From positions 34,586-98,585 of IMG/VR virus record IMGVR_UViG_3300033149_005152: 64,000 bases of DNA; one strand, 5' to 3'. The translations under genes were made by a program, and so were the position numbers. The stretch comes from a virus. Positions 1 to 64,000 of the stretch are shown here, piece by piece. The number at the start of each line of letters is the position of its first letter. Position 1 is the first letter of the stretch. The notes under the pieces were generated by a model. It saw nothing but the letters and a program-made list of their open reading frames with translations, made no database searches and had not been told where the DNA came from.

Positions 1-1565
1 AAATTAACTGCTTTCTCCGTTGTCTTTTCATCTAACCCCTCAAACGGCTCATCCAAAATTAGAATATTAGGTTTAACTCCTATCCTATTTGCAGCTATAT
101 CAAGTAAAGCACAACCTACAGCTAAATCCTGGCATCGCCTTTCTCCACCAGATAATTTCTGGTACGTTCGCCTCTCAAAATCAGATACACACGTAAATCT
201 ACCATTTTCAGAAATTTCAAATTTTATATTTGGTTCACCCAGATCATTCAAATAACAATTAACAGTCGAATTAAAAGAAGGCAAATACTTCTCAATAAAC
301 AAAGTTCTTAATCCATATCTCCCAAATGTACTTACAGCAAAATCACCTATTTCCTTATTTTCCTGTACTTTAATCAATTGTTTCCTTTTACTCATTAATT
401 CCTTGTTTATCTCTTTAATTTTATCATTAAAGAACTCAATCTGCTTTCTAGGTTGTTCTTTCCTAATTTTATCTGCTTTATCAAGAAGAGCTATCTCAAA
501 AATAATACCATCCAACGTTGATGAAAGATAATCATATGCGATTAAAGCTTTATCCCTTTCAGCAATTACCTGCAATCTATATTTATCCACATTATCTTTC
601 TTTATCTTCTTAACATCACCTTTTTCTATCAACGCATCAATCTTAATTTTTTCCTTCTTCAAAAATGCTTTTTTCCATAGTTTGTCTATTTCCCTCTCAC
701 AGAAAGGGCAAATACTTTTTTCACCAACCTCAACCATTCTAAGTTTTCGTGCTTTTATTACCTTCTCGTTCTCTTCGATTTCTTCCAACAGAGAATAAAA
801 TTGTGAATCCAATCTAGATATATTATCTTCATGCCCTTTTAAAACCTTTTTTAAGTCTTCAACTTCTTTCTGTCTCTTATCCCTCTCTATCCCCAATGCT
901 TCCCTATTCTTTTTAACTTCCCTCAAACTTTCTTTAATTTCCTTTCGTATTAATCCTATTTGCTCTTTCAAATTTTCCTTTTCCTGTTCTAATCCTTGTA
1001 TTTCAAATTCTACATCCAATTTTCTCTGGGTACTTTCGGCTAAATATACTTTAGCTTTATCAAGAGCAGAATCAAATATATCTAAACCAATAACAGATTC
1101 AAATATATTTTTTTGTTCTGCATCAGCATAGCCAGAAAAATATTTTTCCACTCCCTGACCAAATACTATCGAATTACGAAATGTTTCAAAATTAAACGGC
1201 AACAATTTTCCAAGAAATTTCTCAGCTTCCGTATTAGTGTTAAAATGCATATATTCATCATCAAATATTACCTCTAAACCGTGATGATCTTTCATACCTC
1301 GTCCAACAGAAATATTACAATTTTTCTTATCCAACTCAAAAGATAAATCAACCTTACAATTTTTCTTTTCTACCCAATTTATAACATGATCTGCTTTTAT
1401 ACCCTTCAAAGTTTTTCGATATAAAGCAAAAGAAATAGCATCAAATATAGATGATTTTCCACTTCCCTTTTTGCCCATAATAAAAACCAAACCTTGGTTT
1501 TTAAGTTCAAAATCTAATTTTCTCCAACTCCTGAAATTCCGCAACCGGACTTCCCTTAAATACAT
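1..1565 (-). CDS. SbcC/Rad50/gp46-like recombination ATPase (3' end runs off the window)
   Basis: Not in the ORF track. Manual translation from ATG at 1565 gives MYLREVRLRNFRSW...GKKGSGKSSIFDAISFALY (Walker A), coiled coil with CPFC hook, LSGGE signature and LILDEPFEGLD Walker B/D-loop. Adjacent to an SbcD-like gene. Confidence 0.92.
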   Translation of the reverse strand, partial: MYLREVRLRNFRSWRKLDFELKNQGLVFIMGKKGSGKSSIFDAISFALYRKTLKGIKADHVINWVEKKNCKVDLSFELDKKNCNISVGRGMKDHHGLEVIFDDEYMHFNTNTEAEKFLGKLLPFNFETFRNSIVFGQGVEKYFSGYADAEQKNIFESVIGLDIFDSALDKAKVYLAESTQRKLDVEFEIQGLEQEKENLKEQIGLIRKEIKESLREVKKNREALGIERDKRQKEVEDLKKVLKGHEDNISRLDSQFYSLLEEIEENEKVIKARKLRMVEVGEKSICPFCEREIDKLWKKAFLKKEKIKIDALIEKGDVKKIKKDNVDKYRLQVIAERDKALIAYDYLSSTLDGIIFEIALLDKADKIRKEQPRKQIEFFNDKIKEINKELMSKRKQLIKVQENKEIGDFAVSTFGRYGLRTLFIEKYLPSFNSTVNCYLNDLGEPNIKFEISENGRFTCVSDFERRTYQKLSGGERRCQDLAVGCALLDIAANRIGVKPNILILDEPFEGLDEKTTEKAVN

Positions 1566-1575
1566 TTTATTCTCC

Positions 1576-2637
1576 CTAAATAAACTTTTTCATTATTTCA
1601 TAATACTCTTTCACCTTTTTTTCTTCAACATTGTGTCTTACATAATCTAACAAAATTTTACTAACGTCCATATTCCCATTCTTTAATTTTGAATTATTAT
1701 CAGGTAAATAAACAATCTTCACTTCGGGCTTCACAAATCTCGCTCCTAAAGACAAAAATTCATCTCTTACCAATTTCCAATTATCCCCCACTTTATACTG
1801 TAATTTTATAAAATTATTATTAATAAGTGAATATGCTTCAAAATTAGTCAACTTTTGATCGAAATCTATTGTTACAAATTTAGGAGCCTTCACTGGAATT
1901 TTTTTAATTTTCCATAACTTTGTATCAAAAAGAATAAAATATTTATCTATTCCTTCATCGCCCCAATTAAGTTGCAATGGAGAACCTATAAAATAACATT
2001 TATTTTTAATCTTCCTGAAATTATGAAAATGACCAAAAAAATTCCAACAATTCTTAGGGATTCTTCCAGCAGGCATTGATATATCAAAATAATGAAACCC
2101 TTCTACACCACAATGCCAAAAAACAACATCTACATCAAGTCTTTCTATCTTTTCAGCTATTTCTACTAACTTTTCACTACCATTCTTAATATAAGGAACA
2201 AATACCACTCTTAATTCTTCACCATTTTCACTACGAAGAAGCCAGGTTAAATTATTAATATCATCATCCTCCTCAATGGATTTTAATTGATCTGAATAAC
2301 TTAATCCTTTAAATTCTTTCCATAAATCAAATATAGAAGTATTCCCATAAAGACTTATATCATGATTTCCCACATTTACTAATAATCTATCCCATATATC
2401 ATGATTTGAAAGTAATTTACCCATAGTCATATCAACTAATTCAGTCCTTATAATACTCCTTTTATGAAATAAGTCGCCCCCAAAAATTATAAAATCAGCT
2501 TTATATTTTTCCTTACATTCAAATAACTGATCCAACACATTCATTGAATCAAGAAATCTAGTATTATCATTTTTTTCTCCATAACTACAATCCAACCAAT
2601 CATTAACGTGTAAATCAGAAAATATCAAAAGCTTCAT
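1576..2637 (-). CDS. SbcD/Mre11/gp47-like nuclease (metallophosphoesterase)
   Basis: SDLH, GGDLFH, GNHD, GHFH and GSPLQLNWGD motifs; paired with the SbcC-like gene. Confidence 0.92.
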   Translation of the reverse strand: MKLLIFSDLHVNDWLDCSYGEKNDNTRFLDSMNVLDQLFECKEKYKADFIIFGGDLFHKRSIIRTELVDMTMGKLLSNHDIWDRLLVNVGNHDISLYGNTSIFDLWKEFKGLSYSDQLKSIEEDDDINNLTWLLRSENGEELRVVFVPYIKNGSEKLVEIAEKIERLDVDVVFWHCGVEGFHYFDISMPAGRIPKNCWNFFGHFHNFRKIKNKCYFIGSPLQLNWGDEGIDKYFILFDTKLWKIKKIPVKAPKFVTIDFDQKLTNFEAYSLINNNFIKLQYKVGDNWKLVRDEFLSLGARFVKPEVKIVYLPDNNSKLKNGNMDVSKILLDYVRHNVEEKKVKEYYEIMKKFI

Positions 2638-3209
2638 TTTTCTTCCTCTAGTTCCATAACATTATTCTCTAACCTATATCCTCTAGCATTTAACTCATCC
2701 TCCCAATTTTTTAATTCATTTTTCCAACCATTTAATTCATTTTTCCAACCTTCTAATTTATTTTCCTTATTCTCTAACTTATATTCTTTATCATTTAATT
2801 TTTTTTCTCTATTATTTAGTCTGTTTTCCCAATCAATCAAGACATCTTTTCTATCATTTAGTAATTTTTCTCTATTCTTTATATCATCTTCCTTATTTTT
2901 AACTTCATCTTTCTCATTTTTCACTACCTCTATATCATCACAAAAGCGCATCACTTTTTCCAAGGATAAATCTGTTTTCCTTATTGCATCACACAATACA
3001 TTATACAACACGTTCCCGTGATACAATACACTCCCCTGGTATTCACCATCTCCTATCTTAATATACCACGTATCCCCAATTATATAACAATAAATCTTAA
3101 AACCATATTCCACCTCAGTTTTTTCATCAATTTGTTTATTAATCTCTTCTCTACTTTTACGTGCATCAGATTTTGTTTTTCTCATTAATCTTCTCCTCAA
3201 TTTTCCCAT
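2634..3209 (-). CDS. hypothetical protein with C-terminal heptad-repeat coiled coil
   Basis: ORF with ATGA overlap to the next gene; 7-aa repeats (NELNGWK-like, 21-bp period near 2700-2760). Confidence 0.65.
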   Translation of the reverse strand: MGKLRRRLMRKTKSDARKSREEINKQIDEKTEVEYGFKIYCYIIGDTWYIKIGDGEYQGSVLYHGNVLYNVLCDAIRKTDLSLEKVMRFCDDIEVVKNEKDEVKNKEDDIKNREKLLNDRKDVLIDWENRLNNREKKLNDKEYKLENKENKLEGWKNELNGWKNELKNWEDELNARGYRLENNVMELEEEK

Positions 3210-4269
3210 AAGATTTAATAAATCCTCTTTTTATTGCCTCAGTCAATAACAAATCCCTAAACTTATCACAACCGCCCTTTTTTTCTACAAAATCTTTCCA
3301 CTTTACTTTTCCTATTTTATCATTTTTATAAATAAAACTCCTTCCTTCTTCCCTTATGTATCCTATTTTTAATGCACCATCATACAAATCTTCAAATTTA
3401 TCTATACCACTTTTAAACAACAAACCAAATTGACTTTTTTCTTCAGGAGCCGCCATATCATTCTTTTCAATCCTAGTCCTTATAATTCTTCCCAACACTT
3501 TTCCATTTTCCTCTATTTTAGAACTTTTTGCTAATGATATTCTTACTGAAGTATGATATTTAGGAGATTCTCCCCCAGAAGATTCCAAATCAGCATCAAA
3601 CCGTGCTTGCCATCCTGTTTTTTTGAAATCATGCTTAACTTGATTTAATAAAACTACCAATATTTTTTGTTCGGCTACTTGTCTCACAAACTTCTTAAAT
3701 GCCCTTGACAAAGCTCTCGCTTGGTTTCCAGGTAAATTATCTTCATAGCCACCAGCTAAATCAGCTATGGTAGCCGCACCACCAATAGAATCTATTACTA
3801 TTGTCATTGGTGTTTTATAATCATGAACTGCCCTAATTGTTTGAATTAAATCAGCACACACCTTAAATGCAGTTTCTAAAGTATCAGGCTGTAACAAAAA
3901 CAATTCTTTGCCAAAATTAAACAATCCCATCATCCTATCACGATCTATCTTATGTTCTATCTCGCAAAGAACCGGAATACCTTCTTTCCTTTTTGTCTCA
4001 TGTAAAATATGATAACCTAAAGTTGATTTAGCAGCTTGATTTTTACCCATAATCTCAACAATTCTACCTACGGGCAAACCAGGACGCCCTATAGTCAAAT
4101 CTAAACACAATGATTGCGTTGAAATACCGTATGGAACATAAGACAAAAATGTTCTGTCATCGTCCATCCTAGTTACTGTAAATTCTCCATATTTTTTCTT
4201 TAATTCTTTAACGATAGATTCCTTATCCAATAAAAGATCAACTTGATCAGAATGGAATATCGTCTTCAT
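3166..4269 (-). CDS. recA: RecA/UvsX-like recombinase
   Basis: GLPVGRIVEIMG, variant P-loop GKNQAAKST, IVIDSIG Walker B, QARALS, LLNQ, GG..PKYHTSVRI, KN..AAP. Likely start MKTIFH at 4269 rather than 4314. Confidence 0.9.
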   Translation of the reverse strand: MKTIFHSDQVDLLLDKESIVKELKKKYGEFTVTRMDDDRTFLSYVPYGISTQSLCLDLTIGRPGLPVGRIVEIMGKNQAAKSTLGYHILHETKRKEGIPVLCEIEHKIDRDRMMGLFNFGKELFLLQPDTLETAFKVCADLIQTIRAVHDYKTPMTIVIDSIGGAATIADLAGGYEDNLPGNQARALSRAFKKFVRQVAEQKILVVLLNQVKHDFKKTGWQARFDADLESSGGESPKYHTSVRISLAKSSKIEENGKVLGRIIRTRIEKNDMAAPEEKSQFGLLFKSGIDKFEDLYDGALKIGYIREEGRSFIYKNDKIGKVKWKDFVEKKGGCDKFRDLLLTEAIKRGFIKSYGKIEEKINEKNKI

Positions 4270-5065
4270 CTTCCCATCTTTTTTCCCATTCTTCTTCATC
4301 TTCTTCATCATCATCCTCCAATTTCATTTCCTCCTCATCTTCCCATTCCTTTTCATCTTCTTCTTCATCATCAACCAAACTCATATCGTAAATCCCTAAT
4401 ATTTTCTTTTGTTCTTTCTCATCTACCATAGTTACAATTTTATCCAAATCATGTAATTCAGTAAGAAATGAAAGAGGAATAGCTGAAGGATTTTTTTCTA
4501 ACCGCACATCCTTATATTTGGCCCCTATAGTACCAGGATTTACACATCTAAATTTCAAATTGTATCCCTCTTTTGGGTCTGTAAAATCCCCATAATCATT
4601 GTCGTTGTAGAATGAAAATAATGATGATATAATAGTTTCAGGACATTTAAAAATACGTGGCCCTAATTGAATTGTTTCCTTTGAAGTCATATCCAAAACA
4701 TTTACCCAATAACAAACCCGCAACTTTAAACGGTCAACCAGCCTCGTAGCACGTGGCGTCCCCTTAAGACATAATCTCTCGACAAAAGCACCTATTAAAT
4801 CTCTTCCAACAGGTTTAACAAATCCTCTTTTTTCTATAAAATAACATTCTTCTTCCTTTATAAAACTACCATTCTTCTTCCACGAAGGTAATATGCGAAT
4901 TAAATTTAATTCTTTTGGTTTATACCTTATAGATAATCTTTTTTCCAAAGAAATCCGTTGTTTTTGTATAACATCTTTATTTGGACGATACCACACATTT
5001 GATTTTGCGTTTGATTTTGTGTTTGGCTTTACACTTGACTTTCGCCTTTTTATTTTTACTGACAT
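4247..5065 (-). CDS. single-stranded DNA-binding protein (gp32-like)
   Basis: IRILP and YGDFTDPKEGYNLK motifs, acidic tail ending DDIPF, located between Pol and RecA. Confidence 0.75.
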   Translation of the reverse strand: MSVKIKRRKSSVKPNTKSNAKSNVWYRPNKDVIQKQRISLEKRLSIRYKPKELNLIRILPSWKKNGSFIKEEECYFIEKRGFVKPVGRDLIGAFVERLCLKGTPRATRLVDRLKLRVCYWVNVLDMTSKETIQLGPRIFKCPETIISSLFSFYNDNDYGDFTDPKEGYNLKFRCVNPGTIGAKYKDVRLEKNPSAIPLSFLTELHDLDKIVTMVDEKEQKKILGIYDMSLVDDEEEDEKEWEDEEEMKLEDDDEEDEEEWEKRWEDEDDIPF

Positions 5066-5324
5066 TTTTTTCCTCCAATTTTCTTTTAACGCAATATTTT
5101 ATACAATCCCTCAACTTTTCGGAATCATATCCACCCAATTTACATAAAACCTCAAAATCAGTTAATTTCTTTCTACCTTTAACAAATATCCAATTTTGAG
5201 CACTAATATATTCATTACTAGCTAAATTTAATTCCGACAAATTAACAAAATCCTGAATAGCTCTCAATATAACCTTGTCTAACAAATATACAGCCTTATA
5301 TTTGTCAACTTGTTCATTTTCCAT
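4977..5324 (-). CDS. hypothetical protein
   Basis: ORF in operon context. Confidence 0.55.
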   Translation of the reverse strand: MENEQVDKYKAVYLLDKVILRAIQDFVNLSELNLASNEYISAQNWIFVKGRKKLTDFEVLCKLGGYDSEKLRDCIKYCVKRKLEEKNVSKNKKAKVKCKAKHKIKRKIKCVVSSK

Positions 5325-5325
5325 C

Positions 5326-7806
5326 TTAATCTCGCACCTTCACCTTTTTTGCATTTCTTTCCGCTATAGACCAATTTTCTCCCTCCCCAATCTCAAATAA
5401 AAATTTATGATTGCCCAATTCAGGAATAGATTTCCCCATTTTCTCAATCATAATATCCCTAACTTCTTCAACCAATTCAACAGGAGTTTCCACCATTAAC
5501 GAATCATAAACGATATTAACAGGATATGGAATTTCCATAAGGGACCTAGAAGTTAATTTTCCATTTGCAAACCTCCTTTCAAATTCATGAACTATATTAT
5601 AATTAGCATCTTTTGTAACCTCAACAGCACAATGTTGAGGCAAAATATTTAATACCTGATTTCTCTGATGGAAATCTTTAATATTAAAATCAGGAAATCT
5701 CCTTTTATACCCAAAAGGAGTTACTACATACCCATTCTTTTTAACCTTCTTTAAAAGATTAGTCTGAAAATCGGGTATCTTAGGATAATGGGAATAAATT
5801 CTATCCTTAATTTCTGAAACCTTTTCAACATCTATCCCCAAACTACGAGCCATACCTGCATCCGTGCTACCATAAATAAGTCCAAAATTAACTATTTTAG
5901 CATCCCTCCTTATTTTCTTTAACTTATTATAAATATATATCTTTTTCTTATCGTTCTCATCCAACTTTTTAAATTTGTCAGTAGCACTTATTCTTTTTAA
6001 TTTCAAATATTCTTCATCATAAATAGCTATTGCCGTTTCATGATGAGCATCCCCTTCCCCCCCATACAAATTCTGAATTATTTTCTCTTCACCGCAAAGG
6101 ACACCCAAAATAAAAATCTCTATCTGACTATAATCAGCAACTATAAAAGTATATCCTTCTTTTGCCACAAATAAAGACCGAATTGAAATAGACTCTTTCT
6201 CATCCCCTAAATCAATTTCCCCATCAGCAGGAATGTTCATAATATTAGGATCACTTGAAGAAGGTCTCAATGTAATAGTACCAATATCGTTAATATTGGT
6301 ATGAATCCTACCATCAGGAGTCTTTGAAAATTCAATTAATGCTTTTATATCCTTCGTCAACAATTTGTTTATACGTTTATATTTTGAAATGTAAGAAACA
6401 ACGGGGTGCTCATCCATTAATGCATTCAAAACCTCTTTATCCGTTGAAGGAGCACCTTTTTTCGTATATTTAACCTCAGTCAAATCAAGATCATCAAATA
6501 ACAATTTCCTTACTTGTAGATGTGAATTTGGATTAAATTCGTCATCACCAGTTTCTAACTTTATTTTATTTAAAAAACCATCTTCCGCCCTTTTCAATTT
6601 CCTTTGCACATTTTTAACCTGGGATAAATTTATTCCTATTCCTCTCAATTCCATCTTCAAAGATACAAGTAAATTTCTCTGCATCCTTTTCTGAAAATAG
6701 GGCCAAACTTTTTCAGTTCTCATTTTAGAAACTATTTTTGGAAATATCCTCGCTAATGCATCAACATCACTTGCACCATAATTTATTAAAATATCCTTCG
6801 GTGCTTCAACCATTTTCTTTTTATACGCCTCGACAGGAAGCCAATAAAAACCCATCTCAGGAGCAAATAAAGAAACCAATGTATCTAAATCACGACTTCC
6901 ACTTGTATTTTCATCAGTTAAATAATACATGGACAAAGTATCAAAAAACTCTCTTAAAGAAAATACATCAAAACCATTCTGGTATAAAAATCTTAAATCA
7001 AACTTAATATTTTGGCCTACAAGTTTATTTTTACTAATCAATTTATTAATCAATCTTATTAAAGTCGGATTAATTCCCAACCTATAAACAGGATAAATAT
7101 ATCCCACTCCCGATTTTTTAGTAAATTGAATAGACAATATTCCATTATCCCAATAAGTTAATCCGGTAGTTTCTAAATCAAAAAACAAAAATTCATTCCT
7201 TTGAGTCAATTCAGTAACTATTCTATTTAATTCTTTATTACTTTTTATCAAAATAGGTTTAGTAACAACAGAGGGTATTATTTTTTCTCCCAAATAAACC
7301 TTATAAGCAAATTTTAAATCCTCATACATCAGATCAACTTGATAAGGTTGACGTGCGGCAGGATGATATGTAGCAATAAGTTTAGCACCCATATATTCAT
7401 ATATCTGCCCTCTTGAATTCTTAATTTCTGCTTTACGTGTAAAAACTTTTAAAGCGCAAGCTCCTAATGCAATAATTAATTTAGGTTTTATTTTATTTAT
7501 AACAAAATCTAAATATGGTTTACACTGTTTACACACTTCATCATCCGGTTTTTCATTTCTCACATTGTAACACTTCACCACATTATCAAAAAATAATTCA
7601 GAAATATTAAAACCAGCTTTTTTTAATCCAGCCCTTATTCTTCCACCAGCTTGTCCATCAGGATGAAACGGTATATTATGTTCAGCCTCATTTGCACCAG
7701 GATTTTGACCCACCACCATCACCTCAGCATGAATATTCCCTTTTCCCCAAACAGCCTTATTGAATTCATATTGACAATCATGACAATATTTTCTTAACTT
7801 TTTCAT
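5326..7806 (-). CDS. polA: family A DNA polymerase with N-terminal family-4 uracil-DNA glycosylase domain and 3'-5' exonuclease
   Basis: UDG: CxxC, VGQNPG, NVVKC, TYHPAA. Exo: FDLETTG, GQNIKFD, YGASD. Pol: SSSDPNIMNIP, ADYSQIE, RRDAKIVNFGLIYG, VYDS. Confidence 0.95.
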   Translation of the reverse strand: MKKLRKYCHDCQYEFNKAVWGKGNIHAEVMVVGQNPGANEAEHNIPFHPDGQAGGRIRAGLKKAGFNISELFFDNVVKCYNVRNEKPDDEVCKQCKPYLDFVINKIKPKLIIALGACALKVFTRKAEIKNSRGQIYEYMGAKLIATYHPAARQPYQVDLMYEDLKFAYKVYLGEKIIPSVVTKPILIKSNKELNRIVTELTQRNEFLFFDLETTGLTYWDNGILSIQFTKKSGVGYIYPVYRLGINPTLIRLINKLISKNKLVGQNIKFDLRFLYQNGFDVFSLREFFDTLSMYYLTDENTSGSRDLDTLVSLFAPEMGFYWLPVEAYKKKMVEAPKDILINYGASDVDALARIFPKIVSKMRTEKVWPYFQKRMQRNLLVSLKMELRGIGINLSQVKNVQRKLKRAEDGFLNKIKLETGDDEFNPNSHLQVRKLLFDDLDLTEVKYTKKGAPSTDKEVLNALMDEHPVVSYISKYKRINKLLTKDIKALIEFSKTPDGRIHTNINDIGTITLRPSSSDPNIMNIPADGEIDLGDEKESISIRSLFVAKEGYTFIVADYSQIEIFILGVLCGEEKIIQNLYGGEGDAHHETAIAIYDEEYLKLKRISATDKFKKLDENDKKKIYIYNKLKKIRRDAKIVNFGLIYGSTDAGMARSLGIDVEKVSEIKDRIYSHYPKIPDFQTNLLKKVKKNGYVVTPFGYKRRFPDFNIKDFHQRNQVLNILPQHCAVEVTKDANYNIVHEFERRFANGKLTSRSLMEIPYPVNIVYDSLMVETPVELVEEVRDIMIEKMGKSIPELGNHKFLFEIGEGENWSIAERNAKKVKVRD

Positions 7807-8042
7807 TTATTTTTTCCTAATCTAGAATGAGTCAATTCATGAGGAGATAAAGCCGAAAGATAGACGTGCCCATTAGTCATAATTATAACAGACATAGTAG
7901 GTTGATCTCTAGAACATGAATAAAGTATATTTTCTTTTCTTGCTTGTTTTATAACTCTCTTAATTGGATTACTATTAGGTTCTAAAATAGATTCTATACT
8001 ACTTATTTTCAAATGACAATCATATCCTATATTGACCATCAT
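7803..8042 (-). CDS. RemA/DUF370-family DNA-binding regulator homologue
   Basis: VNIGY...I..I.EPNSNPIKRVIKQAR...T.SVIIMTNGHVYLSALSP matches the RemA/DUF370 pattern over its full length (by eye). Confidence 0.8.
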   Translation of the reverse strand: MMVNIGYDCHLKISSIESILEPNSNPIKRVIKQARKENILYSCSRDQPTMSVIIMTNGHVYLSALSPHELTHSRLGKNK

Positions 8043-8098
8043 AATCCCCTCCTAATCAAATCCCAAAAATCTCAAAATCTTCCTTCCTTATCACATCC

Positions 8099-8941
8099 TT
8101 ATATGGGAGAAAATCCATCCCAAAACTCAGTTGATTTTATTTTTCTTCTTAAATCGTCATATTCCCAATCATCAGGTTGCGGACGTTCTTTTGATAACTT
8201 TATTACTTTTACCTTAAACTGCTTAAACAATTTCCTCGCCGCTTTATAAGTTTCCTTTTCAGCACCATAATCCCATAACAAAACTATTTCATCAAATCCT
8301 TTATTCACCAATTTCTTTATTTGAATATCAGATAATGAACATCCAAAACTTGCCATAAATCCAAATTGAATAGCAGGAAATACTCCCTCCACTATCACAC
8401 CCAGATCATTTCTTTGATTATCTATATTATAGATATAATGACTCACTTGAGAATTTTTTGAAAATAAATATTTTGTTTTCCGTTTCCCACTCAAATCTCT
8501 GGCTACAAAAAAAACCATATTTCCTTTATCATAAATGGGAACTATCACCATATCTATATAATTACCACCATAACAATATAAAATATTCCTACTTTCTATT
8601 TCTTCTCTTGAAATGTTCCTATTCTCTAAATATTTTAAAGCTCTCCTACTTTTTAAAGCAGATACAACAAAATCCAACTTTAAATCATCTATACCTTCTT
8701 GTTTTGCTATATTTTTAAATATAGAAACTTGATCTATCTGTTTTATTAATCCTAAACTTCTCATCAATTCCATAAAAGAAATTTTTTCCTTACACCTTTG
8801 ACAATAACCTACTTTTTTATAAATATTAAAATATAAATGTTTGGGCTTATTACATTTAGGGCAAGTTAATATAATTTCTCCATGCGAATTAGGAAATGAA
8901 ACATCTATTCCCCTTTTTTGTAACAATTCAACCAAATTCAT
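8099..8941 (-). CDS. DNA primase (Zn-finger + TOPRIM)
   Basis: CPKC...CQRC zinc ribbon, IVEG and WD..A TOPRIM motifs; next to the helicase. Confidence 0.85.
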   Translation of the reverse strand: MNLVELLQKRGIDVSFPNSHGEIILTCPKCNKPKHLYFNIYKKVGYCQRCKEKISFMELMRSLGLIKQIDQVSIFKNIAKQEGIDDLKLDFVVSALKSRRALKYLENRNISREEIESRNILYCYGGNYIDMVIVPIYDKGNMVFFVARDLSGKRKTKYLFSKNSQVSHYIYNIDNQRNDLGVIVEGVFPAIQFGFMASFGCSLSDIQIKKLVNKGFDEIVLLWDYGAEKETYKAARKLFKQFKVKVIKLSKERPQPDDWEYDDLRRKIKSTEFWDGFSPI

Positions 8942-10274
8942 TTCTTATCCTTCGGGATAATTTTCTATAAAATTGCCCTTTCACAAAATTAGTATAAATA
9001 GGAATCTGTATACCTGCCCTCTCATTTCTATTTTTACCAAGATATATCCTTATTTTACTTTCTTTTTCCTCGTCCTTCGTTTGATTCAAAGAAATCATTA
9101 CGTCAGCTATCGCCGGTTTTAAACGACTTGCTCCACAATCACCCATAGTTAATATTTCCTTATCCTCTGTTCCACTTTTAGTCCATGCGGCAGTCCATAC
9201 AGCAGAATTATATTTTTGACCAAATCCCTTTAATTCTTGATAAATATCACCTTGTTCCCTATGAATAGAATAAGCATCAGAAAATCCCCGTGAACTCATG
9301 GACATCATTAAATCAGCAGAATCTATTACAATTAAATCCGGACTAAAACCTTTAGACTTCAATGATCTAATAATTTCATCCATATTTTTAACAGAAAATC
9401 CGGTAGGATATGAACTTATTATCAAATTACCATTATATACTTTTGAAAACCTATCTATTTTTTTTGAAAATAATCCCTGTTCACTAATTAATTCATTAAT
9501 TTTCACGCCAGTAAACGCAGAATCCATTCTCATCGCAATAACGTCATAAGGCATTTCCAAGGTTATAAACCAAACTTTTAAATTTTGTAATATTCCTGCT
9601 TTTGCAACATGAACGAGAAAAAAGGTCTTTCCTACATTTGGATGAGCCAATACAAAACCCAATTCTCCTCTTGCTAAACCATTCAACAACAAACATTGAT
9701 CCAATTCTGTAATCAACGTACGAATAGCTCTTATTGGATTTTTTAATCTACGAACCATACGTTGTTTTATATCTTCAAAGTAATCATAATCTTCAGATCT
9801 AATCATAGCTATCCTAAAAGAATTATAGAAATGATTCTCTAATTCATCTATATCTTCATTAGTTAAATCTTCTATTCGACCGCTGAGTAATTGACCCGCA
9901 TTATAAATAGAATTACGAATTGCTTGAATTCTAATCCATAACAAAATTCTATCATTAATATACTTTTCTTCAAATTCAGAGACAGGATTAGAAATTCTTC
10001 TAAAAATTTTAAGCCACATCTCTTTATCTTCAATAGTATCTACTCGATCAAGAAATTTAGATTTTAGTATCTTCCAATCGGGATAAATACCATATTGTTT
10101 ACTAAGAGATGTCGCTTCTTCAAATATTATACCCAATTCTCCAACAGAAAAAAAATCTTTTGTTATATATATATTTATAGGTAAATTAACCTTATTCTTC
10201 AAAATTAAATTTATAAACTTATACTCATAATCAGATGTAAGTTCCAAATCACTTCGTCCTCCCTTAAAGAACAA
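8928..10274 (-). CDS. DnaB-like replicative helicase
   Basis: AHPNVGKT Walker A, ITLEM, LIVIDSADLM, KNR arginine finger. Confidence 0.9.
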   Translation of the reverse strand: MFFKGGRSDLELTSDYEYKFINLILKNKVNLPINIYITKDFFSVGELGIIFEEATSLSKQYGIYPDWKILKSKFLDRVDTIEDKEMWLKIFRRISNPVSEFEEKYINDRILLWIRIQAIRNSIYNAGQLLSGRIEDLTNEDIDELENHFYNSFRIAMIRSEDYDYFEDIKQRMVRRLKNPIRAIRTLITELDQCLLLNGLARGELGFVLAHPNVGKTFFLVHVAKAGILQNLKVWFITLEMPYDVIAMRMDSAFTGVKINELISEQGLFSKKIDRFSKVYNGNLIISSYPTGFSVKNMDEIIRSLKSKGFSPDLIVIDSADLMMSMSSRGFSDAYSIHREQGDIYQELKGFGQKYNSAVWTAAWTKSGTEDKEILTMGDCGASRLKPAIADVMISLNQTKDEEKESKIRIYLGKNRNERAGIQIPIYTNFVKGQFYRKLSRRIRNEFG

Positions 10275-10363
10275 ATGATACTGTCTCCCTTTCTTCGATC
10301 CTAAATCCTTTTTCCGTGCTTTCCAAACATAATTTGTAACTTATTTCTCATAATTACCACCTT

Positions 10364-10753
10364 TTAATAATCAAAAATTTGAATTGCTTTTTCAACAGAA
10401 ATTGACCAAATATCAGCTAAATATTCTATTTCCTCTCTTACTTCTTTTTCACTTATTGGTTTAACGACAATGTAATTAGGATTTCCGATATATTTGAAAT
10501 AAATATCAAAACTATTTTTAGAGAGTAATTGTGAAGGATATAAATACTTCTTATAAATCTTATAATGGGCCTTTATATACTTTATTAAATCTATTTCTTT
10601 ATTATTTTTACGCTCGTAATCTTCTACTCTTTTAATCAACTTCTCGAATATTTCTAATCCTTTTTCCCTTTTCCTACCATACTTCCATCTGTTATAATTC
10701 AATTCCCCATACTCTAAAAAAAATCTGTGAAGAAAAACAGCATCTCTTTTCAT
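10364..10753 (-). CDS. hypothetical protein
   Basis: ORF, tight coupling to neighbours. Confidence 0.6.
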   Translation of the reverse strand: MKRDAVFLHRFFLEYGELNYNRWKYGRKREKGLEIFEKLIKRVEDYERKNNKEIDLIKYIKAHYKIYKKYLYPSQLLSKNSFDIYFKYIGNPNYIVVKPISEKEVREEIEYLADIWSISVEKAIQIFDY

Positions 10754-11172
10754 TATTTTTTATCTAACTGTTGCAATTCCATTAACAAACTCATTATTTC
10801 CATTGATTCATTATCATGATCAGATTTTTCTTCGAGTTTATTATGTAAATAATTCAATGCGGATGTCGGCAATGTTATAACTTGTTCATTTCTTAAAATT
10901 TTAGGAACCAAATAAATAGCTAACATCCAATTCTTATTTGGTAAAAATAAATTAATTAATAAAAATATACATAAAGCTATTATTGATTTCTTAATCAAAT
11001 TTTTAGCATTTGCCATATCCTTCTCTAACTTCCCACCGCAATTACTAAAAGCGGCTATCCAATAAACAATTGACACAATAATTGCAAATATCGAAAATAC
11101 AACAAAAAGACTATTCAATTGTTGTATCTGACCAAGAAAAAACCACAAATAAATCAACAATTCCATGATCAA
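10753..11172 (-). CDS. hypothetical membrane protein
   Basis: 2-3 hydrophobic segments. Confidence 0.6.
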   Translation of the reverse strand: MIMELLIYLWFFLGQIQQLNSLFVVFSIFAIIVSIVYWIAAFSNCGGKLEKDMANAKNLIKKSIIALCIFLLINLFLPNKNWMLAIYLVPKILRNEQVITLPTSALNYLHNKLEEKSDHDNESMEIMSLLMELQQLDKK

Positions 11173-12602
11173 TCCTCCATCAAATTAATCTTAAATCCTT
11201 CATTTTCATAAATTCTCAGTCTCTCTTCAGAATGTTTTTCACAATAATACTGTTGATGATCATAAAAGTCTATTACCTCAAGCTCATTATTATTCTCTTT
11301 CCTTCTCATTCCCCTACCTGGCCTCTGTATCGCTTTTATCTCTGATTTTTCTCCACCAGCCAAAACCAAACAATTAATTTTAGGAATGTCAATACCCTGG
11401 TCAAATATCGTTGTAGTAATAACAACTTTATTTTTACCCTGTCTAAAATCTTTCCTCACTTTGTTACGAAAATCCATATCATCTTGACCATGAATATATT
11501 CTACATCAATCCCTTTCTCCCATAATTTATTTTGTAATATTCTACCATGTTCCACTCTTAAACATAAAATCAAAATATGTTTTCCTTTTTTTAACCTATC
11601 AATTACCTTTTCCACAAGCAAATTATTTCTTACTTCATTTTCCACAATAGCAATATTATAAATTTCATGATAATCACCCTTTCTAGGTAATCCAACAGGC
11701 TCATGAACAGGAAACATATTAACAATTACACTTGATAAAATACCCTTTTTCATTAATTCTTCGGATGTTATTTTATCTAACAAACCTCCTACCCATCCCC
11801 TTAAATACCAATCACATATATCTTTTCTCTTAAAAGGAGTACCAGAAAAACCAAATCTATAATAAGCGTTTGGCATAAAACGCATTATTTTATAATAAGT
11901 AGCATCATTAAAAAAATGACATTCATCTATAATTACACAATTCACTTTATCTAAAAATTCAATTATTTTTTTATCTTTGTTTTTTAATAAAGATGCGAGA
12001 GTTTCCACCATACCAATCGAAACTTTCTTCTCCGTCTCCCTTCGAGACCCCGCTATAACTCCAGGAATAAACCCAAAATGATTAAATTCATCTTCAAATT
12101 GACTTAATAAATCTCTTTTATTGAGAAATATAACAGTATTTACATTAAAAGATCGTGCAATTAAAAAAATAGCCCCTGTCTTACCAGAACCAACCGGATA
12201 CTGAAAAACTCCCCTATTCCAATTCATATTCCTAAACTTCTTAGATTTAGCTATCTCCCACGCATTATATTGTATTCTTGCAATATTGTCATTAAATTTG
12301 TTACCAAAAATCCTTGATAATAAATCACACCAATCGTCAAAAGAAATCTCATTAAATTTATTATTTTGAAACTTCCTTCTATCCTCTAATTCAAACTCTA
12401 TGTTTTTCTTTCCCAAATAAGGAAGAAATCCAGTTGGAAATTTATTCCAATCAAAAAATCTTTTATATCCATCCCATCCGCACTTGTATGCATTTGTATA
12501 TGGAGCACTAGGAATAAAAAATGAGAGAGATTCATAAATTCGTTTTTTTTCTTTTAAAGTACCAATTACTTTAACATAATCGTTATTCACCAGCATTTTC
12601 AT
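11169..12602 (-). CDS. superfamily 2 DExH helicase (UvsW/Res-like)
   Basis: PVGSGKT, IIDECH, SGTP, GIDIP, QRPGRGMR. Likely start MKMLVN at 12602, downstream of the hairpin. Confidence 0.9.
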   Translation of the reverse strand: MKMLVNNDYVKVIGTLKEKKRIYESLSFFIPSAPYTNAYKCGWDGYKRFFDWNKFPTGFLPYLGKKNIEFELEDRRKFQNNKFNEISFDDWCDLLSRIFGNKFNDNIARIQYNAWEIAKSKKFRNMNWNRGVFQYPVGSGKTGAIFLIARSFNVNTVIFLNKRDLLSQFEDEFNHFGFIPGVIAGSRRETEKKVSIGMVETLASLLKNKDKKIIEFLDKVNCVIIDECHFFNDATYYKIMRFMPNAYYRFGFSGTPFKRKDICDWYLRGWVGGLLDKITSEELMKKGILSSVIVNMFPVHEPVGLPRKGDYHEIYNIAIVENEVRNNLLVEKVIDRLKKGKHILILCLRVEHGRILQNKLWEKGIDVEYIHGQDDMDFRNKVRKDFRQGKNKVVITTTIFDQGIDIPKINCLVLAGGEKSEIKAIQRPGRGMRRKENNNELEVIDFYDHQQYYCEKHSEERLRIYENEGFKINLMED

Positions 12603-12620
12603 TTCAATTACCCAAATAAT

Positions 12621-12648
12621 AGAGCGGGACAAAAACTTATCCCGCTCT
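12621..12648 (-). terminator. probable intrinsic terminator/attenuator hairpin
   Basis: 9-bp stem AGAGCGGGA / TCCCGCTCT just downstream of the 12665 gene. Confidence 0.65.
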
Positions 12649-12664
12649 TATTAATTTATTAAAT

Positions 12665-13486
12665 TTAATCAGAATCAACTTCCCGCATTTTTATTCCAGC
12701 AGCTAACAAACCCTTTTGCGTATAGGCAGCATTGAATTTTTTTCCAGCCTTCCCCGAAAATTTCAACTCAACCTTTTTTGGAGAAGGTTTCCTTACAACT
12801 TTCCCCTCTATTATCTCATCCTTATAATTCACATAAACAGAAGTATGTTTATCAAGCATATCAATTTCAGCTGGAACTAAATCATCAGGCTCATCCTCTT
12901 CATCAGGCTCATCTTCTTCATCAAGCTCATCTTCTTCATCAAGCTCATCTTCCTCATCAGGCTCATCTTCTTCATCAAGCTCATCTTCTTCATCAGGCTC
13001 ATCTTCATATTTAACTTCAATCCCAAATTCATTATAAGCTTCTTCGTCATAAGTTTCCACATCATCATCATCCCACTCAATAGTAACCACCCTTTTATTC
13101 CTCTTTCCTCCTCCCTCAACGGCCGTAACCACACCCATCTGTCCAGTATTTGGGTCTCTTACAATATCATCAACCTCCAATTCTGAAAAATCAGGGTGTT
13201 CAAAACTAATTCCCCCTTCATCAGTCTCATCTTCCCCATTATCCCCACCAAGATCAGCATTATAAACATCTTCTTCAATATCAAGATCAGGAGGCTCAAC
13301 ATTAGAAAGAACTTTAGCAAGACTTTTAAATGATTTTTCAGTTCTCTCCGATAATTTATCCACTAAATCAATTAATACAGTCAATGATTCCTGAATCGTC
13401 TCAAAAACACTTTTCTCAACATTCCTTTCTACATTTTTCATAATAGATTTTTTTTCAGCTACCTTAGGTCTGCCCCGTTTTGCCAT
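12665..13486 (-). CDS. acidic protein with N-terminal AT-hook-like KRGRPK and acidic hexapeptide repeats
   Basis: ORF with GGAG SD; EEDE(L/P)D repeats. Confidence 0.7.
   Translation of the reverse strand: MAKRGRPKVAEKKSIMKNVERNVEKSVFETIQESLTVLIDLVDKLSERTEKSFKSLAKVLSNVEPPDLDIEEDVYNADLGGDNGEDETDEGGISFEHPDFSELEVDDIVRDPNTGQMGVVTAVEGGGKRNKRVVTIEWDDDDVETYDEEAYNEFGIEVKYEDEPDEEDELDEEDEPDEEDELDEEDELDEEDEPDEEDEPDDLVPAEIDMLDKHTSVYVNYKDEIIEGKVVRKPSPKKVELKFSGKAGKKFNAAYTQKGLLAAGIKMREVDSD
12883..13007. repeat. 18-bp coding tandem repeat (~7 copies of TCATC(A/T)AGCTCATCTTCT-like unit)
   Basis: Visible tandem units encoding DEPDEE/DELDEE. Confidence 0.9.
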
Positions 13487-13543
13487 TATTTTTCTCCTTC
13501 TGTAAATTAAATTGGTGAAAATATAAAAACATCCAATACTATT

Positions 13544-13571
13544 ACTGTACCATATTTTTTCCCAATGTCAA
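13544..13571 (-). promoter_or_regulatory. sigma70/sigmaA-type promoter TTGACA-N16-TACAGT with extended -10 TG
   Basis: Reverse complement cTTGACAttgggaaaaaataTGgTACAGT, upstream of the replication operon. Confidence 0.6.
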
Positions 13572-13743
13572 GAACTATCTTACCTCCTCTCTCCAAACGT
13601 CAATATTATTAACTACTTATCAAACAACCCTACCTCTAACCGATAAAAATATCAAAAACGTTTCAAAGTTCATAAACATGCAAATTTAGCTCATATTTTA
13701 ATCATTAACGAGCTATTCCACAATAATCGTTATTTCCACATCC

Positions 13744-13771
13744 TTGACTTCTTGAAAAAGTATGTTATACT
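13744..13771 (+). promoter_or_regulatory. divergent/antisense promoter TTGACT-N16-TATACT with extended -10 TG
   Basis: cTTGACTtcttgaaaaagtaTGtTATACT on the plus strand. Confidence 0.5.
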
Positions 13772-13815
13772 ATAACTGGATGGTAGGGGGAGATAATATA
13801 TCTTCTTCGTTTTCT

Positions 13816-14058
13816 TTATTTAATTTTAAATTTTTCTTGTAATAACATATATTTTCTTTTTCCAAGTACAGCTAAATCATAAAATCCTAATTTATTAGCC
13901 AGATCAACAACACAATCATAGTCATACATATTACATAAACCACTTTTCCTTATATATTCGTATTGTTTTATAACATTATGCTTGTATTCCTCGTTTTCTT
14001 CAACCATATCAGTTACCATCTTTTTTTTCTTTACCCTTATCAAAATCGAAATCTTCAA
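13816..14058 (-). CDS. hypothetical protein (IRKSGLCNMYD motif, DUF5049-like)
   Basis: Motif resemblance only; true start probably internal (MVEENE). Confidence 0.55.
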   Translation of the reverse strand: MKISILIRVKKKKMVTDMVEENEEYKHNVIKQYEYIRKSGLCNMYDYDCVVDLANKLGFYDLAVLGKRKYMLLQEKFKIK

Positions 14059-14530
14059 ATGGATTTTTTTCTCCTTTAATTACATCCTCATTATATTTTC
14101 CAAACAATTCAAGAAACTCATTTAAAAACTCGTCTACTTCCACATCTTGCGATTCATCTTTTAACTCCCCCATAATTTTTTCTATGTTGTGTACTCCATT
14201 TTTTAATTCTTTCATAATTTCTGAATAACGACGTTTTATATCTAAAATAAATAAACGCTTAATAAATTTTACTTCTTCTACCATTTTATCACTATTCGTA
14301 ACTATTGAAAGATGTATTATACTATCTAAAAGAACTAATAGCAACATATCTCTATTAAAACAATAATTTATCATGAAAATACGAAAATAACGATTTTTAT
14401 CTTCCCTATTTTCAAGTTCTTCTGTTCTTATAGTCAATTCTTTGTTTTTATTTATTAAAGCAGTTTCAACTTCATTAAATCTTTCATTTATTTGATCTAT
14501 TACTTTTTGTAATTTATCCTCATCTATCAT
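14009..14530 (-). CDS. hypothetical protein
   Basis: ORF with GGAGG SD. Confidence 0.6.
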   Translation of the reverse strand: MIDEDKLQKVIDQINERFNEVETALINKNKELTIRTEELENREDKNRYFRIFMINYCFNRDMLLLVLLDSIIHLSIVTNSDKMVEEVKFIKRLFILDIKRRYSEIMKELKNGVHNIEKIMGELKDESQDVEVDEFLNEFLELFGKYNEDVIKGEKNPFEDFDFDKGKEKKDGN

Positions 14531-14678
14531 CTTTCCTCCATTTTTTTAATATTATCAAATTAATCTTACATTTTCGATAAGATAATCAAGAACTTCATAA
14601 AAAGTTTGGGTGTCATCATCATCAATTTGACAAATATCACAAATACCCTCAGCAATTTCTTTCATTACTTCATTTTCT

Positions 14679-14939
14679 TCATCTTGTTTTGTTATCATTA
14701 TTTTCTCCTTTATCTTTTTCTGATTTGATTCTTTCTATTTCTAATTCAACTTTTTCTATTCTCAAATCAAGAAAATCATTATCATTTCTTAATCCAACAA
14801 TACTTAACTCGTTTGCCATAATAGTACCTCTCCAACGATTATAAAACATTATAATTCTAAAAGTAGCATATACATCAGCTATTATAACCAAAATAAGTAT
14901 TATAACTACCCATTCCATTATTTTCTCCTTTTTATCCAC
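14679..14939 (-). CDS. hypothetical membrane-anchored coiled-coil protein
   Basis: N-terminal TM segment then coiled coil. Confidence 0.55.
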   Translation of the reverse strand: MDKKEKIMEWVVIILILVIIADVYATFRIIMFYNRWRGTIMANELSIVGLRNDNDFLDLRIEKVELEIERIKSEKDKGENNDNKTR

Positions 14940-15082
14940 AATAAGGATTGTCTAAAAGATTAAATCCAGAAATATCAATTGATATTTCCTTCAAAACCTC
15001 CGCAACTTTTTCATCCCACCAATCGCACCATATCTGATCTTTATCTATAATAATCATCATTTGTTCTCTTTTTTTGGTCATT

Positions 15083-15268
15083 TTAACTCCTTAATTTAAT
15101 GTTATCTACTAACTCGATATAATATTCCTCTTTTTTACGATGATCTAATTCATCCCCCATTTCTCTCAATATATCATCAATTCGATCATAACAACTACTA
15201 CCTTCAAAACCAAAACCCTCAATAGAAAAATCCCCGTTTTTATCAATAATTATTTCCCAACGTGCCAT
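15083..15268 (-). CDS. DUF2997-like small protein
   Basis: IIIDKNG...EGFGFEGSSC...LG......K.EYY pattern; co-occurs with DUF1257 and Ycf46-like AAA. Confidence 0.75.
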   Translation of the reverse strand: MARWEIIIDKNGDFSIEGFGFEGSSCYDRIDDILREMGDELDHRKKEEYYIELVDNIKLRS

Positions 15269-15558
15269 TATTTCATTCCTCCTATCCTTTGCTTATATTC
15301 CATTAAAGCTTCATATCTTTTTTTATCCCTAATTAATTCTTTATAGCTCCATATCCAAAACCTACAAATATCATGATCATATGTATTACAAATTTCATCA
15401 AACTTATATCCATTGTACCAGCTTAACTCATTTTCTGCATTCATTTTATAACATAAATCAATTAACTCAATTCTTCGCCTAAATACCCATTCATTTCTAT
15501 ACATCATATAAAAAGCGAAAAGAGTGGAAATACATATTAAAAATATAAATATAAACAT
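15268..15558 (-). CDS. hypothetical protein with N-terminal TM segment
   Basis: ORF. Confidence 0.55.
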   Translation of the reverse strand: MFIFIFLICISTLFAFYMMYRNEWVFRRRIELIDLCYKMNAENELSWYNGYKFDEICNTYDHDICRFWIWSYKELIRDKKRYEALMEYKQRIGGMK

Positions 15559-15569
15559 TTTGTCCCTCC

Positions 15570-15944
15570 TTATGCCATTACTTGTAATTTTATCCTACCA
15601 TTTTCAATTACTTCTGCATCAGAAAGTGATAATCCTTTTCTAAGAAATTTTTCAGTTAATTCCTCTTTTGTGTAGTTTTGTAAAATTTCTCTCTGTAAAT
15701 TTTCATTATAATAAGTATCATAAATCATCTCATAAGTTCCATCCGGCATTAATTTGAAACCAAATTCAAATTCATGATTAAAACGACTATTTCCTTTTAC
15801 TTTAATATCTACTTCTTTTGTTTCAGCATAACCTTTAATGGTTAATCCTTCTCCTATTTCAAATTGTAATCCTAAATCTTCCATTACTTTTGAGAGAGTG
15901 CTCAAATTACTTATTCTTGTTTTTGTTAATGTATAATGACTCAT
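15570..15944 (-). CDS. DUF1257/Ycf35-like protein
   Basis: MSHYT...T.I..L..L..LG...GF....DGTY....D...Q.Y...G.......G.I.L pattern. Confidence 0.8.
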   Translation of the reverse strand: MSHYTLTKTRISNLSTLSKVMEDLGLQFEIGEGLTIKGYAETKEVDIKVKGNSRFNHEFEFGFKLMPDGTYEMIYDTYYNENLQREILQNYTKEELTEKFLRKGLSLSDAEVIENGRIKLQVMA

Positions 15945-16129
15945 TTTTTATCTCCTTATTTAAAAGTATATCTTATTTTTACAAAAACGCTAGTAACTAT
16001 CCAACAAAATAATACTAAAAGAAAATTTATGTAAACATTATTATTAAAATAATCACTTATTATTCCATCTCCTACTATAATCCACATAATTGCTATTATC
16101 CAAGCTTTCCAGAAAGGCATTTTAATCTC

Positions 16130-16429
16130 CTATATACCTAAAGAATGAAGTATTCGTAAAACATCAAGTACTTGAGAATCTGGTTGACCTTCTTTATCAC
16201 ATCCACAATAAGCACACATTTTATTCTTTTTAGAATGAACAAAATTATAATCTTCACATTCACAATTCCAAAATAATCCAGTTGTAAAAAATGTAAAACC
16301 ATGTGAATCTATATGTTCTTCTATTTTTAATTCCTTTTTTAATTTATTATATTCATCATCTTCCGATTTTAAACCATAACTACTAAATCTAGTAAACTTC
16401 TTTTTTAATTCTTCATACTTCATTTCCAA
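16130..16429 (-). CDS. hypothetical Cys-rich (Zn-binding) protein
   Basis: WNCECE...H...CAYCGC...QPDS. Confidence 0.6.
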   Translation of the reverse strand: MEMKYEELKKKFTRFSSYGLKSEDDEYNKLKKELKIEEHIDSHGFTFFTTGLFWNCECEDYNFVHSKKNKMCAYCGCDKEGQPDSQVLDVLRILHSLGI

Positions 16430-16434
16430 TCTCC

Positions 16435-16674
16435 TTATTCAGTTATATACCAACACCGTTGAATGACAAAACCACATTCACCATAAACTTCCTCATATCT
16501 TAATTTACCTTTACTCACCAAGGTAAATAATCTATCTCGTAAATAAGTTTCATAGGCCTGGCGATCCCCACGTAATTGAGCAAGTTGATGAGTATTACAA
16601 CCTTGATTATTCTTCACCAGTTGTAGCAATTCCTTTTGACGCTTTTTACTATTGTTATGACGAAAATACGGCAT
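16435..16674 (-). CDS. small winged-helix-like protein
   Basis: Helix-turn-helix plus wing pattern (L.TLVSKGKL...WY). Confidence 0.5.
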   Translation of the reverse strand: MPYFRHNNSKKRQKELLQLVKNNQGCNTHQLAQLRGDRQAYETYLRDRLFTLVSKGKLRYEEVYGECGFVIQRCWYITE

Positions 16675-16686
16675 TCTATCCTCCTT

Positions 16687-17640
16687 TTAATCAAATTCTA
16701 TTTTCCTTTTAAATTGTCCTGTAATTTTAGAAATATCACTTACAGTCTCTGCCTTTTCTCTTATTCTTGACAATATTTCAGCTAATTCACTTCTTGTTCC
16801 CTCATTTTTTTTATAATCATAAGAATCTACATTCTTCAAATGTCCCTTTAATTCTTCAAGTTGTTTCTCAACTGTCTCATCACCTACAAAATTCAAACTT
16901 TTAAAATACTCAATAAAATTTTCCATGGTACTAATGTTTTTGTTAGAAATTAATTCATTGTTATCTAATTTCTTTTTAAGCATATCACACAATTCAGTTG
17001 TTTGCAAACGCAATTCAGCGACTATATCATCAATAAATTCATCAATAAGGATTTTAGATTTTTCCCGATATATCTCTGCTAATTTTTCATTTTCTGCCTG
17101 CGCCTCTAACGCTTCATTATCAGTTACAAATACTCCATCATTATTGGATATAGCAAATAGAATCCAGTCAAAAGAAAATTTAGTTCTTATCCTCTTTGCT
17201 ATTGGATATAACGATCTTATTTTATCCACAATACTTATTCCAGACTTTTTCTCCCATTCCATATATTCCTTTATCATTTCCTCCTGTATTTCTCTATACT
17301 CATCAATAAATTCTTCTACACATTGATAAAATTCAGATTTTAATTCTTCCAACTTAGAAAGTAAATCAGGCAAATTCTTCTTAGGGATAAAATAGTGTTT
17401 TCCTATAGGAAACTGGAAACCATGTTCAGATACACATAATCTTGTCCTCGTATCAATAGAATTAAATTTCCCTACTAGTCCTTTAGGAATAAGACGTTTT
17501 CTACCTAAAGAATAAAATTCAGGAGCTTCATCTAAACCTAAATCTTCTTTATCTAATCTTACCTTTCCTTCCCATTTGGAGATATTAACATCAATCAATA
17601 CTCCTTCCGTAAATAATTTCCCAAAATTTAATTTTTCCAT
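16687..17640 (-). CDS. DUF3150-like helical protein
   Basis: IDVNISKWEG...SLGRKRLIPK...F....HYFIP...F..EY...YP....KFSF pattern; adjacent to the AAA ATPase. Confidence 0.6.
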   Translation of the reverse strand: MEKLNFGKLFTEGVLIDVNISKWEGKVRLDKEDLGLDEAPEFYSLGRKRLIPKGLVGKFNSIDTRTRLCVSEHGFQFPIGKHYFIPKKNLPDLLSKLEELKSEFYQCVEEFIDEYREIQEEMIKEYMEWEKKSGISIVDKIRSLYPIAKRIRTKFSFDWILFAISNNDGVFVTDNEALEAQAENEKLAEIYREKSKILIDEFIDDIVAELRLQTTELCDMLKKKLDNNELISNKNISTMENFIEYFKSLNFVGDETVEKQLEELKGHLKNVDSYDYKKNEGTRSELAEILSRIREKAETVSDISKITGQFKRKIEFD

Positions 17641-17721
17641 TATTTACTCCTAGTCGTTCATTTTTAATAATAAATAATTCCTCTATAAGCATCAAATTTT
17701 CTTTTTATAATTAAATCCCCC

Positions 17722-19281
17722 TTAAAGTTCTATTTTTCTCCCTGATTTTTCTTTCTTTACTTCCTCAACAACATTAGCCGAAACTGCAATACCATCCAAT
17801 CTTTTACGCATGTGATCTAAATCATTTCTCATCGCAATAGATATTGGTTTTATATTCTCATAAGCATCTGCTATAAATTCAGTATTAACTTCCTTTCCCC
17901 TATCAAAAGCCTCGAACATAGCTTGTATAATACCTTGCTCAATTTCGGCACCTACAAAGTTATTAGATAAACCAGCTAACAATTTTAAATCAAAATCCTT
18001 TGGATTTCTATTCCTTTTTCTAATATGAATAGAAATAATCTCCATTCGCCCCTTATATCCTGGCAAATCCGCCCAAAATATCTCATCGAATCTACCTTTT
18101 CGTAAAAAATGTGGTGGTAATCCTTTAATATCATTTGCAGTAGCCACCCATATAATAGGATCAGTAGATTCTTGCATAAAAGTTAAAAACATTCCTATGA
18201 TCCGAGCAGTAGTTCCAGAATCGCTTCTACCCGATGATTCAACCCCCTGAAAGGCCTTATCAAACTCATCAGCGAATATAACAACAGGAGCTATAGCTTT
18301 AGCTAGTTCAAAAAACCGTTTTGTTTTTCCTTCAGATTCTCCATAAATTCCCGTAACAATATCGGCCATAGTAAATTTTAATAAAGGCATACCAAATTCA
18401 TTTGATATAGCCTTCCCTATAAGAGATTTTCCTGTACCAGCAATTCCTACAATAAGAATGCCTTTTGGGAAGGGCAAACCATAATCTCTTGCCTCTTTAG
18501 ACAAAATACTCTTTCTTTTTTTACACCAATTTTTAATATTTACTAAATCTCCTACGTCCGACATTTTCTCGTCAGTAGCATAATAATCTACACCAGACTT
18601 CTTTAAAGACTTTATTTTTTCCTCTTGAACCATTTGAATACCTTTTTCTTCAAACCCTTTTTTACCTTCTCTTGATATTATATACGAAAGAGTATTTTCC
18701 ATTTCTTCAGTAGTCAAACCTATTCCCGCATAAGACATCTTTTCCTTAACTTCATCAGTTATTTTTATTTTTGCATCTTCACCTCCACCTTTTTCGGCAA
18801 TAATTGTATTAGCACTTTCTATTACGTATTCTACTCTTTCTTTTAAATCATCTCTTGAAGGAAGAGCATATTCAAGTAATACAATTTGTTTTTCTAATTC
18901 TTCTGGTATTTTTACAACGGATGACACAATTATTATACTTCTTTTTGTTGCTTTCAAGATATAAGATACATCTTTAAATTCTCTAGTTAAAATATTGTCC
19001 TTTTCTAAATAAGGATGAAAATCCAATAGGACAAATATAGCTTTTCCATCATTTAATTCTTTTTTTTCTAAAATTTCCTTAATTATTCCCTTAGGATTAC
19101 CGATAGAACTTTTTTTCTCATCATCCCATCCATCAGTAATTTTCCAAATAAAGATTTCTCTTTGTAGTTCTTCTGCTATGGCTTTGATCTCAGCTATTAC
19201 TTTACTTTCTTCCCATGTTCGCACCCACAAAAAAGGAAAGGAAGCCTTTATATATCCCTTCAAATTATCATAAAATCCCAT
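17722..19281 (-). CDS. Ycf46-like AAA+ ATPase
   Basis: N-terminal T.EE...LDFHPYL domain, GIAGTGKS, IFADEFDKAF, ATAN, LRKGRFDEIFWADLP, F.GAEIEQ. Confidence 0.9.
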   Translation of the reverse strand: MGFYDNLKGYIKASFPFLWVRTWEESKVIAEIKAIAEELQREIFIWKITDGWDDEKKSSIGNPKGIIKEILEKKELNDGKAIFVLLDFHPYLEKDNILTREFKDVSYILKATKRSIIIVSSVVKIPEELEKQIVLLEYALPSRDDLKERVEYVIESANTIIAEKGGGEDAKIKITDEVKEKMSYAGIGLTTEEMENTLSYIISREGKKGFEEKGIQMVQEEKIKSLKKSGVDYYATDEKMSDVGDLVNIKNWCKKRKSILSKEARDYGLPFPKGILIVGIAGTGKSLIGKAISNEFGMPLLKFTMADIVTGIYGESEGKTKRFFELAKAIAPVVIFADEFDKAFQGVESSGRSDSGTTARIIGMFLTFMQESTDPIIWVATANDIKGLPPHFLRKGRFDEIFWADLPGYKGRMEIISIHIRKRNRNPKDFDLKLLAGLSNNFVGAEIEQGIIQAMFEAFDRGKEVNTEFIADAYENIKPISIAMRNDLDHMRKRLDGIAVSANVVEEVKKEKSGRKIEL

Positions 19282-19340
19282 TGATCAATTTCCTCCTTGT
19301 ACTTCTCCATTATTTTCCATCATTCGCCTCCTCATTAAAT

Positions 19341-19368
19341 ATTATACTATCTCTAAAAATTTTGTCAA
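19341..19368 (-). promoter_or_regulatory. consensus promoter TTGACA-N16-TATAAT upstream of the AAA ATPase operon
   Basis: Exact -35 and -10 hexamers on the minus strand. Confidence 0.75.
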
Positions 19369-19377
19369 GAAAAATCT

Positions 19378-19716
19378 CTAGCTGAACCTTATGTTCTTAG
19401 AAATATTAATTTTTCCTATCTTTTCCAATTCAACTTCTGTCAAAAATCTTTTCGCCTGTGTAATTGAAACGGAAACTGAAGCAAGTAATTTATCATGAGT
19501 AATGATAGGATGTTTATCGTACAAATAAGGATCAATTGTCAACCTCTTTGTTTCAATTAACTTACAAGTACCAAAATGCTTACTTTGTTTTTCTTCAATT
19601 CCCATTTTCTCCATTTTAGAAATCAAACGTTTAGACAATTCTTTATCTTTTTTATCTAAAAGATTTTTTTCATTTCTAATATCTTTTAATTGTTTCATCA
19701 TATCTAACAAATTCAT
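19378..19716 (-). CDS. hypothetical protein
   Basis: ORF with AGGAGG SD. Confidence 0.6.
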   Translation of the reverse strand: MNLLDMMKQLKDIRNEKNLLDKKDKELSKRLISKMEKMGIEEKQSKHFGTCKLIETKRLTIDPYLYDKHPIITHDKLLASVSVSITQAKRFLTEVELEKIGKINISKNIRFS

Positions 19717-19738
19717 CTTTTAATCCTCCTTATAATAT

Positions 19739-19948
19739 TTACCCCCTGTTATAAATTGCTTCTATTAAGCTAAAATCACACTCAAAAACTTTATCGTACT
19801 CTCCATCATTTTTAAAATCAGAACGATCACATATATACATATTAACTCCTCTATTAGGATACATAGACATGGCAAAAACATCATCATCAATTATTACCGT
19901 ATATCTATCACATGTCTTTCCACCGTTATCATAAATTTCTACTTTCAT
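19739..19948 (-). CDS. hypothetical phage protein (YDNGGKT.DRYTV motif)
   Basis: Motif recurrent in phage early regions; SD present. Confidence 0.6.
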   Translation of the reverse strand: MKVEIYDNGGKTCDRYTVIIDDDVFAMSMYPNRGVNMYICDRSDFKNDGEYDKVFECDFSLIEAIYNRG

Positions 19949-19959
19949 TTTTAGTTCTC

Positions 19960-20235
19960 CTATTCATCTTTGTTACCTATTACAATTTTGTATGAAAAAT
20001 CACGTACAAGCTTTTCTAATATAATCATAACATGACTATTTAACTTTTCCCATCTTGTTAAAATATGTTCATTTAAATTCATATATTCTTCATCTCGACC
20101 ATACAAATCTTCAATCCACTTTTTTAGGCTTTCCTGAACTTCTTTTGGGATTTTTTCTACCCTGTTTTCTTGTAGCATTTTTCTTTCCTCCTTTTGGCTT
20201 TTCTTTTTCACTCCCATTCCAATAATCAAGAGCAA
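19960..20235 (-). CDS. hypothetical protein (start probably at internal MLQENR)
   Basis: ORF. Confidence 0.45.
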   Translation of the reverse strand: MLLIIGMGVKKKSQKEERKMLQENRVEKIPKEVQESLKKWIEDLYGRDEEYMNLNEHILTRWEKLNSHVMIILEKLVRDFSYKIVIGNKDE

Positions 20236-20305
20236 TATTTAAAACAATAGCAATAAAATCTATTACTTTTACAATAGGATTCAAAGCTTTTCCAAAATCT
20301 TGCAT
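20111..20305 (-). CDS. hypothetical protein
   Basis: ORF with GGGAG SD; overlaps neighbour. Confidence 0.4.
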   Translation of the reverse strand: MQDFGKALNPIVKVIDFIAIVLNIALDYWNGSEKEKPKGGKKNATRKQGRKNPKRSSGKPKKVD

Positions 20306-20329
20306 TTTTTACTCCCTCTCTTTAATAAT

Positions 20330-20560
20330 TTATGATCCTTTTACTAAATCATCAACAATATATAACACATCACCTTTATAATCATCATCTCTAATTTCCA
20401 CGATCGCCTTATCATCCCAAATAACATCTCTATCCAGCAAATTTTCACCCTCGTCAGATTCGGAGAGCATCACTAAGAGGTTATCTGGATCGTAGGTATA
20501 ATCTCCATCATTAAGACGGACGCTGTCTGGCATTTGATTTAATACGTCTTTGAGTTTCAT
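20330..20560 (-). CDS. small acidic hypothetical protein
   Basis: ORF. Confidence 0.55.
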   Translation of the reverse strand: MKLKDVLNQMPDSVRLNDGDYTYDPDNLLVMLSESDEGENLLDRDVIWDDKAIVEIRDDDYKGDVLYIVDDLVKGS

Positions 20561-20632
20561 TTTAATTCCCTTTCCAAATCCATCGTCATCCCATATACTA
20601 AATGCTGGCGATGTTGATCTTTGTCGCCATCT

Positions 20633-20821
20633 TCATAAATCTACTACTAAATCATCAACAATCTCATACAACTCTCGTTTGAGATTGCATTTTAAATCTA
20701 ACCAATCAAAATCTGAACCGCTTTTTCGTGCTTCTTTAACCTTCTCCATTGCTTCCTTAATATCTCCTATAATTGATCTTCTTGTAGTTTCCCTAATAAA
20801 GGACATATCAAAAATATCCAT
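20633..20821 (-). CDS. hypothetical protein
   Basis: ORF with SD. Confidence 0.5.
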   Translation of the reverse strand: MDIFDMSFIRETTRRSIIGDIKEAMEKVKEARKSGSDFDWLDLKCNLKRELYEIVDDLVVDL

Positions 20822-20891
20822 TTTCTTTCTCCTTTCTTTAATGGTTTGTATCTTTCAACCATTATTTTAACACAACATACCTTTCTTTCAT

Positions 20892-21461
20892 TTACTCAAA
20901 AGTACTCTTACGGGACATCAATAGGGCTAAATGGTCAGGCTTTTGGAACATTGCCATAGGAGCACTTTCTTTGGATCTTTGATGAAGAGTAATATCGTAA
21001 TCACCCTCACCAATATCCATAAAGAATTTATATTCAAAATAATAAGAAGAATCTAATCCCATTAATCGGGAAAATTTATTATAAGTTTGATCATTAATTG
21101 CTACTTGTCTCAACTCAATTTTAAGTCCATTCGTTGGAATAATACTTTCCCATTTAAATACATCAATATTTTCCTTCCTAACTCTTTTTAATGCAACTTG
21201 TGTTTTTGTGTTTATTTCAACTTTATATTGCCCCTCTGGATATCCCATTCTTGTTTTGAACGCATGAAGTCTAAATCTATCCGTTCCTACAAAATATCCT
21301 TTATCATAGATTAAATAACTATATCTTAAATCACGTTTGTTAATCGCCCTAACTACCCACAACACACCTTCAACATCCACCATTTCTGAATGTTTCTCTT
21401 TTTTAAACATAAACATTTCACCCATATCTATTTTCCCTTCCTCTCTTTTAATGTTTTCCAT
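20892..21461 (-). CDS. hypothetical protein, weak beta-clamp-like motif (GTDRFRLH)
   Basis: Resembles the ATDGHRL motif; weak. Confidence 0.45.
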   Translation of the reverse strand: MENIKREEGKIDMGEMFMFKKEKHSEMVDVEGVLWVVRAINKRDLRYSYLIYDKGYFVGTDRFRLHAFKTRMGYPEGQYKVEINTKTQVALKRVRKENIDVFKWESIIPTNGLKIELRQVAINDQTYNKFSRLMGLDSSYYFEYKFFMDIGEGDYDITLHQRSKESAPMAMFQKPDHLALLMSRKSTFE

Positions 21462-21500
21462 TTTCTTCCTCCCTTTCCTAAAATTTTTTATAATTAATCT

Positions 21501-21863
21501 CTACCCCCAAAAAGATTGACCATCAAATTCAACTTCAGTATAATTCTGCTTTAATTGTTCCGCCGCCGCATTCCAATCAATATGATTTGCAGGCCAATTT
21601 TGATTTCTATCAATAGCTCCAACATCTTCAGCAAGTTCTTGTGCATATTCTTCAAAATAATCATCATTAATAAGGCAAACTCCATATTTCATTACTTCTG
21701 CAGAAAAAGTCTCCTCTATTTCGTTCTTAAATTCTTTTAATTTTTCTAATTCCTCTTTATCTTCATCAAAAGATTCATCATTTATCACATCTTCAAGGTA
21801 TTCTATATACTCAATAAGGTCTCTACTGTCAATAATTTTATCGCAATTAGTAATCTCTCTCAT
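21501..21863 (-). CDS. acidic ArdA-like protein (possible anti-restriction DNA mimic)
   Basis: Highly acidic; FEEYAQELAED...IDWNAAAEQL resembles the ArdA C-terminal motif. Confidence 0.55.
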   Translation of the reverse strand: MREITNCDKIIDSRDLIEYIEYLEDVINDESFDEDKEELEKLKEFKNEIEETFSAEVMKYGVCLINDDYFEEYAQELAEDVGAIDRNQNWPANHIDWNAAAEQLKQNYTEVEFDGQSFWG

Positions 21864-21865
21864 TT

Positions 21866-22063
21866 CTAATCCTCCTTGTCCTCGCCATAAGTTGTAACTA
21901 TATCAATAACACCACCTTCTTTACGAACATCAATATCCATTTTTACAACATCCTCCTTATCATCTCTATATATAAGAATATCAAATAACATATTACCACC
22001 ATCATAAATAATTATTTGTTTCAATTCAGTTCCACTATGCACATGAATAACACGAGTATTCAT
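21866..22063 (-). CDS. hypothetical protein
   Basis: ORF. Confidence 0.5.
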   Translation of the reverse strand: MNTRVIHVHSGTELKQIIIYDGGNMLFDILIYRDDKEDVVKMDIDVRKEGGVIDIVTTYGEDKED

Positions 22064-22065
22064 TT

Positions 22066-22290
22066 TTAATTCTCCTCACCGTTTTTAATATTTACTTGAT
22101 TAAAAGAAAATTCATAAATTTCAGAACCTTCTTTTCCACAATTCTCACAATGAAATTTATACCCAGGAATATTAAAATCCCAACATCCATCTGCAACATA
22201 TTCACTCCCACAATAAGGGCATATCCCTGCTTCATAATTTACATATACCTTTCCTTCTCCAGGAATTATACGTAAATTTTCCTCTCTCAT
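22066..22290 (-). CDS. zinc-ribbon protein
   Basis: CPYCGS...CENCG. Confidence 0.6.
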   Translation of the reverse strand: MREENLRIIPGEGKVYVNYEAGICPYCGSEYVADGCWDFNIPGYKFHCENCGKEGSEIYEFSFNQVNIKNGEEN

Positions 22291-22312
22291 TTTTAATTCT
22301 CCTTTTCATTTA

Positions 22313-23221
22313 TCAGTCTATTTGGCCGTCCACCGTCCAACTTCCCAAATGGGTTGATTCAACAGCCAAATGCCAAGTTTCCCCTAATTTAAGCATTTTG
22401 TGATCTCCGTTCCTATGCCTTACAGTACCTCTTACTAATACAGATTTACCTATTGAGACCCAATCTCTAACCATATGATTACGATCATATTTACCATTTA
22501 AATGTGTTTGTTTTACTATATCTTTTTTCATTACATGCTTTGTTTTCTTACTCAAGTTATTTACAGGAACAAAAAACCACTCTCCTTGTCTCTTATACGA
22601 ATATTTTCTCTTTTTAACAATTGGAGGAACAAGAGAATCAAATGCTTCTTTTATAGTAGCTACCTTGTGAGGAAGCATAGTTAAAAAATAGTTATAATTC
22701 TCCATTGAAGATAGATAATATTCATCATCACCATGACGAGAATATTTTAGGACACAAGTCTCGGGACGATACTCTTTTTTATATTCATCACACACCGATA
22801 TTTGTTTAACAGATAAAAAATCATACAAATCTTGGGAAATTCTTTTTCCAGTTTTCTTATGAACATAATCCCATTCTAAAGCTTCATGACTATTATAATA
22901 ATCAACTAAGGATACTTTTCCGGCAAGAAGTATATCATCAACAAGACGAGAAATACCAGCACGAAAAGCCCTCTGCAAAGCACTAAATGGAATTTGAACC
23001 GTTGCATATTCAAAACAGGAAGATTGATGACTACTCGTAGTTACACTATACTTATCTGCATTTAATAAAAATTTATCCTTACCCCAATTTCTCATTCTAA
23101 CCAACAATGGAAAATGGTATCCATAAGAATATAAAACATCTCCGCTAATGAACATGTGTCCAGATTTACCATTTTCTCCCCCAATAAATCTTTTTATAAC
23201 TTCACTATTTGTTAACTTCAT
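22313..23221 (-). CDS. hypothetical phage protein
   Basis: LYSYGYHFPL, YSVTTSSHQ, RQGEWFFVP and RGTVRH motifs; long ORF. Confidence 0.7.
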   Translation of the reverse strand: MKLTNSEVIKRFIGGENGKSGHMFISGDVLYSYGYHFPLLVRMRNWGKDKFLLNADKYSVTTSSHQSSCFEYATVQIPFSALQRAFRAGISRLVDDILLAGKVSLVDYYNSHEALEWDYVHKKTGKRISQDLYDFLSVKQISVCDEYKKEYRPETCVLKYSRHGDDEYYLSSMENYNYFLTMLPHKVATIKEAFDSLVPPIVKKRKYSYKRQGEWFFVPVNNLSKKTKHVMKKDIVKQTHLNGKYDRNHMVRDWVSIGKSVLVRGTVRHRNGDHKMLKLGETWHLAVESTHLGSWTVDGQID

Positions 23222-23418
23222 CTTAATTCTCCTTTCTTACTTAGGATGTTATTGTATGATCTCACTGTATGTTTACATCTATTACAAGTAATAGCCCAAG
23301 TTATACGCCTATAAATTTTTCTTCCACAATCACATTTTTCATAAACAGTAGGCAACGGAGGCCACATATCAAACAATATATGAGCTTTCCATGCTCGTCT
23401 ATATTCAGATATTGTCAT
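23218..23418 (-). CDS. small zinc-ribbon protein
   Basis: CDCG...CNRC. Confidence 0.5.
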   Translation of the reverse strand: MTISEYRRAWKAHILFDMWPPLPTVYEKCDCGRKIYRRITWAITCNRCKHTVRSYNNILSKKGELR

Positions 23419-23645
23419 TTTAATTCTTCCTCCTTTTCAAAATAGGATATTGTTATAATCTCTAATCGAATTTACCATTAAGAAGTAAAGAAAAGGTAAT
23501 ACATTAATAACAAATCCACATCCTAATATACCGTAAAAAAGATAATCTTCCCAATTTTCCATTAATCGTTTACCTCCTTATTTTTGTGTAAATAACTTTT
23601 CATTTTCTTAACTTTTTCTCTCAATACACAAATCCAACCAGCTCA

Positions 23646-23846
23646 TCATAAATCAATATCTTCCAAGTATGATATTATTATTTTAATAATGATATACCTC
23701 TTTCCATAATTATTACCATAATATTCAACAGCATTTAATAAATCTTTTTTACTTGTACGTTTTAACCATTTTTTAAAATCACTTATATTCCCATTAATTA
23801 GAGTATCAATAGCTTCCTCTGCTGATCTTTTCGTATCTTTTTTCAT
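23646..23846 (-). CDS. hypothetical protein
   Basis: ORF with GGAGG SD. Confidence 0.55.
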   Translation of the reverse strand: MKKDTKRSAEEAIDTLINGNISDFKKWLKRTSKKDLLNAVEYYGNNYGKRYIIIKIIISYLEDIDL

Positions 23847-23858
23847 TTTAAACCTCCG

Positions 23859-24050
23859 TCAATAAGTTCTCCCACAATCTACTTCATCAAATCCATTTAT
23901 TCTTATTCTTTCCTTTAAAACCTTAAAATATTCCTGCCTCTTAAATAAAAATTCTTTTTCTTCTTTTGATATAGAGACAAACTTGCCCCTTTTCGTTCCA
24001 AACAATTTCCCGTCTTTTCCTTTAACAACCCTACATTCAAATATATTCAT
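23859..24050 (-). CDS. hypothetical protein
   Basis: ORF with SD. Confidence 0.5.
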   Translation of the reverse strand: MNIFECRVVKGKDGKLFGTKRGKFVSISKEEKEFLFKRQEYFKVLKERIRINGFDEVDCGRTY

Positions 24051-24368
24051 CTCAATCTTCCTCCCTTACCTTTATAAACAACTAAAAGTATGGCGTGGCT
24101 GTTGACTTTGTTCTACCACAAAACCCCTCATACAGAAGATTTTTTTAAGAAATCTTAACATCTTTTTAATCACTTTTCAACTTTAATCCTCTTTTTTAAT
24201 CAAACTTTCCTTCAAAAAATCAGGCCACGACTTCAATATTTTCCCATTGATATTATTTTTACCTCCATGTTCTTGAACAAACTTATACCAAATCTTCATT
24301 ATTAATTTTACATTTTTTTCAATATCAGTCATTGATTTCCCCCCTTTTTATAATATGCGTTAATTATT

Positions 24369-24575
24369 CTATCCTTTTAAATTTAATACTTCAACATTCG
24401 TTATTTCCTTAACATTTATCTTTCTACAAGCGGTCTCTATTTTAATATCAAAAACATCAACTTTTTTTTGTGTTATTGTCAATTCGTGTTTTAAATTTCC
24501 AAGATAAAGGTGAAGATTTAAAATATCTCCATCTTTAAAATCATCAACATCATCACAAAATCTCAACATATTCAT
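24369..24575 (-). CDS. hypothetical protein
   Basis: ORF with SD. Confidence 0.5.
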   Translation of the reverse strand: MNMLRFCDDVDDFKDGDILNLHLYLGNLKHELTITQKKVDVFDIKIETACRKINVKEITNVEVLNLKG

Positions 24576-24800
24576 TTTTATCTACTCCCTATATTAATTA
24601 GCATATAAAACATATTGCCTCCCACGCAACCCAGGAAACAACATCCTTTCCTCGTGCCCTATCTTAAATATAGGATTTCCATATACATCCTTTTCGTCAA
24701 ACTGGCCTATTTTATACAAATATTCAAAATAGGCCCTATAATCTCCTTTAAATTTTAATTCTATCATAACATCTTCCCCTAATTCAATTTAGTTGTTTAT

Positions 24801-25112
24801 TTAATCAATTACACCACCAATAACATATTCATCGGGTGCAGAATATAAACAACTTGCCGCACTAACCTCTGCAATCTCTCTTAGTTCCTCTGCGCATGTA
24901 TCCATAATGTACTCATGCGCAAACCAAGGAGTCTTCATTCTCTCCGCTTGTTCAAATGCTTTATCTATTTTGTCTTGCAATTCCTCATCAAACATTAAAA
25001 ATCCCTCAACTATATCCTGTAATAACCTGTTTAAGAAAATTTTAACAGCCTTCTCTTTTTGTTTTTCTGTTAATTCACTATAACTTTTCATCTTAAACCC
25101 TCCAATAATCAT
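24801..25112 (-). CDS. hypothetical protein (start probably MKSYSEL)
   Basis: ORF; GGAGG precedes the internal ATG. Confidence 0.6.
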   Translation of the reverse strand: MIIGGFKMKSYSELTEKQKEKAVKIFLNRLLQDIVEGFLMFDEELQDKIDKAFEQAERMKTPWFAHEYIMDTCAEELREIAEVSAASCLYSAPDEYVIGGVID

Positions 25113-25288
25113 TTAGTTGTTTTTGTCAGGCAAGAATATATCTGTAAAAACATTTGTCATATATCCTTGCTATCTTCCATGCTGTTTTTAACTTTAACCC
25201 ACAATCACGCAATCTACAAAATACATGTTGTGGGTTAAAATAATGTCTTATTGTATCCATGACATTCCCTTAATTCTTAATTGTTTAA

Positions 25289-26320
25289 TTATGCTGACCA
25301 AATAGCCGACAACTTTCGGATTAACCAATTTCGTTTTTCTGCTTTCTTATTAACTCTACGATTCCCGTTATTAACCTTATTGTTAACCTTATTATCATTA
25401 TAAGGTTTAGTTGTCCGGTTATTTTTGTTACATCCTTCATGTGCCGCATAATATCTTCCCTTATACCTCCATAATTTTCCAGTTCCTTTCTTGACAATAC
25501 CGCCACAATAAACGCAGTTCGTATCATATTTCGTAGTCCATTTTCCACCATTACCGTTAACTTTTGCAGTACTATTTTTTGCAGTTTCCTTTACCGGCTT
25601 GTTTTTACTTCCCACAGGACGACCCCGTTTTTTTACAGTTTCCCTTATTTCTGGTTTACTTTTCCTATTTTTACTTCCTACGGGACGACCCCGCTTTTTT
25701 ACAATTTCCTTTACTTCCGGCTTGCTCTTAGGCTTCCTGTCAACCGGTTTAAACCGTGAATAGTTATTGGCAAGACATTCAGCACATACTTTATGCTTAC
25801 CCTTAAACCGGCCTAAATTACAAGTTTCAAGTTTTTCGCAAGTTTTTACCTTTGCGACTTTAGCCGTCTTTTTTACTTTCTTACTCATAATTCTAACTCC
25901 CTTCTTTTCTTTGCGGTTAATTTTTTCAACCTTACTCTCAACTGTATGAACAGGTGAAAGTTCGGCAACATCATTGACTTTTGCTTTTGCCTTGACCTTC
26001 CTTTTTACCCCTTCCCTTTTAATAAGTTTAGGCTTTTCAACAATCCGCAAAGTATTATTTCGCATAATGACCTTGCTTTCTATTTTATCGTCCTCATAAA
26101 CCTTAAAATAATACTTCCCGTCTTTTGAGAGTTTAAACCCTTCTCTCAATTTAAAATTATCTTCATTGCCAGGTATGCCATATTTTATCAAAGGTTGACT
26201 ATACTTACAATTGGAACACTCATTTATTAATGATTTGCAAACAGCGCACTTATTATCTTTTAACACAATAGTTTCCTTTTTCATTTTTTCCTTCCTTTCA
26301 TCAACGAGACACAATCCCAT
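25289..26320 (-). CDS. basic DNA-binding protein with two AT-hook-like KKRGRPVGSKN repeats and Cys/His Zn motifs
   Basis: Duplicated 63-bp unit; CxxC motifs; C-terminal CVYCG...H.GC. Confidence 0.7.
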   Translation of the reverse strand: MGLCLVDERKEKMKKETIVLKDNKCAVCKSLINECSNCKYSQPLIKYGIPGNEDNFKLREGFKLSKDGKYYFKVYEDDKIESKVIMRNNTLRIVEKPKLIKREGVKRKVKAKAKVNDVAELSPVHTVESKVEKINRKEKKGVRIMSKKVKKTAKVAKVKTCEKLETCNLGRFKGKHKVCAECLANNYSRFKPVDRKPKSKPEVKEIVKKRGRPVGSKNRKSKPEIRETVKKRGRPVGSKNKPVKETAKNSTAKVNGNGGKWTTKYDTNCVYCGGIVKKGTGKLWRYKGRYYAAHEGCNKNNRTTKPYNDNKVNNKVNNGNRRVNKKAEKRNWLIRKLSAIWSA

Positions 26321-26472
26321 GTTATGCTTTACATCAAAGCACCTCTCTCATACCTATGCACGGTTGAAAGTATCGCACCGTTAAGCCATTTGCTTTCCTA
26401 ACCGGATACCAAGAGCAAGGGATAATAGCTCATGACCCCCTATTATATAATAAGGTGTAGCGGCAATATATC

Positions 26473-26606
26473 TTGTCCACAAAACTATTGAAAAACATAC
26501 AGAAATACCTATAGAGAAAAAAAATAAAAAAAATCAAAAAATAATTAATTAAGTGGACAAAAAGTGGACAAAGTTGTGAAATAAATTAATTGATTTATTG
26601 GACAAA
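26473..26606. repeat. cluster of (G)TGGACAA motifs, 3 direct and 1 inverted, in A-tract-rich intergenic DNA
   Basis: TTGTCCAC at 26473; GTGGACAA near 26553 and 26564; TGGACAA near 26599. Confidence 0.7.
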
Positions 26607-26630
26607 AAAAGAAAAGTTATTTAAGGTAAG

Positions 26631-26658
26631 AAGGGGAAATAATTCAATATTTCCCCTT
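26631..26658 (-). terminator. intrinsic terminator ending the tail/late operon
   Basis: 11-bp stem AAGGGGAAATA / TATTTCCCCTT 10 bp after the last tail gene; T-rich sequence further downstream on the minus strand. Confidence 0.75.
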
Positions 26659-26668
26659 GTTGATTTGA

Positions 26669-28723
26669 TTAAATGAACCAAGATATTCTATTCGGAACTA
26701 TCAAAACATTTAATGCACCAGTAGAAGTGAATGTAATAGCAATTTCTCCACTAATAGCTCGTATACCGGCTATTCTATTAGCAGTCAAAGCGGAAGCAAT
26801 ATCAATATCTCCACTAATAGCCCACACACCGGCTATCTTATTAGCAGTTAAAGCAGAAACAATATCAATATCTCCCGTTAATTTTTGCGAAAGTTTTAAT
26901 TTATCCGCAGTTAAAGAAGAAGTTATAGCAATATTACCTATCATTTCTTTTAAAATCTTTATTTCAGTAGCATTTAAAGAAGAAGTTATATCAATACTAC
27001 CTGTCATTGCTTTTGAAAGTTTTATTTTAGATGCAAGTAAATCAGACTCTATTTCTATAATACCATCCATTTTTTTTGAAAGTTTTATAACAGGAGCAGT
27101 CAAGGCAGATGTTATATTAATATCTCCGCCTAAGCACCATAAACCAGCCAAATTTGCTTCCGAACTAGATTTTATTATTACACTACCGTCTAATTTTTGC
27201 GAAAGTTTTAATTTATCAGCAGTTAAAGTAGATTCTATCCCCATATTTCCCGTTACTTTTCTTAATGCCTTCATTCCAGTTGCAGATAATGCTAATGTAA
27301 TATCTGATGAACCAGTCATTAAAATAGGAGCTGTACAAATAACAGACAAATAAGGATCATTATCAGTACCTTCATAATCACTTGCACGACACGACATCAC
27401 ATTTACATCTGTAGAACCCCATCCAGGATTATCATCACTCAAATCCGCAGCACACCTAATACCATGACGTGTATTACCAGTAGTACTGATGCTATTCTTC
27501 CCCGCTGTGTTGAGTGTTATTTCGTTATAACCATCTGTAACGAAATCGCCATATGCTATGCTCCCAAAGTCTGTTGTACCGAGAGAGTCGAAGTCCCCAT
27601 CTACTAAGTCGTCATCGCTTGCTGGGTTTGACGAAACAATATGCGCCTTACCTTCATCTTCTGTGAAGGATTCTAAAGATTTATAAGTACCCCGCAAATG
27701 CCAGGATGCAGCAGTTACTACCCCAGACAAAGAAGATGTATCTACTACGAGAATTCCACGATACAAGTCGCTCCAATAATTGGTGTGGTTATATTTTCCT
27801 ACCGCCCGCCACATATACATAGCAGTATCAGTGTCATTATTAACATTACCAGACGCACTACGTATTGCAGACCAAGTAAGATCAGTAGACCCCTGTCCCA
27901 CTTCCCCATCAACCGTTGTGCCTGGAACAGGATAAAAATCAGTATCACAATAAACAGGAAATACAACATCATCAAAAAAAACAGCAGGAATATATTTTGT
28001 TATAATAAGTTTTCCTTTTTTTAATTTTGCTGTAGTCCGAACAAAAGCACTTTTTCGCTCAATAGGGTTACTATCCCATATTCTTGCTTTTCCTAAAATA
28101 ATTTCTCTTGATAAACTATCTTTTTTCAAAATTGTTAATTTATCAGTTAATATAGTACCAGCTTCAGAAATAGAAATACTAGATGTCCATTCTCCTTGAA
28201 AATTAACTTCAAAAGAAAAAGAAACATCCTTTACCGGAGCCTTATTAATTCTAATTAATTTTCTTAATCTCGGTGGATTTCCATGATGAGAATTTAAAAC
28301 GTAATCAACACCACTTCCAAAAGCATCTTTAAATATCACTTTATCTTGTTCTATAATACCACTTACTCTATTAATATCAACTGGCTTAACATCTAATGCA
28401 AATTCAGGCTCGTTTATGATAGTTTTAGAAGATGCTCTAAGTCTTTCTTTATCAGGAGGAGATATTTTAAATTTACTGTTTGCAGAAAATTGTAAAACTT
28501 CATCTGAATTTTTTGGAAAAACACAAGAAAAAACAGACTTATCCATCTGCCATATTCCAGATTTTTCCTCAACACGCATATCTATATCTCGCCAGTCAGA
28601 TTCTAAATCTGCAAGATAATGAATTTGTTTAATATGAAATTCGGTAGTTAATCCTGGAGAAGTTCTTTTAAAAGTTTTACTATTCCAATTTCTTTTACTT
28701 ATAATTTCTGCCATTAAATCCAC
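26669..28723 (-). CDS. putative virion/tail-associated protein with ~10 C-terminal 21-aa repeats
   Basis: Last gene of the tail module; central beta-rich domain ending PYLSV; repeats like TGDIDIVSALTANKIAGVWAI. Confidence 0.65.
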   Translation of the reverse strand: MDLMAEIISKRNWNSKTFKRTSPGLTTEFHIKQIHYLADLESDWRDIDMRVEEKSGIWQMDKSVFSCVFPKNSDEVLQFSANSKFKISPPDKERLRASSKTIINEPEFALDVKPVDINRVSGIIEQDKVIFKDAFGSGVDYVLNSHHGNPPRLRKLIRINKAPVKDVSFSFEVNFQGEWTSSISISEAGTILTDKLTILKKDSLSREIILGKARIWDSNPIERKSAFVRTTAKLKKGKLIITKYIPAVFFDDVVFPVYCDTDFYPVPGTTVDGEVGQGSTDLTWSAIRSASGNVNNDTDTAMYMWRAVGKYNHTNYWSDLYRGILVVDTSSLSGVVTAASWHLRGTYKSLESFTEDEGKAHIVSSNPASDDDLVDGDFDSLGTTDFGSIAYGDFVTDGYNEITLNTAGKNSISTTGNTRHGIRCAADLSDDNPGWGSTDVNVMSCRASDYEGTDNDPYLSVICTAPILMTGSSDITLALSATGMKALRKVTGNMGIESTLTADKLKLSQKLDGSVIIKSSSEANLAGLWCLGGDINITSALTAPVIKLSKKMDGIIEIESDLLASKIKLSKAMTGSIDITSSLNATEIKILKEMIGNIAITSSLTADKLKLSQKLTGDIDIVSALTANKIAGVWAISGDIDIASALTANRIAGIRAISGEIAITFTSTGALNVLIVPNRISWFI

Positions 28724-28724
28724 C

Positions 28725-30023
28725 TTATTTATAAAATGTCATTAAAACTGTTAATCCGTAAGGAGCTACATCAGTCACAGCATCTATATCTACATAAATT
28801 ATATCTCCTGTTAACACATCATCATTATTGGTATCTATCGTACAAGTAGAAGAACTATAAACATCAACAGCTAATTGAATTTTAGAAGTTAACATATCAA
28901 CATCAACACCGTTCCTCCTGCGTCTTAATTGAATATCGGTCGTATTTCCAGTTGTACCAGGTGTATGAACTATTGCTAAAACTTCTATCAAGTTTAATCC
29001 GTTTAAATCTGATGGAATACCCACAGGAATTGTTCCATCTCCCACGGTCACGTAATCATTTGATTTAAATGGAGCAAACGAAACACTTCTTTTTCTTGAG
29101 TTAGGATAAACCCTTCTATCCGAAATATTGGAGCTTTCCATGTAATCTTCATTTGCTGCTATATATACATTCGCAAGAGGAGCACATAAATTCGGAGTAT
29201 TAGGAACAACGGGATCTGCTGCCGGTGTACCTTTTGAAACAACAATTGTTCCATTTTTAGTTAAATAAACCAAATCATATCTTGGATGTGTAGCATCAGC
29301 AGTTTCTATTTCTATACTAGCAAAACATGTAGATTTAGATACAGTTAAAATAACAGCATACGCATCAACATAAGCAATATTACAATTTTCGTAATCTTCA
29401 TTTTGTACAGTATTTTCAGTTGCCGTTTCCGCAGTTACAGTTAAATACATGGACTCTATAGTATATGCTTGTGATCCGGCAGAGGGTGAACCAGTTACAG
29501 TGATCGTAGTATCCGTATTTGCAGTAATAGGATACCTTGTGCCATCCACGTTTAATACCCAGTTAGTTTTCCACTGGTCAGTAGTCCATGCCCTATTAGA
29601 ATCCGTCAAAACACTTCCGGAAACTGTACCAGTACCAGAAGCATGAATAGTATATGCCTGTGATCCGGCAGAAGGTGAACCAGTTACAGTAATAGTAGTT
29701 GCATCATTATCTATAATATTATATTCAACACTATCAATTAAAATATTAAACCCAATCCACTGATCAGGAATCCAAGACTTTGAAGTATCAGTTAATACGC
29801 TTGCAGAAACAGTTCCAGTTCCAGTATCAGAAGCAGATTCCACTATTTTAAATCCAGCAATAATTAATTCAGGCCCATGAACATATCGAAATATATTTTT
29901 TGGATCATAATTATTTATATCTGTTTCTAAAGCAAGAATATCAGCAGTATTTGTTGCAATATTAGCCGCATTTATAGCTACATTTGCGGTATTTGTATCT
30001 ATATCTTCTCTAAGAGTTCCCAT
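28725..30023 (-). CDS. tail fibre-like protein
   Basis: N-terminal coiled coil, duplicated LTD.S..W..DQW module, ADATHPRYDLV...GTPAADPVVP motif typical of tail fibre/baseplate proteins. Confidence 0.7.
   Translation of the reverse strand: MGTLREDIDTNTANVAINAANIATNTADILALETDINNYDPKNIFRYVHGPELIIAGFKIVESASDTGTGTVSASVLTDTSKSWIPDQWIGFNILIDSVEYNIIDNDATTITVTGSPSAGSQAYTIHASGTGTVSGSVLTDSNRAWTTDQWKTNWVLNVDGTRYPITANTDTTITVTGSPSAGSQAYTIESMYLTVTAETATENTVQNEDYENCNIAYVDAYAVILTVSKSTCFASIEIETADATHPRYDLVYLTKNGTIVVSKGTPAADPVVPNTPNLCAPLANVYIAANEDYMESSNISDRRVYPNSRKRSVSFAPFKSNDYVTVGDGTIPVGIPSDLNGLNLIEVLAIVHTPGTTGNTTDIQLRRRRNGVDVDMLTSKIQLAVDVYSSSTCTIDTNNDDVLTGDIIYVDIDAVTDVAPYGLTVLMTFYK
29459..29700. repeat. internal ~50-bp direct repeat (189-bp period) marking a duplicated 63-aa module
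   Basis: GTATATGC.TGTGATCCGGCAGA.GGTGAACCAGTTACAGT at ~29461 and ~29650. Confidence 0.85.
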
Positions 30024-30245
30024 TTATGATAATTTAGGTGCACCTCCTTCTTTTTCATTATCTTCTTCTTTATTCTCCTTTTCAATTTGTTGTGCAACTT
30101 CTTCCAACAATAAAAGATTAGATTTTAAAGAGATAATATGTTTTTCAATTACATCTTTAGCAGTAATTATTTCTTCTAATCTTTCCCGCATATTAAATAA
30201 TTCATTACTTAAAAGTTGTTTTTTCAAAGCAACCCAATTTTTCAT
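30024..30245 (-). CDS. small coiled-coil protein
   Basis: Start probably MKNWVA after GGAGG. Confidence 0.55.
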   Translation of the reverse strand: MKNWVALKKQLLSNELFNMRERLEEIITAKDVIEKHIISLKSNLLLLEEVAQQIEKENKEEDNEKEGGAPKLS

Positions 30246-30255
30246 ATTTTCCTCC

Positions 30256-31785
30256 CTAATCAATATAAGCAGGATATGCCTGCCAAGCAGCACCATCCCA
30301 AACATGTAAATTAAATGTATTAGCCGCAGTACCCATTATAATATTACTGCCATCACCAACATACAATCCATCATCAGTTGCCATTCCATATGTATCACCA
30401 GCTACAACGAGACCAATAGTATTTGTTGAAGATATGTAAGCACCTTCTCCATCACGGGAATATAAAACAGCCCCCTTTTCAGCGATAGACCTGGAATATA
30501 AACCTACACCATATGTAGTAACAACAGTTACAGCATAATCTCCTGTTGCTCCCCAAAAAGTTCCTGCTTCTCCATCATAAGATCGTCCTCTTATAGCAAC
30601 ACCACTATAACTATAACCAGCAACAGCCGATAAAGTATTACCAGCCGTATAATTTCCAAAAGTAGCTAATGTGTATACTCCACCAAGGGATGAAACACCT
30701 ATTCGAGCTTTTTCATTGCCGTTTGAATCATACCATTTAGCATAATTATCAGCAGCATCAACTTGAAATCTTTTCCCGCTTGCAGCGGTTCTTAAAGTTC
30801 TACCAGTAATTGTACCTGCCGTAATATCATCTGCATTAATATTTCCCCTTATGTCTAAAGTTCCGTCATCAGCATGAAACCAAACAAAATGATTAACTCC
30901 CCCGTCAGAATCTCCAAAACCAGCATCTCCAGGGCGAATATAACTTCCTCTCCAAACCATTGTATTTAAAGCTGTAAAAGATATTAAATTACCATTTCTA
31001 AATCCCCTCACACCAAAACTATTGATATGGTAGCCAGTTCCAGATGGAATATCACCGACTATTAATCCTCCAGTGTCAGTAGTTCCTTGACAATTTAAAG
31101 TTAATTCTTCAAGAGTAGAGACCCATGTTAAATGACTCGCTGTTGTATTTCCAAGAGTTAAATTTCCGTCTAAATCCAAATGAAAAGTTTTTGTGCCATT
31201 TCTCCAACCCATAATTCCATCAAGGGAGGCATTAGAAGAAGATATAATCGAAATACCACTATATGATCCTGGATTATCTTGATCAAATTCAGAAGACATA
31301 AATGCAGCACCAATAGCACGCATAACACCATCCGCCCTTACATAGAATTGAGCAGCATTTATTGAATCAATAGAACTCCCACAATGTAAAAAATGAGTGG
31401 ATGGGTCTGCATCCATATCCGCATCTAAATTTATCCAATTTTTGGAACACCAACTATAAATTAGTTGTGTTCTAATCGCACCACCTCTAATATTTGTTAA
31501 AGATGTAGGAGCAATCCAATCATCGAGAAAAACTGTATCTCCTGCAATAGCTACCTTTTTCGCAGTAATTCCTATATTTTCTTGAGTAATTGCTATTGCA
31601 GCCATAACATTAGCCTCATCTACTTTTAATAAAATTCTATCTTTATTTTGTGTTACCTCATCTTGGATTACTTTTATAGCATTCAGTGCCGCCTGAACAG
31701 AACTGGTTAACTCCATTATTGGAGTATATATCGAAATAGTGGATGGTAAACATAATGGATATGAACTTGAAATACTTGTCGCCAA
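30256..31785 (-). CDS. tail spike/fibre protein (J C-terminal-like, beta-helix)
   Basis: ITAKKVAIAG, INADDITAGTITGRTLRTA motifs; Gly-rich beta-helix-like C-terminus. Confidence 0.7.
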   Translation of the reverse strand: MATSISSSYPLCLPSTISIYTPIMELTSSVQAALNAIKVIQDEVTQNKDRILLKVDEANVMAAIAITQENIGITAKKVAIAGDTVFLDDWIAPTSLTNIRGGAIRTQLIYSWCSKNWINLDADMDADPSTHFLHCGSSIDSINAAQFYVRADGVMRAIGAAFMSSEFDQDNPGSYSGISIISSSNASLDGIMGWRNGTKTFHLDLDGNLTLGNTTASHLTWVSTLEELTLNCQGTTDTGGLIVGDIPSGTGYHINSFGVRGFRNGNLISFTALNTMVWRGSYIRPGDAGFGDSDGGVNHFVWFHADDGTLDIRGNINADDITAGTITGRTLRTAASGKRFQVDAADNYAKWYDSNGNEKARIGVSSLGGVYTLATFGNYTAGNTLSAVAGYSYSGVAIRGRSYDGEAGTFWGATGDYAVTVVTTYGVGLYSRSIAEKGAVLYSRDGEGAYISSTNTIGLVVAGDTYGMATDDGLYVGDGSNIIMGTAANTFNLHVWDGAAWQAYPAYID

Positions 31786-31838
31786 AAAACATTCTACCTC
31801 CTTTTATCCTTCTTTTTCTTATATTTTAAATAAGCTTC

Positions 31839-34800
31839 TTATTCTAACCAAAATTCAGGAAATTCTATAACTGATCGCATAAATCCTGCTTCGTTTCGTA
31901 CTACAACCAAGTCATCTTGTGCCCAAGCATCCGCACTTTCATTTGTATTTATTTGTCTTGATGCAGCATCAATAGAAATAATTCTCCGATTATCATTTCT
32001 CGTTTTATTAAACAAAATATACCCTGGCATAATTACGCCAGTAGTTCCACTAAATGATGCAACATAAGTAACATAAGTAGAAGCTACAGTGTCTAATTTA
32101 CTTTTAAATAGATCAAGACCAGCAGACTTTTTATAAGCCATCATACCTAAATAATAAAAATGATTTGTAAAGGCCAAATTTGTATTTGACTCATAATACC
32201 GCATATGGGAAGGAACCGTAAAATAATTATCATATAAAGTTACGCCATAATGAATAGGCGTACCGGCGGCCCAACTTCTTGCATCAGTTCCTTCTTGACC
32301 TCTGTCACATATTACAAAGTCGAACTTACCATCACCAGCATCGTCCAAACCTTTATAATGTACAACTTCAAAATGATCAGCATCGGCAATCACAAAATTG
32401 GGTCTCACCGGAAACACTCCCCAGCCGACACCTCCACCAGGAGTTGCACTTGTACAAGAAGTATAAAGCCTATTTGCTTGAATAACACTAGTCGAAGAAT
32501 TAACTGACGTAAAATAAAATTCTTCTATATCTAATATTTGTGGTCTTGAATTAACACCAGTTGTATCTGCCTTGATTACCCATGCAGGTCTACCAACTTG
32601 CATCCAGGGTTTAACACTTTCTACATGTATATCTACATTTGTACCCGCAGCAAAGGAAGTTGTTACCATTGTATATTTAGAAAATCCCAACTCCTCAAAA
32701 GTACCAAAATCAGCCTGATCTTGAGCAGTAAAAAATTCTGCTCTTATCATAGTAGAATCTGAAGTTACAGAATCTGTTAATTTACCAATTATTTGATGAT
32801 CAACAAGCCTACCAAGCACCAAAAACCCGTCAATAACATATAAAGGATTTTCTAAATAATCCCAGCGCATTTTTATATTACTTACTTCATCACCTACAAT
32901 AATTCCTCTTACTTCAAAATTCTGAACTCTCACTCCTAATGAATGAGGCAACGGAAATTCGATATAATCCCAATCTAAACCACCATCTGAAGCTGTAGGA
33001 TCATAAGTAAATTGATGTTGAGGAAATATTGTTTCCGCTACACAAGCCACAACGTGCCTTTCGCCCATATTCACAATTTTTGTAAAATGGGTAGATTTCC
33101 ACACGCTCGATGCTCTTTGTGCAGCACTCAAAGCAACACCATCAGCATCGAAAGCTTCTCCTACAGGAATAAATTCCAAATGAAAATTGTTAAAATCAGA
33201 AGTATCAGTTCCACCAATTTTAGGAGAATAATTAAAATCCCTATTAGTAATATCCATACCTACAATCCAATAACCCTTTATAAAAGGATAATCAGCATTA
33301 GGTACCCAATCACCATCTACCTGACTCCATCCTATAGGATCCCATTTTAATCTTACGTGATAATTATTTGATCCTCTATGAGGGATATAACCGCCACCTG
33401 AATATTTAATGGTAATATAAACACCGCTTAAAATTTGATGAGTAAAATTAGAGGACATAGTAATTGTTCCTGTTAATCTATCAAAAGAAGCAATATCTAT
33501 TTCCTCCCCAGCAGCATCACCATCAACTATCGCAACCGTCCAACTAGTATCAAATTGATCATCTGCATATCGCTCTATTAAATCAGAACAAACAACTGTA
33601 GAACCATCTGCAGCCCCATTTTCAGTAGTAGTATAATAATATCCGTAATCAGTATCAACACCAAAATTAGCAGGAGCAGAAATAACGTAAATAATATCAA
33701 TAGTTTTTTGAGGAGGATATAAAGATTTTTTACCATGATTATTTACGGCATAAACTCTAACATAATAAGTATTTCCAAAAACAACATTACCATAAAAAAT
33801 ATTAATTCCATCTATACTTGGTTGAAGATCAATCCAGGTTTCCCCATCGGTTGAAACTTGAATCAAAGAATGATCATAATATGTATACCATAAAGGAGGA
33901 TTAAAGGAAATATAGAACCCGCTTAAATCTTCTGCAAGAGTTAAAGTTAAATCTGTAACATCAGGAACAACATACGGATCAGGAGCAGAAGTATATCTGC
34001 CAGTTGGTAATACTATTCCAGTATCCGCATAAAGACTTTCATTATATTCAATAGCTTCTATATCAACATTATCATCTACACCTCTAGAAATACTCATACA
34101 TCTAAAAGGTTTAGTGGCAACAGTAGAATATCCAACAGAATAAATAGAATAACGATCAGGAGCACTATCAAAGGCAGATTCAACAGAAATTTGCACAGTA
34201 GTTTCAGCACTGTTTGAAATCTCTTTTGTTGTTACAGAACCATCAGCCTCTCTTACAACAACCTCATATTTAAAAGTCCAGGTTAAAACATCTGGATCAC
34301 CATTATCCCATCCACCAGTAAAATTAGCTTGAGTACTTCCTGTTAATGAGGTAATTGTAGCATAAGTATCAGCACCACCTGAAGTTGATTTTAAAACCCT
34401 ATTAATATCATCTGAAGTAAATGTAAAATCATCATCAACTAAAGCAGAAGAACTTATAGAATTAGCAGTCCCACCTCTAATTTCAATACCCCTATCGGTT
34501 GTTAATAAAGAAGTAGTAGCATCTAATAGTCTTCCACCTTCTCCCCACTCAGGAACATCATGCTGAAAATAAAATAGATCACCAGGTAACATATGAACTG
34601 AATCTATACCAGCAGAAAACCTAATAACTTTTAAAATATATTTTGAGAAATACAGATAATAATACGCTTCCCTAAGAGCCTGCGAAGATCGAGTAACCCC
34701 AATCAAAGTTATTGGCTTCTTTAACAGAGAATCACCAGCATCAAAAGCATCTTGATCTTCTACACTTAATACGTCCCTATCAAATTTTCTATCTCTATTC

Positions 34801-37778
34801 AAATATTGCACTTCAACCATATTAGGTCTATCTTGTTTAGCTGTAAATATTTCTTCAAAACTACCTTCAACAATATTTCCCATAGAAAATAATTGGATAG
34901 GAGTTTCCTTTTTATCTATTTTTACACTAATTTTACCATTAGCCCAAATTAAACATCCCCTGATAGAAGTCAAAATAGTTTGAATTACATCGGGAGCCGG
35001 AGCTTGGTAATCAATTACAATATCAGTTAAAAATCTTGTCTCTCCCCATTGGAAAAATTCCCCATTAGTAGGAGTTCCGTTACTCCAAGCATTACCATCT
35101 CCCCATATATCACCTAAAGTCAATTCAGTTGTACTTACTACGTCTGAAACATAAGCAACAGTTACTTCGGTAGTAGAAATAGGAACTACTACCCATTTTC
35201 CTTTTTCTGGTTTATTAGTGGTATTAAAATCATTTCCAGATGTTTTTGTAAGGCTTAATGCACCATAATTTGCTGTACCATAATTATTTCCATTACCTAC
35301 TATACCTCTTCCATATTTAGAAGATTCCATCAAAGTAACGTAATCTACATCCGAGGCGTACACCCACTCGCCAACACCATATCTTTTTTGTACAAGTATA
35401 TCATTTATAATCCATAATGGATCACGTGAAAATTGAACTACATATTCATCGGGAACAAGAGTACACTCATTAATTCCGCCACCACCAGGACTTATTTCAA
35501 ATATTTTCTCTACATCACCATCATCAACCAAAACATTACAATACTCCCACTTAGCAACTCCCCCATCAGAATTTCTGGTACATTTGGGAACTAATATTCT
35601 CTTTCCTAAAACATGGGAAGTAATATTAGGCATACCACCGGATAATCTGTCAGTAGCAAGAGCTTGTAATCCCAATAGTGCAGTATTAGGATAACTCAAA
35701 TCTCTAAACATAATTTCAGTAATACCAACTACTTCCATAGTCCTTTGATCACGACCTGTATCATAATCGGTTATTCTTGTAACTTTTATATCATATTGTT
35801 CAGCAGCTAAATTAGCCCCATTAGGGTCACTAACCACTCTATAACTATATTTATAAGGAGAAGTTGATTTATTTACTATTTCAATAGAATCATTTACAGT
35901 TATATAGGAGGGATCGCCATGTACCTTATATTCTATTTTATATACCAAATTATTATCTTCAAATGTTCCCTTATCAGTAACATGATATAAAAAACCGGAT
36001 AAATGAACTTCAAATCCCTCTATCGCAGTTCCGTTCGTTGTAAAAACAAAAAAATCACCAGCACCAGCAAAAGTTTTACCATGATATGAATAATAAGTTT
36101 CTATTGTATTAAAATTACGAATAGGGACTTGGTCATTTGTTCCCTTTCTAATCCATACTTTAGGAATAGGATCATAATTAGAAAGAGGCTGTTCTTCGAC
36201 CTCTGTATTAGAAACGCTTTCAATTTCCCCCTCTCCATAAGAAATAAGAGCGTTTAAATATTGTTTTTTCATCTTAATATGTCCAGAAGCTCTACTTATT
36301 TTGTAAATCCCCTCACCATAATAAGTATATTGAGCAAGAGTAGAAGGAACTTCTCTAGTATTAAGATTTATAATCCTAATATGATATTGATCTTCATTTT
36401 CAAAACTATATTGAAAATATTGTCCGTCCACACATTTAACGGAAATATCCTCGTTATCTCCCCAACTATCACTCGTATCACTAGTTGTAATAATATTATT
36501 CGTTTCGTCAATGGAGATAATTTTTCTAGACGTCCTTTGTTCTGAATTAAATAAAAAATGCCCTTCCTTTACAAATTCTTCTCCTGTATCCCCATCGTAA
36601 GGAACACTTGTAGAAGTCAATTCACCTCCAGGTGAATTAATCTTTCCACGAAATAAAATAAAATAATGACTATAAGGAGCAGATGTAACATAAACACTGT
36701 CCATAGAATTCCACGCATCAATCACAATGGTGTCCGTATCCAACCATCCAGTTAATGCACTATCACACAAAATAGTTTTATTTGTTGTATCAATACTATC
36801 AACAACTTTAACTTCATTTCTCGTTGTATTCCAAACAGTTGTAAATTCTGGCAAAAAATGTAGAGTTCCTGATTCTCCAGTATAAGTTAAAGTTTTATCA
36901 GAAGGTGCCCCATCTATAACAGCCGTCCAAGGAGTGGCATCATGTACCTTATATTGAATAAAATAAGCAGTTCCATCCCCAAGAAGAGGATTAGGATAAG
37001 CACTATCAGGCCCCCAATGTTCAAGATTATCTTCGGGAATCCATGCTCCAACTTGACCAATTTCAGGATCAATATCAACAATGTTGTTCAATCTAAACCT
37101 GAGAACCTTTACATTTTCATTAGTTTCAAATGTGTTCACCCAAGGAAGAGAATTTTCAGACCTTGTAAAATCTTTATTAACAGTCGTAATAATAAAATCA
37201 TCACTCGTTATTTTATCAGGGCTAATATATGTTTGTAAAACATTTCCACCAACTCTATGACTTCCATAAACCATTCCTACAGGTATATCTGGATCAGTAG
37301 CAACTTGAATTCCATCCCAACTATATGTACTAGAAATATCTTGTTTAGACGGAGACATAAGAAAACCAACCATGCCTCCAATCATCATCATTGCACCTGC
37401 GCCCATCATATAGTTAGCCCAACTTGCTTTTATTAAAGCTTTGCCCGCAAATCCTAAAGCCCCCCAACCAGTAGGCCCTAAGAAAAAACCACCAGCAAGA
37501 AGAGCAAATCCTAAAGCTATTTGAATAAATCCAGCATTTTTTCCGCCACGCAAATTAGGATAAATAATTACATCGTCCGTATTAGATAATGTAACCATAT
37601 TCCACTGATCAACTTCAAGTAAATTTCCATTTAATAAAATAGATACACGGGTCTCAAGAATTTCTTTATGAACAACAGAAAATTCTTTCAACGCAGAAAT
37701 CAAATCAGGTGCTTTTGAACGAAATTCTATTCGGTTATCTGGTTCAAATAATGTAGGTAAAAATGAAAGATTAGCCAA
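31839..37778 (-). CDS. tail tip/host-specificity protein: gpI-like ubiquitin-like N-terminus fused to a gpJ-like body
   Basis: Ubl-like first 79 aa ending LRGG, Gly-rich hydrophobic stretch, YSWDG...PVGMVYGSHRVGG, GEGEI, YPNTALLG, LFSMGNIVEGSF, FnIII-like regions. Confidence 0.9.
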   Translation of the reverse strand: MANLSFLPTLFEPDNRIEFRSKAPDLISALKEFSVVHKEILETRVSILLNGNLLEVDQWNMVTLSNTDDVIIYPNLRGGKNAGFIQIALGFALLAGGFFLGPTGWGALGFAGKALIKASWANYMMGAGAMMMIGGMVGFLMSPSKQDISSTYSWDGIQVATDPDIPVGMVYGSHRVGGNVLQTYISPDKITSDDFIITTVNKDFTRSENSLPWVNTFETNENVKVLRFRLNNIVDIDPEIGQVGAWIPEDNLEHWGPDSAYPNPLLGDGTAYFIQYKVHDATPWTAVIDGAPSDKTLTYTGESGTLHFLPEFTTVWNTTRNEVKVVDSIDTTNKTILCDSALTGWLDTDTIVIDAWNSMDSVYVTSAPYSHYFILFRGKINSPGGELTSTSVPYDGDTGEEFVKEGHFLFNSEQRTSRKIISIDETNNIITTSDTSDSWGDNEDISVKCVDGQYFQYSFENEDQYHIRIINLNTREVPSTLAQYTYYGEGIYKISRASGHIKMKKQYLNALISYGEGEIESVSNTEVEEQPLSNYDPIPKVWIRKGTNDQVPIRNFNTIETYYSYHGKTFAGAGDFFVFTTNGTAIEGFEVHLSGFLYHVTDKGTFEDNNLVYKIEYKVHGDPSYITVNDSIEIVNKSTSPYKYSYRVVSDPNGANLAAEQYDIKVTRITDYDTGRDQRTMEVVGITEIMFRDLSYPNTALLGLQALATDRLSGGMPNITSHVLGKRILVPKCTRNSDGGVAKWEYCNVLVDDGDVEKIFEISPGGGGINECTLVPDEYVVQFSRDPLWIINDILVQKRYGVGEWVYASDVDYVTLMESSKYGRGIVGNGNNYGTANYGALSLTKTSGNDFNTTNKPEKGKWVVVPISTTEVTVAYVSDVVSTTELTLGDIWGDGNAWSNGTPTNGEFFQWGETRFLTDIVIDYQAPAPDVIQTILTSIRGCLIWANGKISVKIDKKETPIQLFSMGNIVEGSFEEIFTAKQDRPNMVEVQYLNRDRKFDRDVLSVEDQDAFDAGDSLLKKPITLIGVTRSSQALREAYYYLYFSKYILKVIRFSAGIDSVHMLPGDLFYFQHDVPEWGEGGRLLDATTSLLTTDRGIEIRGGTANSISSSALVDDDFTFTSDDINRVLKSTSGGADTYATITSLTGSTQANFTGGWDNGDPDVLTWTFKYEVVVREADGSVTTKEISNSAETTVQISVESAFDSAPDRYSIYSVGYSTVATKPFRCMSISRGVDDNVDIEAIEYNESLYADTGIVLPTGRYTSAPDPYVVPDVTDLTLTLAEDLSGFYISFNPPLWYTYYDHSLIQVSTDGETWIDLQPSIDGINIFYGNVVFGNTYYVRVYAVNNHGKKSLYPPQKTIDIIYVISAPANFGVDTDYGYYYTTTENGAADGSTVVCSDLIERYADDQFDTSWTVAIVDGDAAGEEIDIASFDRLTGTITMSSNFTHQILSGVYITIKYSGGGYIPHRGSNNYHVRLKWDPIGWSQVDGDWVPNADYPFIKGYWIVGMDITNRDFNYSPKIGGTDTSDFNNFHLEFIPVGEAFDADGVALSAAQRASSVWKSTHFTKIVNMGERHVVACVAETIFPQHQFTYDPTASDGGLDWDYIEFPLPHSLGVRVQNFEVRGIIVGDEVSNIKMRWDYLENPLYVIDGFLVLGRLVDHQIIGKLTDSVTSDSTMIRAEFFTAQDQADFGTFEELGFSKYTMVTTSFAAGTNVDIHVESVKPWMQVGRPAWVIKADTTGVNSRPQILDIEEFYFTSVNSSTSVIQANRLYTSCTSATPGGGVGWGVFPVRPNFVIADADHFEVVHYKGLDDAGDGKFDFVICDRGQEGTDARSWAAGTPIHYGVTLYDNYFTVPSHMRYYESNTNLAFTNHFYYLGMMAYKKSAGLDLFKSKLDTVASTYVTYVASFSGTTGVIMPGYILFNKTRNDNRRIISIDAASRQINTNESADAWAQDDLVVVRNEAGFMRSVIEFPEFWLE

Positions 37779-37792
37779 TATATAAATTCCCC

Positions 37793-38197
37793 TTATAATT
37801 TATTTTTAAATCTGAAACAACCATATATTTTTGACTTCCATTGTGGAAGGGTTAAATCGTCTATATGTACATCTGAATTCTCATACACATGAATAACTTT
37901 ATAATTACCTAAATAGACAGCACAGTGATTAGGAATAGATGATTTTAATTTCATAACAACAATATCATATATTTCCGGAAACTCAACTTTTTCCCATTGT
38001 AATTTATAATTTTCATTTATCAAATCTTTCTTACTTTTATACCAATCTTGGGCGTATTGCCAATAATCAAGTAATTCAAACCCCAAATCCCTATAAATCA
38101 TTATTACCAACCCATAACAATCCAATCCTTTTAAATCCCTACCTTTATTTTTATAGGGAATTCCTAAATATTTACTTGTTATTTGTTGTTTATTCAT
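37793..38197 (-). CDS. NlpC/P60 tail protein (gpK-like, without JAB domain)
   Basis: GIPY..KGRD..GLDCYGLV, HCAVYLG...IH. Confidence 0.9.
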   Translation of the reverse strand: MNKQQITSKYLGIPYKNKGRDLKGLDCYGLVIMIYRDLGFELLDYWQYAQDWYKSKKDLINENYKLQWEKVEFPEIYDIVVMKLKSSIPNHCAVYLGNYKVIHVYENSDVHIDDLTLPQWKSKIYGCFRFKNKL

Positions 38198-38209
38198 TTC
38201 TTTTTCCTT

Positions 38210-39064
38210 TTATCGAATATAAAAACGACCTTTTTGTGGAATTCCAGGAAATCCACCAAATCTTTCGTAATTACCATGAGATTTACAATCAGTAAACGTT
38301 TTTTTACAAGTAGTTAAAGCCCCAAAATACCCACATTCAGTTCCTATTTTATATAAAGACGTAGTATCTATTGCGGTAGGCATCGCAGTAACTAAAGTAA
38401 CACCACCCGCTAATTTCTTAGCTATTACCGAACTACTACCTGAATTTGCACCACTATAAATATAAACAACTCTACCAACAACTTTTGTAGCTACACCTAA
38501 AACATCAGAGTCAATAAGAGTAACTTTATCAGAACTTGCTTCAGCAGTACCAGTATAATAAGGAGTATATTTATAAACCCACTGACATAAATCTCTTTGA
38601 TACCGGCGAATAGGAATATCTATCGTATGTAAATTAACAGAACTACAAGTAAATTTCGCATCGTTTTCTCCTATATGAACTCTCGAAATATAAAATTTTT
38701 CTTTTATACAAGCATCTTTATCATCAAGATTATCCCTAAATACAGTTATAATAACAACTTGTAATCCTGATAAACCACTACCATGATGCAAAAGGCTGTG
38801 AATATACCTATCAATATTCGGATAAATAAACTCAACAGTAGGAATTTCCCCCCTGTTACTTATTTCAATTCTTTCATGATGTACTCCCGACTTTGTATAT
38901 GTTTGAGGAGCATCAGTATCAGGTTCAAAATAATCCACGTCATCAATATCCTGAGCAAGATAAAGATATGAGTTACTATCTATTTGGACCCTATAAAGTG
39001 TTATAGGTTGATTTTCTAGTTTATCTTTTTGAGTTCTAAATGGCTGTGTAATATCTATAGGCAT
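38210..39064 (-). CDS. gpL-like minor tail protein
   Basis: IPIRRYQRDLCQWVYK...ECGY...CKKTFTDC...FGGFPGIP (4-Cys motif). Confidence 0.88.
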   Translation of the reverse strand: MPIDITQPFRTQKDKLENQPITLYRVQIDSNSYLYLAQDIDDVDYFEPDTDAPQTYTKSGVHHERIEISNRGEIPTVEFIYPNIDRYIHSLLHHGSGLSGLQVVIITVFRDNLDDKDACIKEKFYISRVHIGENDAKFTCSSVNLHTIDIPIRRYQRDLCQWVYKYTPYYTGTAEASSDKVTLIDSDVLGVATKVVGRVVYIYSGANSGSSSVIAKKLAGGVTLVTAMPTAIDTTSLYKIGTECGYFGALTTCKKTFTDCKSHGNYERFGGFPGIPQKGRFYIR

Positions 39065-40101
39065 TATTTATTTTTCCTCTTCTTTCTTCGATAAGTAGAT
39101 GCAGTAACTCCACCAATACCCATAACAGTAGATGGATATAACCTCTTTTTCCTACGCATTTTCATTTTTGATTTATATTTTCTTTCAGCTCTCGCTTGGC
39201 GAGATGCTATTAGTTTTGTTCTTCTTATTGCTTCTGCTTTTCTTACAGACATCTCAGCCTTTCTAGCTCTTTTCGCAGGAATTAATTTTTTAGAAATAGC
39301 AGCAGTTTCATAATCAATAAGTCTTCTTCTCATTTCATTTGTAGAATATTTACCTAATTTTGGTTTTTTAGATGCCTCCGCCAAGGCACGTTCCAAATGA
39401 GGAATATCTACCTTTTTTATAATTTTTGCTGATTCTGTTAACTTCCAAATTTTGTACCGATCAACTTCCCCAGTTCCTGATCTACCCTTTCTTACTTCTT
39501 TTTTTATCAAATTACCAATTTTCCTCAATAATTTCTTCTTGGATCGTAACGCAGCCGCAGCTTCACTTTTATTATAATCAGATATAGATTTCAAATTTCG
39601 TCCCATTTCTGTAAAACCCGCAGAACCCAAATTAGACCTAACTTGCAAATAGCCCATATCACCTGTATAATAATGAGAAGGAGGTTTTGATCTTGCGTGC
39701 ATAACTTGAGAAGGGTATTCTTCACGAATGGGTTTAGGTAATTTTTCTCTTATGGCCACATTACGCCATCTCATTTTGCCACTTTTAGCCCTAGTAACTT
39801 TTTTACCCGTTATTTTTGCTAATTGTCTTGATTCTGTAGTAGGAACCCATATTCTTTTTCTTTCAGTAGGCCATCCTTCATATTTAGCAAGACGATCTAT
39901 AACTTCATCTCTTGAATACAAATTCACTTTTCTACTAACTCTTTTCTTTATATCCGATTTCGTCAAAGTTTCAATAGGGCGCACTTTGGCCTTTTTCATC
40001 ATTATCTCCTTGATCCTAGAATATGCAGTTTTCCTTATTTTACGAGTGGGAATTCCAAAAAACTCTTTTATTTTCCCTAGTTTATTAAATATTCTTGCCA
40101 A
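39064..40101 (-). CDS. highly basic protein (dispersed basic family member)
   Basis: K/R-rich, TTG start, C-terminal MGIGGVTASTY + RRKKRKNK. Confidence 0.7.
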   Translation of the reverse strand: MARIFNKLGKIKEFFGIPTRKIRKTAYSRIKEIMMKKAKVRPIETLTKSDIKKRVSRKVNLYSRDEVIDRLAKYEGWPTERKRIWVPTTESRQLAKITGKKVTRAKSGKMRWRNVAIREKLPKPIREEYPSQVMHARSKPPSHYYTGDMGYLQVRSNLGSAGFTEMGRNLKSISDYNKSEAAAALRSKKKLLRKIGNLIKKEVRKGRSGTGEVDRYKIWKLTESAKIIKKVDIPHLERALAEASKKPKLGKYSTNEMRRRLIDYETAAISKKLIPAKRARKAEMSVRKAEAIRRTKLIASRQARAERKYKSKMKMRRKKRLYPSTVMGIGGVTASTYRRKKRKNK

Positions 40102-40104
40102 TTA

Positions 40105-40674
40105 TTATTTCACACCTCGCTTTTTCTTCAAACGAAGAATAACATACCTTTTATTCTTATATTTAGTATAAACAAAATCCCTTTTAGGATAATTTTTTTT
40201 CAAATTCTTCAACATCCTTGTGCCAGAAACGGGCAAGACTATATCAGTAACCCTTAATCGTATCCCAGCATTTTCAGCTACTCTATTTTTTCTAATATTT
40301 AAATAAGCCCCGTAACCTAAAGAAGCACCGGAGACACCCAAAGATCCCCACATAATACCCGATAAGGTTTTATCTATCTTTCCATACGGGCTACTCCTAT
40401 ATTCTTTTTTAAATAACTCCTTTAACCTTTTTTCAGCTTCTAACTTTTTCTGCATTCTAGCTTTCGCTTTAACATTTATTCTTCTTTCAACAAATGGAGG
40501 TAAACCTTCTTTACCCCCACTTATAACCTCAAATTTATCCCTTGATCTTTCAACTTTATCATGTACACCCTTTGCTTTTGAAACTTTACCACCTTCTATA
40601 ACTCTAAGCTTATTTTTATTTCTATAAAATCTAGAAAATATTTTTCTAAGTTGTTCTAAAGATATTTTTACCAA
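40105..40674 (-). CDS. highly basic protein with Gly-rich hydrophobic segment (basic family member)
   Basis: QLRKIF motif; GIMWGSLGVSGASLGYGAY. Confidence 0.7.
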   Translation of the reverse strand: MVKISLEQLRKIFSRFYRNKNKLRVIEGGKVSKAKGVHDKVERSRDKFEVISGGKEGLPPFVERRINVKAKARMQKKLEAEKRLKELFKKEYRSSPYGKIDKTLSGIMWGSLGVSGASLGYGAYLNIRKNRVAENAGIRLRVTDIVLPVSGTRMLKNLKKNYPKRDFVYTKYKNKRYVILRLKKKRGVK

Positions 40675-40680
40675 TTGTTA

Positions 40681-41286
40681 TTAAGCCTCCTCAAATTGCA
40701 AACCTACAGTAAACAAATGATCCATTATATTATTTTTATTCATATTAGAATTAGCAAATCTAACCTTATACGCCCTCATTACATTAGAATATATAGTTAA
40801 AGTATTTGTAATAGTATCCGTTGCAGTAAAAGAAATATATCCAGAACTTATTCCCGTTAACTGCCTTACTTCGTAATTATCTGCCCTTGTTTTTGAACCA
40901 GATTCCCAATTTATAATAATCACAAGATTTCCAGCCATACCAGGAGTAGTAGTAAACCTCGTGATGTTATTTACACCAATAGTATTTACACCAGGATTCG
41001 TAGCTATACTACATCTCGCCTCATAATGCCATGAAGGAATATAAAATCTATCACATCCACCCTTTACGGCATCAAAAAAATCTCCTATTTCCTCAACTTC
41101 CTCCCATGAAGTCACGGGATAAGGGGCAAAATTTAAATTAAAATAATACTTAGGTCTATTCCACTTATTTCTCGCCTGAACATATCCAGCCTCAAATGGA
41201 GTTTTCAAAGTTTTGAAAGTTCTTCCTTCTTTCCAAGTTGCTAGTATAGGTTCCCAATGAAATATTGTCAAAACTTCAGTACTCAT
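40681..41286 (-). CDS. gpM/distal-tail-like protein
   Basis: T..TPFEAGYVQAR..W...DFF....G...F...W...VRF pattern; follows the TMP. Confidence 0.7.
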   Translation of the reverse strand: MSTEVLTIFHWEPILATWKEGRTFKTLKTPFEAGYVQARNKWNRPKYYFNLNFAPYPVTSWEEVEEIGDFFDAVKGGCDRFYIPSWHYEARCSIATNPGVNTIGVNNITRFTTTPGMAGNLVIIINWESGSKTRADNYEVRQLTGISSGYISFTATDTITNTLTIYSNVMRAYKVRFANSNMNKNNIMDHLFTVGLQFEEA

Positions 41287-41594
41287 TTATCTCCACCATT
41301 ATTCATTCTATATTCTCGTGGATAAACCGATTTTAATATTTGCTTAATCAAGGCAATATCAATGTTCATTTTATTTAATTCCTTACGAATTTCTTCTTGA
41401 CTTTCATGATGTTTACAAATTAAATCATCAAACTTTTTTTCAAATTTTTCATCAAATTTCTTCAAACTAATTATTTTACTTTCAGCAACCGCAAATTTAT
41501 TACAATTATATACAATACCACCAATTACAGTAATTAATAAAAAGACAACAGAAATAATAAGTGTACCCCAATTAAATATTTTTTGGTTTTGCAA
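41283..41594 (-). CDS. membrane-anchored coiled-coil protein (holin-like)
   Basis: Single N-terminal TM segment plus coiled coil. Confidence 0.5.
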   Translation of the reverse strand: MQNQKIFNWGTLIISVVFLLITVIGGIVYNCNKFAVAESKIISLKKFDEKFEKKFDDLICKHHESQEEIRKELNKMNIDIALIKQILKSVYPREYRMNNGGDK

Positions 41595-41597
41595 CTT

Positions 41598-44500
41598 TTA
41601 CATTCGCCCCCTTAACATTTTATTTAATTCCCTCTTTTCAGAATAATTTCTCATCACGCTATCTATACTTATTCTTCCAATCAATCCCTGCTCTTGAGCA
41701 AGTAATTTCTGAAAACTAGGAGCATCAACAGCACTAATATTAATCACGGTTATTCCAGACTCAGGTTCAATTCCTCCACCAGTATTCGCTCTTTCAACAG
41801 AAGTACGCCCCAATGCTTTTACAGCATTAGCATTAAGAATATACTCCCCTGAATGAATTGTGGCTAATCCGGATTTAGAAACATAACCTCCTGCTTGATG
41901 ACTATCAGGTATTCCCGAAGGAGTTAACAAATCAGTTACCTTTATAGGAGCTTTACCACCACCAACCTTACTATCACCACTAGGAAAAAGACCCATACCC
42001 CATTCAAGAAGTTTAAAAGCCATAAGCTGGGCAATCATCTTATTTAACGATCTTAAAAAATTTATTGCAAATTGCTTCCAAACATTATCTGCCTCTTTAA
42101 TATTTTCAGTCATATCCGCAAAGGCATCACCCAATCCCAAAACCGTTTGTTTAGCCATATCAGTAATAGCCTTTCCATATTCATATCTCCATGTTTTTAT
42201 ATCATCTTTAGATTCTTCAAAATGTTCTTTCATAGAATCCCAAATAGATATATTTTGAATTCTTGCTTTTTCTGCTTGAGCATATCTTAAAGAAGCAAGG
42301 CCAACTTCATCCCTTCGCATAATGGCTAACATCTTTTTCCGATGTATATATTCATCTTCCGTAATTTGTTTCATCTTTCGTGCATGTTCCAAAGCTAAAT
42401 CTTCTAATTCTCGATTTATTTGTTCTTCATGTGATTTAATTATATCATCAATTCGTAATTTAGTATTTTTTATTTCTTCATCAATAAGCTTCAATTGTTC
42501 CCCATATTGTTTTACCACTTTTAAATGATCTTTATAATCCATTTTTAATATTTTATACTTTTCTTCTTCAAATATTAAGAGTGAAGCAATTATATTTTTT
42601 CTTCTTTCTAATGCATCTAATTGTATTTCGCCCAATTTTTCCTGATAAACTTTTTCACTAATTTGATTAGTCGCTCTTAAACGATCCAATCTCACCCTTT
42701 CTCTCTCATCCATCTTTGTTTCCAAATCATTCCTGGCTTCCAATTCATCTTTTAATTCTTGCATTATTCTTTCGGCATCTTCCTTTCGTGCCGCACCTAT
42801 AGTAGATATTTCCTCATATTTTAAATTAATAAGTTTTTGAGCATATTCCTTTCTCCAAAGTTCTGCTCGATGAAAAAAGTCTTTCCTCTCGTCTTCGCTT
42901 ATTTTAGCAGCTTTCATATCTACCTTATACGCTATTACTCTTTGTTTATGCCGCATAAGTTCAGCATCTAATTCCTTCTTAGCCAATTCCATAACTCCTT
43001 TTGCATATTCTTCCTGAGACATTCTACCTTTTCTTAACTCTTGATCTAATTTTCCTCTTTCTTCTGCAATTTTATTTACAGAATCATGATAAGCTAATTC
43101 AAATGCCCTAAAATTCTCTTCTATTCTTCTAGCCGCAGCTTCAGGAGAATCCTCAATAGGTTGTAATGTAGCCAATACCTTTGAAGTTAATGGAAACTCA
43201 GCTTCCTTTATCAACTCTTTAAGCTCTTCTCCTGCTTTTATCACTTCCACTTTGAGCTTTGTTATACGTTTATCACGCTTTTCTTGATATTCCTCTGGAC
43301 CAAAAAGCATATCAAGAAGAAAATTTCTAGGCCCTTTTCTATACTTATCACCTTCTTTAGTAGCTTTTCTTGCCTTTTTACCCAACTCCTCATAGGCCGA
43401 AAAATATTTGGCACTTAACTTCTTCAAACCAACCTCAAAAGATTTAGCCATAATTTCAAAAGAAGAAGTAAAATATCCAGCAGATGCTTTAGAAGCATCC
43501 TCCATAGCACTACCAATTATTGACAATTCATCCTTTAATTCAGATAGGGCTTTACTTTCTTTTTTTATCTCTTTCGTATACTCCTTTGTATAACCTATGG
43601 ACCTTAATATTGCTTTTTCATCTTCTTTTTTTGCTTCTCTAAGCATCCCAAATAATTTAATAATAGCAGGCAAACTAACTTTATAAAGAATATAAAGAAG
43701 TGTCATCCATGCCGTTAAAGGAACAATCATCCTTGCTATAACAGCAGCAAGCATAACAAATCTAGTATAAAGAAATGTTAAAGACTTAAGAAGCACTCCC
43801 CTAATTAATGCCCCTAAAGTAGCCCCTTGAAGAGCTAATCCAGCTAATTTAACCTTCGTTTTTTCTGCCGCTTTACCAAGAACAGGAAATTTTTTAGCAA
43901 CTCTATCTACTGAAACAAAAATACCACCAAAAATAGCCGGAATTTTAAGATGTAAAATATACTTTGCAAATTTAATAAGCTGAGCAACAACCAAAAAACC
44001 AAAAGCAAATTTCAAAGCCTTACCAAATATTAACAAGGATGTTCCAATAAATCTATAAGCTTCACCTATAGCCCTCAAAACATTTGGAGGTATTTTTAAA
44101 ATAGCATCCGCAAATTTATTTAAAACCTCGTACCATACCATAAAAACACTTTCAGAAGGTTTTCCACCAAGTTTCTGTGCTATCAATTCTAAATTAGAAT
44201 GAAATAACTTTATCTGACCCGCCAAAGTCTCAACATTCGCCTGCATTGATTTTCCAAAAAATCTATCTAATATCTCTCTCAATGCCCTATACCTAACAAC
44301 ACTTTTTTCCACCTTTGTAAGACCTTTCCAAGATTTACCAAGTTCTTCTGTAAATTTTTCAACTTCATGCCCTGTTGAACCTAAATCAATACCATAACTT
44401 CTTAAATGCTGAGGAATGCCTTTAAAAGCCATATTTACTGCATCAATTATATCTAAAAAAGCACCTGGTTGACCAATAGAAGTAGCAAAATCAGAAATTC

Positions 44501-45146
44501 TTTCAATCAATTTGAAAATTTGATCAGCAGACATACCAGAAACTCTTGACATCTCTAACATGATCAATGTGCCTTGACTCAAAATTGCATTACTAATTCC
44601 AGTTACTCTATGCAAATCCTGCATTCTATCAACTATTTGATCTAAATTATGAGATAATGGTCCGGTAGTTTTCTCATAAATTTCCATTTGGGTTTTCAAT
44701 CCAAAAATAATTGTTTCTTGCTCCATAGCTGCTTCAGTCCATTGAGCAGAAGTAGCTAACAAATTTTTACCTATAACCTCGCTTAGATTACTAATTCCCA
44801 ACGTTAAAAGACCAACCTGCGCTGTCAATCCAAATGATAACTCACTTAACTTTAAAAAACCAGGAGCTAAAACAGCCACACTTCCACCAAGTGCTTGCGC
44901 AGAAACCCCCGCAGCACCAAAAACAGCAGAAACCCCCAACAATTTAGTTGCTAAATTAGTTAAAGTTTTTCCAAAAATATTATGAAGGGCTAAATCAGTC
45001 TTATGTAATTCATGACCAGTATGAATTACTTCTTTTTTGAATTCACGTAATGCTTTTGTACTCCCGTCAGCATCAACACCAAGCTTATAGGTAAATTTTC
45101 CAATAATATTTTCAAGCAAAACCAACACTCCCCATGTATTGCTCAT
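41598..45146 (-). CDS. tape measure protein
   Basis: 1182-aa helical protein with hydrophobic segments, HQAGGYV...AT.HSGEYILNA.AV C-terminal motif; position after the chaperone. Confidence 0.9.
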   Translation of the reverse strand: MSNTWGVLVLLENIIGKFTYKLGVDADGSTKALREFKKEVIHTGHELHKTDLALHNIFGKTLTNLATKLLGVSAVFGAAGVSAQALGGSVAVLAPGFLKLSELSFGLTAQVGLLTLGISNLSEVIGKNLLATSAQWTEAAMEQETIIFGLKTQMEIYEKTTGPLSHNLDQIVDRMQDLHRVTGISNAILSQGTLIMLEMSRVSGMSADQIFKLIERISDFATSIGQPGAFLDIIDAVNMAFKGIPQHLRSYGIDLGSTGHEVEKFTEELGKSWKGLTKVEKSVVRYRALREILDRFFGKSMQANVETLAGQIKLFHSNLELIAQKLGGKPSESVFMVWYEVLNKFADAILKIPPNVLRAIGEAYRFIGTSLLIFGKALKFAFGFLVVAQLIKFAKYILHLKIPAIFGGIFVSVDRVAKKFPVLGKAAEKTKVKLAGLALQGATLGALIRGVLLKSLTFLYTRFVMLAAVIARMIVPLTAWMTLLYILYKVSLPAIIKLFGMLREAKKEDEKAILRSIGYTKEYTKEIKKESKALSELKDELSIIGSAMEDASKASAGYFTSSFEIMAKSFEVGLKKLSAKYFSAYEELGKKARKATKEGDKYRKGPRNFLLDMLFGPEEYQEKRDKRITKLKVEVIKAGEELKELIKEAEFPLTSKVLATLQPIEDSPEAAARRIEENFRAFELAYHDSVNKIAEERGKLDQELRKGRMSQEEYAKGVMELAKKELDAELMRHKQRVIAYKVDMKAAKISEDERKDFFHRAELWRKEYAQKLINLKYEEISTIGAARKEDAERIMQELKDELEARNDLETKMDERERVRLDRLRATNQISEKVYQEKLGEIQLDALERRKNIIASLLIFEEEKYKILKMDYKDHLKVVKQYGEQLKLIDEEIKNTKLRIDDIIKSHEEQINRELEDLALEHARKMKQITEDEYIHRKKMLAIMRRDEVGLASLRYAQAEKARIQNISIWDSMKEHFEESKDDIKTWRYEYGKAITDMAKQTVLGLGDAFADMTENIKEADNVWKQFAINFLRSLNKMIAQLMAFKLLEWGMGLFPSGDSKVGGGKAPIKVTDLLTPSGIPDSHQAGGYVSKSGLATIHSGEYILNANAVKALGRTSVERANTGGGIEPESGITVINISAVDAPSFQKLLAQEQGLIGRISIDSVMRNYSEKRELNKMLRGRM

Positions 45147-45429
45147 ATTCCTTACTTGTCATTTGTTTTATAGGTTTCGGCAATCGAGTAGCATTACTTG
45201 GCTTTTCAATACCAGAACTTTTCTCCATATCTTCATATCGCATATTATGCCCACAACTTAACAGTACTAATTGTCCCAGTGTATGCTCTCTAATTAATTG
45301 ATTAAAACCGATCCCCCATGTTTCACAAAAAGATTCAAAATTTACGAAGTAGGGATATTCTCTTCCAGATTTATCATGCCTGTCGCCTTCGCTCCGTGAA
45401 TAATGACTCGCAAGGGAAGTAGCAAAAAA
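45112..45429 (-). CDS. -1 frameshift extension of the tail chaperone (GT-like)
   Basis: T TTT TTG slippery heptamer at 45423-45429; -1 frame is open (FATSLASHYS...YFVNFESFCETWGIG...YMGSVGFA*) to TGA at 45112. Confidence 0.7.
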   Translation of the reverse strand, partial: FFATSLASHYSRSEGDRHDKSGREYPYFVNFESFCETWGIGFNQLIREHTLGQLVLLSCGHNMRYEDMEKSSGIEKPSNATRLPKPIKQMTSKEYEQYMGSVGFA

Positions 45430-45815
45430 TCGTTTTCACCATTTACCTCCAATTGAACCTCTATGAAATTAAGAAGCTCCGAAGTGGAACACTTGGAAGA
45501 TATTTCCTCCAAGGACAATCCCAATTTATAAAAATCTGCTATATTTCTTACAGCACTAATCAAAGCATCCATTATTTTCAAATCAAAATCAGGCGGTATA
45601 TTTTCTGGATTTTCAACATTTATAGTACTAGTAATTAACTCCCTTACCTCAGTTATATCTTTAGATATTTTCTTGGCGTTTGCAACGGGTAATGGATGCA
45701 ATTCAACTTCATTTCCGGCCAAAACTGCTTTTTTCGTATGCAATTCCGGAATCAAAACTTTATCTATTGTTTCCTCTAATTTTTTCTTATCGGAAAAATC
45801 TATCTCCTTAGTCAT
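45342..45815 (-). CDS. tail assembly chaperone (G-like)
   Basis: Position between MTP and TMP; slippery site present. Confidence 0.75.
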   Translation of the reverse strand: MTKEIDFSDKKKLEETIDKVLIPELHTKKAVLAGNEVELHPLPVANAKKISKDITEVRELITSTINVENPENIPPDFDLKIMDALISAVRNIADFYKLGLSLEEISSKCSTSELLNFIEVQLEVNGENDFLLLPLRVIIHGAKATGMINLEENIPTS

Positions 45816-45938
45816 ATGATCCTCCTATTTATTATTAAAATTTATTATTAAAAAATAAGTTTTCCTTCTCTTATAGAATAGAAATTTATTTCTTATTTAT
45901 TTTACCTTCTTTCCCAACCAGCCCCCACATTATTCTAA

Positions 45939-46208
45939 CTACAAGATGCGTCTCTTTTTTCTCCTCTGAGGAGATCGGCCGTATGCTATATAACCCCCAA
46001 TATGACTTCTTGCCTGCCTTATTCTACGCCTGCCCATTACAGAAGCATATTTTCTACCATAACGCAATCTTTCACCTATATTACGCCTCAAAGACCCCAC
46101 ACTCCTACGCCGTCCAGCAGGAAGTCTTGTATAGTATCTTCCAGCCCTTTTCCTTGCACTTCCAACTAAATTTATTAATTTTTTCAATAAAGAACTATAT
46201 GCAGCCAA
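45939..46208 (-). CDS. small Arg-rich protein (basic family member)
   Basis: GGAGG SD + TTG; KLINLV; IGGYIAYG + RRKKRR. Confidence 0.7.
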   Translation of the reverse strand: MAAYSSLLKKLINLVGSARKRAGRYYTRLPAGRRRSVGSLRRNIGERLRYGRKYASVMGRRRIRQARSHIGGYIAYGRSPQRRKKRRIL

Positions 46209-46241
46209 TCTACAATCCTCCTTTCATATTTTAAATTATTC

Positions 46242-47081
46242 TTATGGAGTAGTATCTTTAGGGAACCAATATCTCTCTCCAACTATGAGTTCACTATCCC
46301 CCTCATAATCCGTAGTAGTATAACCATAAGCATCTAAAGTAATAATAATTCTACCATCTTCGGTAGGTTTAATAGCCTCAGTCCATTCTCCACGAGGAGC
46401 CATCTGCCCAAAATCATGAACAAGCTGTACTCCATCAATAAAATCAGCAACTCCCAGCACATGAAACTTTTTGATTTTACTAGTTCCGAATGGAGCTTGA
46501 ATAACTGTTACTTTCTGAAGATTATGATCTACAGTAGGTGTAAGAGGAAATCCAGGAGTATAAAAATGCAACTCCAACCCATTTATGGAACAAATAACAG
46601 CAACATTATCCGTAGTCTTAATAAGAGATTCCGTATCAGTAGCTAAAACATCATTTACATAAAAATCTACTGATGGTGAAGCCTCTATGGTTACAACATA
46701 TGAAGTTGGAGTAGGTGTGCTTACTACACTCCAAGGAGTGGTAGCAAGAGTTTTTACGGGATCAGTATTCCCCAGTGCCCATTTCACCTTCTGATTTGAA
46801 TGAGAATGAAGTGCAAATGTAAATTCACCAGTAACACGGGTTACAGCCTCATATTGTAAAATCTGAGGAAGTCCAGTAGCAATTTGATACTTTTCACGAG
46901 TTATAGTCATAACTGGAGAATCTTCCACAACCGCCCCAAGATCAATAAAAGAAGTAGGCATCGTAGGAAGGTCAATTCTTGCAGGAGTCCAAGTAGTCGG
47001 ATAAGGTGCTACTAGTACTCTTTCGATACCTAAAGATACTTCTTTTTCGGAAAGTTCATTATTATAAGTTTTTCCAGCCAA
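46242..47081 (-). CDS. major tail (tube) protein
   Basis: SLGIERVLVAP...FIDLGAV; size and position between terminator and chaperone. Confidence 0.75.
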   Translation of the reverse strand: MAGKTYNNELSEKEVSLGIERVLVAPYPTTWTPARIDLPTMPTSFIDLGAVVEDSPVMTITREKYQIATGLPQILQYEAVTRVTGEFTFALHSHSNQKVKWALGNTDPVKTLATTPWSVVSTPTPTSYVVTIEASPSVDFYVNDVLATDTESLIKTTDNVAVICSINGLELHFYTPGFPLTPTVDHNLQKVTVIQAPFGTSKIKKFHVLGVADFIDGVQLVHDFGQMAPRGEWTEAIKPTEDGRIIITLDAYGYTTTDYEGDSELIVGERYWFPKDTTP

Positions 47082-47107
47082 TTATAAAGTCAGTCCTCCT
47101 TAAAATT

Positions 47108-47302
47108 TTATATTTTTTTCTTAAAACGTCTTTTTCCTAATAATTTTCTTGCTCTTTTCCTTGCTTTTTTCTTTCTTACTCTCTCAGGAAGGCTCAATCC
47201 TTTTGATGCTTTATCCCATTCAGCTACGACCTTAGAACTAATTTCACCTCTTTTTAACATGGCGTGAAATTTCCTCCGTTGTGCTTCAGATTTATATGGA
47301 AT
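47108..47302 (-). CDS. 64-aa basic protein (M)PYKSEAQRRKFHAM..., apparent ATT start
   Basis: Not in the ORF track; GAGGTG SD 7 nt before ATT CCA; open to TAA at 47108. Confidence 0.65.
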   Translation of the reverse strand: MPYKSEAQRRKFHAMLKRGEISSKVVAEWDKASKGLSLPERVRKKKARKRARKLLGKRRFKKKI

Positions 47303-47308
47303 TTTTAA

Positions 47309-47380
47309 TCACCTCTTTTTAGGTTTTCCCTTTCTTTTACTATATTTTAATTTTTGTCTTCTTTTGTGTTTCATAGGCAT
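47309..47380 (-). CDS. 23-aa protamine-like peptide MPMKHKRRQKLKYSKRKGKPKKR
   Basis: ATG immediately after the stop of the 47383 gene; fills the gap. Confidence 0.4.
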   Translation of the reverse strand: MPMKHKRRQKLKYSKRKGKPKKR

Positions 47381-47382
47381 TA

Positions 47383-47757
47383 TTAATATTTTTCCCTTTT
47401 TTTACGTTTTTTAGAAATTTTGGGGTGTCGCAACGTACCATACTTTTTATAAAGTGCAGCCGAACTTAATCCAGTCGCCCCTAAAACAGCAGCTATACCC
47501 CCGTATTTTTTAGCAATTCGTTTTCTCTCCGCCGTAAATGGAGTTACTCCATATTTGTATCTGCGCCTAGTTGATCTAACAGCTCCTCCAACTCTATCTT
47601 TTACACCTCTAATTTTACGCCCTACAGCAAATTTACCACGCCTTGCCTTTGAAAGAGCTTCCCTTCCATATCTAGCGGGCTTAGCCTTAATTTTGGCTAA
47701 AAGCCTTCTTAATTGACCGATTCTCTTCATTGATCTTGCCATATTCGTTAATGCCAT
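47383..47757 (-). CDS. Arg/Lys-rich protein (basic family member)
   Basis: QLRRLL; GGIAAVLGATGLSSAALY; K/R tail. Confidence 0.7.
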   Translation of the reverse strand: MALTNMARSMKRIGQLRRLLAKIKAKPARYGREALSKARRGKFAVGRKIRGVKDRVGGAVRSTRRRYKYGVTPFTAERKRIAKKYGGIAAVLGATGLSSAALYKKYGTLRHPKISKKRKKREKY

Positions 47758-47787
47758 TTATTAATTAGACCTCCCTTCTTAAATTTT

Positions 47788-47920
47788 TATAAATTAATAT
47801 CTTTTCTTTTTGCATTTTTTCCTATCTTTATATTTTCTGGCAAACAACCCAACTAAACCACCACCAACACTACCTATCAACTAAAAGTTCTCTCAATTTT
47901 GAAATATTTAATCTTGCCAC
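47788..47920 (-). pseudogene. decayed paralog of the 48626 basic protein
   Basis: GTG-ARLNISKLRELL then stop; other frames give IGSVGGGLVGVV and ARKYKDRKKCKRK. Confidence 0.6.
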
Positions 47921-47927
47921 TCTCCAA

Positions 47928-48308
47928 TTAGACCTCCTTAAAAATACAACTAAAATTTAACGTATAAATTACATTATTGTTCTGATCTCTGTAATTTGGG
48001 CCTGGCTGATGATCAGCTAAACATCTTCCCTCAAAAGTAGTTAAAAAATTCCATTTATTATCAAGTACAGAAAATACACTATCTGTTTTTGTTTTAGCAG
48101 AAGAATTTCTCGAATTTCTTATTAAAACCTGCAAATTAGGTTTAACAAGTGGATCATCAGCACTCCTAGACCCACCGGAAGCATATACAGCTACACAATT
48201 TGTAGGAGAACCTGGCATAATACCAGAAAAAATATCTATTCCAACAGTTCCTATTGCGGAATATTGTAAATATGTAGATAATTCTGTTAAAAAGTTATTT
48301 AAATTCAT
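47928..48308 (-). CDS. tail terminator / minor structural protein
   Basis: IF.G.MP.SP...VAVY..GG...P.LQVLIR...DQN...YTLNF pattern. Confidence 0.75.
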   Translation of the reverse strand: MNLNNFLTELSTYLQYSAIGTVGIDIFSGIMPGSPTNCVAVYASGGSRSADDPLVKPNLQVLIRNSRNSSAKTKTDSVFSVLDNKWNFLTTFEGRCLADHQPGPNYRDQNNNVIYTLNFSCIFKEV

Positions 48309-48541
48309 ACATTATCACCAGATATTTTTGCCCTATAAATTCCAGTATCAGACATAATCTTTTTTATTGAACCATCAAAATCATTAATAATTGTTTCCAT
48401 CTTTAGATTTTTTTCAATTTTCACATGCACAACATTCCCATCTTCAAATTTCACAGTGACAGCACCATAAAATTTCGAGTTAATAAGAGTATTTAGCAAT
48501 GTATTTACTGCATATGCTTGAGTTGTTTTGGGAATAGTCAT
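48305..48541 (-). CDS. DUF2292-like small protein
   Basis: FYGAVTVKFEDGNVVHVKIEKNLK. Confidence 0.55.
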   Translation of the reverse strand: MTIPKTTQAYAVNTLLNTLINSKFYGAVTVKFEDGNVVHVKIEKNLKMETIINDFDGSIKKIMSDTGIYRAKISGDNV

Positions 48542-48625
48542 TTTTATTTACTCCTTTAAATTAAATCCATTTTAAATCAAGAACTAAAATCTTTTAAAAT
48601 TTTTGAATACCTTTTCTTATTAAAC

Positions 48626-48877
48626 TTAATCTTTTTTCTTTTTCTTTCTTATGCGTTTTTTTAGAGCATAACCACCATATAAACCAGCACCTATTTCAGT
48701 AGCTAAACCCATTCTTTCATAACGTTTTGGATTTTTGAGATAGGACTGCCTAGCTTTACTTCTACCCAATCTTATGCGACTTCTCATAGCCACATTCTTC
48801 CTCCATGCATGGTATCTAGCTTTTTTCTTTAATTTAGATAAAAGTTCTCTTAATTTTCCAACATTCATTCTTGCCAT
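48626..48877 (-). CDS. small Arg/Lys-rich protein (basic family member)
   Basis: KLRELL; GLATEIGAGLYGGYAL; KKRIRKKKKKD. Confidence 0.7.
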   Translation of the reverse strand: MARMNVGKLRELLSKLKKKARYHAWRKNVAMRSRIRLGRSKARQSYLKNPKRYERMGLATEIGAGLYGGYALKKRIRKKKKKD

Positions 48878-48895
48878 TTGTTAGTTAAACCCCCC

Positions 48896-49612
48896 TTAAA
48901 TTAAATCATTATGTAATAAAATAGGCTTCTCATTCCGGTCAATAATAAGTGCTCCCAACTGCGGAACAGGATGTTTGGTCAACTCTCTGTGCAGCCATTC
49001 TATCCTATTATAATCGGCGCACATTCCCATTTCTACTGCCCAATATTTCCCGCTTCTATCCCGACCCATAGACCATTTATGCGTGTGTCCTACCGCAACA
49101 TTTTTATGAAACTTTTCGGACAATGTTTTAGCAGGTTCAGTATTCACCTGAGAATAATTTCCAGGATGTGCTATTAACCAAGTTTTTCCTACATACATCT
49201 GATGATGTTCATAAACATTTATCGCTTCATACGTGATCCATTCAAGAAACTTTTTAAATCTAATTTTACCTTCTAATTTTTTTGCTAATCTTTCATCATG
49301 ATTTCCAGGAAATACGTGTACTTCTCTAAATTTTGTTTTTAACCATTCTATTATTTGCCTACTCATATCTATTTCATCTTCCATCAACGAATCACTCAAT
49401 TTAGGAAAATTAGAAAAATGTTTCATATCAAATAAATCACCAGCAACAACTATTCTTCTTACTTTATGTCGTTTTGCTATTTTAACCACTTTTTCTATCC
49501 ACTGTGCATGGTGATAAGGAATATGTAAATCTCCTATAACTAAAACAGGTGTTGTTGTTTGAGGATATTGAGACCATATTTCTTTGGTTGATATAGGTAA
49601 ATTATTTTCCAA
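48896..49612 (-). CDS. calcineurin-like metallophosphoesterase
   Basis: GDLH, AGDLFD, GNHDER, GHTH. Confidence 0.88.
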   Translation of the reverse strand: MENNLPISTKEIWSQYPQTTTPVLVIGDLHIPYHHAQWIEKVVKIAKRHKVRRIVVAGDLFDMKHFSNFPKLSDSLMEDEIDMSRQIIEWLKTKFREVHVFPGNHDERLAKKLEGKIRFKKFLEWITYEAINVYEHHQMYVGKTWLIAHPGNYSQVNTEPAKTLSEKFHKNVAVGHTHKWSMGRDRSGKYWAVEMGMCADYNRIEWLHRELTKHPVPQLGALIIDRNEKPILLHNDLI

Positions 49613-49646
49613 CTTAGGTATTAAAATGACCTATCACCTCGTTTCT

Positions 49647-52600
49647 TTATGAAATTCGAGTCATCTCAACAAATCTATCCACATTCATAGAAATAAATTC
49701 CCTAAATTCTTTTTCGGTTACAAACCATAATGTCTGCGGTTTATATTCACCTTTTGCATCCAAACCACCTATTCCACCAGCTAGAGTAAATGCTACTTGA
49801 AACGGAGGCATATTAGTTTCTTCCATTGGAATTCCAAATCTACCCAATCTCTCCAATGCTTGTTGTGTTACCACGGTAGATAATTTATGATAAATATTTT
49901 CAGGATTATCAAATCCAGCTTCTTTATAAATTCTATAAACTGACTTCAAATATCTTTCTCCATCCGCCCCTAATTTTCCTTCAAGAGCTTCTATCTCCCA
50001 ATTAGTTAAATTAATATAATCTCTCTGCATCAAAACTTTACCTAATTGTCTTTGTGGATGAAGCTGGCGATCCTTCTTTAATAATCTTAAATTTCTAAAG
50101 GCACATTTAGCACGTCTTTGCTCTTCAATAATATATCCAAAATGTGCTATATCTACGTCAGGCAACATCAATGCGGGCCATATGGGAGTATCCATACCAT
50201 TTTCCACATGTTCGTGGATACAATTGTGAACCACTATTCCATTAGCTACATAATTATGATTATCCTGAACCTCCATATTATAAACATCTGTTTTACCAAT
50301 TTTTTCTATTTTAGTAATTATATGATTTGATCTAAATCTTTCAAGATCACTTCTTCTTTGTATTTTTAATTCTTCCCATTTTTTTACTAATTCTGAAACA
50401 TCTTTATTATTCCTTTTATCATTTCTAATTTGTGCCAGCAATTTCCATTGTTCTTTAGACCATTTTTCTCTACTTTTTTGACCTATTTTCTTCTTTGTTT
50501 CTTCAGAATGATGTCTCCCAAAATTAGGATTATTTTTTCCACTCACATCATAATGATTTTTTGAAATCAACTTTTTTGTCCTTTCGGAAACAAATTTACC
50601 GAGGTGATGTAAAGAAACGTGATCCTTAGATTTCATTAATTCTAAATTATTAATAGAATTATTAAAAGTATTTTTATCTTTATGATGCCCATCTCCATCA
50701 AATTTACCATTCATAACTTCTAAAATATATCTATGTTCAGATACACGATTATTCTTTCTCAATATTTTGTCACTGCAATCAACATTATTTATTAACCAAT
50801 ATTTTTTTTCTAACATTCTTCTAAATGGTAAAAGTGAATCCCCAACTTTTAAATCTGATACATTTTTATAAATGTTATTGAATAACATCACCGGATGATT
50901 ACCGGTAATTTTCAACGAATCAACTTTTCCGGTATATCCATCTTTATACGTCATTTTGTATACATCAACATTTCTACCAATACATTGAACATCCAAAATT
51001 GGTTTTAATTGGAATTTATTTAATTTTCTATTATAAGAATAACAATATTCATCCTTATAATTATTTACTAAATCTTTTATTGGTATTCCATTGGGATATT
51101 TGGATAAATCTCTCGGCATATCAATACAAGTATCACCAGATACACAACCATAAAACTTATATCCTTTAAAATTTCTAAATAATCTAGCTGGAACATCTGG
51201 TGTTACGTCCTTTAAATCTATACTTAAATGTTGTTGTCTAATTATGAAACATTCAAAAATTTCAGTACCAACATACTTTCTAAGATTATGAGGTCTTACC
51301 AATAATTCATCTGCATCAATCCAAAGAATAAAATCTCCAGTAGCTTTTTCTATAGATTTATTTCTAGCCCAACCAAAATTAAACAACCCGTCCCCATCAG
51401 GATCATCAGTTTCTTCATATACTATTGCACCTAATTCCTTTGCAATTTCTACCGTTCTATCGGAAGAATTACATGAAACAACAATTATTTCATCCACTAC
51501 GTCCCTAAATGACTTAATACATCTTCCTATATTATCTTCTTCATTCTTAGCAATCATACAAGCAGAAACACTTTTATATGGTCTTGTTATCAATATCTTT
51601 TTATCTACATCATATTCTCCGGTTTCTCTACTTTTATCCTTATGATACCTTATTAACCATGCTGCTATTAAATCACCTCGTGGATTTATTGCAAGGGGGG
51701 AATGTTGCAATTCAAAATCTTTTTTCTTACCAAATATTTCTTTTAGATTATTAAATTTATAATGATGAATGTGGTATCTCGATTTCCCTTGTTTTTCATA
51801 TGATTGCCACTCCATAGGGCCACTAGGAATTGTAAATATAATTAATCCATCTTCAACACACAAATCTTCCATCATATCAATATATTTTTTGTAATCCACA
51901 ACATGTTCAAGAAATTCTCCCGCAACAACCACATCATATTTATCGCCTTTAAAATCTTTATGATAATCCTCTAAATCAGAATGAATAAATGTAGGCTTAG
52001 AAATATTTCTATCTAATTGCTCATTACAAAATTCCTTGGCTACCTGTAAAACACCCTCAGTAAAATCAATTCCCGTGTAATCCACTTCCGGATTTTTAAG
52101 CATAACAGTAGTCGCTATACCACCAGCACCACAACCCACATCTAAAACACGTAACTTATTATTCCCCTTTAATCTTCGTTCATCGGCTATAAATTCTGCT
52201 ACTGCACGAAACCTTGCATTAATCTTCCATTTATCATTCGCCCATAATGCAGTATTTTCATTAAAATATTGTTCCTTATCAATCCCAACATTATCCATAA
52301 TTTCCTGAGAAATTGGTAATTCCGGTAAATCTTCCCGTTTTGCAAGGTAATGGGCAGTAACATGATCTGAATAATAAGAAAGATTCTGCCATATTTTAGA
52401 CCAATTTTTATTTGCTCTTCGAGTAAATAATTCTATTATTTTATTTTCCCATTCTTCAGCCCTATCTTTCCAACTATAATTCTTTTTAACAAAATCAATT
52501 CCTTCTTTTGCTATCCTATCATACAATTGTTTATTTTCAACAAATTCAAAAACCCTATTCGTAAAATCTTTCTGGTATTTTTCCGTTTCTAAATCACCTT

Positions 52601-53507
52601 TAACTCTACATTCATGAAATGGAACTGTCTCTGGTAATGCAAAATTATCAGTGCATATAATAGGAGTTCCCATTACTTGAGCACTAATAGCAGAAATACA
52701 TTGTATTTCTGGGAACTTACTAGGATAAATCATTAACTTAGAAGATGCCAACCATCGTAAATAATCATCCTGTTTCAACTGTCCTAAATTTACAACATTA
52801 GGAGTTTGATTTATTAATTGATTAATATAATCATAAAATTGCGTTAGATGTTCCGGTATGGGTAATCCCCGTATATCATACCCACATAACATTAATTCAG
52901 CTCTAGGATTTCTTTTTAATATTTGAGGCCATATATTCTCCAGTAACTGTTGTAATCCACGTTCAGGTCTAGATGAATAAATAAATCTGTCCTCATTCTT
53001 TTTAATTTTCCCCTCATCAAATTCTTGCCATACTTGGTCTACCATATCCATATCAAGGCCATTAGATGTAACCCAGATATGAGGATCAATTTCAGGAAAT
53101 TCTTTTGTAAATAATTCTTTATGAAAACGGCTTAAACAAAAAATATGATCCGTTTGCCACAAATGAGATGCAAAATGTGCAACATTTACCAATACGTCAT
53201 GATTTACAAGAATATTTAATTCAGAACGAAATCTTGTAACCAACTGGTCATAAAACCTATATACAAAAAATACATCAAACTCGGCCACTGTTCTAATTTT
53301 ATCAAAATTATCAAAATGATGATAATATACCCCATCATACAGACCAGGAGCATCACAATTGCACCATACCTTCACATCATGTCCTCGTGCGGCCATTTCC
53401 TTGGCCATCATAAGAAGGGCTGTTTCTGATCCCCCTAAAGCCCTTTCTTTTAATGTTCGACCAGAAAACTTCAGACCCTGAGTGTAAAAACCTATTAAAA
53501 ACTTCAT
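49647..53507 (-). CDS. multidomain GT-B (GT4-like) glycosyltransferase / SAM methyltransferase / GT-A (GT2-like) glycosyltransferase, interrupted by an intein
   Basis: LGGSET, YSSRPERGL, YPS.FPE; VLDVGCGAG, EFLEHV; CMIAKNEE, F..ARN, WIDADE, HE, HFGY. Confidence 0.9.
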   Translation of the reverse strand: MKFLIGFYTQGLKFSGRTLKERALGGSETALLMMAKEMAARGHDVKVWCNCDAPGLYDGVYYHHFDNFDKIRTVAEFDVFFVYRFYDQLVTRFRSELNILVNHDVLVNVAHFASHLWQTDHIFCLSRFHKELFTKEFPEIDPHIWVTSNGLDMDMVDQVWQEFDEGKIKKNEDRFIYSSRPERGLQQLLENIWPQILKRNPRAELMLCGYDIRGLPIPEHLTQFYDYINQLINQTPNVVNLGQLKQDDYLRWLASSKLMIYPSKFPEIQCISAISAQVMGTPIICTDNFALPETVPFHECRVKGDLETEKYQKDFTNRVFEFVENKQLYDRIAKEGIDFVKKNYSWKDRAEEWENKIIELFTRRANKNWSKIWQNLSYYSDHVTAHYLAKREDLPELPISQEIMDNVGIDKEQYFNENTALWANDKWKINARFRAVAEFIADERRLKGNNKLRVLDVGCGAGGIATTVMLKNPEVDYTGIDFTEGVLQVAKEFCNEQLDRNISKPTFIHSDLEDYHKDFKGDKYDVVVAGEFLEHVVDYKKYIDMMEDLCVEDGLIIFTIPSGPMEWQSYEKQGKSRYHIHHYKFNNLKEIFGKKKDFELQHSPLAINPRGDLIAAWLIRYHKDKSRETGEYDVDKKILITRPYKSVSACMIAKNEEDNIGRCIKSFRDVVDEIIVVSCNSSDRTVEIAKELGAIVYEETDDPDGDGLFNFGWARNKSIEKATGDFILWIDADELLVRPHNLRKYVGTEIFECFIIRQQHLSIDLKDVTPDVPARLFRNFKGYKFYGCVSGDTCIDMPRDLSKYPNGIPIKDLVNNYKDEYCYSYNRKLNKFQLKPILDVQCIGRNVDVYKMTYKDGYTGKVDSLKITGNHPVMLFNNIYKNVSDLKVGDSLLPFRRMLEKKYWLINNVDCSDKILRKNNRVSEHRYILEVMNGKFDGDGHHKDKNTFNNSINNLELMKSKDHVSLHHLGKFVSERTKKLISKNHYDVSGKNNPNFGRHHSEETKKKIGQKSREKWSKEQWKLLAQIRNDKRNNKDVSELVKKWEELKIQRRSDLERFRSNHIITKIEKIGKTDVYNMEVQDNHNYVANGIVVHNCIHEHVENGMDTPIWPALMLPDVDIAHFGYIIEEQRRAKCAFRNLRLLKKDRQLHPQRQLGKVLMQRDYINLTNWEIEALEGKLGADGERYLKSVYRIYKEAGFDNPENIYHKLSTVVTQQALERLGRFGIPMEETNMPPFQVAFTLAGGIGGLDAKGEYKPQTLWFVTEKEFREFISMNVDRFVEMTRIS
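50223..51146 (-). mobile_element. intein (308 aa) with HNH homing endonuclease and NUMOD3-like motifs
   Basis: G|CVSGDT start, ITGNHP block B, HHKDKNTFNN HNH, VYNMEVQDNHNYVANGIVVHN|C end. Confidence 0.92.
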
Positions 53508-53535
53508 TTAATCTCCTTTCCGGATAAATAATTAT

Positions 53536-53847
53536 TTAATAAGGAAATTGAAGATGAAAATGTCCATCTCCTGTTTCCATAAAAAGCCTAATATGTTTAA
53601 GTTCGTGTCGTAATACTTCTTCCCAATCTTTACCAGGCTCTATTATTACAAGATATGGGTAAGTTGTAACTGCCATTCCTTTATCAACATGTCTAAAAAT
53701 AAATTTTATTTTATTATAATCAACATTTTCTTCAACGCATATTTGCTCAACAATTTCTTTAGGTGGAGGCCAAGAATATTCACAAATTGAAAAATGAGCA
53801 CATCCAAAAGTAAAAATAAAAAATAACATAATTATTAATTTCTTCAT
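53536..53847 (-). CDS. putative lipoprotein with HExxH motif
   Basis: Signal peptide with FTFGC lipobox-like site; LRHELKH. Confidence 0.55.
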   Translation of the reverse strand: MKKLIIMLFFIFTFGCAHFSICEYSWPPPKEIVEQICVEENVDYNKIKFIFRHVDKGMAVTTYPYLVIIEPGKDWEEVLRHELKHIRLFMETGDGHFHLQFPY

Positions 53848-54335
53848 TACGGCCCATAATCTCCATTTTTTATTGGTAAAGGAACTTCATCACCCAAAGT
53901 TAACTTTTCATCAGGATAACTAAATATTAACGCCCTATTATTAAAATCAAGATGGGCTTCCTTTGGTATAGGCCTATTTTTCCATTTTAAAATTTTATTA
54001 CCAATTGGTTTTAATGCCTTTATTATTGCTTTTCTGCAATTTTGTAATGTTTCAACTTTAGTTTTTCCAAATGGTACTTCAAAACCCCTTGCCCCAATTT
54101 GATTACCTTTTTCGTCAATAATAGAAACAGAAAATATCACTACTCGTTTTGATGTATCAGCATGCAAATTTCTAATAACACCTCTAACTGTTACACCTGT
54201 AATTTCCTGTTTTTCCTGCGCAAATGAAGGAATATAAATTCCTAAACATAAAATTAAAGCCAATATAAAGAAAAACTTTTTCTTTATCAATTCAACACCT
54301 CCTTTAAAAATTTTTATATGGATTTGTAAAGGCAA
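53847..54335 (-). CDS. exported hypothetical protein
   Basis: KKKFFFILALILCLGIYIPSFA signal peptide; true start probably internal. Confidence 0.55.
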   Translation of the reverse strand: MPLQIHIKIFKGGVELIKKKFFFILALILCLGIYIPSFAQEKQEITGVTVRGVIRNLHADTSKRVVIFSVSIIDEKGNQIGARGFEVPFGKTKVETLQNCRKAIIKALKPIGNKILKWKNRPIPKEAHLDFNNRALIFSYPDEKLTLGDEVPLPIKNGDYGP

Positions 54336-56697
54336 ATTTTAACGGAAAATCATCAAACCCGATGTCCGCTCTGGGTGCTACGCCAGTGATAATCCCACCC
54401 GTCAACCTCTGCCAGAGGCGGATTTGGTTGACGGTCAAGGCTGTGCCGTTGTAAATTACTATGTGGGCGAGGTAGCCGTTGATGGCATTAACATTCGTAT
54501 TTGCATCTCCAATGTAAAGATTATCTTCAGAATCAACTAAAGTTGCTTCGATATTATCAGTATATAATGTTTGAAGTATTAAATTCCCGTTCAAATCACC
54601 TACATAAATTCTCTTTTCGGGAACTGAGCCATCATAAATGAAAGCAACAAAAAACCATTTATTAGGGCCAGTGGAGGGCACTATGGGAGAACTCGTTGTA
54701 TAACTCGTATCAATACCACCAGAGTCAAATAGAGAAAAACCAATTTCATCCGTTTTTCCAAAATAAAGTGTGGAACCAGCGTATTTACGAGCAAGATGGC
54801 CTTTGTAATTATGTGTGCCTTCCCCCATATCTCTCAAATAAACCCATCCCATCCATGTTCCCGCCGTCGCCCCATCAAAATTCAAATCTCCGCCAGCCTG
54901 CACCGGAGGGCCGGTGATATAGGCATAATGAGTTGTCCCGTATCGGTAGTATTCCTCAATGGGCGTGCACTCAACCATATTGTGGCTCAGGGGCAGAGTT
55001 CCTACCGCATCGTCAAGCTGGTGCCAGCAGGAGACCTCGTCAACAAATATAGAACCACCAGCCGTTTCGCTGGCTATTACAAGATCATGAGTTGTGTCAG
55101 TTGCAATGAACTCGAACTCGAACCAGGTCATAGTAACATCAGTATCCGCTATCGAATCGGAAGCCCCACCTATGCCGGTGATTGAGAACGAACCTGTCCC
55201 CACGGTATCGCTCATCGCTTTGAAATAAACATGGTATCTTTCGCCAACGGTGAGGCCGGATACAGTCCAAGTTAAGCTCACATCAGCGCCATTACCTGCA
55301 CCCTTTCTAAGCTCGGCACAATAAGTGCCTTCACTATTGTTACTCGTGTCTGCATCAATCCAGCCCCAATCAGGAGAGTTTTCCGTTATGCCGTTAAAAT
55401 CATCATTAAAAATGCGTTTGAGGGAGGTGGAGTCATAGAAGGTGGTGCCAGTTGCTATTACTGTTGCCCCAGAAAACTTAACATGACCTGTTATATCATC
55501 AGCCGTTTTAAAATATTTTATTCTGTTTAAATAATTTGTATTTTCAACATTATTATTATAATTTACTCCACTATCATAAGAAGCATCTGCTAAATCTAAA
55601 ATACCAAATGCTGAAACTCCACTGCCTGTATTTCTTCTTTTCCAAAGAGATAATTTATAAGGAATATCAGTAATTAATGTAACATTTTGCAAAATGCCTT
55701 CACTACTCTCCTCGTCATCATCCACCACCACAGCGTGCCACGTCCCCGCCTTCGGAGCGGTCTTGCCTGCGCTTCCTTCGGTCATTCCGCTTTTTGTCCA
55801 GCCATCAACGTCCTGCTGTTTGAAGGTGAAGTCGTCAAAGTAGGCGATGCCGCCTTCGGTGGAGGGACAATAGAAAAAGAATGATAAACTAACGCAACCA
55901 GTAGGAACATTTAAAGTATCTGTTATTTCAGTATAATCTGTCCCTGTAATTCCTGTCGCCGTCCAAGTGATAATCGTAGCCGCATTTGTTTCATCATAAA
56001 CATAATATCTCCCGTCATGCGTTCCATCACCACGTGTCCAAAATGAATATTTTAGGGTTGTACTTGGAACAACACTTATAGTTTGAGCAATACGAGTATT
56101 AACAGAAGCCCCCGCAGTTATCTTGGCAGCATCGCTTCCACCATGAATAATCGTTGTCTCATTTGCCAATGCACCATCAGATGCAACCTCACTCCAATTC
56201 GCCCAAATATCCGCACCGCCAGCACCGGCATCCTCAAACCCACCGTTATCTGCTAAATCAGTACCATCCGAAACATTCTCAAAATCGGGATTGACTAAAA
56301 TCTCATCCCCAAGGTGATTATCCGCCGTCCCAGTGAAGTCCTCAAATCCGCCGTTAGGAACAAGATTTGGGCCAACAAGCCTATCCCCCGCTTGCCTCCA
56401 TGCAGCGGCATTAGACAGCGTCAAGTCATTACCGCCAATAGTGTCCTCAATATTAGTACCTGCTCCCTCTTTCATGGGCCAGTAAGCAGTAGGTATAGGT
56501 AAATTCTCTATCTCTTTATTCCATGCAGTAGTCATAAACGGGGTAAGACGTTTAGGACTATAAAAACCTAAAATTTTTAATTTATCCACAGCTTTCGCCG
56601 AAAAATTAAAACCCGACCCTATTTGTACATAAAATAAAGAGAAAAACAAAAAAGATACAATTATAAAACTTGTTACAAAAATAGATAATTTTCTCAT
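54304..56697 (-). CDS. exported LamG/concanavalin-like protein with three CBM4/9-like modules
   Basis: N-terminal TM/signal; AYWPMKEGAG..IED; three N..FE motifs; WFFVAFIYDG...IG...NGY...IY...ALT. Confidence 0.75.
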   Translation of the reverse strand: MRKLSIFVTSFIIVSFLFFSLFYVQIGSGFNFSAKAVDKLKILGFYSPKRLTPFMTTAWNKEIENLPIPTAYWPMKEGAGTNIEDTIGGNDLTLSNAAAWRQAGDRLVGPNLVPNGGFEDFTGTADNHLGDEILVNPDFENVSDGTDLADNGGFEDAGAGGADIWANWSEVASDGALANETTIIHGGSDAAKITAGASVNTRIAQTISVVPSTTLKYSFWTRGDGTHDGRYYVYDETNAATIITWTATGITGTDYTEITDTLNVPTGCVSLSFFFYCPSTEGGIAYFDDFTFKQQDVDGWTKSGMTEGSAGKTAPKAGTWHAVVVDDDEESSEGILQNVTLITDIPYKLSLWKRRNTGSGVSAFGILDLADASYDSGVNYNNNVENTNYLNRIKYFKTADDITGHVKFSGATVIATGTTFYDSTSLKRIFNDDFNGITENSPDWGWIDADTSNNSEGTYCAELRKGAGNGADVSLTWTVSGLTVGERYHVYFKAMSDTVGTGSFSITGIGGASDSIADTDVTMTWFEFEFIATDTTHDLVIASETAGGSIFVDEVSCWHQLDDAVGTLPLSHNMVECTPIEEYYRYGTTHYAYITGPPVQAGGDLNFDGATAGTWMGWVYLRDMGEGTHNYKGHLARKYAGSTLYFGKTDEIGFSLFDSGGIDTSYTTSSPIVPSTGPNKWFFVAFIYDGSVPEKRIYVGDLNGNLILQTLYTDNIEATLVDSEDNLYIGDANTNVNAINGYLAHIVIYNGTALTVNQIRLWQRLTGGIITGVAPRADIGFDDFPLKFAFTNPYKNF

Positions 56698-56730
56698 TAT
56701 TATATATTAAATTCACTTCCCTCCTAACTG

Positions 56731-57108
56731 TTATGGATAAGTCGTATTAGACAAAGCAACACTAGCATGTAATTTATCTCCTGAAACATTTGAAGTAACT
56801 TTGAGACCGATTGCAATAAACGAACATCGCTCTACAGGAATAGGAATTGCTTCCCCATAAGTTTCCGCTGCACTATATGGTTTTGTATACAAACTACACC
56901 ATATTGAACCTACCTTCCCTAGAATTATAAATTCAGCACTTGTAGATTTAAGAGTTTCAACCCAAACACCTACTGTTACTTCATTATAATCCTGCACATC
57001 TATTTGAACAGCAGTATGATCTGTTTCTCCCGCCTCATTAAAAATGTAATCAGTGGAAGTGCAATCAAAAGCAGTAAATATATCTTTTTCATGCGTTAAT
57101 ATAGCCAA
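56731..57108 (-). CDS. hypothetical beta-rich (probably virion) protein
   Basis: ORF with TTG start and GGTGG SD. Confidence 0.55.
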   Translation of the reverse strand: MAILTHEKDIFTAFDCTSTDYIFNEAGETDHTAVQIDVQDYNEVTVGVWVETLKSTSAEFIILGKVGSIWCSLYTKPYSAAETYGEAIPIPVERCSFIAIGLKVTSNVSGDKLHASVALSNTTYP

Positions 57109-57142
57109 TTATTTTTCACCCACCTTTTATTAATTAAATTCA

Positions 57143-57268
57143 TCACATATCTAATATTCTATAAACAGTACTTGAACTAATATTATAAAAATTAGCTAAT
57201 TTAGAACCATTTTCGCCTCTTAAATAAGAATCAACAATTTTTTGTTTAATTAAAATATCTAATTCCAT
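57143..57268 (-). pseudogene. 41-aa HTH-only ORF, possible remnant of a homing endonuclease or regulator
   Basis: MELDILIKQKIVDSYLRGENGSKLANFYNISSSTVYRILDM*; not in the ORF track. Confidence 0.45.
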
Positions 57269-57303
57269 AAAATTCCTTTTTAATTTTTAGTTAATTAAAT
57301 TCA

Positions 57304-57702
57304 TCAATCGAGCGAAATTTTCAACGCATTCTCAGCAAACTTGGGAGTATCCCCATCACCAATTGCTTTAGCTGCATCTAATGATCCCCATGCAACCATA
57401 TTACCAGCTTCACTTGCCGAAAATAATCCAAAATAATTTATAGTACCCCATGAACCAGTCGCTTCTGGAAATACAATAGACGTTGCATTTTCCGTTGACC
57501 CACCAGCAGCAACATCCCAATCAGTCTCTAGAGTATGTACCCTCGCATAGCCATCACCGGAATGTTCCCCTGATAAATTAGTTTCTCCGCTCAGTCCAGT
57601 TCCTAAACCAACATACAAACTTTCATGAGGTGTCCAATTACGAGTACCACAACCAAATATATGATCTAATATTTCTAATTCATAAGCATCCGAAAGACTC
57701 AT
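57304..57702 (-). CDS. conserved phage virion protein (tail/fibre-associated)
   Basis: LSD..E..ILDH...YVGL...GE.SG.GYARV...FP.ATGSWGTI..FGLF...GN pattern common in phage structural regions. Confidence 0.7.
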   Translation of the reverse strand: MSLSDAYELEILDHIFGCGTRNWTPHESLYVGLGTGLSGETNLSGEHSGDGYARVHTLETDWDVAAGGSTENATSIVFPEATGSWGTINYFGLFSASEAGNMVAWGSLDAAKAIGDGDTPKFAENALKISLD

Positions 57703-57728
57703 TTTATTAATAAAACCTCCTTAAAATT

Positions 57729-58583
57729 TTATCTACTTCTTTTAACTAATTTTTTGTAATATTTTCTACCTACAGGAGTTTGAAATAATGGATATTCTTT
57801 TACAGGTATCTCCATAACTTTTATTCCCTTCTTTTTCAACAAAACATGAAAATCCCAATTATTTTTGCCCTTTTCCAAACGAGATTGAGACCACTTCTGA
57901 ACTTCTGTAGCACTAGGCCATTTTCCACCTTTCAACCTCTCATATCTATAAACAATTCTTTTATTGGGAACAACAATATCAAATATTTTCGGTTGTGTAA
58001 CAGCACTCAAATTTAAATCTTGTTGAGAAATAGTTTGTAATTTTTGCTGTTTCACTAAAAATCTTGTACTATTGTAAGCCATTTTACGTAATGAATATTC
58101 TTTACTTCTAGGATTCATCCGAGAAAGATCATATCTCATTTCTTTTTTTAACTCTTTTAGCTCTTTTATATCCATACCCATAACTTTTTTTAAGGGTACT
58201 TTAGGATGATTATGTATCATCCAACTATGCCCTTTCACCATAAAAGGCGATCTCACAAATTGCCCAGTCTTTACATCAAGAACACCAGTATCGGACATTC
58301 TTTCTAAACCAATAGAAGGAAGTCTTACTCCATATTTTTGTCCTTTTATAACTTGACCAGTAGAAGGTAAAAGTAAAGTTTCCCTCCCATAACTTGTCAA
58401 TGCTCTCTCAGGGATTAATCTTTCTCTTCTTCTTTTTCTAAAAGAACGAGCTAATAATTCACGTAAACGAGGATTTCTAGCTATAGATTTAGCAAACCTT
58501 TTTATCGGAACAGGTTGAGTAACCCATTTTCCCAACTTTTTAGAAAAAAATCTTAATTGTTTTATTCTGGCCAATAAAGACAC
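57729..58583 (-). CDS. basic protein with JAB/JAMM-like domain (motif split by an insertion)
   Basis: QLRFF leader; RE...IHNHP...[insert]...ISQQD; paralog of the 60402 protein. Confidence 0.6.
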   Translation of the reverse strand: MSLLARIKQLRFFSKKLGKWVTQPVPIKRFAKSIARNPRLRELLARSFRKRRRERLIPERALTSYGRETLLLPSTGQVIKGQKYGVRLPSIGLERMSDTGVLDVKTGQFVRSPFMVKGHSWMIHNHPKVPLKKVMGMDIKELKELKKEMRYDLSRMNPRSKEYSLRKMAYNSTRFLVKQQKLQTISQQDLNLSAVTQPKIFDIVVPNKRIVYRYERLKGGKWPSATEVQKWSQSRLEKGKNNWDFHVLLKKKGIKVMEIPVKEYPLFQTPVGRKYYKKLVKRSR

Positions 58584-58591
58584 ATCCCATT

Positions 58592-58921
58592 TTAAAATTC
58601 TATTTGTCTTAAAATTTCACCTTTTTCATTTTTCTTAAGTTTATCCTCTTTTTTAACTTCTTCTGATTCCTTAATGGTAAAAGGAGATTTCATCATCACT
58701 CCTGTTTTTAAATCAGCAATTAGAGGCCAATCATTACGCTTTCTCGCTTGTTCTGCTCTTTCTATTAATAATTCACCCACATTTATTTCCCCAGAAGTTG
58801 TCGTAAACCCATCAGAAGAATCTGAATATCCAAATTTTTCATAATACCACGAAGGCCACCCAGACGCATCAACTACCGTTATTAATGTACCATTATTACA
58901 CGCAGTATTCGCAGTATCCAT
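58592..58921 (-). CDS. hypothetical protein
   Basis: ORF. Confidence 0.55.
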   Translation of the reverse strand: MDTANTACNNGTLITVVDASGWPSWYYEKFGYSDSSDGFTTTSGEINVGELLIERAEQARKRNDWPLIADLKTGVMMKSPFTIKESEEVKKEDKLKKNEKGEILRQIEF

Positions 58922-59391
58922 TATTTACTCCTCCTAATATAAAAATCTATCTTTTTAACCTTCTCATAAGTTAAATTATCAACTATTAAAGTTGGAGAAC
59001 GATTCAATTTAGAAATCCACAACATTTGTATATCACAATTATGCACTTTCTTACTTTCATTTATTAAATCGTTAGCATCTTTAACTAAATAATGAGATAA
59101 TTTTGTATTTCTAAATTCCTCTACTATAGATTGAAACATAAGGTGGTGATGAATTCCGTCATAAAATAATCCCATACATCCTATAGGAACCCATTTTTCT
59201 GGATTTAAAGCTACAAGAATTAAACCTCCTCGCATCAAGAAACCATTTAAAGAAACATCGTCTATATAATCAAAACCACTATTATTAATAATGGGAATTA
59301 AACCTCTTAAATATTCTTTACTTTTATCAGCATCGTCACCCAACAACATTCGATTTGATAAAACAACTAATTTATAAAATTCATCTTTCAT
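58921..59391 (-). CDS. hypothetical protein, possibly GNAT-like fold
   Basis: LILVA...PIGCMG...IVEEFRNTKLSHYLV resembles GNAT motif A (weak). Confidence 0.45.
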   Translation of the reverse strand: MKDEFYKLVVLSNRMLLGDDADKSKEYLRGLIPIINNSGFDYIDDVSLNGFLMRGGLILVALNPEKWVPIGCMGLFYDGIHHHLMFQSIVEEFRNTKLSHYLVKDANDLINESKKVHNCDIQMLWISKLNRSPTLIVDNLTYEKVKKIDFYIRRSK

Positions 59392-59400
59392 AATTATTTC

Positions 59401-60081
59401 CTATGTTTTTTTGGTTCTTATTCCTCGTCTTATATAATAAGTTTTATTATTTCTTCTCACGGGATAATAAACCCTCTTTCTGCCTACTTTTTTAGGTCTG
59501 CCCACTTTCTTCTTAACTATTATGGGAGTTGGATAAAAATCAGGATACTCCCTTCTTAATAAGGATTCCCTCCTTAATTCATTTTCCATCCTTTTTCTAA
59601 ATTCTCTTTCTTTCCTTTGTTCTAGTTCTTTTGCTTTTTGAAGTAATTCCTTTCTCTTTCTTTCTTCCCTTATCCTACGAATTTTCATCTCTTGTCCACG
59701 TCTGCGCTCTCTTAATGCTTCTCTAGCTACCATTCCTACACCTGGTGCAGCTGCGGTTCCAAATAAAACATAAGGATGAGAAATAAATCTTTCAAATCTA
59801 TCTCCACCAGCTTCTAATTTCCTCAATTTCTCTTCGCTTTGTGAAATAAATTCTTCGCCCGCTTCTATTTCTCGCCTTAATTCCTGTGCTCTTCTGGTTT
59901 CCTTATTTTTTAATCTATTATATCGTTTTTTATTTGCGCTAATTGCTCTTTTTTCTTCATTAATAATTTTTTGTAAATCAGATATTTTTACTTTTTTTCT
60001 ACGAGCAAACTGTCTACCAGTCCGTCCAGTAGCATTTAAAATATGTCTTAAAGCCGAAAGTATACTACGTCCATATGCCAC
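59401..60081 (-). CDS. basic coiled-coil protein (basic family member)
   Basis: ALRHIL; VLFGTAAAPGVGMVA; KKVGRPKKVGR tail. Confidence 0.7.
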   Translation of the reverse strand: MAYGRSILSALRHILNATGRTGRQFARRKKVKISDLQKIINEEKRAISANKKRYNRLKNKETRRAQELRREIEAGEEFISQSEEKLRKLEAGGDRFERFISHPYVLFGTAAAPGVGMVAREALRERRRGQEMKIRRIREERKRKELLQKAKELEQRKEREFRKRMENELRRESLLRREYPDFYPTPIIVKKKVGRPKKVGRKRVYYPVRRNNKTYYIRRGIRTKKT

Positions 60082-60084
60082 TTA

Positions 60085-60402
60085 TTATAATTCACCTCTT
60101 TCTATTAATAATCCTTCAAGAAGAACCATATAATTTATAATATCCCCGATTTTTTCAGTCCAATATTCTGATGGTTGAGATTGTCCTCTTTCCAATCTTT
60201 GAATATTTGTAATAATTCCAAACCAGTGCTTTGTAACTAAATTCATTAAATAACGTTCAGGTATTTCCCCTAATGCTTGAGAACCGTCTTTAAAATTACG
60301 TAATCTATCCTTTTCTACATATTCTTGCCCTTTTTGTAGTAATACCTGTTCACATTTCTCAAGTCTATTTTTTACTATCATATCAAATTCTTTTTGTGTC
60401 AT
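60085..60402 (-). CDS. DUF1599/nucleotide-modification-associated (MazG-like) protein
   Basis: KGQEY...DRLRNF...KH...EKIGDIINY. Confidence 0.7.
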   Translation of the reverse strand: MTQKEFDMIVKNRLEKCEQVLLQKGQEYVEKDRLRNFKDGSQALGEIPERYLMNLVTKHWFGIITNIQRLERGQSQPSEYWTEKIGDIINYMVLLEGLLIERGEL

Positions 60403-61151
60403 TATTTTCTCCCTTTAGACCATTTTCTTTGTCTTATTTTTCTAATAACTCTATCTAATTGTTTTTCTTTATATGTTATCCAATGATCATACTCTTTAGC
60501 TGCTTCTTTTGATACATTTTTCATAATTGGATGTTTTGAAAAAGGAATTACCTTCATTATCACATTTTCTTCAAGTTCACGTGGAACCTTTCCCTTTATT
60601 CTTGCCAAAACCTCATAATATTTTTGAGAAGTAGGCCAATTTCCATCTCTACATATAAACCTATTTACAACTCTTTTACGAGGATCAACAATATCCATAA
60701 TTTTTTCTTTATAATTTCTAGCAAGATAAACATCTGCGGTACTTGGTAATGCTATTCCCGAAGGATGATTGTGAATGTTATAACCTACACCAAGTTTTCT
60801 ACGCATTACTTCTAACGGCCTAAATCTTTTATCAAACTGGTCAAAATGTACGTTCTCTTTTCCTCCTACCACCCATTCTCGCTTAGGTTTAGCTCCTTTA
60901 CCTCTTTTTCTTAATGAAAAAGAAACTTCTCTTTTCTTACTTGCCAATGCTACAGGCATACCACCATATTTTTTACGTATTTTTCGCCGGATAAATTCAT
61001 CGGAAGTTAATTCAGTTTCTCCCAAAGCATAAATTTCATCCATTAACGTAGATAAAGTCTGTTTTTTCTTCCTTTTCGCTCTTTTATATCTCCTACTTTT
61101 ACCTAAAACGCCACGAAGTCTAAGCAGAGCAGCATATTTTTTCTTAGCCAA
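60402..61151 (-). CDS. basic protein with JAB/JAMM metalloprotease-like domain
   Basis: RLRGVL leader; RE...HNHPSGIALPSTAD = H-x-H-x7-S-x2-D. Confidence 0.7.
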   Translation of the reverse strand: MAKKKYAALLRLRGVLGKSRRYKRAKRKKKQTLSTLMDEIYALGETELTSDEFIRRKIRKKYGGMPVALASKKREVSFSLRKRGKGAKPKREWVVGGKENVHFDQFDKRFRPLEVMRRKLGVGYNIHNHPSGIALPSTADVYLARNYKEKIMDIVDPRKRVVNRFICRDGNWPTSQKYYEVLARIKGKVPRELEENVIMKVIPFSKHPIMKNVSKEAAKEYDHWITYKEKQLDRVIRKIRQRKWSKGRK

Positions 61152-61183
61152 TCATTTTCTCCTCCTTTTACGCCGATAATTTA

Positions 61184-62878
61184 TTATTTTGCTACCATAT
61201 AACGATAAACTAATAATGGACTATTGGGAGAATAAACTTCAATCCATCCGTCCTTTATATTTAATCCTGAAAAATAATCCTGCACTTGACGAACTATCTG
61301 ATATTTTGAAGGCAAATACTTAATTACTGACTCTTCAGCTATTAAACTGCCATTATCACCATAAGCTTTAATTGAAATTTCAGCACCCTCTTTTCCAGGA
61401 TTAAAAATACTCATCATAGTTGTCCATCCAGATATAGACGTTAAATAGAAAATTGTCCAACGCTTTTTTGGTGTAAAAGATGGAAAAGCTACAGCATGAT
61501 CAACCACCGGAGAAGCACAAATAGACTCATCTCCACTAAGTTTAGCCTTTTCGCTTTTAACAATCATCCAACCTTCAGAATCTTCCTCAAAAAATTGATG
61601 AAGTTCATCAGAAAACTTCAAAACGTGTCCCATTGGATTAATAGAAATTGCAGGCCTATTAAGGACATAATTTTCTCCTTCGTTCATATAATATTCAACA
61701 CTCAAATCATCAACAACCGATACAGGACAAAGATTAACGATACTCAACACAGTCATCATTCCAGATGTTTTCGCTTTTTGAACGACATAAAAATAAAGGG
61801 GATCACCAGGCGAGCATAATACCTCATCGTCAAATGGCACACAAGGGGTCTCACCCTCTCCAGGACACATCGAAGCATCCACAAAGGTAACTTCACCCTT
61901 GTTCACCCTCACGTTACCGTAACACCACGAACGATAGCCGTCACGAGTATATTTTATTTCATAAAGTCCTGGAGAAATATTTAATGTATAATTTCCTGCT
62001 GAAATACGATTAAAAAAAGTTCCTGATTGTGTTATAATAATATGATTTCCTGGATTAACAACTACTTGAACACCAGCTAATCCCAACCCAGTGGAAGCAT
62101 CTATTACTCTACCACTAATAGTACCAACAGAATCGGGAGAAAACGTAACCTCGTTATAAATATCTTTTATATCATTTTCTGATAAATTTACCTTATAAAA
62201 CCTAATTTCATCCATCCAACAATTAACAGGGCATATTTCCATTTGCCCATAATGTGAACTGCATCCTATATAAATAGGTGTTGATGAACCATTATACCTA
62301 AAATAATTATAATTAACAGCTTTTAAAACACCATCAACATATATTTTTTTACCATCTTCACCCCAAGTACATGCTACATGATGCCAATCATTATCCCTAA
62401 AAATATCATCAATTTTAGTATATAAATTACAATCGTCATTAAATCCAGGAGGTTTAGTTTTAAAATTCAAATGTCCAGCTGGATTAGCAGAATTTCCTTG
62501 TTTTCCTCCGATCCAACTTAAATGAAAATTAGGATCGTTACCAATTGCAAAAAAATCATGACGCTCATCATCTTCCATAAAATCAAACAAGGGTTTTATC
62601 CAAGCAGTAAAAGTTCCTCTATCAGCAGTCCAAAAGCCAGAATTTACAAACTTTACTGAAGAACCATATGTAAAATCAGCAGCCCTCCCCAATCCTGGGA
62701 TACTATCAGCGTATGTAATTCCTTTTACAATAGGGGAATGATCACTAACTACATCTCTCATATCCCCCTCGCAAGGAAGATGTAAAGATGGAGTAACCGC
62801 ATTAGCATTAGAAATAAATAGGGGAAATCCTATTAAAATTCCAACCAATAAGAACAAATTAAAAATTTCCATTTTCAT
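61184..62878 (-). CDS. secreted protein: LamG domain + carboxypeptidase-regulatory-like domain + beta-rich C-terminus
   Basis: Signal peptide (..SNANA); TFTAWIK, WHHVACTW, IYVDG, DEIRFY; GTISGRVIDASTG. Confidence 0.78.
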   Translation of the reverse strand: MKMEIFNLFLLVGILIGFPLFISNANAVTPSLHLPCEGDMRDVVSDHSPIVKGITYADSIPGLGRAADFTYGSSVKFVNSGFWTADRGTFTAWIKPLFDFMEDDERHDFFAIGNDPNFHLSWIGGKQGNSANPAGHLNFKTKPPGFNDDCNLYTKIDDIFRDNDWHHVACTWGEDGKKIYVDGVLKAVNYNYFRYNGSSTPIYIGCSSHYGQMEICPVNCWMDEIRFYKVNLSENDIKDIYNEVTFSPDSVGTISGRVIDASTGLGLAGVQVVVNPGNHIIITQSGTFFNRISAGNYTLNISPGLYEIKYTRDGYRSWCYGNVRVNKGEVTFVDASMCPGEGETPCVPFDDEVLCSPGDPLYFYVVQKAKTSGMMTVLSIVNLCPVSVVDDLSVEYYMNEGENYVLNRPAISINPMGHVLKFSDELHQFFEEDSEGWMIVKSEKAKLSGDESICASPVVDHAVAFPSFTPKKRWTIFYLTSISGWTTMMSIFNPGKEGAEISIKAYGDNGSLIAEESVIKYLPSKYQIVRQVQDYFSGLNIKDGWIEVYSPNSPLLVYRYMVAK

Positions 62879-62882
62879 ATTA
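62801..62882. repeat. ~82-bp direct repeat, copy 1 (5' end of the 61184 gene)
   Basis: Near-identical to 63705-63787. Confidence 0.85.
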
Positions 62883-63689
62883 ATCCCCCACTAATGCGTT
62901 TCTATCATCATAATAATAATGAGCAAATAATTTTCTGCACCTTATGCCACCAGTCCACACAGAATCATAATTTATATAATCATAAGGCACATTATTTTTG
63001 TACAACCATTCTGCCATTCTTCTTTCATCTTCCCCCTCTCTACAAGTCCAAATTATAATCCTTGTTAAATCATCTTCCCATAACTTTTTCATTTTATCAA
63101 CAACACTATTACGAATTTTCCCTATTTCTGGATATTCATTTTTACAAATAGTGCCATCAAAATCAAAAGCGTGTATTTTATAAGCTCCATTTTTAGGAGC
63201 TTCTATTATGTCATCAAAACCCTCATCTAATGTTGGAGACTCAAATTCATCAGCAAATTTATTATATATTTCTGCCCATTTTCTTTCAGTAATTCCTTTG
63301 GAATTTTTACTCCTCCTATGAAGACAAGTTATTATGTCGGAATTAAAAACAACTGCTATTTTTTTCCATTCTATATTGCTTTTACCCTCCCGCACATTTA
63401 TATAACAATTTATTAAACATATAAACCTTTTTCTTTTTGCTCGACTCATATTTGTTCTATCTATTATAATATCTCTATCTTGATTTAATAAACTATCTTC
63501 CAACAGAGTATCTTCAATACGATGATAAGTAGAACTTAATTCTGGATCATAACGAGTATAATCTCCCATGTGCATCATATCAGTTATGGCATCATTTGAA
63601 ATATAAATAGCACCCTTAAAAACCTTTCTTCTAGCCCAATAAGTTTTACCTGAACCTATATTACCTATTAATATATAAACATTTGGCAT
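62880..63689 (-). CDS. polynucleotide kinase-like P-loop kinase fused to a HAD phosphatase
   Basis: GNIGSGKT, IIIDRTN; FDFDGT, IIWTCR, YYDDR. Confidence 0.82.
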   Translation of the reverse strand: MPNVYILIGNIGSGKTYWARRKVFKGAIYISNDAITDMMHMGDYTRYDPELSSTYHRIEDTLLEDSLLNQDRDIIIDRTNMSRAKRKRFICLINCYINVREGKSNIEWKKIAVVFNSDIITCLHRRSKNSKGITERKWAEIYNKFADEFESPTLDEGFDDIIEAPKNGAYKIHAFDFDGTICKNEYPEIGKIRNSVVDKMKKLWEDDLTRIIIWTCREGEDERRMAEWLYKNNVPYDYINYDSVWTGGIRCRKLFAHYYYDDRNALVGD

Positions 63690-63704
63690 TTAATCCTCCA
63701 CTGT

Positions 63705-63787
63705 ATTAACATTAAAAATAAATAAGGGAAATCCTATTAAAACCCCCCACCAATAAGAACAAATTAAAAATTTCCATTTTCATATTA
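63705..63787. repeat. ~82-bp direct repeat, copy 2 (frameshifted gene-start remnant MKMEIFNLFLLVG...)
   Basis: Near-identical to 62801-62882, with an indel at the C6 run. Confidence 0.85.
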
Positions 63788-64000
63788 CTTCTCCTTATCT
63801 TCAAATATACCTTCTAAATCATGGCATATTTCAAAATCCCCCTTTTCATAATGATCATAAATTGAACAACATCCGCATGTTCCCCTATTAGTATTCATAT
63901 GTCCTATTAAGATCATTTTTCCCTCATCTCTTATTATTGTACCTACAGTAAAATTCTTTTCTAAAAACTGAAAATGCTCAGTTTCTAGTTTACAATTACC
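63785..64000 (-). CDS. partial hypothetical protein (5' end outside the window)
   Basis: Open frame ...ILIGHMNTNRGTCGCCS...EDKEK*. Confidence 0.5.
   Translation of the reverse strand, partial: GNCKLETEHFQFLEKNFTVGTIIRDEGKMILIGHMNTNRGTCGCCSIYDHYEKGDFEICHDLEGIFEDKEK

Follow-up and report, generated by a model that had tools for sequence, protein, structure and literature searches.

The late region of an uncultured tailed phage, whose 98.5 kb genome is known as a metagenome contig alone (JGI/IMG), encodes a real set of late basic proteins that have common ends, and several members of which are paralogs. Eight of the genes and a doubtful short ORF lie in the window, by which we mean the whole 64,000-nucleotide stretch that was analysed; coordinates below refer to it unless a genome position is given.

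A set of late basic genes native to the phage

All eight basic ORFs of the original prediction are where it had placed them, each on the minus strand, and their products are as extreme in lysine and arginine content as it had held (pI 10.5-12.0, K+R 24-35%, net charge +25 to +70). The full set comprises 11 late basic proteins, the eight being joined by two encoded outside the window and by a 50-aa ORF at 47108. With pI 10.5-12 and net charges of +17 to +70, the 11 are distinct from the other 118 proteins. A pI above 10.4 is found for 11 of 129 ORFs, 10 of which also have a K+R content of at least 24%; in 50 kb of a distant phage, one ORF in 100 is of this kind.

The 39064 protein (39064..40101; 345 aa, pI 11.0, net +70; leader MARIFNKLGKIKEFF) is translated from TTG-GCA, 3 nt past the stop codon of 40105, and its C-terminus has the Gly-rich GIGGVTASTY followed by RRKKRKNK. 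The automatic gene call begins at Met35; the Shine-Dalgarno site and operon spacing fit the TTG start instead. The 40105 protein (40105..40674; 189 aa, pI 10.7, net +36; leader MVKISLEQLRKIF) has a 23-aa uncharged Gly-rich stretch in its interior and a polybasic C-terminus. Three short members sit among the tail genes. That at 45939..46208 (89 aa, pI 12.0, 25% Arg), between the tail tube and chaperone genes, runs from the leader LLKKLINLV to a short IGGYIAYG stretch and an RRKKRR tail; that at 47383..47757 (124 aa, pI 11.9) lies between the tail terminator and tail tube genes; and that at 48626..48877 (83 aa, pI 11.6; leader MARMNVGKLRELL), before the neck and terminator genes, ends with IGAGLYGGYAL and KKRIRKKKKKD. 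Upstream are the basic 57729 protein (57729..58583; 284 aa), which has two leader-like motifs, IKQLRFF and RLRELL, and the 59401 protein (59401..60081; 226 aa, pI 11.2; leader ILSALRHIL), with a helical E/R/K-rich middle and an AT-hook-like VGRPKK close to its basic C-terminus. The basic 60402 protein (60402..61151; 249 aa) begins with the leader ALLRLRGVL, continues with a basic, KKYGG-bearing segment that resembles 47383 and a domain with HNHPSGIALPSTAD, and closes with a basic tail. Of the two members outside the window, one (genome 21497-22096, 199 aa) directly follows the portal gene and is without a leader, and the other (genome 626-1381) is a basic paralog of 57729 and 60402. The ORF at 47108..47260 (minus strand; 50 aa, 42% K+R) has neither leader nor Gly stretch; it is a doubtful family member and possibly a remnant.

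The basic ORFs are real genes native to this phage. Their synonymous codon usage and GC3 are the same as in the rest of the genome, and they are tightly packed, with Shine-Dalgarno sites, on a coding strand that is 58-67% purine in a genome of 32% GC. Alanine is residue 2 in 7 of the 11 basic proteins and in 10 of the 118 others, those being mostly structural (P = 5e-5), and TTG/GTG-GCN starts are common to the basic genes and the capsid, tail tube and host-specificity genes. An upstream element, ATAAAAATTTAAGAAGG (47774..47790, minus strand), lies 17 nt ahead of the start of 47383 and is found also ahead of the tail tube, gp80-like fibre, scaffold-like and 41283 genes. These signals suggest that the basic genes are likely to be expressed late and strongly.

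Identification of the neighbours bears out the proposal that the genes separate normally contiguous tail genes: they interrupt the siphophage/RcGTA-type order, where those neighbours are usually adjacent. The tail module, rather than the head module, contains most of the basic genes. Accessory genes of diverse sorts abound in the late region, so that a place among structural genes is weak evidence of being structural.

No homolog of the basic proteins was found in any database searched, nor any relative in the sequence collections searched. That no described family fits was anticipated, and weak RadC matches aside, no Pfam, PHROGs or NCBIfam family matched the members; apart from RadC, no curated family was significant for any of them, the lowest other E-value being 0.012, over short stretches.

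Common ends, divergent bodies and a decayed copy

Is there a common N-terminal leader, as was originally proposed? A soft h-x-x-L-R-x-h-h pattern is present at residues about 6-21 (P about 0.005 against shuffles), and a motif search on the N-termini, the check that had been suggested, led an unguided Gibbs sampler to the same motif. The proposal had staked itself on a motif commoner than in shuffled proteins, and the pairwise similarity of the N-termini does exceed both that of shuffled N-termini and that of internal segments (z = 3.0, P = 0.005 in both comparisons). At 0.61, the hydrophobic moment of the N-termini exceeds the 0.41 of other proteins (P = 3e-5), and it stands out from internal blocks of the same proteins as well (P = 0.001). 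Leave-one-out recognition of the motif clearly recovers 48626 alone, the member whose N-terminus is closest to those of the others, so the leader is a soft amphipathic pattern and no sharp signal; genome 21497 and 47108, two of the set of 11, do not have it. The N-terminal helix of the family is thus real but weak.

The shared module is larger than a 20-aa leader, and its polybasic C-terminal tail is no less consistent, being present in 10 of the 11 proteins and usually forming the protein's densest K/R cluster. Six members had been credited with a Gly/Ala-rich stretch followed by a K/R run. By a strict definition, with the uncharged Gly-rich stretch directly before the run, there are four (39064, 40105, 47383 and 48626) plus the decayed copy discussed below; the count of six is reached by a looser one, which takes in weaker versions in 45939 and 59401. 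The combination is absent from the other 118 proteins of the phage.

The description of the protein bodies as mostly unrelated needs amendment, since sequence similarity ties together 47383, 48626, 45939, the C-terminus of 39064 and the N-terminus of 60402. The 47383 and 48626 proteins are full-length paralogs (E about 1e-3), the KKYGG-Gly stretch of 47383 matches the N-terminus of 60402 (E 0.001-0.009), and 45939 is weakly similar to 47383 (E 0.018) and to the C-terminus of 39064. Sequence comparison indicates that the end modules were kept while bodies diverged past recognition.

The decayed copy reported near 47920 was found (47794..47920, minus strand), and it is no more than a leader followed by a Gly stretch and basic tail. 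Its leader ORF (47920->47870), which begins MARLNISKLRELL, has 16 codons and then a stop; the second part (47874->47794), one frame over in the +1 frame, encodes a Gly-rich stretch and K/R tail. Each part matches one end of the 48626 protein (E 0.002 in both cases), and the two DNAs share 74% identity across 65 nt that include the ribosome-binding site. From this one decaying copy, the gene birth and death that had been proposed is visible. A 23-codon polybasic mini-ORF (47309..47380, minus strand) directly past the stop of 47383 is a probable remnant.

A RadC/JAB-like signature in three members

The JAMM-like domains of the original prediction hold at the level of the motif, and in three members, not two; all scores are under the family cut-offs. 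The 60402 protein has the metal-binding motif H-x-H-x7-S-x2-D unbroken (HNHPSGIALPSTAD); in the genome 626 paralog Thr replaces its Ser, and in 57729 it is split (HNHP, about 55 aa, SQQD). The three proteins match one another (E 5e-11 and 6e-5), and a profile of them searched against 1.84 billion representatives matched themselves alone. The 60402 signature, HNHPSG-x3-PS-x2-D, aligns with RadC (Pfam E 0.0033, NCBIfam E 0.0015) and, across 24 residues, with PDB 2qlc. The Pfam RadC score is 17.8 bits, below the 22.1 cut-off, that of Prok-JAB is 12.7, below 25, and that of NCBIfam RadC is 18.2 bits, below 180. With AlphaFold2 models of low confidence, too weak to speak for or against the fold (pLDDT 53.7 for the whole protein, 63.2 for the domain only), Foldseek and VIA-align gave no JAB match, the best Z being 3.6. 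The JAB assignment is a putative one, that of one sequence motif. The signature is like that of the RadC-type JAB domains of phages and conjugative elements, with scores far under the cut-offs for those families. RadC domains are present in proteins that are believed to accompany invading DNA, and the predicted substrates of RadC-type JAB domains are nucleic acids, not ubiquitin-like tails (PMC5512222).

Possible roles and known systems

What might such proteins do? Our tentative reading, the likeliest of several, is that they form a polycationic family restricted to one phage lineage and made late in infection, which binds the phage's AT-rich DNA and rides in the particle as internal or ejection-type proteins. 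The family plan consists of an amphipathic helix at the N-terminus (h-x-x-L-R-x-h-h), a K/R-rich body with, perhaps, a payload (the RadC/JAB-like domain in three members, the E/R/K helix and AT-hook in one), often a weakly hydrophobic Gly-rich stretch, and a polybasic tail at the end. Growth of the family would have been by duplication and recombination within the late region, with turnover ongoing. The basic bodies and tails would bind the AT-rich phage DNA, the proteins would travel in the head or tail channel, and the terminal helix and Gly stretch would serve docking or oligomerisation. We infer DNA binding, a virion location and any role for the leader; DNA binding is plausible, an AT-hook-like GRP motif being present in 59401 and in two other DNA-type proteins of the phage, and packaged cargo with a common leader, as first proposed, is likewise plausible.

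The proteins might instead be nucleic-acid binders that are made late and act inside the cell, keeping replicated phage DNA condensed or protected, compacting the host nucleoid, or serving as RNA or DNA chaperones, and that are left behind, unpackaged, at lysis. The charge, the AT-hook and the expression signals fit this equally well, no finding demands a virion location, and the predicted action of RadC-type JAB domains on nucleic acids (PMC5512222) agrees with it. We consider it rather unlikely, as it leaves unexplained the place of the genes inside the tail module, the element that 47383 has in common with the tail tube, scaffold-like and fibre genes, and the conserved terminal helix and Gly stretch. 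Might those two features point to the membrane? An amphipathic N-terminal helix, a Gly-zipper-like segment and a polybasic tail could bind or perturb the host membrane, with roles in lysis timing, superinfection exclusion, or passage of DNA across the membrane after ejection. The high N-terminal hydrophobic moment would suit such a role, as would the uncharged Gly/Ala-rich segments that finish with an aromatic residue and then K/R, and the likeness of a 47383 segment to a hydrophobic segment of the tape measure protein (50% identity over 22 aa, E 0.074). We think it unlikely, however: no member has a best 19-aa Kyte-Doolittle mean above 1.19, which is too low for classical membrane helices, whereas the membrane and signal segments of this genome reach at least 1.6 and typically 2.2-3.0. 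Moreover, the segment is in 4-6 of the 11 members only, both its flanks are strongly basic, so that the topology is not clear, and it would be unusual to have nine or more redundant factors for lysis or exclusion. That holins and cationic lysis peptides have charged C-termini speaks for a membrane role; a holin or integral membrane lysis protein was considered and rejected, the charged C-terminus being present but without a clear transmembrane helix (maximum 1.19).

One might think that short basic ORFs, which readily arise and duplicate there, simply turn over on a purine-rich strand of an AT-rich genome, in a mostly neutral or selfish manner with little function, the shared ends reflecting recent common descent only. 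The decayed copy, the 23-codon mini-ORF and the 50-aa ORF do adjoin intact members, the 65-nt start region is duplicated, the coding strand is 58-67% purine, and homologs are absent from all databases searched. Such turnover would hardly be expected to keep long ORFs (189-345 aa) intact and depleted of Asp and Glu in a 32% GC genome, with native codon usage and strong ribosome-binding sites, to retain an intact or near-intact metal-binding motif in three members, or to let the end modules persist despite the bodies' divergence; we rate it slightly less probable still than a membrane role. A very improbable proposal is a processing system, in which the JAB-like trio clips the basic proteins at Gly-Gly, or the leaders are of the double-glycine export type, and basic peptides are freed. 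JAB enzymes characteristically cut after Gly-Gly, GG occurs in most members, KKYGG is common to 47383 and 60402, and the LS-x-x-(E/Q)-L-x-x-I of 40105 and genome 626 presumably recalls double-glycine leaders. Against this, GG is out of register with leader and tail, 3-16 residues before the K/R run, the 40105 Gly stretch is without GG, the searches run found neither a C39 peptidase nor an ABC exporter, the JAB fold itself is only putative, and RadC-type JAB domains are thought to be without the ubiquitin-tail groove (PMC5512222).

If the DNA-binding, particle-borne reading is followed, the internal proteins of T4 (IPI, IPII, IPIII, Alt) come to mind: diverse, largely basic proteins with a short shared N-terminal sequence. 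The capsid targeting sequence is their sole common part; it loads the proteins onto the scaffolding core, and they lie in the packaged DNA and enter the host (PMC3012670). In T4 the sequence is cut off by the head protease past [LI]-x-E, a site not conserved in our family, where it coincides with the motif in 39064, 48626, the decayed copy and the second motif of 57729 alone. No head protease was matched among ten head and upstream late proteins in a PHROGs scan, and no conserved cleavage motif follows the leader across the family, so the T4 model, on which the original prediction drew, is not directly transferable. The two groups are also without sequence similarity, and the C-terminal polybasic tail and Gly stretch of the family plan are unlike T4. 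A bolder extension, which we regard as improbable, is that the L-R-x-L-L helix and the C-terminal Gly stretch and polybasic tail make up a portable, protease-independent address format that loads changing payloads into the head or tail channel for delivery to the host, new cargo arising by duplication and recombination in the tail cluster. If true, a siphovirus would have a payload repertoire that includes three RadC/JAB-like enzymes and an AT-hook protein.

To our knowledge, dedicated basic proteins that condense DNA are not a general rule among tailed phages. Elsewhere, in eukaryotic DNA viruses, adenovirus VII/mu and ascovirus P64 are described as Arg/Lys-rich proteins that condense genomic DNA for encapsidation (PMC6163548); our family is like these protamine-like core proteins in Arg/Lys richness, in unrelated viruses and with no homology. 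The gp6.7 and gp7.3 proteins of T7 are small head/tail-channel proteins that are ejected, and the lysines of gp7.3 touch the DNA end (PMC11784390). T7 is a podovirus with two single-copy genes, without expanded paralogs or a shared leader or tail module, and the likeness is not a claim of homology; small and encoded among virion genes, gp6.7 and gp7.3 are nonetheless the best precedent for small basic proteins of the tail channel.

The basic proteins and their phage

All eight of the extremely basic genes named in the original prediction (39064, 40105, 45939, 47383, 48626, 57729, 59401 and 60402, each called by its position in the window) were found as described. Their products have pI values of 10.5-12.0, K+R contents of 24-35% and net charges of +25 to +70. 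When ORFs of at least 50 aa are counted through the genome, 11 of 129 have a pI above 10.4, and K+R is at least 24% in 10 of these 11. The count adds three proteins to the eight: a third paralog of the JAB-like proteins 57729 and 60402 (626-1381 in whole-record coordinates, hereafter "genome"), a 199-aa protein whose gene directly follows the portal gene (genome 21497-22096), and the 50-aa ORF 47108. For a baseline, Microcystis phage Mvi-JY20, which is distantly related, has one ORF so basic among 100 in 50 kb. It is clear that we are dealing with a real and unusual family with a defined architecture, without relatives in any database searched.

The genome, of which the window covers bases 34586-98585, has 98,585 bp, 32% GC and a 114-bp terminal repeat, and is therefore a complete, circularly assembled phage genome; the minus strand carries every gene. 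Profile searches show that the phage is long-tailed and that its tail tip is RcGTA-like, and identify the tail terminator (47928; PF12691, 1.4e-13), the tape measure protein (41598), a BR0599/gpL-like hub protein (38210) and an NlpC/P60 peptidase (37793), while the DUF2460-like distal tail protein (40681) is a weak match, under the Pfam threshold. The 279-aa tail tube candidate (46242), which is without a profile match, and the chaperone candidate (45342) are assigned by position alone, and a putative host-specificity protein of 1,979 aa is read from size and position. The head genes lie outside the window; they encode terminase, portal, adaptors, an acidic scaffold-like protein and the capsid protein, whose gene is split by an intron. 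Some 37 kb of accessory genes separate the adaptor genes from the tail terminator, so that a position among the late genes is weak evidence of a structural role.

Several other features of this genome deserve mention. A clear homolog of gp80, a fibre protein of the podophage GP4, is encoded in this long-tailed phage at 57304-57702 (PF23140, E 1.8e-28), directly downstream of JAB-like gene 57729. At 49647-53507 there is a 1,286-aa glycosyltransferase-methyltransferase-glycosyltransferase fusion, split by an intein with HNH and NUMOD3 motifs. An 80-nt direct repeat (71% identity; 62796-62875 and 63700-63779) duplicates the signal-peptide-coding start of the gene for a 564-aa secreted protein, and the second copy appears to be a remnant. 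The AT-hook motif KKRGRPVGSKN is found twice in a 343-aa Cys-rich basic protein (25289-26320), and MAKRGRPK opens an acidic 273-aa protein (12665-13486), which suggests that minor-groove DNA binders are used by this AT-rich phage.

Relatives were sought widely. With 47383, 60402 and 39064 as queries, a word-indexed search over 5.8 billion clusters returned only their own records, and full HMMER with a profile of the three JAB-like paralogs returned, from 1.84 billion representatives, only the paralogs and an identical fragment. Nothing was found by tblastn of 39064, 60402, the tail tube and the gpL-like protein against 50,697 phage records, nor in viral contigs scanned for the portal and tail tube proteins and for a back-translated pattern of the leader. 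Apart from this contig, which comes from JGI/IMG, family proteins are present only on an identical fragment of 3.7 kb, likewise from JGI/IMG. Terminase matches, to one phage of Microcystis and one of Leptospira, reach only 21-29% identity, and no relative of the phage at a useful distance was found in the databases searched. The ESM Atlas gave unnamed viral clusters at 0.84-0.87, under the meaningful level, and low-confidence models only. Literature searches gave no description of such a family, in agreement with what had been predicted. A likeness of the region upstream of 47108 to the small DUF3008 family, and a likeness to ribosomal proteins bS21/bL20 from the MAR... start and ALRR-type motif, were without Pfam support.

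The two ends and a decayed copy

Do the basic proteins share an N-terminal leader, the amphipathic LRxLL-type motif originally proposed? A Gibbs sampler given the first 32 residues alone, with the composition of the basic proteins themselves as background, recovered the motif h-x-x-L-R-x-h-h, which begins between residues 6 and 9 in eight of the proteins and at residue 13 in a ninth, with a score about 2-3 SD over shuffled N-termini. In a pairwise comparison that presupposes no pattern, the best ungapped BLOSUM62 scores between N-termini average 10.8, versus 7.9 +/- 0.9 for shuffled N-termini and 6.4 +/- 1.5 for internal segments of the basic proteins (z = 3.0, P = 0.005 for each). The N-terminal hydrophobic moment, 0.61, exceeds the 0.41 of other proteins (P = 3e-5) and the 0.48 of internal blocks of the same proteins (P = 0.001). 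Regular expressions for the leader match 7 of the 11 basic proteins and 1 of 118 others, a comparison biased by patterns written after seeing the data. Leave-one-out recognition is weak: 48626 alone was clearly recovered, 47108 fell near the middle of the ranking, and the other members were in about the top 5-30% of N-termini. The shared leader thus stands as a tendency above chance, though it is missing from genome 21497 and 47108; because leave-one-out recognition is weak despite the above-chance tests, the leader is an amphipathic helix of soft pattern, in which L-R-x-h-h is the favoured core, rather than a sharp signal. One automatic gene call starts 39064 at Met35, by which the leader would be lost; it is the TTG start, not Met35, that has a Shine-Dalgarno site and operon spacing.

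The C-terminal ends are also alike. In 10 of the 11 proteins at least five of the last ten residues are K/R, and in eight of those ten the tail ranks among the densest K/R windows of the protein. Six members had been said to carry a Gly-rich stretch followed by a K/R run; such a stretch, uncharged, Gly-rich, at least 11 residues long and with a K/R run after it, is found in four (39064, 40105, 47383 and 48626), in the decayed copy described below, and in none of 118 other proteins, with shorter or interrupted versions in 45939 and 59401. The best 19-residue hydropathy of these stretches is at most 1.19, versus 2.2-3.0 in the genome's clear membrane and signal segments, which rules them out as classical membrane helices. 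The tape measure protein has a hydrophobic segment with 50% identity to the 47383 stretch over 22 residues (E 0.074).

The predicted decayed copy near 47920 is real. It opens with a GTG-GCA start at 47920, encoding MARLNISKLRELL..., and meets a stop after 16 codons; a Gly-rich stretch and K/R tail, shifted by one frame, run down to 47794. The leader and tail pieces correspond to the two ends of protein 48626 (E 0.002 for either), and the DNAs have 74% identity over 65 nt, with the ribosome-binding site within. In effect the remnant is a leader joined straight to the C-terminal module, and it shows the parts by which the family is defined. In the spacer after 45939 (45816-45938), there are short frames, ...IMWGLVGKEGKINKK* among them, that resemble a further eroded remnant of Gly stretch plus Lys, though they are too short to judge.

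Two of the predicted proteins had been assigned JAMM-like domains. An exact H-x-H-x7-S-x2-D motif is present in 60402; Thr replaces the Ser in genome 626, and in 57729 HNHP and SQQD are about 55 residues apart. RadC matches are limited to the same 24 residues of 60402 (Pfam E 0.0033, NCBIfam E 0.0015, structure 2qlc E 0.86) and are well under family cut-offs, and two AlphaFold2 models too weak to decide on the fold (pLDDT 54 for the whole protein, 63 for the domain alone) gave no JAB match by Foldseek against PDB or a wide VIA-align search. The motif holds up, the fold is unconfirmed, and from the motif the JAB reading is probable.

Relatedness, turnover and start signals

The protein bodies, originally thought mostly unrelated behind one leader, are tied together in several members by sequence matches, with E-values that are somewhat flattering, being computed without composition correction. 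The alignment of 47383 with 48626 is full-length (E about 1e-3 in a search against the genome), and 47383 has an R-K-x-I-x-K-K-Y-G-G segment in common with 60402, within the first 90 residues of the latter (E 0.001-0.009). Protein 45939 has weak links to 47383 and to the 39064 C-terminus, and the three proteins of JAB type are clearly paralogous (E 5e-11 and 6e-5). On these alignments the family is a partly related group whose ends are kept and whose middles have diverged or been swapped. Flanking repeats, as of mobile cassettes, were sought around the basic genes, and only the 47882/48839 duplication was found. Elsewhere, two otherwise different proteins (58592-58921; genome 3220-3660) have a common end, GE(I/L)LRQIEF, whose coding DNA (about 30 nt, near-identical) lies immediately before 57729 and before the gene at genome 2564; this shared end looks like a recombination joint. 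The N-terminal half of the genome 3220 protein is also basic and leader-like.

The basic ORFs have the marks of ordinary genes: in synonymous codon usage and GC3 they cannot be told apart from the other genes of the phage, and they are packed tightly against their neighbours, with Shine-Dalgarno sites. Ala is at residue 2 in 7 of the 11, versus 10 of 118 others (P = 5e-5), and among the ten are six that are structural or likely so: the adaptor, a putative fibre protein, the putative host-specificity and tail tube proteins, and a pair of likely virion proteins. The capsid, tail tube and host-specificity genes also begin with TTG or GTG and then GCN, and TTG or GTG starts are used by 29 of 129 ORFs. 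TTG-GCN starts are seen in many late structural genes, those of the capsid and tail tube included; the loci noted are 46242, 31839, 30256, 56731, 39064, 45939, 60402 and capsid exon 1 (genome about 20322).

An element, ATAAAAnTTTAAGGAGG, lies 13-17 nt ahead of five starts, those of the tail tube, the gp80-like fibre (57304), 47383, gene 41283 and the scaffold-like gene (sites at window 47095-47111, 57716-57732, 47774-47790 and 41607-41623, and genome 21309-21325). Of its eight matches all are on the coding strand, with about two expected and none on the opposite strand, and it may be the -10 region of a late promoter in fusion with a Shine-Dalgarno site. The spacers from these elements to the start codon are unusually long, and capsid exon 1 is preceded by a similar TAAAATTT-AGAGGTG. 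In promoter and terminator consensus scans, sites were no more numerous than in shuffles.

Function and significance

What might such proteins do? We favour, tentatively, late-made, DNA-binding polycations, probably carried in the particle, because of their extreme charge, the AT-hook of 59401, start signals like those of structural genes, and placement in the tail gene cluster, which holds six intact members plus remnants. Packaged basic cargo is a plausible reading. The same charge would suit nucleic-acid binders that stay out of the particle, a possibility we rate somewhat lower. Membrane-active proteins, against which the low hydropathy of the Gly-rich stretches speaks, seem unlikely. Slightly less likely still is largely neutral gene turnover, to which the decayed copy speaks and the shared ends do not. 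Processing at Gly-Gly, as of double-glycine leaders, is very improbable: it fails because the GG pairs are out of register, and the searches run gave no matching peptidase.

Even if the proteins are unpackaged, about 9% of the phage's genes form a hyperbasic family without relatives in the databases searched, and gene birth and decay are visible in place, a useful case for the origin of new phage genes. If they are packaged, the system would bear on DNA charge neutralisation and the delivery of early-acting proteins by phages, and on using such tags to load foreign proteins into phage particles. The value of the case is limited by the phage being a single uncultured contig without known relatives or host.

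The T4 internal proteins, the analogy offered in the original prediction, and T7 gp6.7/gp7.3 are precedents for carried proteins. The T4 mechanism does not transfer as such to this phage, because a PHROGs scan of ten head and upstream late proteins gave no match to a head protease and the [LI]-x-E site is not conserved. Packaging of the basic proteins would instead mean a T4-like logic of cargo addressing in a long-tailed phage without a maturation protease, in which both protein ends serve as tags and enzymes are among the payloads.

What the first reader, a model, noticed from the sequence alone, without database searches (positions are those of the whole stretch)
57729..61151. Two paralogous JAB/JAMM metalloprotease-like proteins carried on basic leaders
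Seen: 60402 has a canonical E...H-x-H-x7-S-x2-D motif (HNHPSGIALPSTAD). 57729 has E...HNHP, then a ~55-aa insertion, then SQQD. The two align downstream (KIMDIVDPRKRVVNRF..DGNWP vs KIFDIVVPNKRIVYRY..GGKWP). Established: JAB domains cleave after ubiquitin-like GG ends and occur in lambda gpK, CBASS Cap3 and the Bil anti-phage Ubl system; related HxHP domains occur as polymorphic-toxin tips. Inference: these may process the phage's own Ubl tail protein, deconjugate host defence Ubls from virion proteins, or act as delivered toxins.
Basis: partly seen in the sequence, partly recalled or inferred. Interest (0 to 1): 0.72.

Follow-up and report, generated by a model that had tools for sequence, protein, structure and literature searches.

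The report
Orphan RadC-like JAB proteins with basic ends
An uncultured 98.6-kb phage encodes three (not two) distantly related copies of an orphan protein that carries the zinc-site signature of RadC-type JAB enzymes between a very basic N-terminal leader and a basic tail. They are probably enzymes loaded into the phage particle, and nothing found here ties them to ubiquitin-like proteins.

Summary
Both ORFs are real paralogues (BLASTP E 6e-6). A third copy lies outside the window (G000 626-1381, minus strand), about 3.5 kb upstream of the 60402 gene across the terminal repeat.

The 60402 copy has a full E...HNHPSG-x3-PS-x2-D signature. The third copy has Thr for Ser and no aligned Glu. The 57729 copy has 59 residues where 7 are canonical and no aligned Glu.

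The only outside similarity is to RadC-clade JAB domains. It is confined to the active-site core and falls below Pfam's cut-off. Exhaustive HMMER over 1.84 billion representatives found no homologue outside this genome.

The fold could not be verified: both AlphaFold models were poor (pLDDT 52 and 43). ESM-Atlas neighbours (RadC/JAB clusters, MuF and minor-capsid proteins) are leads only.

All three belong to a set of nine proteins in this phage with a shared MA[RK]..L[RK].LL leader and a polybasic C-tail. My best reading (confidence about 0.4) is tagged, DNA-associated virion cargo carrying a RadC-like metallohydrolase. The Ubl-processing, Bil/CBASS and toxin readings have no direct support.

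The scan has noted tagged RadC/JAB-like virion proteins in other phages, but none with related sequence.

The parts
60402..61151 (-). JAB-like paralogue A (P0002, 249 aa). It is the only copy with a complete E...HxH...S..D signature. TTG start, 10 nt after an AAGGAGG Shine-Dalgarno at 61162-61168.
60960..61151 (-). Basic N-terminal leader of paralogue A (residues 1-64, MAKKKYAALLRLRGVLGK...KKYGG). The first 40 aa carry net charge +13.
60732..60773 (-). HNHPSGIALPSTAD, the predicted zinc-site signature. Putative ligands are His127, His129 and Asp140; Ser137 is the canonical helper.
60927..60929 (-). Codon of Glu75, the candidate catalytic Glu. It lies 52 residues before the first His, as in RadC, but is not conserved in the other two paralogues.
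   Evidence: inference from alignment
60405..60641 (-). Family-specific C-terminal extension (W172, [SK][KRE][HY]P[IL][MF][KQ]) ending in a polybasic tail (RKIRQRKWSKGRK). RadC has no counterpart.
57729..58583 (-). JAB-like paralogue B (P0001, 284 aa from the GTG). The start is probably the TTG at 58574, giving MARIKQLR. The signature is interrupted.
58203..58214 (-). HNHP of paralogue B, preceded by the conserved GxxWxI strand.
58029..58202 (-). Lys/Glu-rich 58-aa stretch between HNHP and SQQD in paralogue B, about 52 aa longer than the canonical loop. It looks helical by composition, and no structure was predicted for it.
58017..58028 (-). SQQD of paralogue B, aligned with STAD and TLDD of the other copies.
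59401..60081 (-). 226-aa orphan protein between the two JAB-like genes. It has the same basic leader (MAYGRSILSALRHIL) and polybasic tail but no JAB motif, and belongs to the nine-protein 'bookend' set.

Best explanation
These are three diverged paralogues of a phage-specific family.

Shown:
- The core keeps the metal-binding signature of RadC-clade JAB enzymes: a beta-strand ending in H-N-H-P, then [ST]-x-x-D at the start of a helix.
- The core sits between a shared amphipathic basic N-terminal leader (MA[RK]..L[RK].LL) and a polybasic C-terminal tail.
- Six other orphan proteins scattered through the virion gene block of this phage have the same 'bookends'.

Inferred:
- The basic ends bind the phage DNA and/or act as a loading tag. 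The proteins would then be made late, packed into the particle with the genome and delivered into the host at infection. This resembles T4 internal proteins or the RadC-containing 'polyvalent' proteins of phages and conjugative elements.
- Copy A (60402) binds Zn2+ through His127, His129 and Asp140, uses Glu75 to activate water and acts as a hydrolase.
- Its substrate is more likely a nucleic acid, a nucleotide or a host protein than a ubiquitin-like tail.
- Copies B and C keep the His/His/Asp triad but lack the aligned Glu. They may be altered-specificity or non-catalytic partners.
For: Paralogy:
- A-C BLASTP E 5e-12, A-B 6e-6, B-C 2e-3.
- HNHP, D, DI..P.KR...R, W and P are invariant among all three at 26-28% identity.

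JAB/RadC signature:
- Pfam RadC E 0.002-0.003, with Prok-JAB as second hit.
- In a whole-genome scan, copy A is the only place touching PF04002 or PF14464.
- NCBIfam RadC models match weakly.
- In the profile search of 5.8 billion proteins, every non-self hit is RadC.
- hhalign gives 97% probability.
- The secondary-structure order in both AF2 models (helix, strand-HNHP, short helix after S..D, beta-hairpin) fits the JAB core.
- ESM-Atlas neighbours of two paralogues include RadC, Prok-JAB and Toxin-JAB1 clusters.

Cargo reading:
- Exactly 9 of 129 minus-strand ORFs combine an N-terminal 40-aa net charge of +8 or more with a C-terminal 15-aa net charge of +5 or more. The three JAB-likes are among them.
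- Their leaders align.
- The window copies sit among virion genes (Gp80-like protein, LamG/CBM proteins).
- RadC domains are documented in phage and plasmid polyvalent proteins predicted to be injected (PMC5512222).
- ESM-Atlas structural neighbours also include head-packaged MuF and minor-capsid-2 proteins (lead only).
Against: - No usable 3D model: pLDDT 52 and 43, and no fold-library match. The JAB fold rests on about 30 residues of sequence.
- The Pfam score is below the gathering cut-off (18.5 against 22.1 bits).
- The RadC 'DH' strand motif is absent.
- The catalytic Glu is not conserved among the paralogues.
- The RadC sequences used for hhalign were pre-selected by similarity to the query, which inflates that score.
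- Packaging is pure inference. There is no proteome, no relative with a proteome and no recognisable prohead protease or MuF.
- The third copy lies among nucleotide-metabolism and methyltransferase genes rather than virion genes.
Confidence: 0.4

Rival explanations
1. Ubl-directed isopeptidases. The stand-alone JAB-likes replace the JAB half that the gpK-like protein has lost. They would cut the gpI-like Ubl from the I-J tail-tip fusion, or strip host Bil/CBASS-type Ubl conjugates from virion proteins.
For: - The 1979-aa tail-tip protein starts with a lambda gpI homologue (E 1e-8) containing NLRGG.
- The 134-aa K-like protein matches only the NlpC/P60 half of gpK (E 8e-11).
- No other JAB-like sequence exists in the genome.
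- The H-x-H-x7-S-x2-D spacing is the same as in gpK.
Against: - The best similarity is to the RadC clade, argued to lack the Ub-tail groove (PMC5512222).
- hhalign to gpK gives 0.9% probability. PADLOC gives no hit.
- The genes are about 20 kb from the tail-tip genes.
- RGG aligns with AGA of lambda gpI, so it is not a conserved cleavage end.
- The tail-tip module is GTA-like (DUF2460, BR0599, NlpC/P60). From my own knowledge, such modules normally work without a JAB.
- Two of the three copies lack the Glu.
Confidence: 0.1
2. Cytoplasmic RadC-like enzymes that are not packaged. The basic arms tether the protein to DNA or RNA inside the infected cell, for example for genome processing, repair or anti-restriction. 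The shared ends reflect nucleic-acid binding rather than virion loading.
For: - RadC domains are linked by context to DNA processing (PMC5512222).
- The third paralogue sits beside thymidylate synthase and DNA methyltransferase genes.
- No protease, MuF or proteome evidence supports packaging.
Against: - Six architecture-mates are wedged between tail and head-tail genes.
- The two window copies lie among virion-type genes.
- A common N-terminal peptide on unrelated bodies is more typical of a targeting tag.
Confidence: 0.2
3. Non-catalytic, DNA-condensing or structural virion proteins built on a decayed JAB scaffold (pseudo-enzymes).
For: - Extreme basicity (pI 10.5-10.9).
- The aligned Glu is missing in two copies.
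- Copy B has a 52-aa insertion inside the active-site loop.
- A second JGI contig has copy B called as two ORFs (214 + 68 aa), broken at residues 215-216. This hints that it may be dispensable.
Against: His-Asn-His-Pro and the Asp are invariant in all three copies although overall identity is only 26-28%. That argues for selection on the metal site. Copy A keeps every canonical residue.
Confidence: 0.2
4. Divergent MuF / minor-capsid-protein-2 type head proteins (SPP1 gp7-like) rather than JAB enzymes.
For: ESM-Atlas structural neighbours of both tested paralogues include Phage_Mu_F, Phage_min_cap2 and VG15 clusters: TM 0.54-0.63 normalised by the 60-228 part for copy A, and 0.37-0.47 by the whole protein for copy C. 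The phage has no recognisable MuF.
Against: - No Pfam hit to PF04233 or PF06152 at E up to 10.
- hhalign to SPP1 gp7 gives 0.2% probability.
- The genes are not next to the portal gene.
- The matched region in those long proteins is unknown and could be a fused effector domain.
Confidence: 0.05

Closest known systems
RadC-like JAB domain (Pfam PF04002; e.g. PDB 2QLC), including RadC domains in phage and plasmid polyvalent proteins (Iyer et al. 2017, PMC5512222)
   Same: - HNHPSG-x3-P[ST]-x2-D signature with identical spacing.
- A hydrophobic strand before the signature, then a helix and a beta-hairpin after it.
- In copy A, a Glu about 50 residues upstream and a GG about 30 residues upstream, as in RadC.
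- Occurrence in phages as proteins predicted to be delivered with the DNA.
   Different: - Below the Pfam cut-off.
- No similarity outside roughly 30-80 core columns.
- The RadC 'DH' strand motif is replaced by D/S/V-P-x-K-R.
- An added C-terminal extension of about 70 aa.
- Basic leader and tail.
- Glu absent in two copies, and a 52-aa insertion in one.
- No homologue outside this genome.
Lambda gpK JAB/MPN domain with the gpI Ubl; Cap3 (CBASS) and Bil JAB deconjugases
   Same: Generic JAMM spacing H-x-H-x7-S-x2-D. The phage does carry a gpI-like Ubl on its tail-tip protein, and its gpK-like protein lacks the JAB half.
   Different: No significant sequence similarity. The genes are not adjacent to the Ubl, and there is no E1/E2. 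The closest clade (RadC) is thought not to bind Ub tails.
T4 capsid-targeting sequence on internal proteins IPI-III and Alt (my own knowledge); tagged cyanophage cargo noted earlier in this scan (e1-3598354, e1-3598355, e1-5706062)
   Same: A short shared N-terminal peptide on otherwise unrelated, very basic proteins encoded among virion genes. An enzyme domain, here JAB-like, is among the tagged set.
   Different: The leader sequence is unrelated. A polybasic C-tail is also present. No prohead protease or cleavage motif was identified. No proteomic evidence exists for this phage.
MuF / SPP1 gp7 head proteins fused to effector domains (MuF polymorphic toxins)
   Same: The concept of head-packaged enzymes. 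ESM-Atlas lists such proteins as structural neighbours.
   Different: No MuF sequence signature, and not adjacent to the portal gene.

Membership tests
JAB/JAMM (MPN+) metalloenzyme superfamily | H-x-H-x7-S-x2-D zinc-site motif | tested here: met
   Copy A has HNHPSGIALPSTAD. The third copy has HNHPSGKLIPTLDD, with Thr for Ser. Copy B does not meet it: 59 residues lie between the second His and the Ser.
JAB/JAMM (MPN+) metalloenzyme superfamily | Conserved catalytic Glu on an upstream strand | tested here: inconclusive
   Glu75 of copy A is at RadC-like distance. The aligned residue is Lys in the other two. An E/E/D column 16 residues later is an alternative.
JAB/JAMM (MPN+) metalloenzyme superfamily | MPN alpha/beta fold with converging His/His/Asp | tested here: inconclusive
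   AF2 models scored pLDDT 52 and 43. Foldseek against PDB and BFVD and VIA-align wide gave no clear match. ESM-Atlas lists RadC and Toxin-JAB1 neighbours at TM 0.37-0.54.
RadC (PF04002) | Score above Pfam gathering cut-off (22.1 bits) | tested here: not met
   17.8-18.5 bits over 24 residues for copy A. No hit for the other two copies.
RadC (PF04002) | HNHPSG...PS..D signature | tested here: met
   Exact in copy A. One substitution (T for S) in the third copy. hhalign gives 66% identity over 29 columns.
RadC (PF04002) | Conserved D-H in the strand after the helix (..lDHiI..) | tested here: not met
   D130 and H131 are invariant in the five RadC sequences. They align with R and K of DIVDPRK.
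Ubl-specific JABs (lambda gpK, Cap3, Bil) | Sequence-model match | tested here: not met
   No PADLOC family at E up to 10. hhalign to gpK gives probability 0.9%.
Ubl-specific JABs (lambda gpK, Cap3, Bil) | Gene adjacency to a Ubl, E1/E2, or fusion to NlpC/P60 | tested here: not met
   The Ubl-J gene (31839-37778) and the NlpC/P60 gene (37793-38197) are about 20 kb away. The neighbours of the JAB-like genes are LamG, phrog_6802 and Gp80-like genes.
Ubl-specific JABs (lambda gpK, Cap3, Bil) | Cleavage after a Ubl GG end | not testable with these tools
   Needs a biochemical assay.
MuF / Phage_min_cap2 head proteins | PF04233 or PF06152 match; gene next to the portal gene | tested here: not met
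   No hit in the proteins or the genome. hhalign to SPP1 gp7 gives 0.2%. The post-portal genes are different.
Toxin-JAB1 (PF15659) | Profile match | tested here: not met
   No match in the genome at E up to 10. The only link is an ESM-Atlas structural neighbour at TM 0.54.
Leader-tagged virion cargo (T4 CTS-like) | Shared N-terminal peptide on unrelated proteins encoded among virion genes | tested here: met
   Leader alignment. Nine of 129 ORFs have both basic ends.
Leader-tagged virion cargo (T4 CTS-like) | Presence in particles; removal of the tag by a prohead protease | not testable with these tools
   The phage is uncultured, and no relative was found in the viral, genome or phage collections.

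The most novel reading that the evidence does not exclude
This phage has its own cargo-addressing system: an amphipathic basic leader plus a polybasic tail that loads nine different bodies into the particle. The three JAB-like cargoes are trans-acting replacements for the JAB half lost from its gpK-like protein. They would act on ubiquitin-like modifications at the tail tip, either maturing the gpI-like Ubl-J fusion or removing host Bil-type Ubl conjugates. If so, they would be, to my knowledge, the first phage-borne counter to bacterial ubiquitin-like defence.
Probability: 0.07. Interest if true: 0.8.

Novelty: new variant of a known kind. Interest (0 to 1): 0.4.

Why it matters
RadC-type JAB domains are common in phages, prophages and conjugative elements, yet their biochemical function remains unresolved in the literature read here. 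This phage offers a compact natural series: one canonical copy, one without the aligned Glu, and one with a 52-aa insertion in the active-site loop. All three sit on the same basic carrier, which could be used to ask what the domain does and whether it travels in the virion.

The shared basic 'bookends' on nine otherwise unrelated orphan proteins add an independent example to the tagged-cargo pattern this scan has noted in other uncultured phages.

As it stands, the finding is a divergent member of a known superfamily with an inferred delivery mode. It is not evidence for a ubiquitin-related mechanism.

Tried and rejected
- Word-indexed homologue searches with each protein returned only self hits.
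- Exhaustive phmmer of the copy-A core returned the in-genome paralogue. It also returned about 27 NHL-repeat propellers matched repeatedly by 'NHPxG[IV]A[VL]d..g.vY'. I rejected these as motif noise, since they match in 2-11 short stretches per protein. The Pizza6 hit in the PDB search is the same kind.
- Scans of IMG/VR and GTDB genomes with the family alignment found no relatives. Scans with terL found none either.
- The nearest cultured phages are only about 21-27% identical in terL or portal: Microcystis phage Mvi-JY20 and various roughly 108-kb siphophages. No synteny comparison was possible.
- tblastn of the core against 50,697 phage records gave only non-significant motif hits, several of them annotated RadC/JAB.
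- Both AlphaFold2 jobs gave low confidence. Foldseek against PDB, Foldseek against BFVD and VIA-align wide gave no meaningful match. This says nothing about the fold.
- PDB sequence searches placed RadC 2QLC at only E 0.36-0.69.
- MAFFT on full-length proteins repeatedly misaligned the HNHP of copy B. Only the domain-only alignments A2 and A7 are trustworthy.
- Promoter and terminator scans were at chance level.
An exact-match metagenome scan for the second contig carrying copy B found nothing.
- Chance motif or non-coding ORF was rejected on the shuffles, the paralogy and the Shine-Dalgarno site.


Full report
**What the window is.** The window is bases 34586-98585 of a complete 98,585-bp IMG/VR phage record with direct terminal repeats. 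GC content is about 31-35% and essentially all genes are on the minus strand. The record carries:
- a siphovirus-type tail module, with tape measure at 41598-45146;
- GTA-like distal-tail and hub proteins (DUF2460, BR0599);
- an NlpC/P60 protein;
- a 1979-aa tail-tip protein.

**The observation.** Both ORFs exist as described.
- Copy A (60402-61151, 249 aa, P0002) carries HNHPSGIALPSTAD at 60732-60773. It follows an AAGGAGG Shine-Dalgarno site 10 nt upstream of its TTG start.
- Copy B (57729-58583, 284 aa, P0001) carries GHSWMIHNHP, then 59 residues, then SQQD. The canonical spacing is 7, so the insertion is about 52 aa.
- In all ORFs of the genome, the pattern H.H.{7}[ST]..D occurs only in this family. 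Shuffles give 0.29 expected.

**A third paralogue.** The exhaustive phmmer search of 1.84 billion representatives gave one genuine hit, P0023 (E 4e-4, one stretch over 126 residues). It is encoded by the same genome at 626-1381 (minus strand) and carries HNHPSGKLIPTLDD. Because the record has terminal repeats, this gene lies about 3.5 kb upstream of copy A in the direction of transcription.

Pairwise E-values are 5e-12 for A-C and 2e-3 for B-C. An HMM of the three finds no fourth member in the genome.

The domain-only alignment A2 shows these invariant positions at 26-28% identity: Y, K, G, V, D, G, H-N-H-P, D, D-I, P, K-R, R, W, K and P.

All other phmmer hits were NHL-repeat propellers matching a short repeat motif many times, and I discount them.

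**Relationship to known families.**
- Pfam reports only RadC (17.8-18.5 bits against a cut-off of 22.1; E 0.002-0.003; 24 residues) and Prok-JAB, and only for copy A.
- Whole-genome scans agree, and show there is no other JAB-like sequence in the phage.
- NCBIfam RadC models match at 17-18 bits.
- A profile search in 5.8 billion proteins returns five RadC proteins at about 25 bits as its only non-self hits. These are not significant database-wide.
- hhalign of A2 against those five gives 97% probability, driven by a 29-column core at 66% identity. The alignment extends to 79 columns at low stringency. These RadC sequences were pre-selected by similarity to the query, so the score is optimistic.
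- In copy A, Glu75 and the GG at 96-97 sit at RadC-like distances from the HNH. The other two copies have Lys at the Glu position and lack a 10-residue segment.
- The RadC 'DH' motif is absent.
- PADLOC, Toxin-JAB1 and MuF models do not match.
- hhalign probabilities are 0.9% to lambda gpK and 0.2% to SPP1 gp7.

**Fold.** Both AlphaFold2 jobs, run on three-sequence alignments, were poor: pLDDT 52 and 43. Their secondary-structure order fits a JAB core:
- helix;
- strand ending in HNHP;
- short helix after S..D;
- beta-hairpin;
- an extra helix-strand-helix.

The models are too weak for fold searches, and those searches returned nothing meaningful.

ESM-Atlas holds its own models, with pLDDT 0.62 for copy A and 0.75 for the third copy. 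For both it lists the same neighbour types:
- small unnamed Bacillota clusters of about 155 aa (feature score 0.92-0.93);
- MuF, minor-capsid-2 and VG15 proteins;
- RadC, Prok-JAB and Toxin-JAB1 clusters.

These are leads only. They fit a JAB-like domain of the kind carried by head-packaged proteins, but I could not see which parts matched.

**The basic ends.**
- Nine of 129 minus-strand ORFs combine a strongly basic first 40 residues (net charge +8 or more) with a strongly basic last 15 residues (+5 or more).
- The nine are the three JAB-likes and the ORFs at window 39064, 40105, 45939, 47383, 48626 and 59401.
- Their N-termini align as MA[RK]..L[RK].LL. Copy B fits this if it starts at the TTG at 58574.
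- The six others are orphans.
- Most of the six sit between tail or head-tail genes.
- Several of the six carry a Gly/Ala-rich hydrophobic segment before the tail. The KKYGG-hydrophobic junction of copy A resembles that of the 47383 protein.

**The Ubl idea.** The tail-tip protein does begin with a lambda gpI homologue (E 1e-8). The K-like protein matches only the NlpC/P60 half of gpK (E 8e-11). Several points weigh against the link:
- RGG aligns with AGA of gpI.
- The JAB-likes are about 20 kb away.
- Their affinity is with the RadC clade, which Iyer et al. argue lacks the Ub-tail groove and probably acts on nucleic acids or nucleotides. The same paper records RadC in polyvalent proteins predicted to be injected (PMC5512222).

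**Verdict.** This is a genuine three-member orphan family with a RadC-type JAB metal-site signature. It is most likely a tagged, DNA-associated virion cargo enzyme (confidence about 0.4). Ubl processing is possible but unsupported (about 0.1). Notes from this scan describe tagged RadC/JAB-like virion proteins in other phages, but a sequence look-up found none related to these.

Noticed in passing
L001:626-1381 (= G000:C1:626-1381, minus strand; outside the window): Third JAB-like paralogue (P0023, 251 aa, HNHPSGKLIPTLDD) with the same basic leader and tail. Across the terminal repeat it lies about 3.5 kb upstream of the 60402 gene, beside thymidylate synthase and DNA methyltransferase genes.
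   Followed up: yes
window 39064-40101, 40105-40674, 45939-46208, 47383-47757, 48626-48877, 59401-60081 (all minus strand): Six further orphan proteins share the MA[RK]..L[RK].LL leader and polybasic C-tail. Several have a Gly/Ala-rich hydrophobic segment just before the tail (e.g. KKYGGIAAVLGATGLSSAALY). They sit between tail genes.
   Followed up: partly
window 31839-37778 and 37793-38197: The 1979-aa tail-tip protein begins with a lambda gpI homologue (E 1e-8), and its NLRGG aligns with VAGA of gpI. The 134-aa upstream protein matches only the NlpC/P60 half of lambda gpK (E 8e-11).
   Followed up: yes
window 62796-62875 and 63700-63779: 80-nt direct repeat (71% identity, 904 bp apart). The first copy encodes the signal-peptide-like start of the LamG protein (MKMEIFNLFLLVGILIGFPLF). 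The second lies upstream of the kinase/phosphatase gene, like a leftover gene start.
   Followed up: no
L001:161-205 and 577-621: 45-nt direct repeats (89% identity, 416 bp apart) flank the 124-aa ORF just downstream of the third JAB-like gene.
   Followed up: no
window 57939-57944 (codons 215-216 of the 57729 gene): A second JGI contig (3685 bp) has this gene called as two ORFs of 214 and 68 aa, broken at residues 215-216. I could not fetch the DNA, so I cannot say whether it is a real variant or an assembly error.
   Followed up: partly
window 49647-53507: A single 1286-aa ORF combines GT4, SAM methyltransferase and GT2 domains, with an HNH/NUMOD3 intein inserted in the GT2 part (Pfam).
   Followed up: no
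window 60085-60402: A 105-aa protein overlaps the stop of copy A by one base. It matches phrog_6802 (unknown function, E 3e-23). The genes after the other two paralogues were not compared with it, though the one after copy B belongs to a different family (Gp80-like).
   Followed up: no
window 60732-60780: The stretch NHPSGIALPSTADVYLA mimics an NHL-repeat unit. It draws dozens of beta-propeller proteins in HMMER searches, which is a trap for automated annotation.
   Followed up: yes
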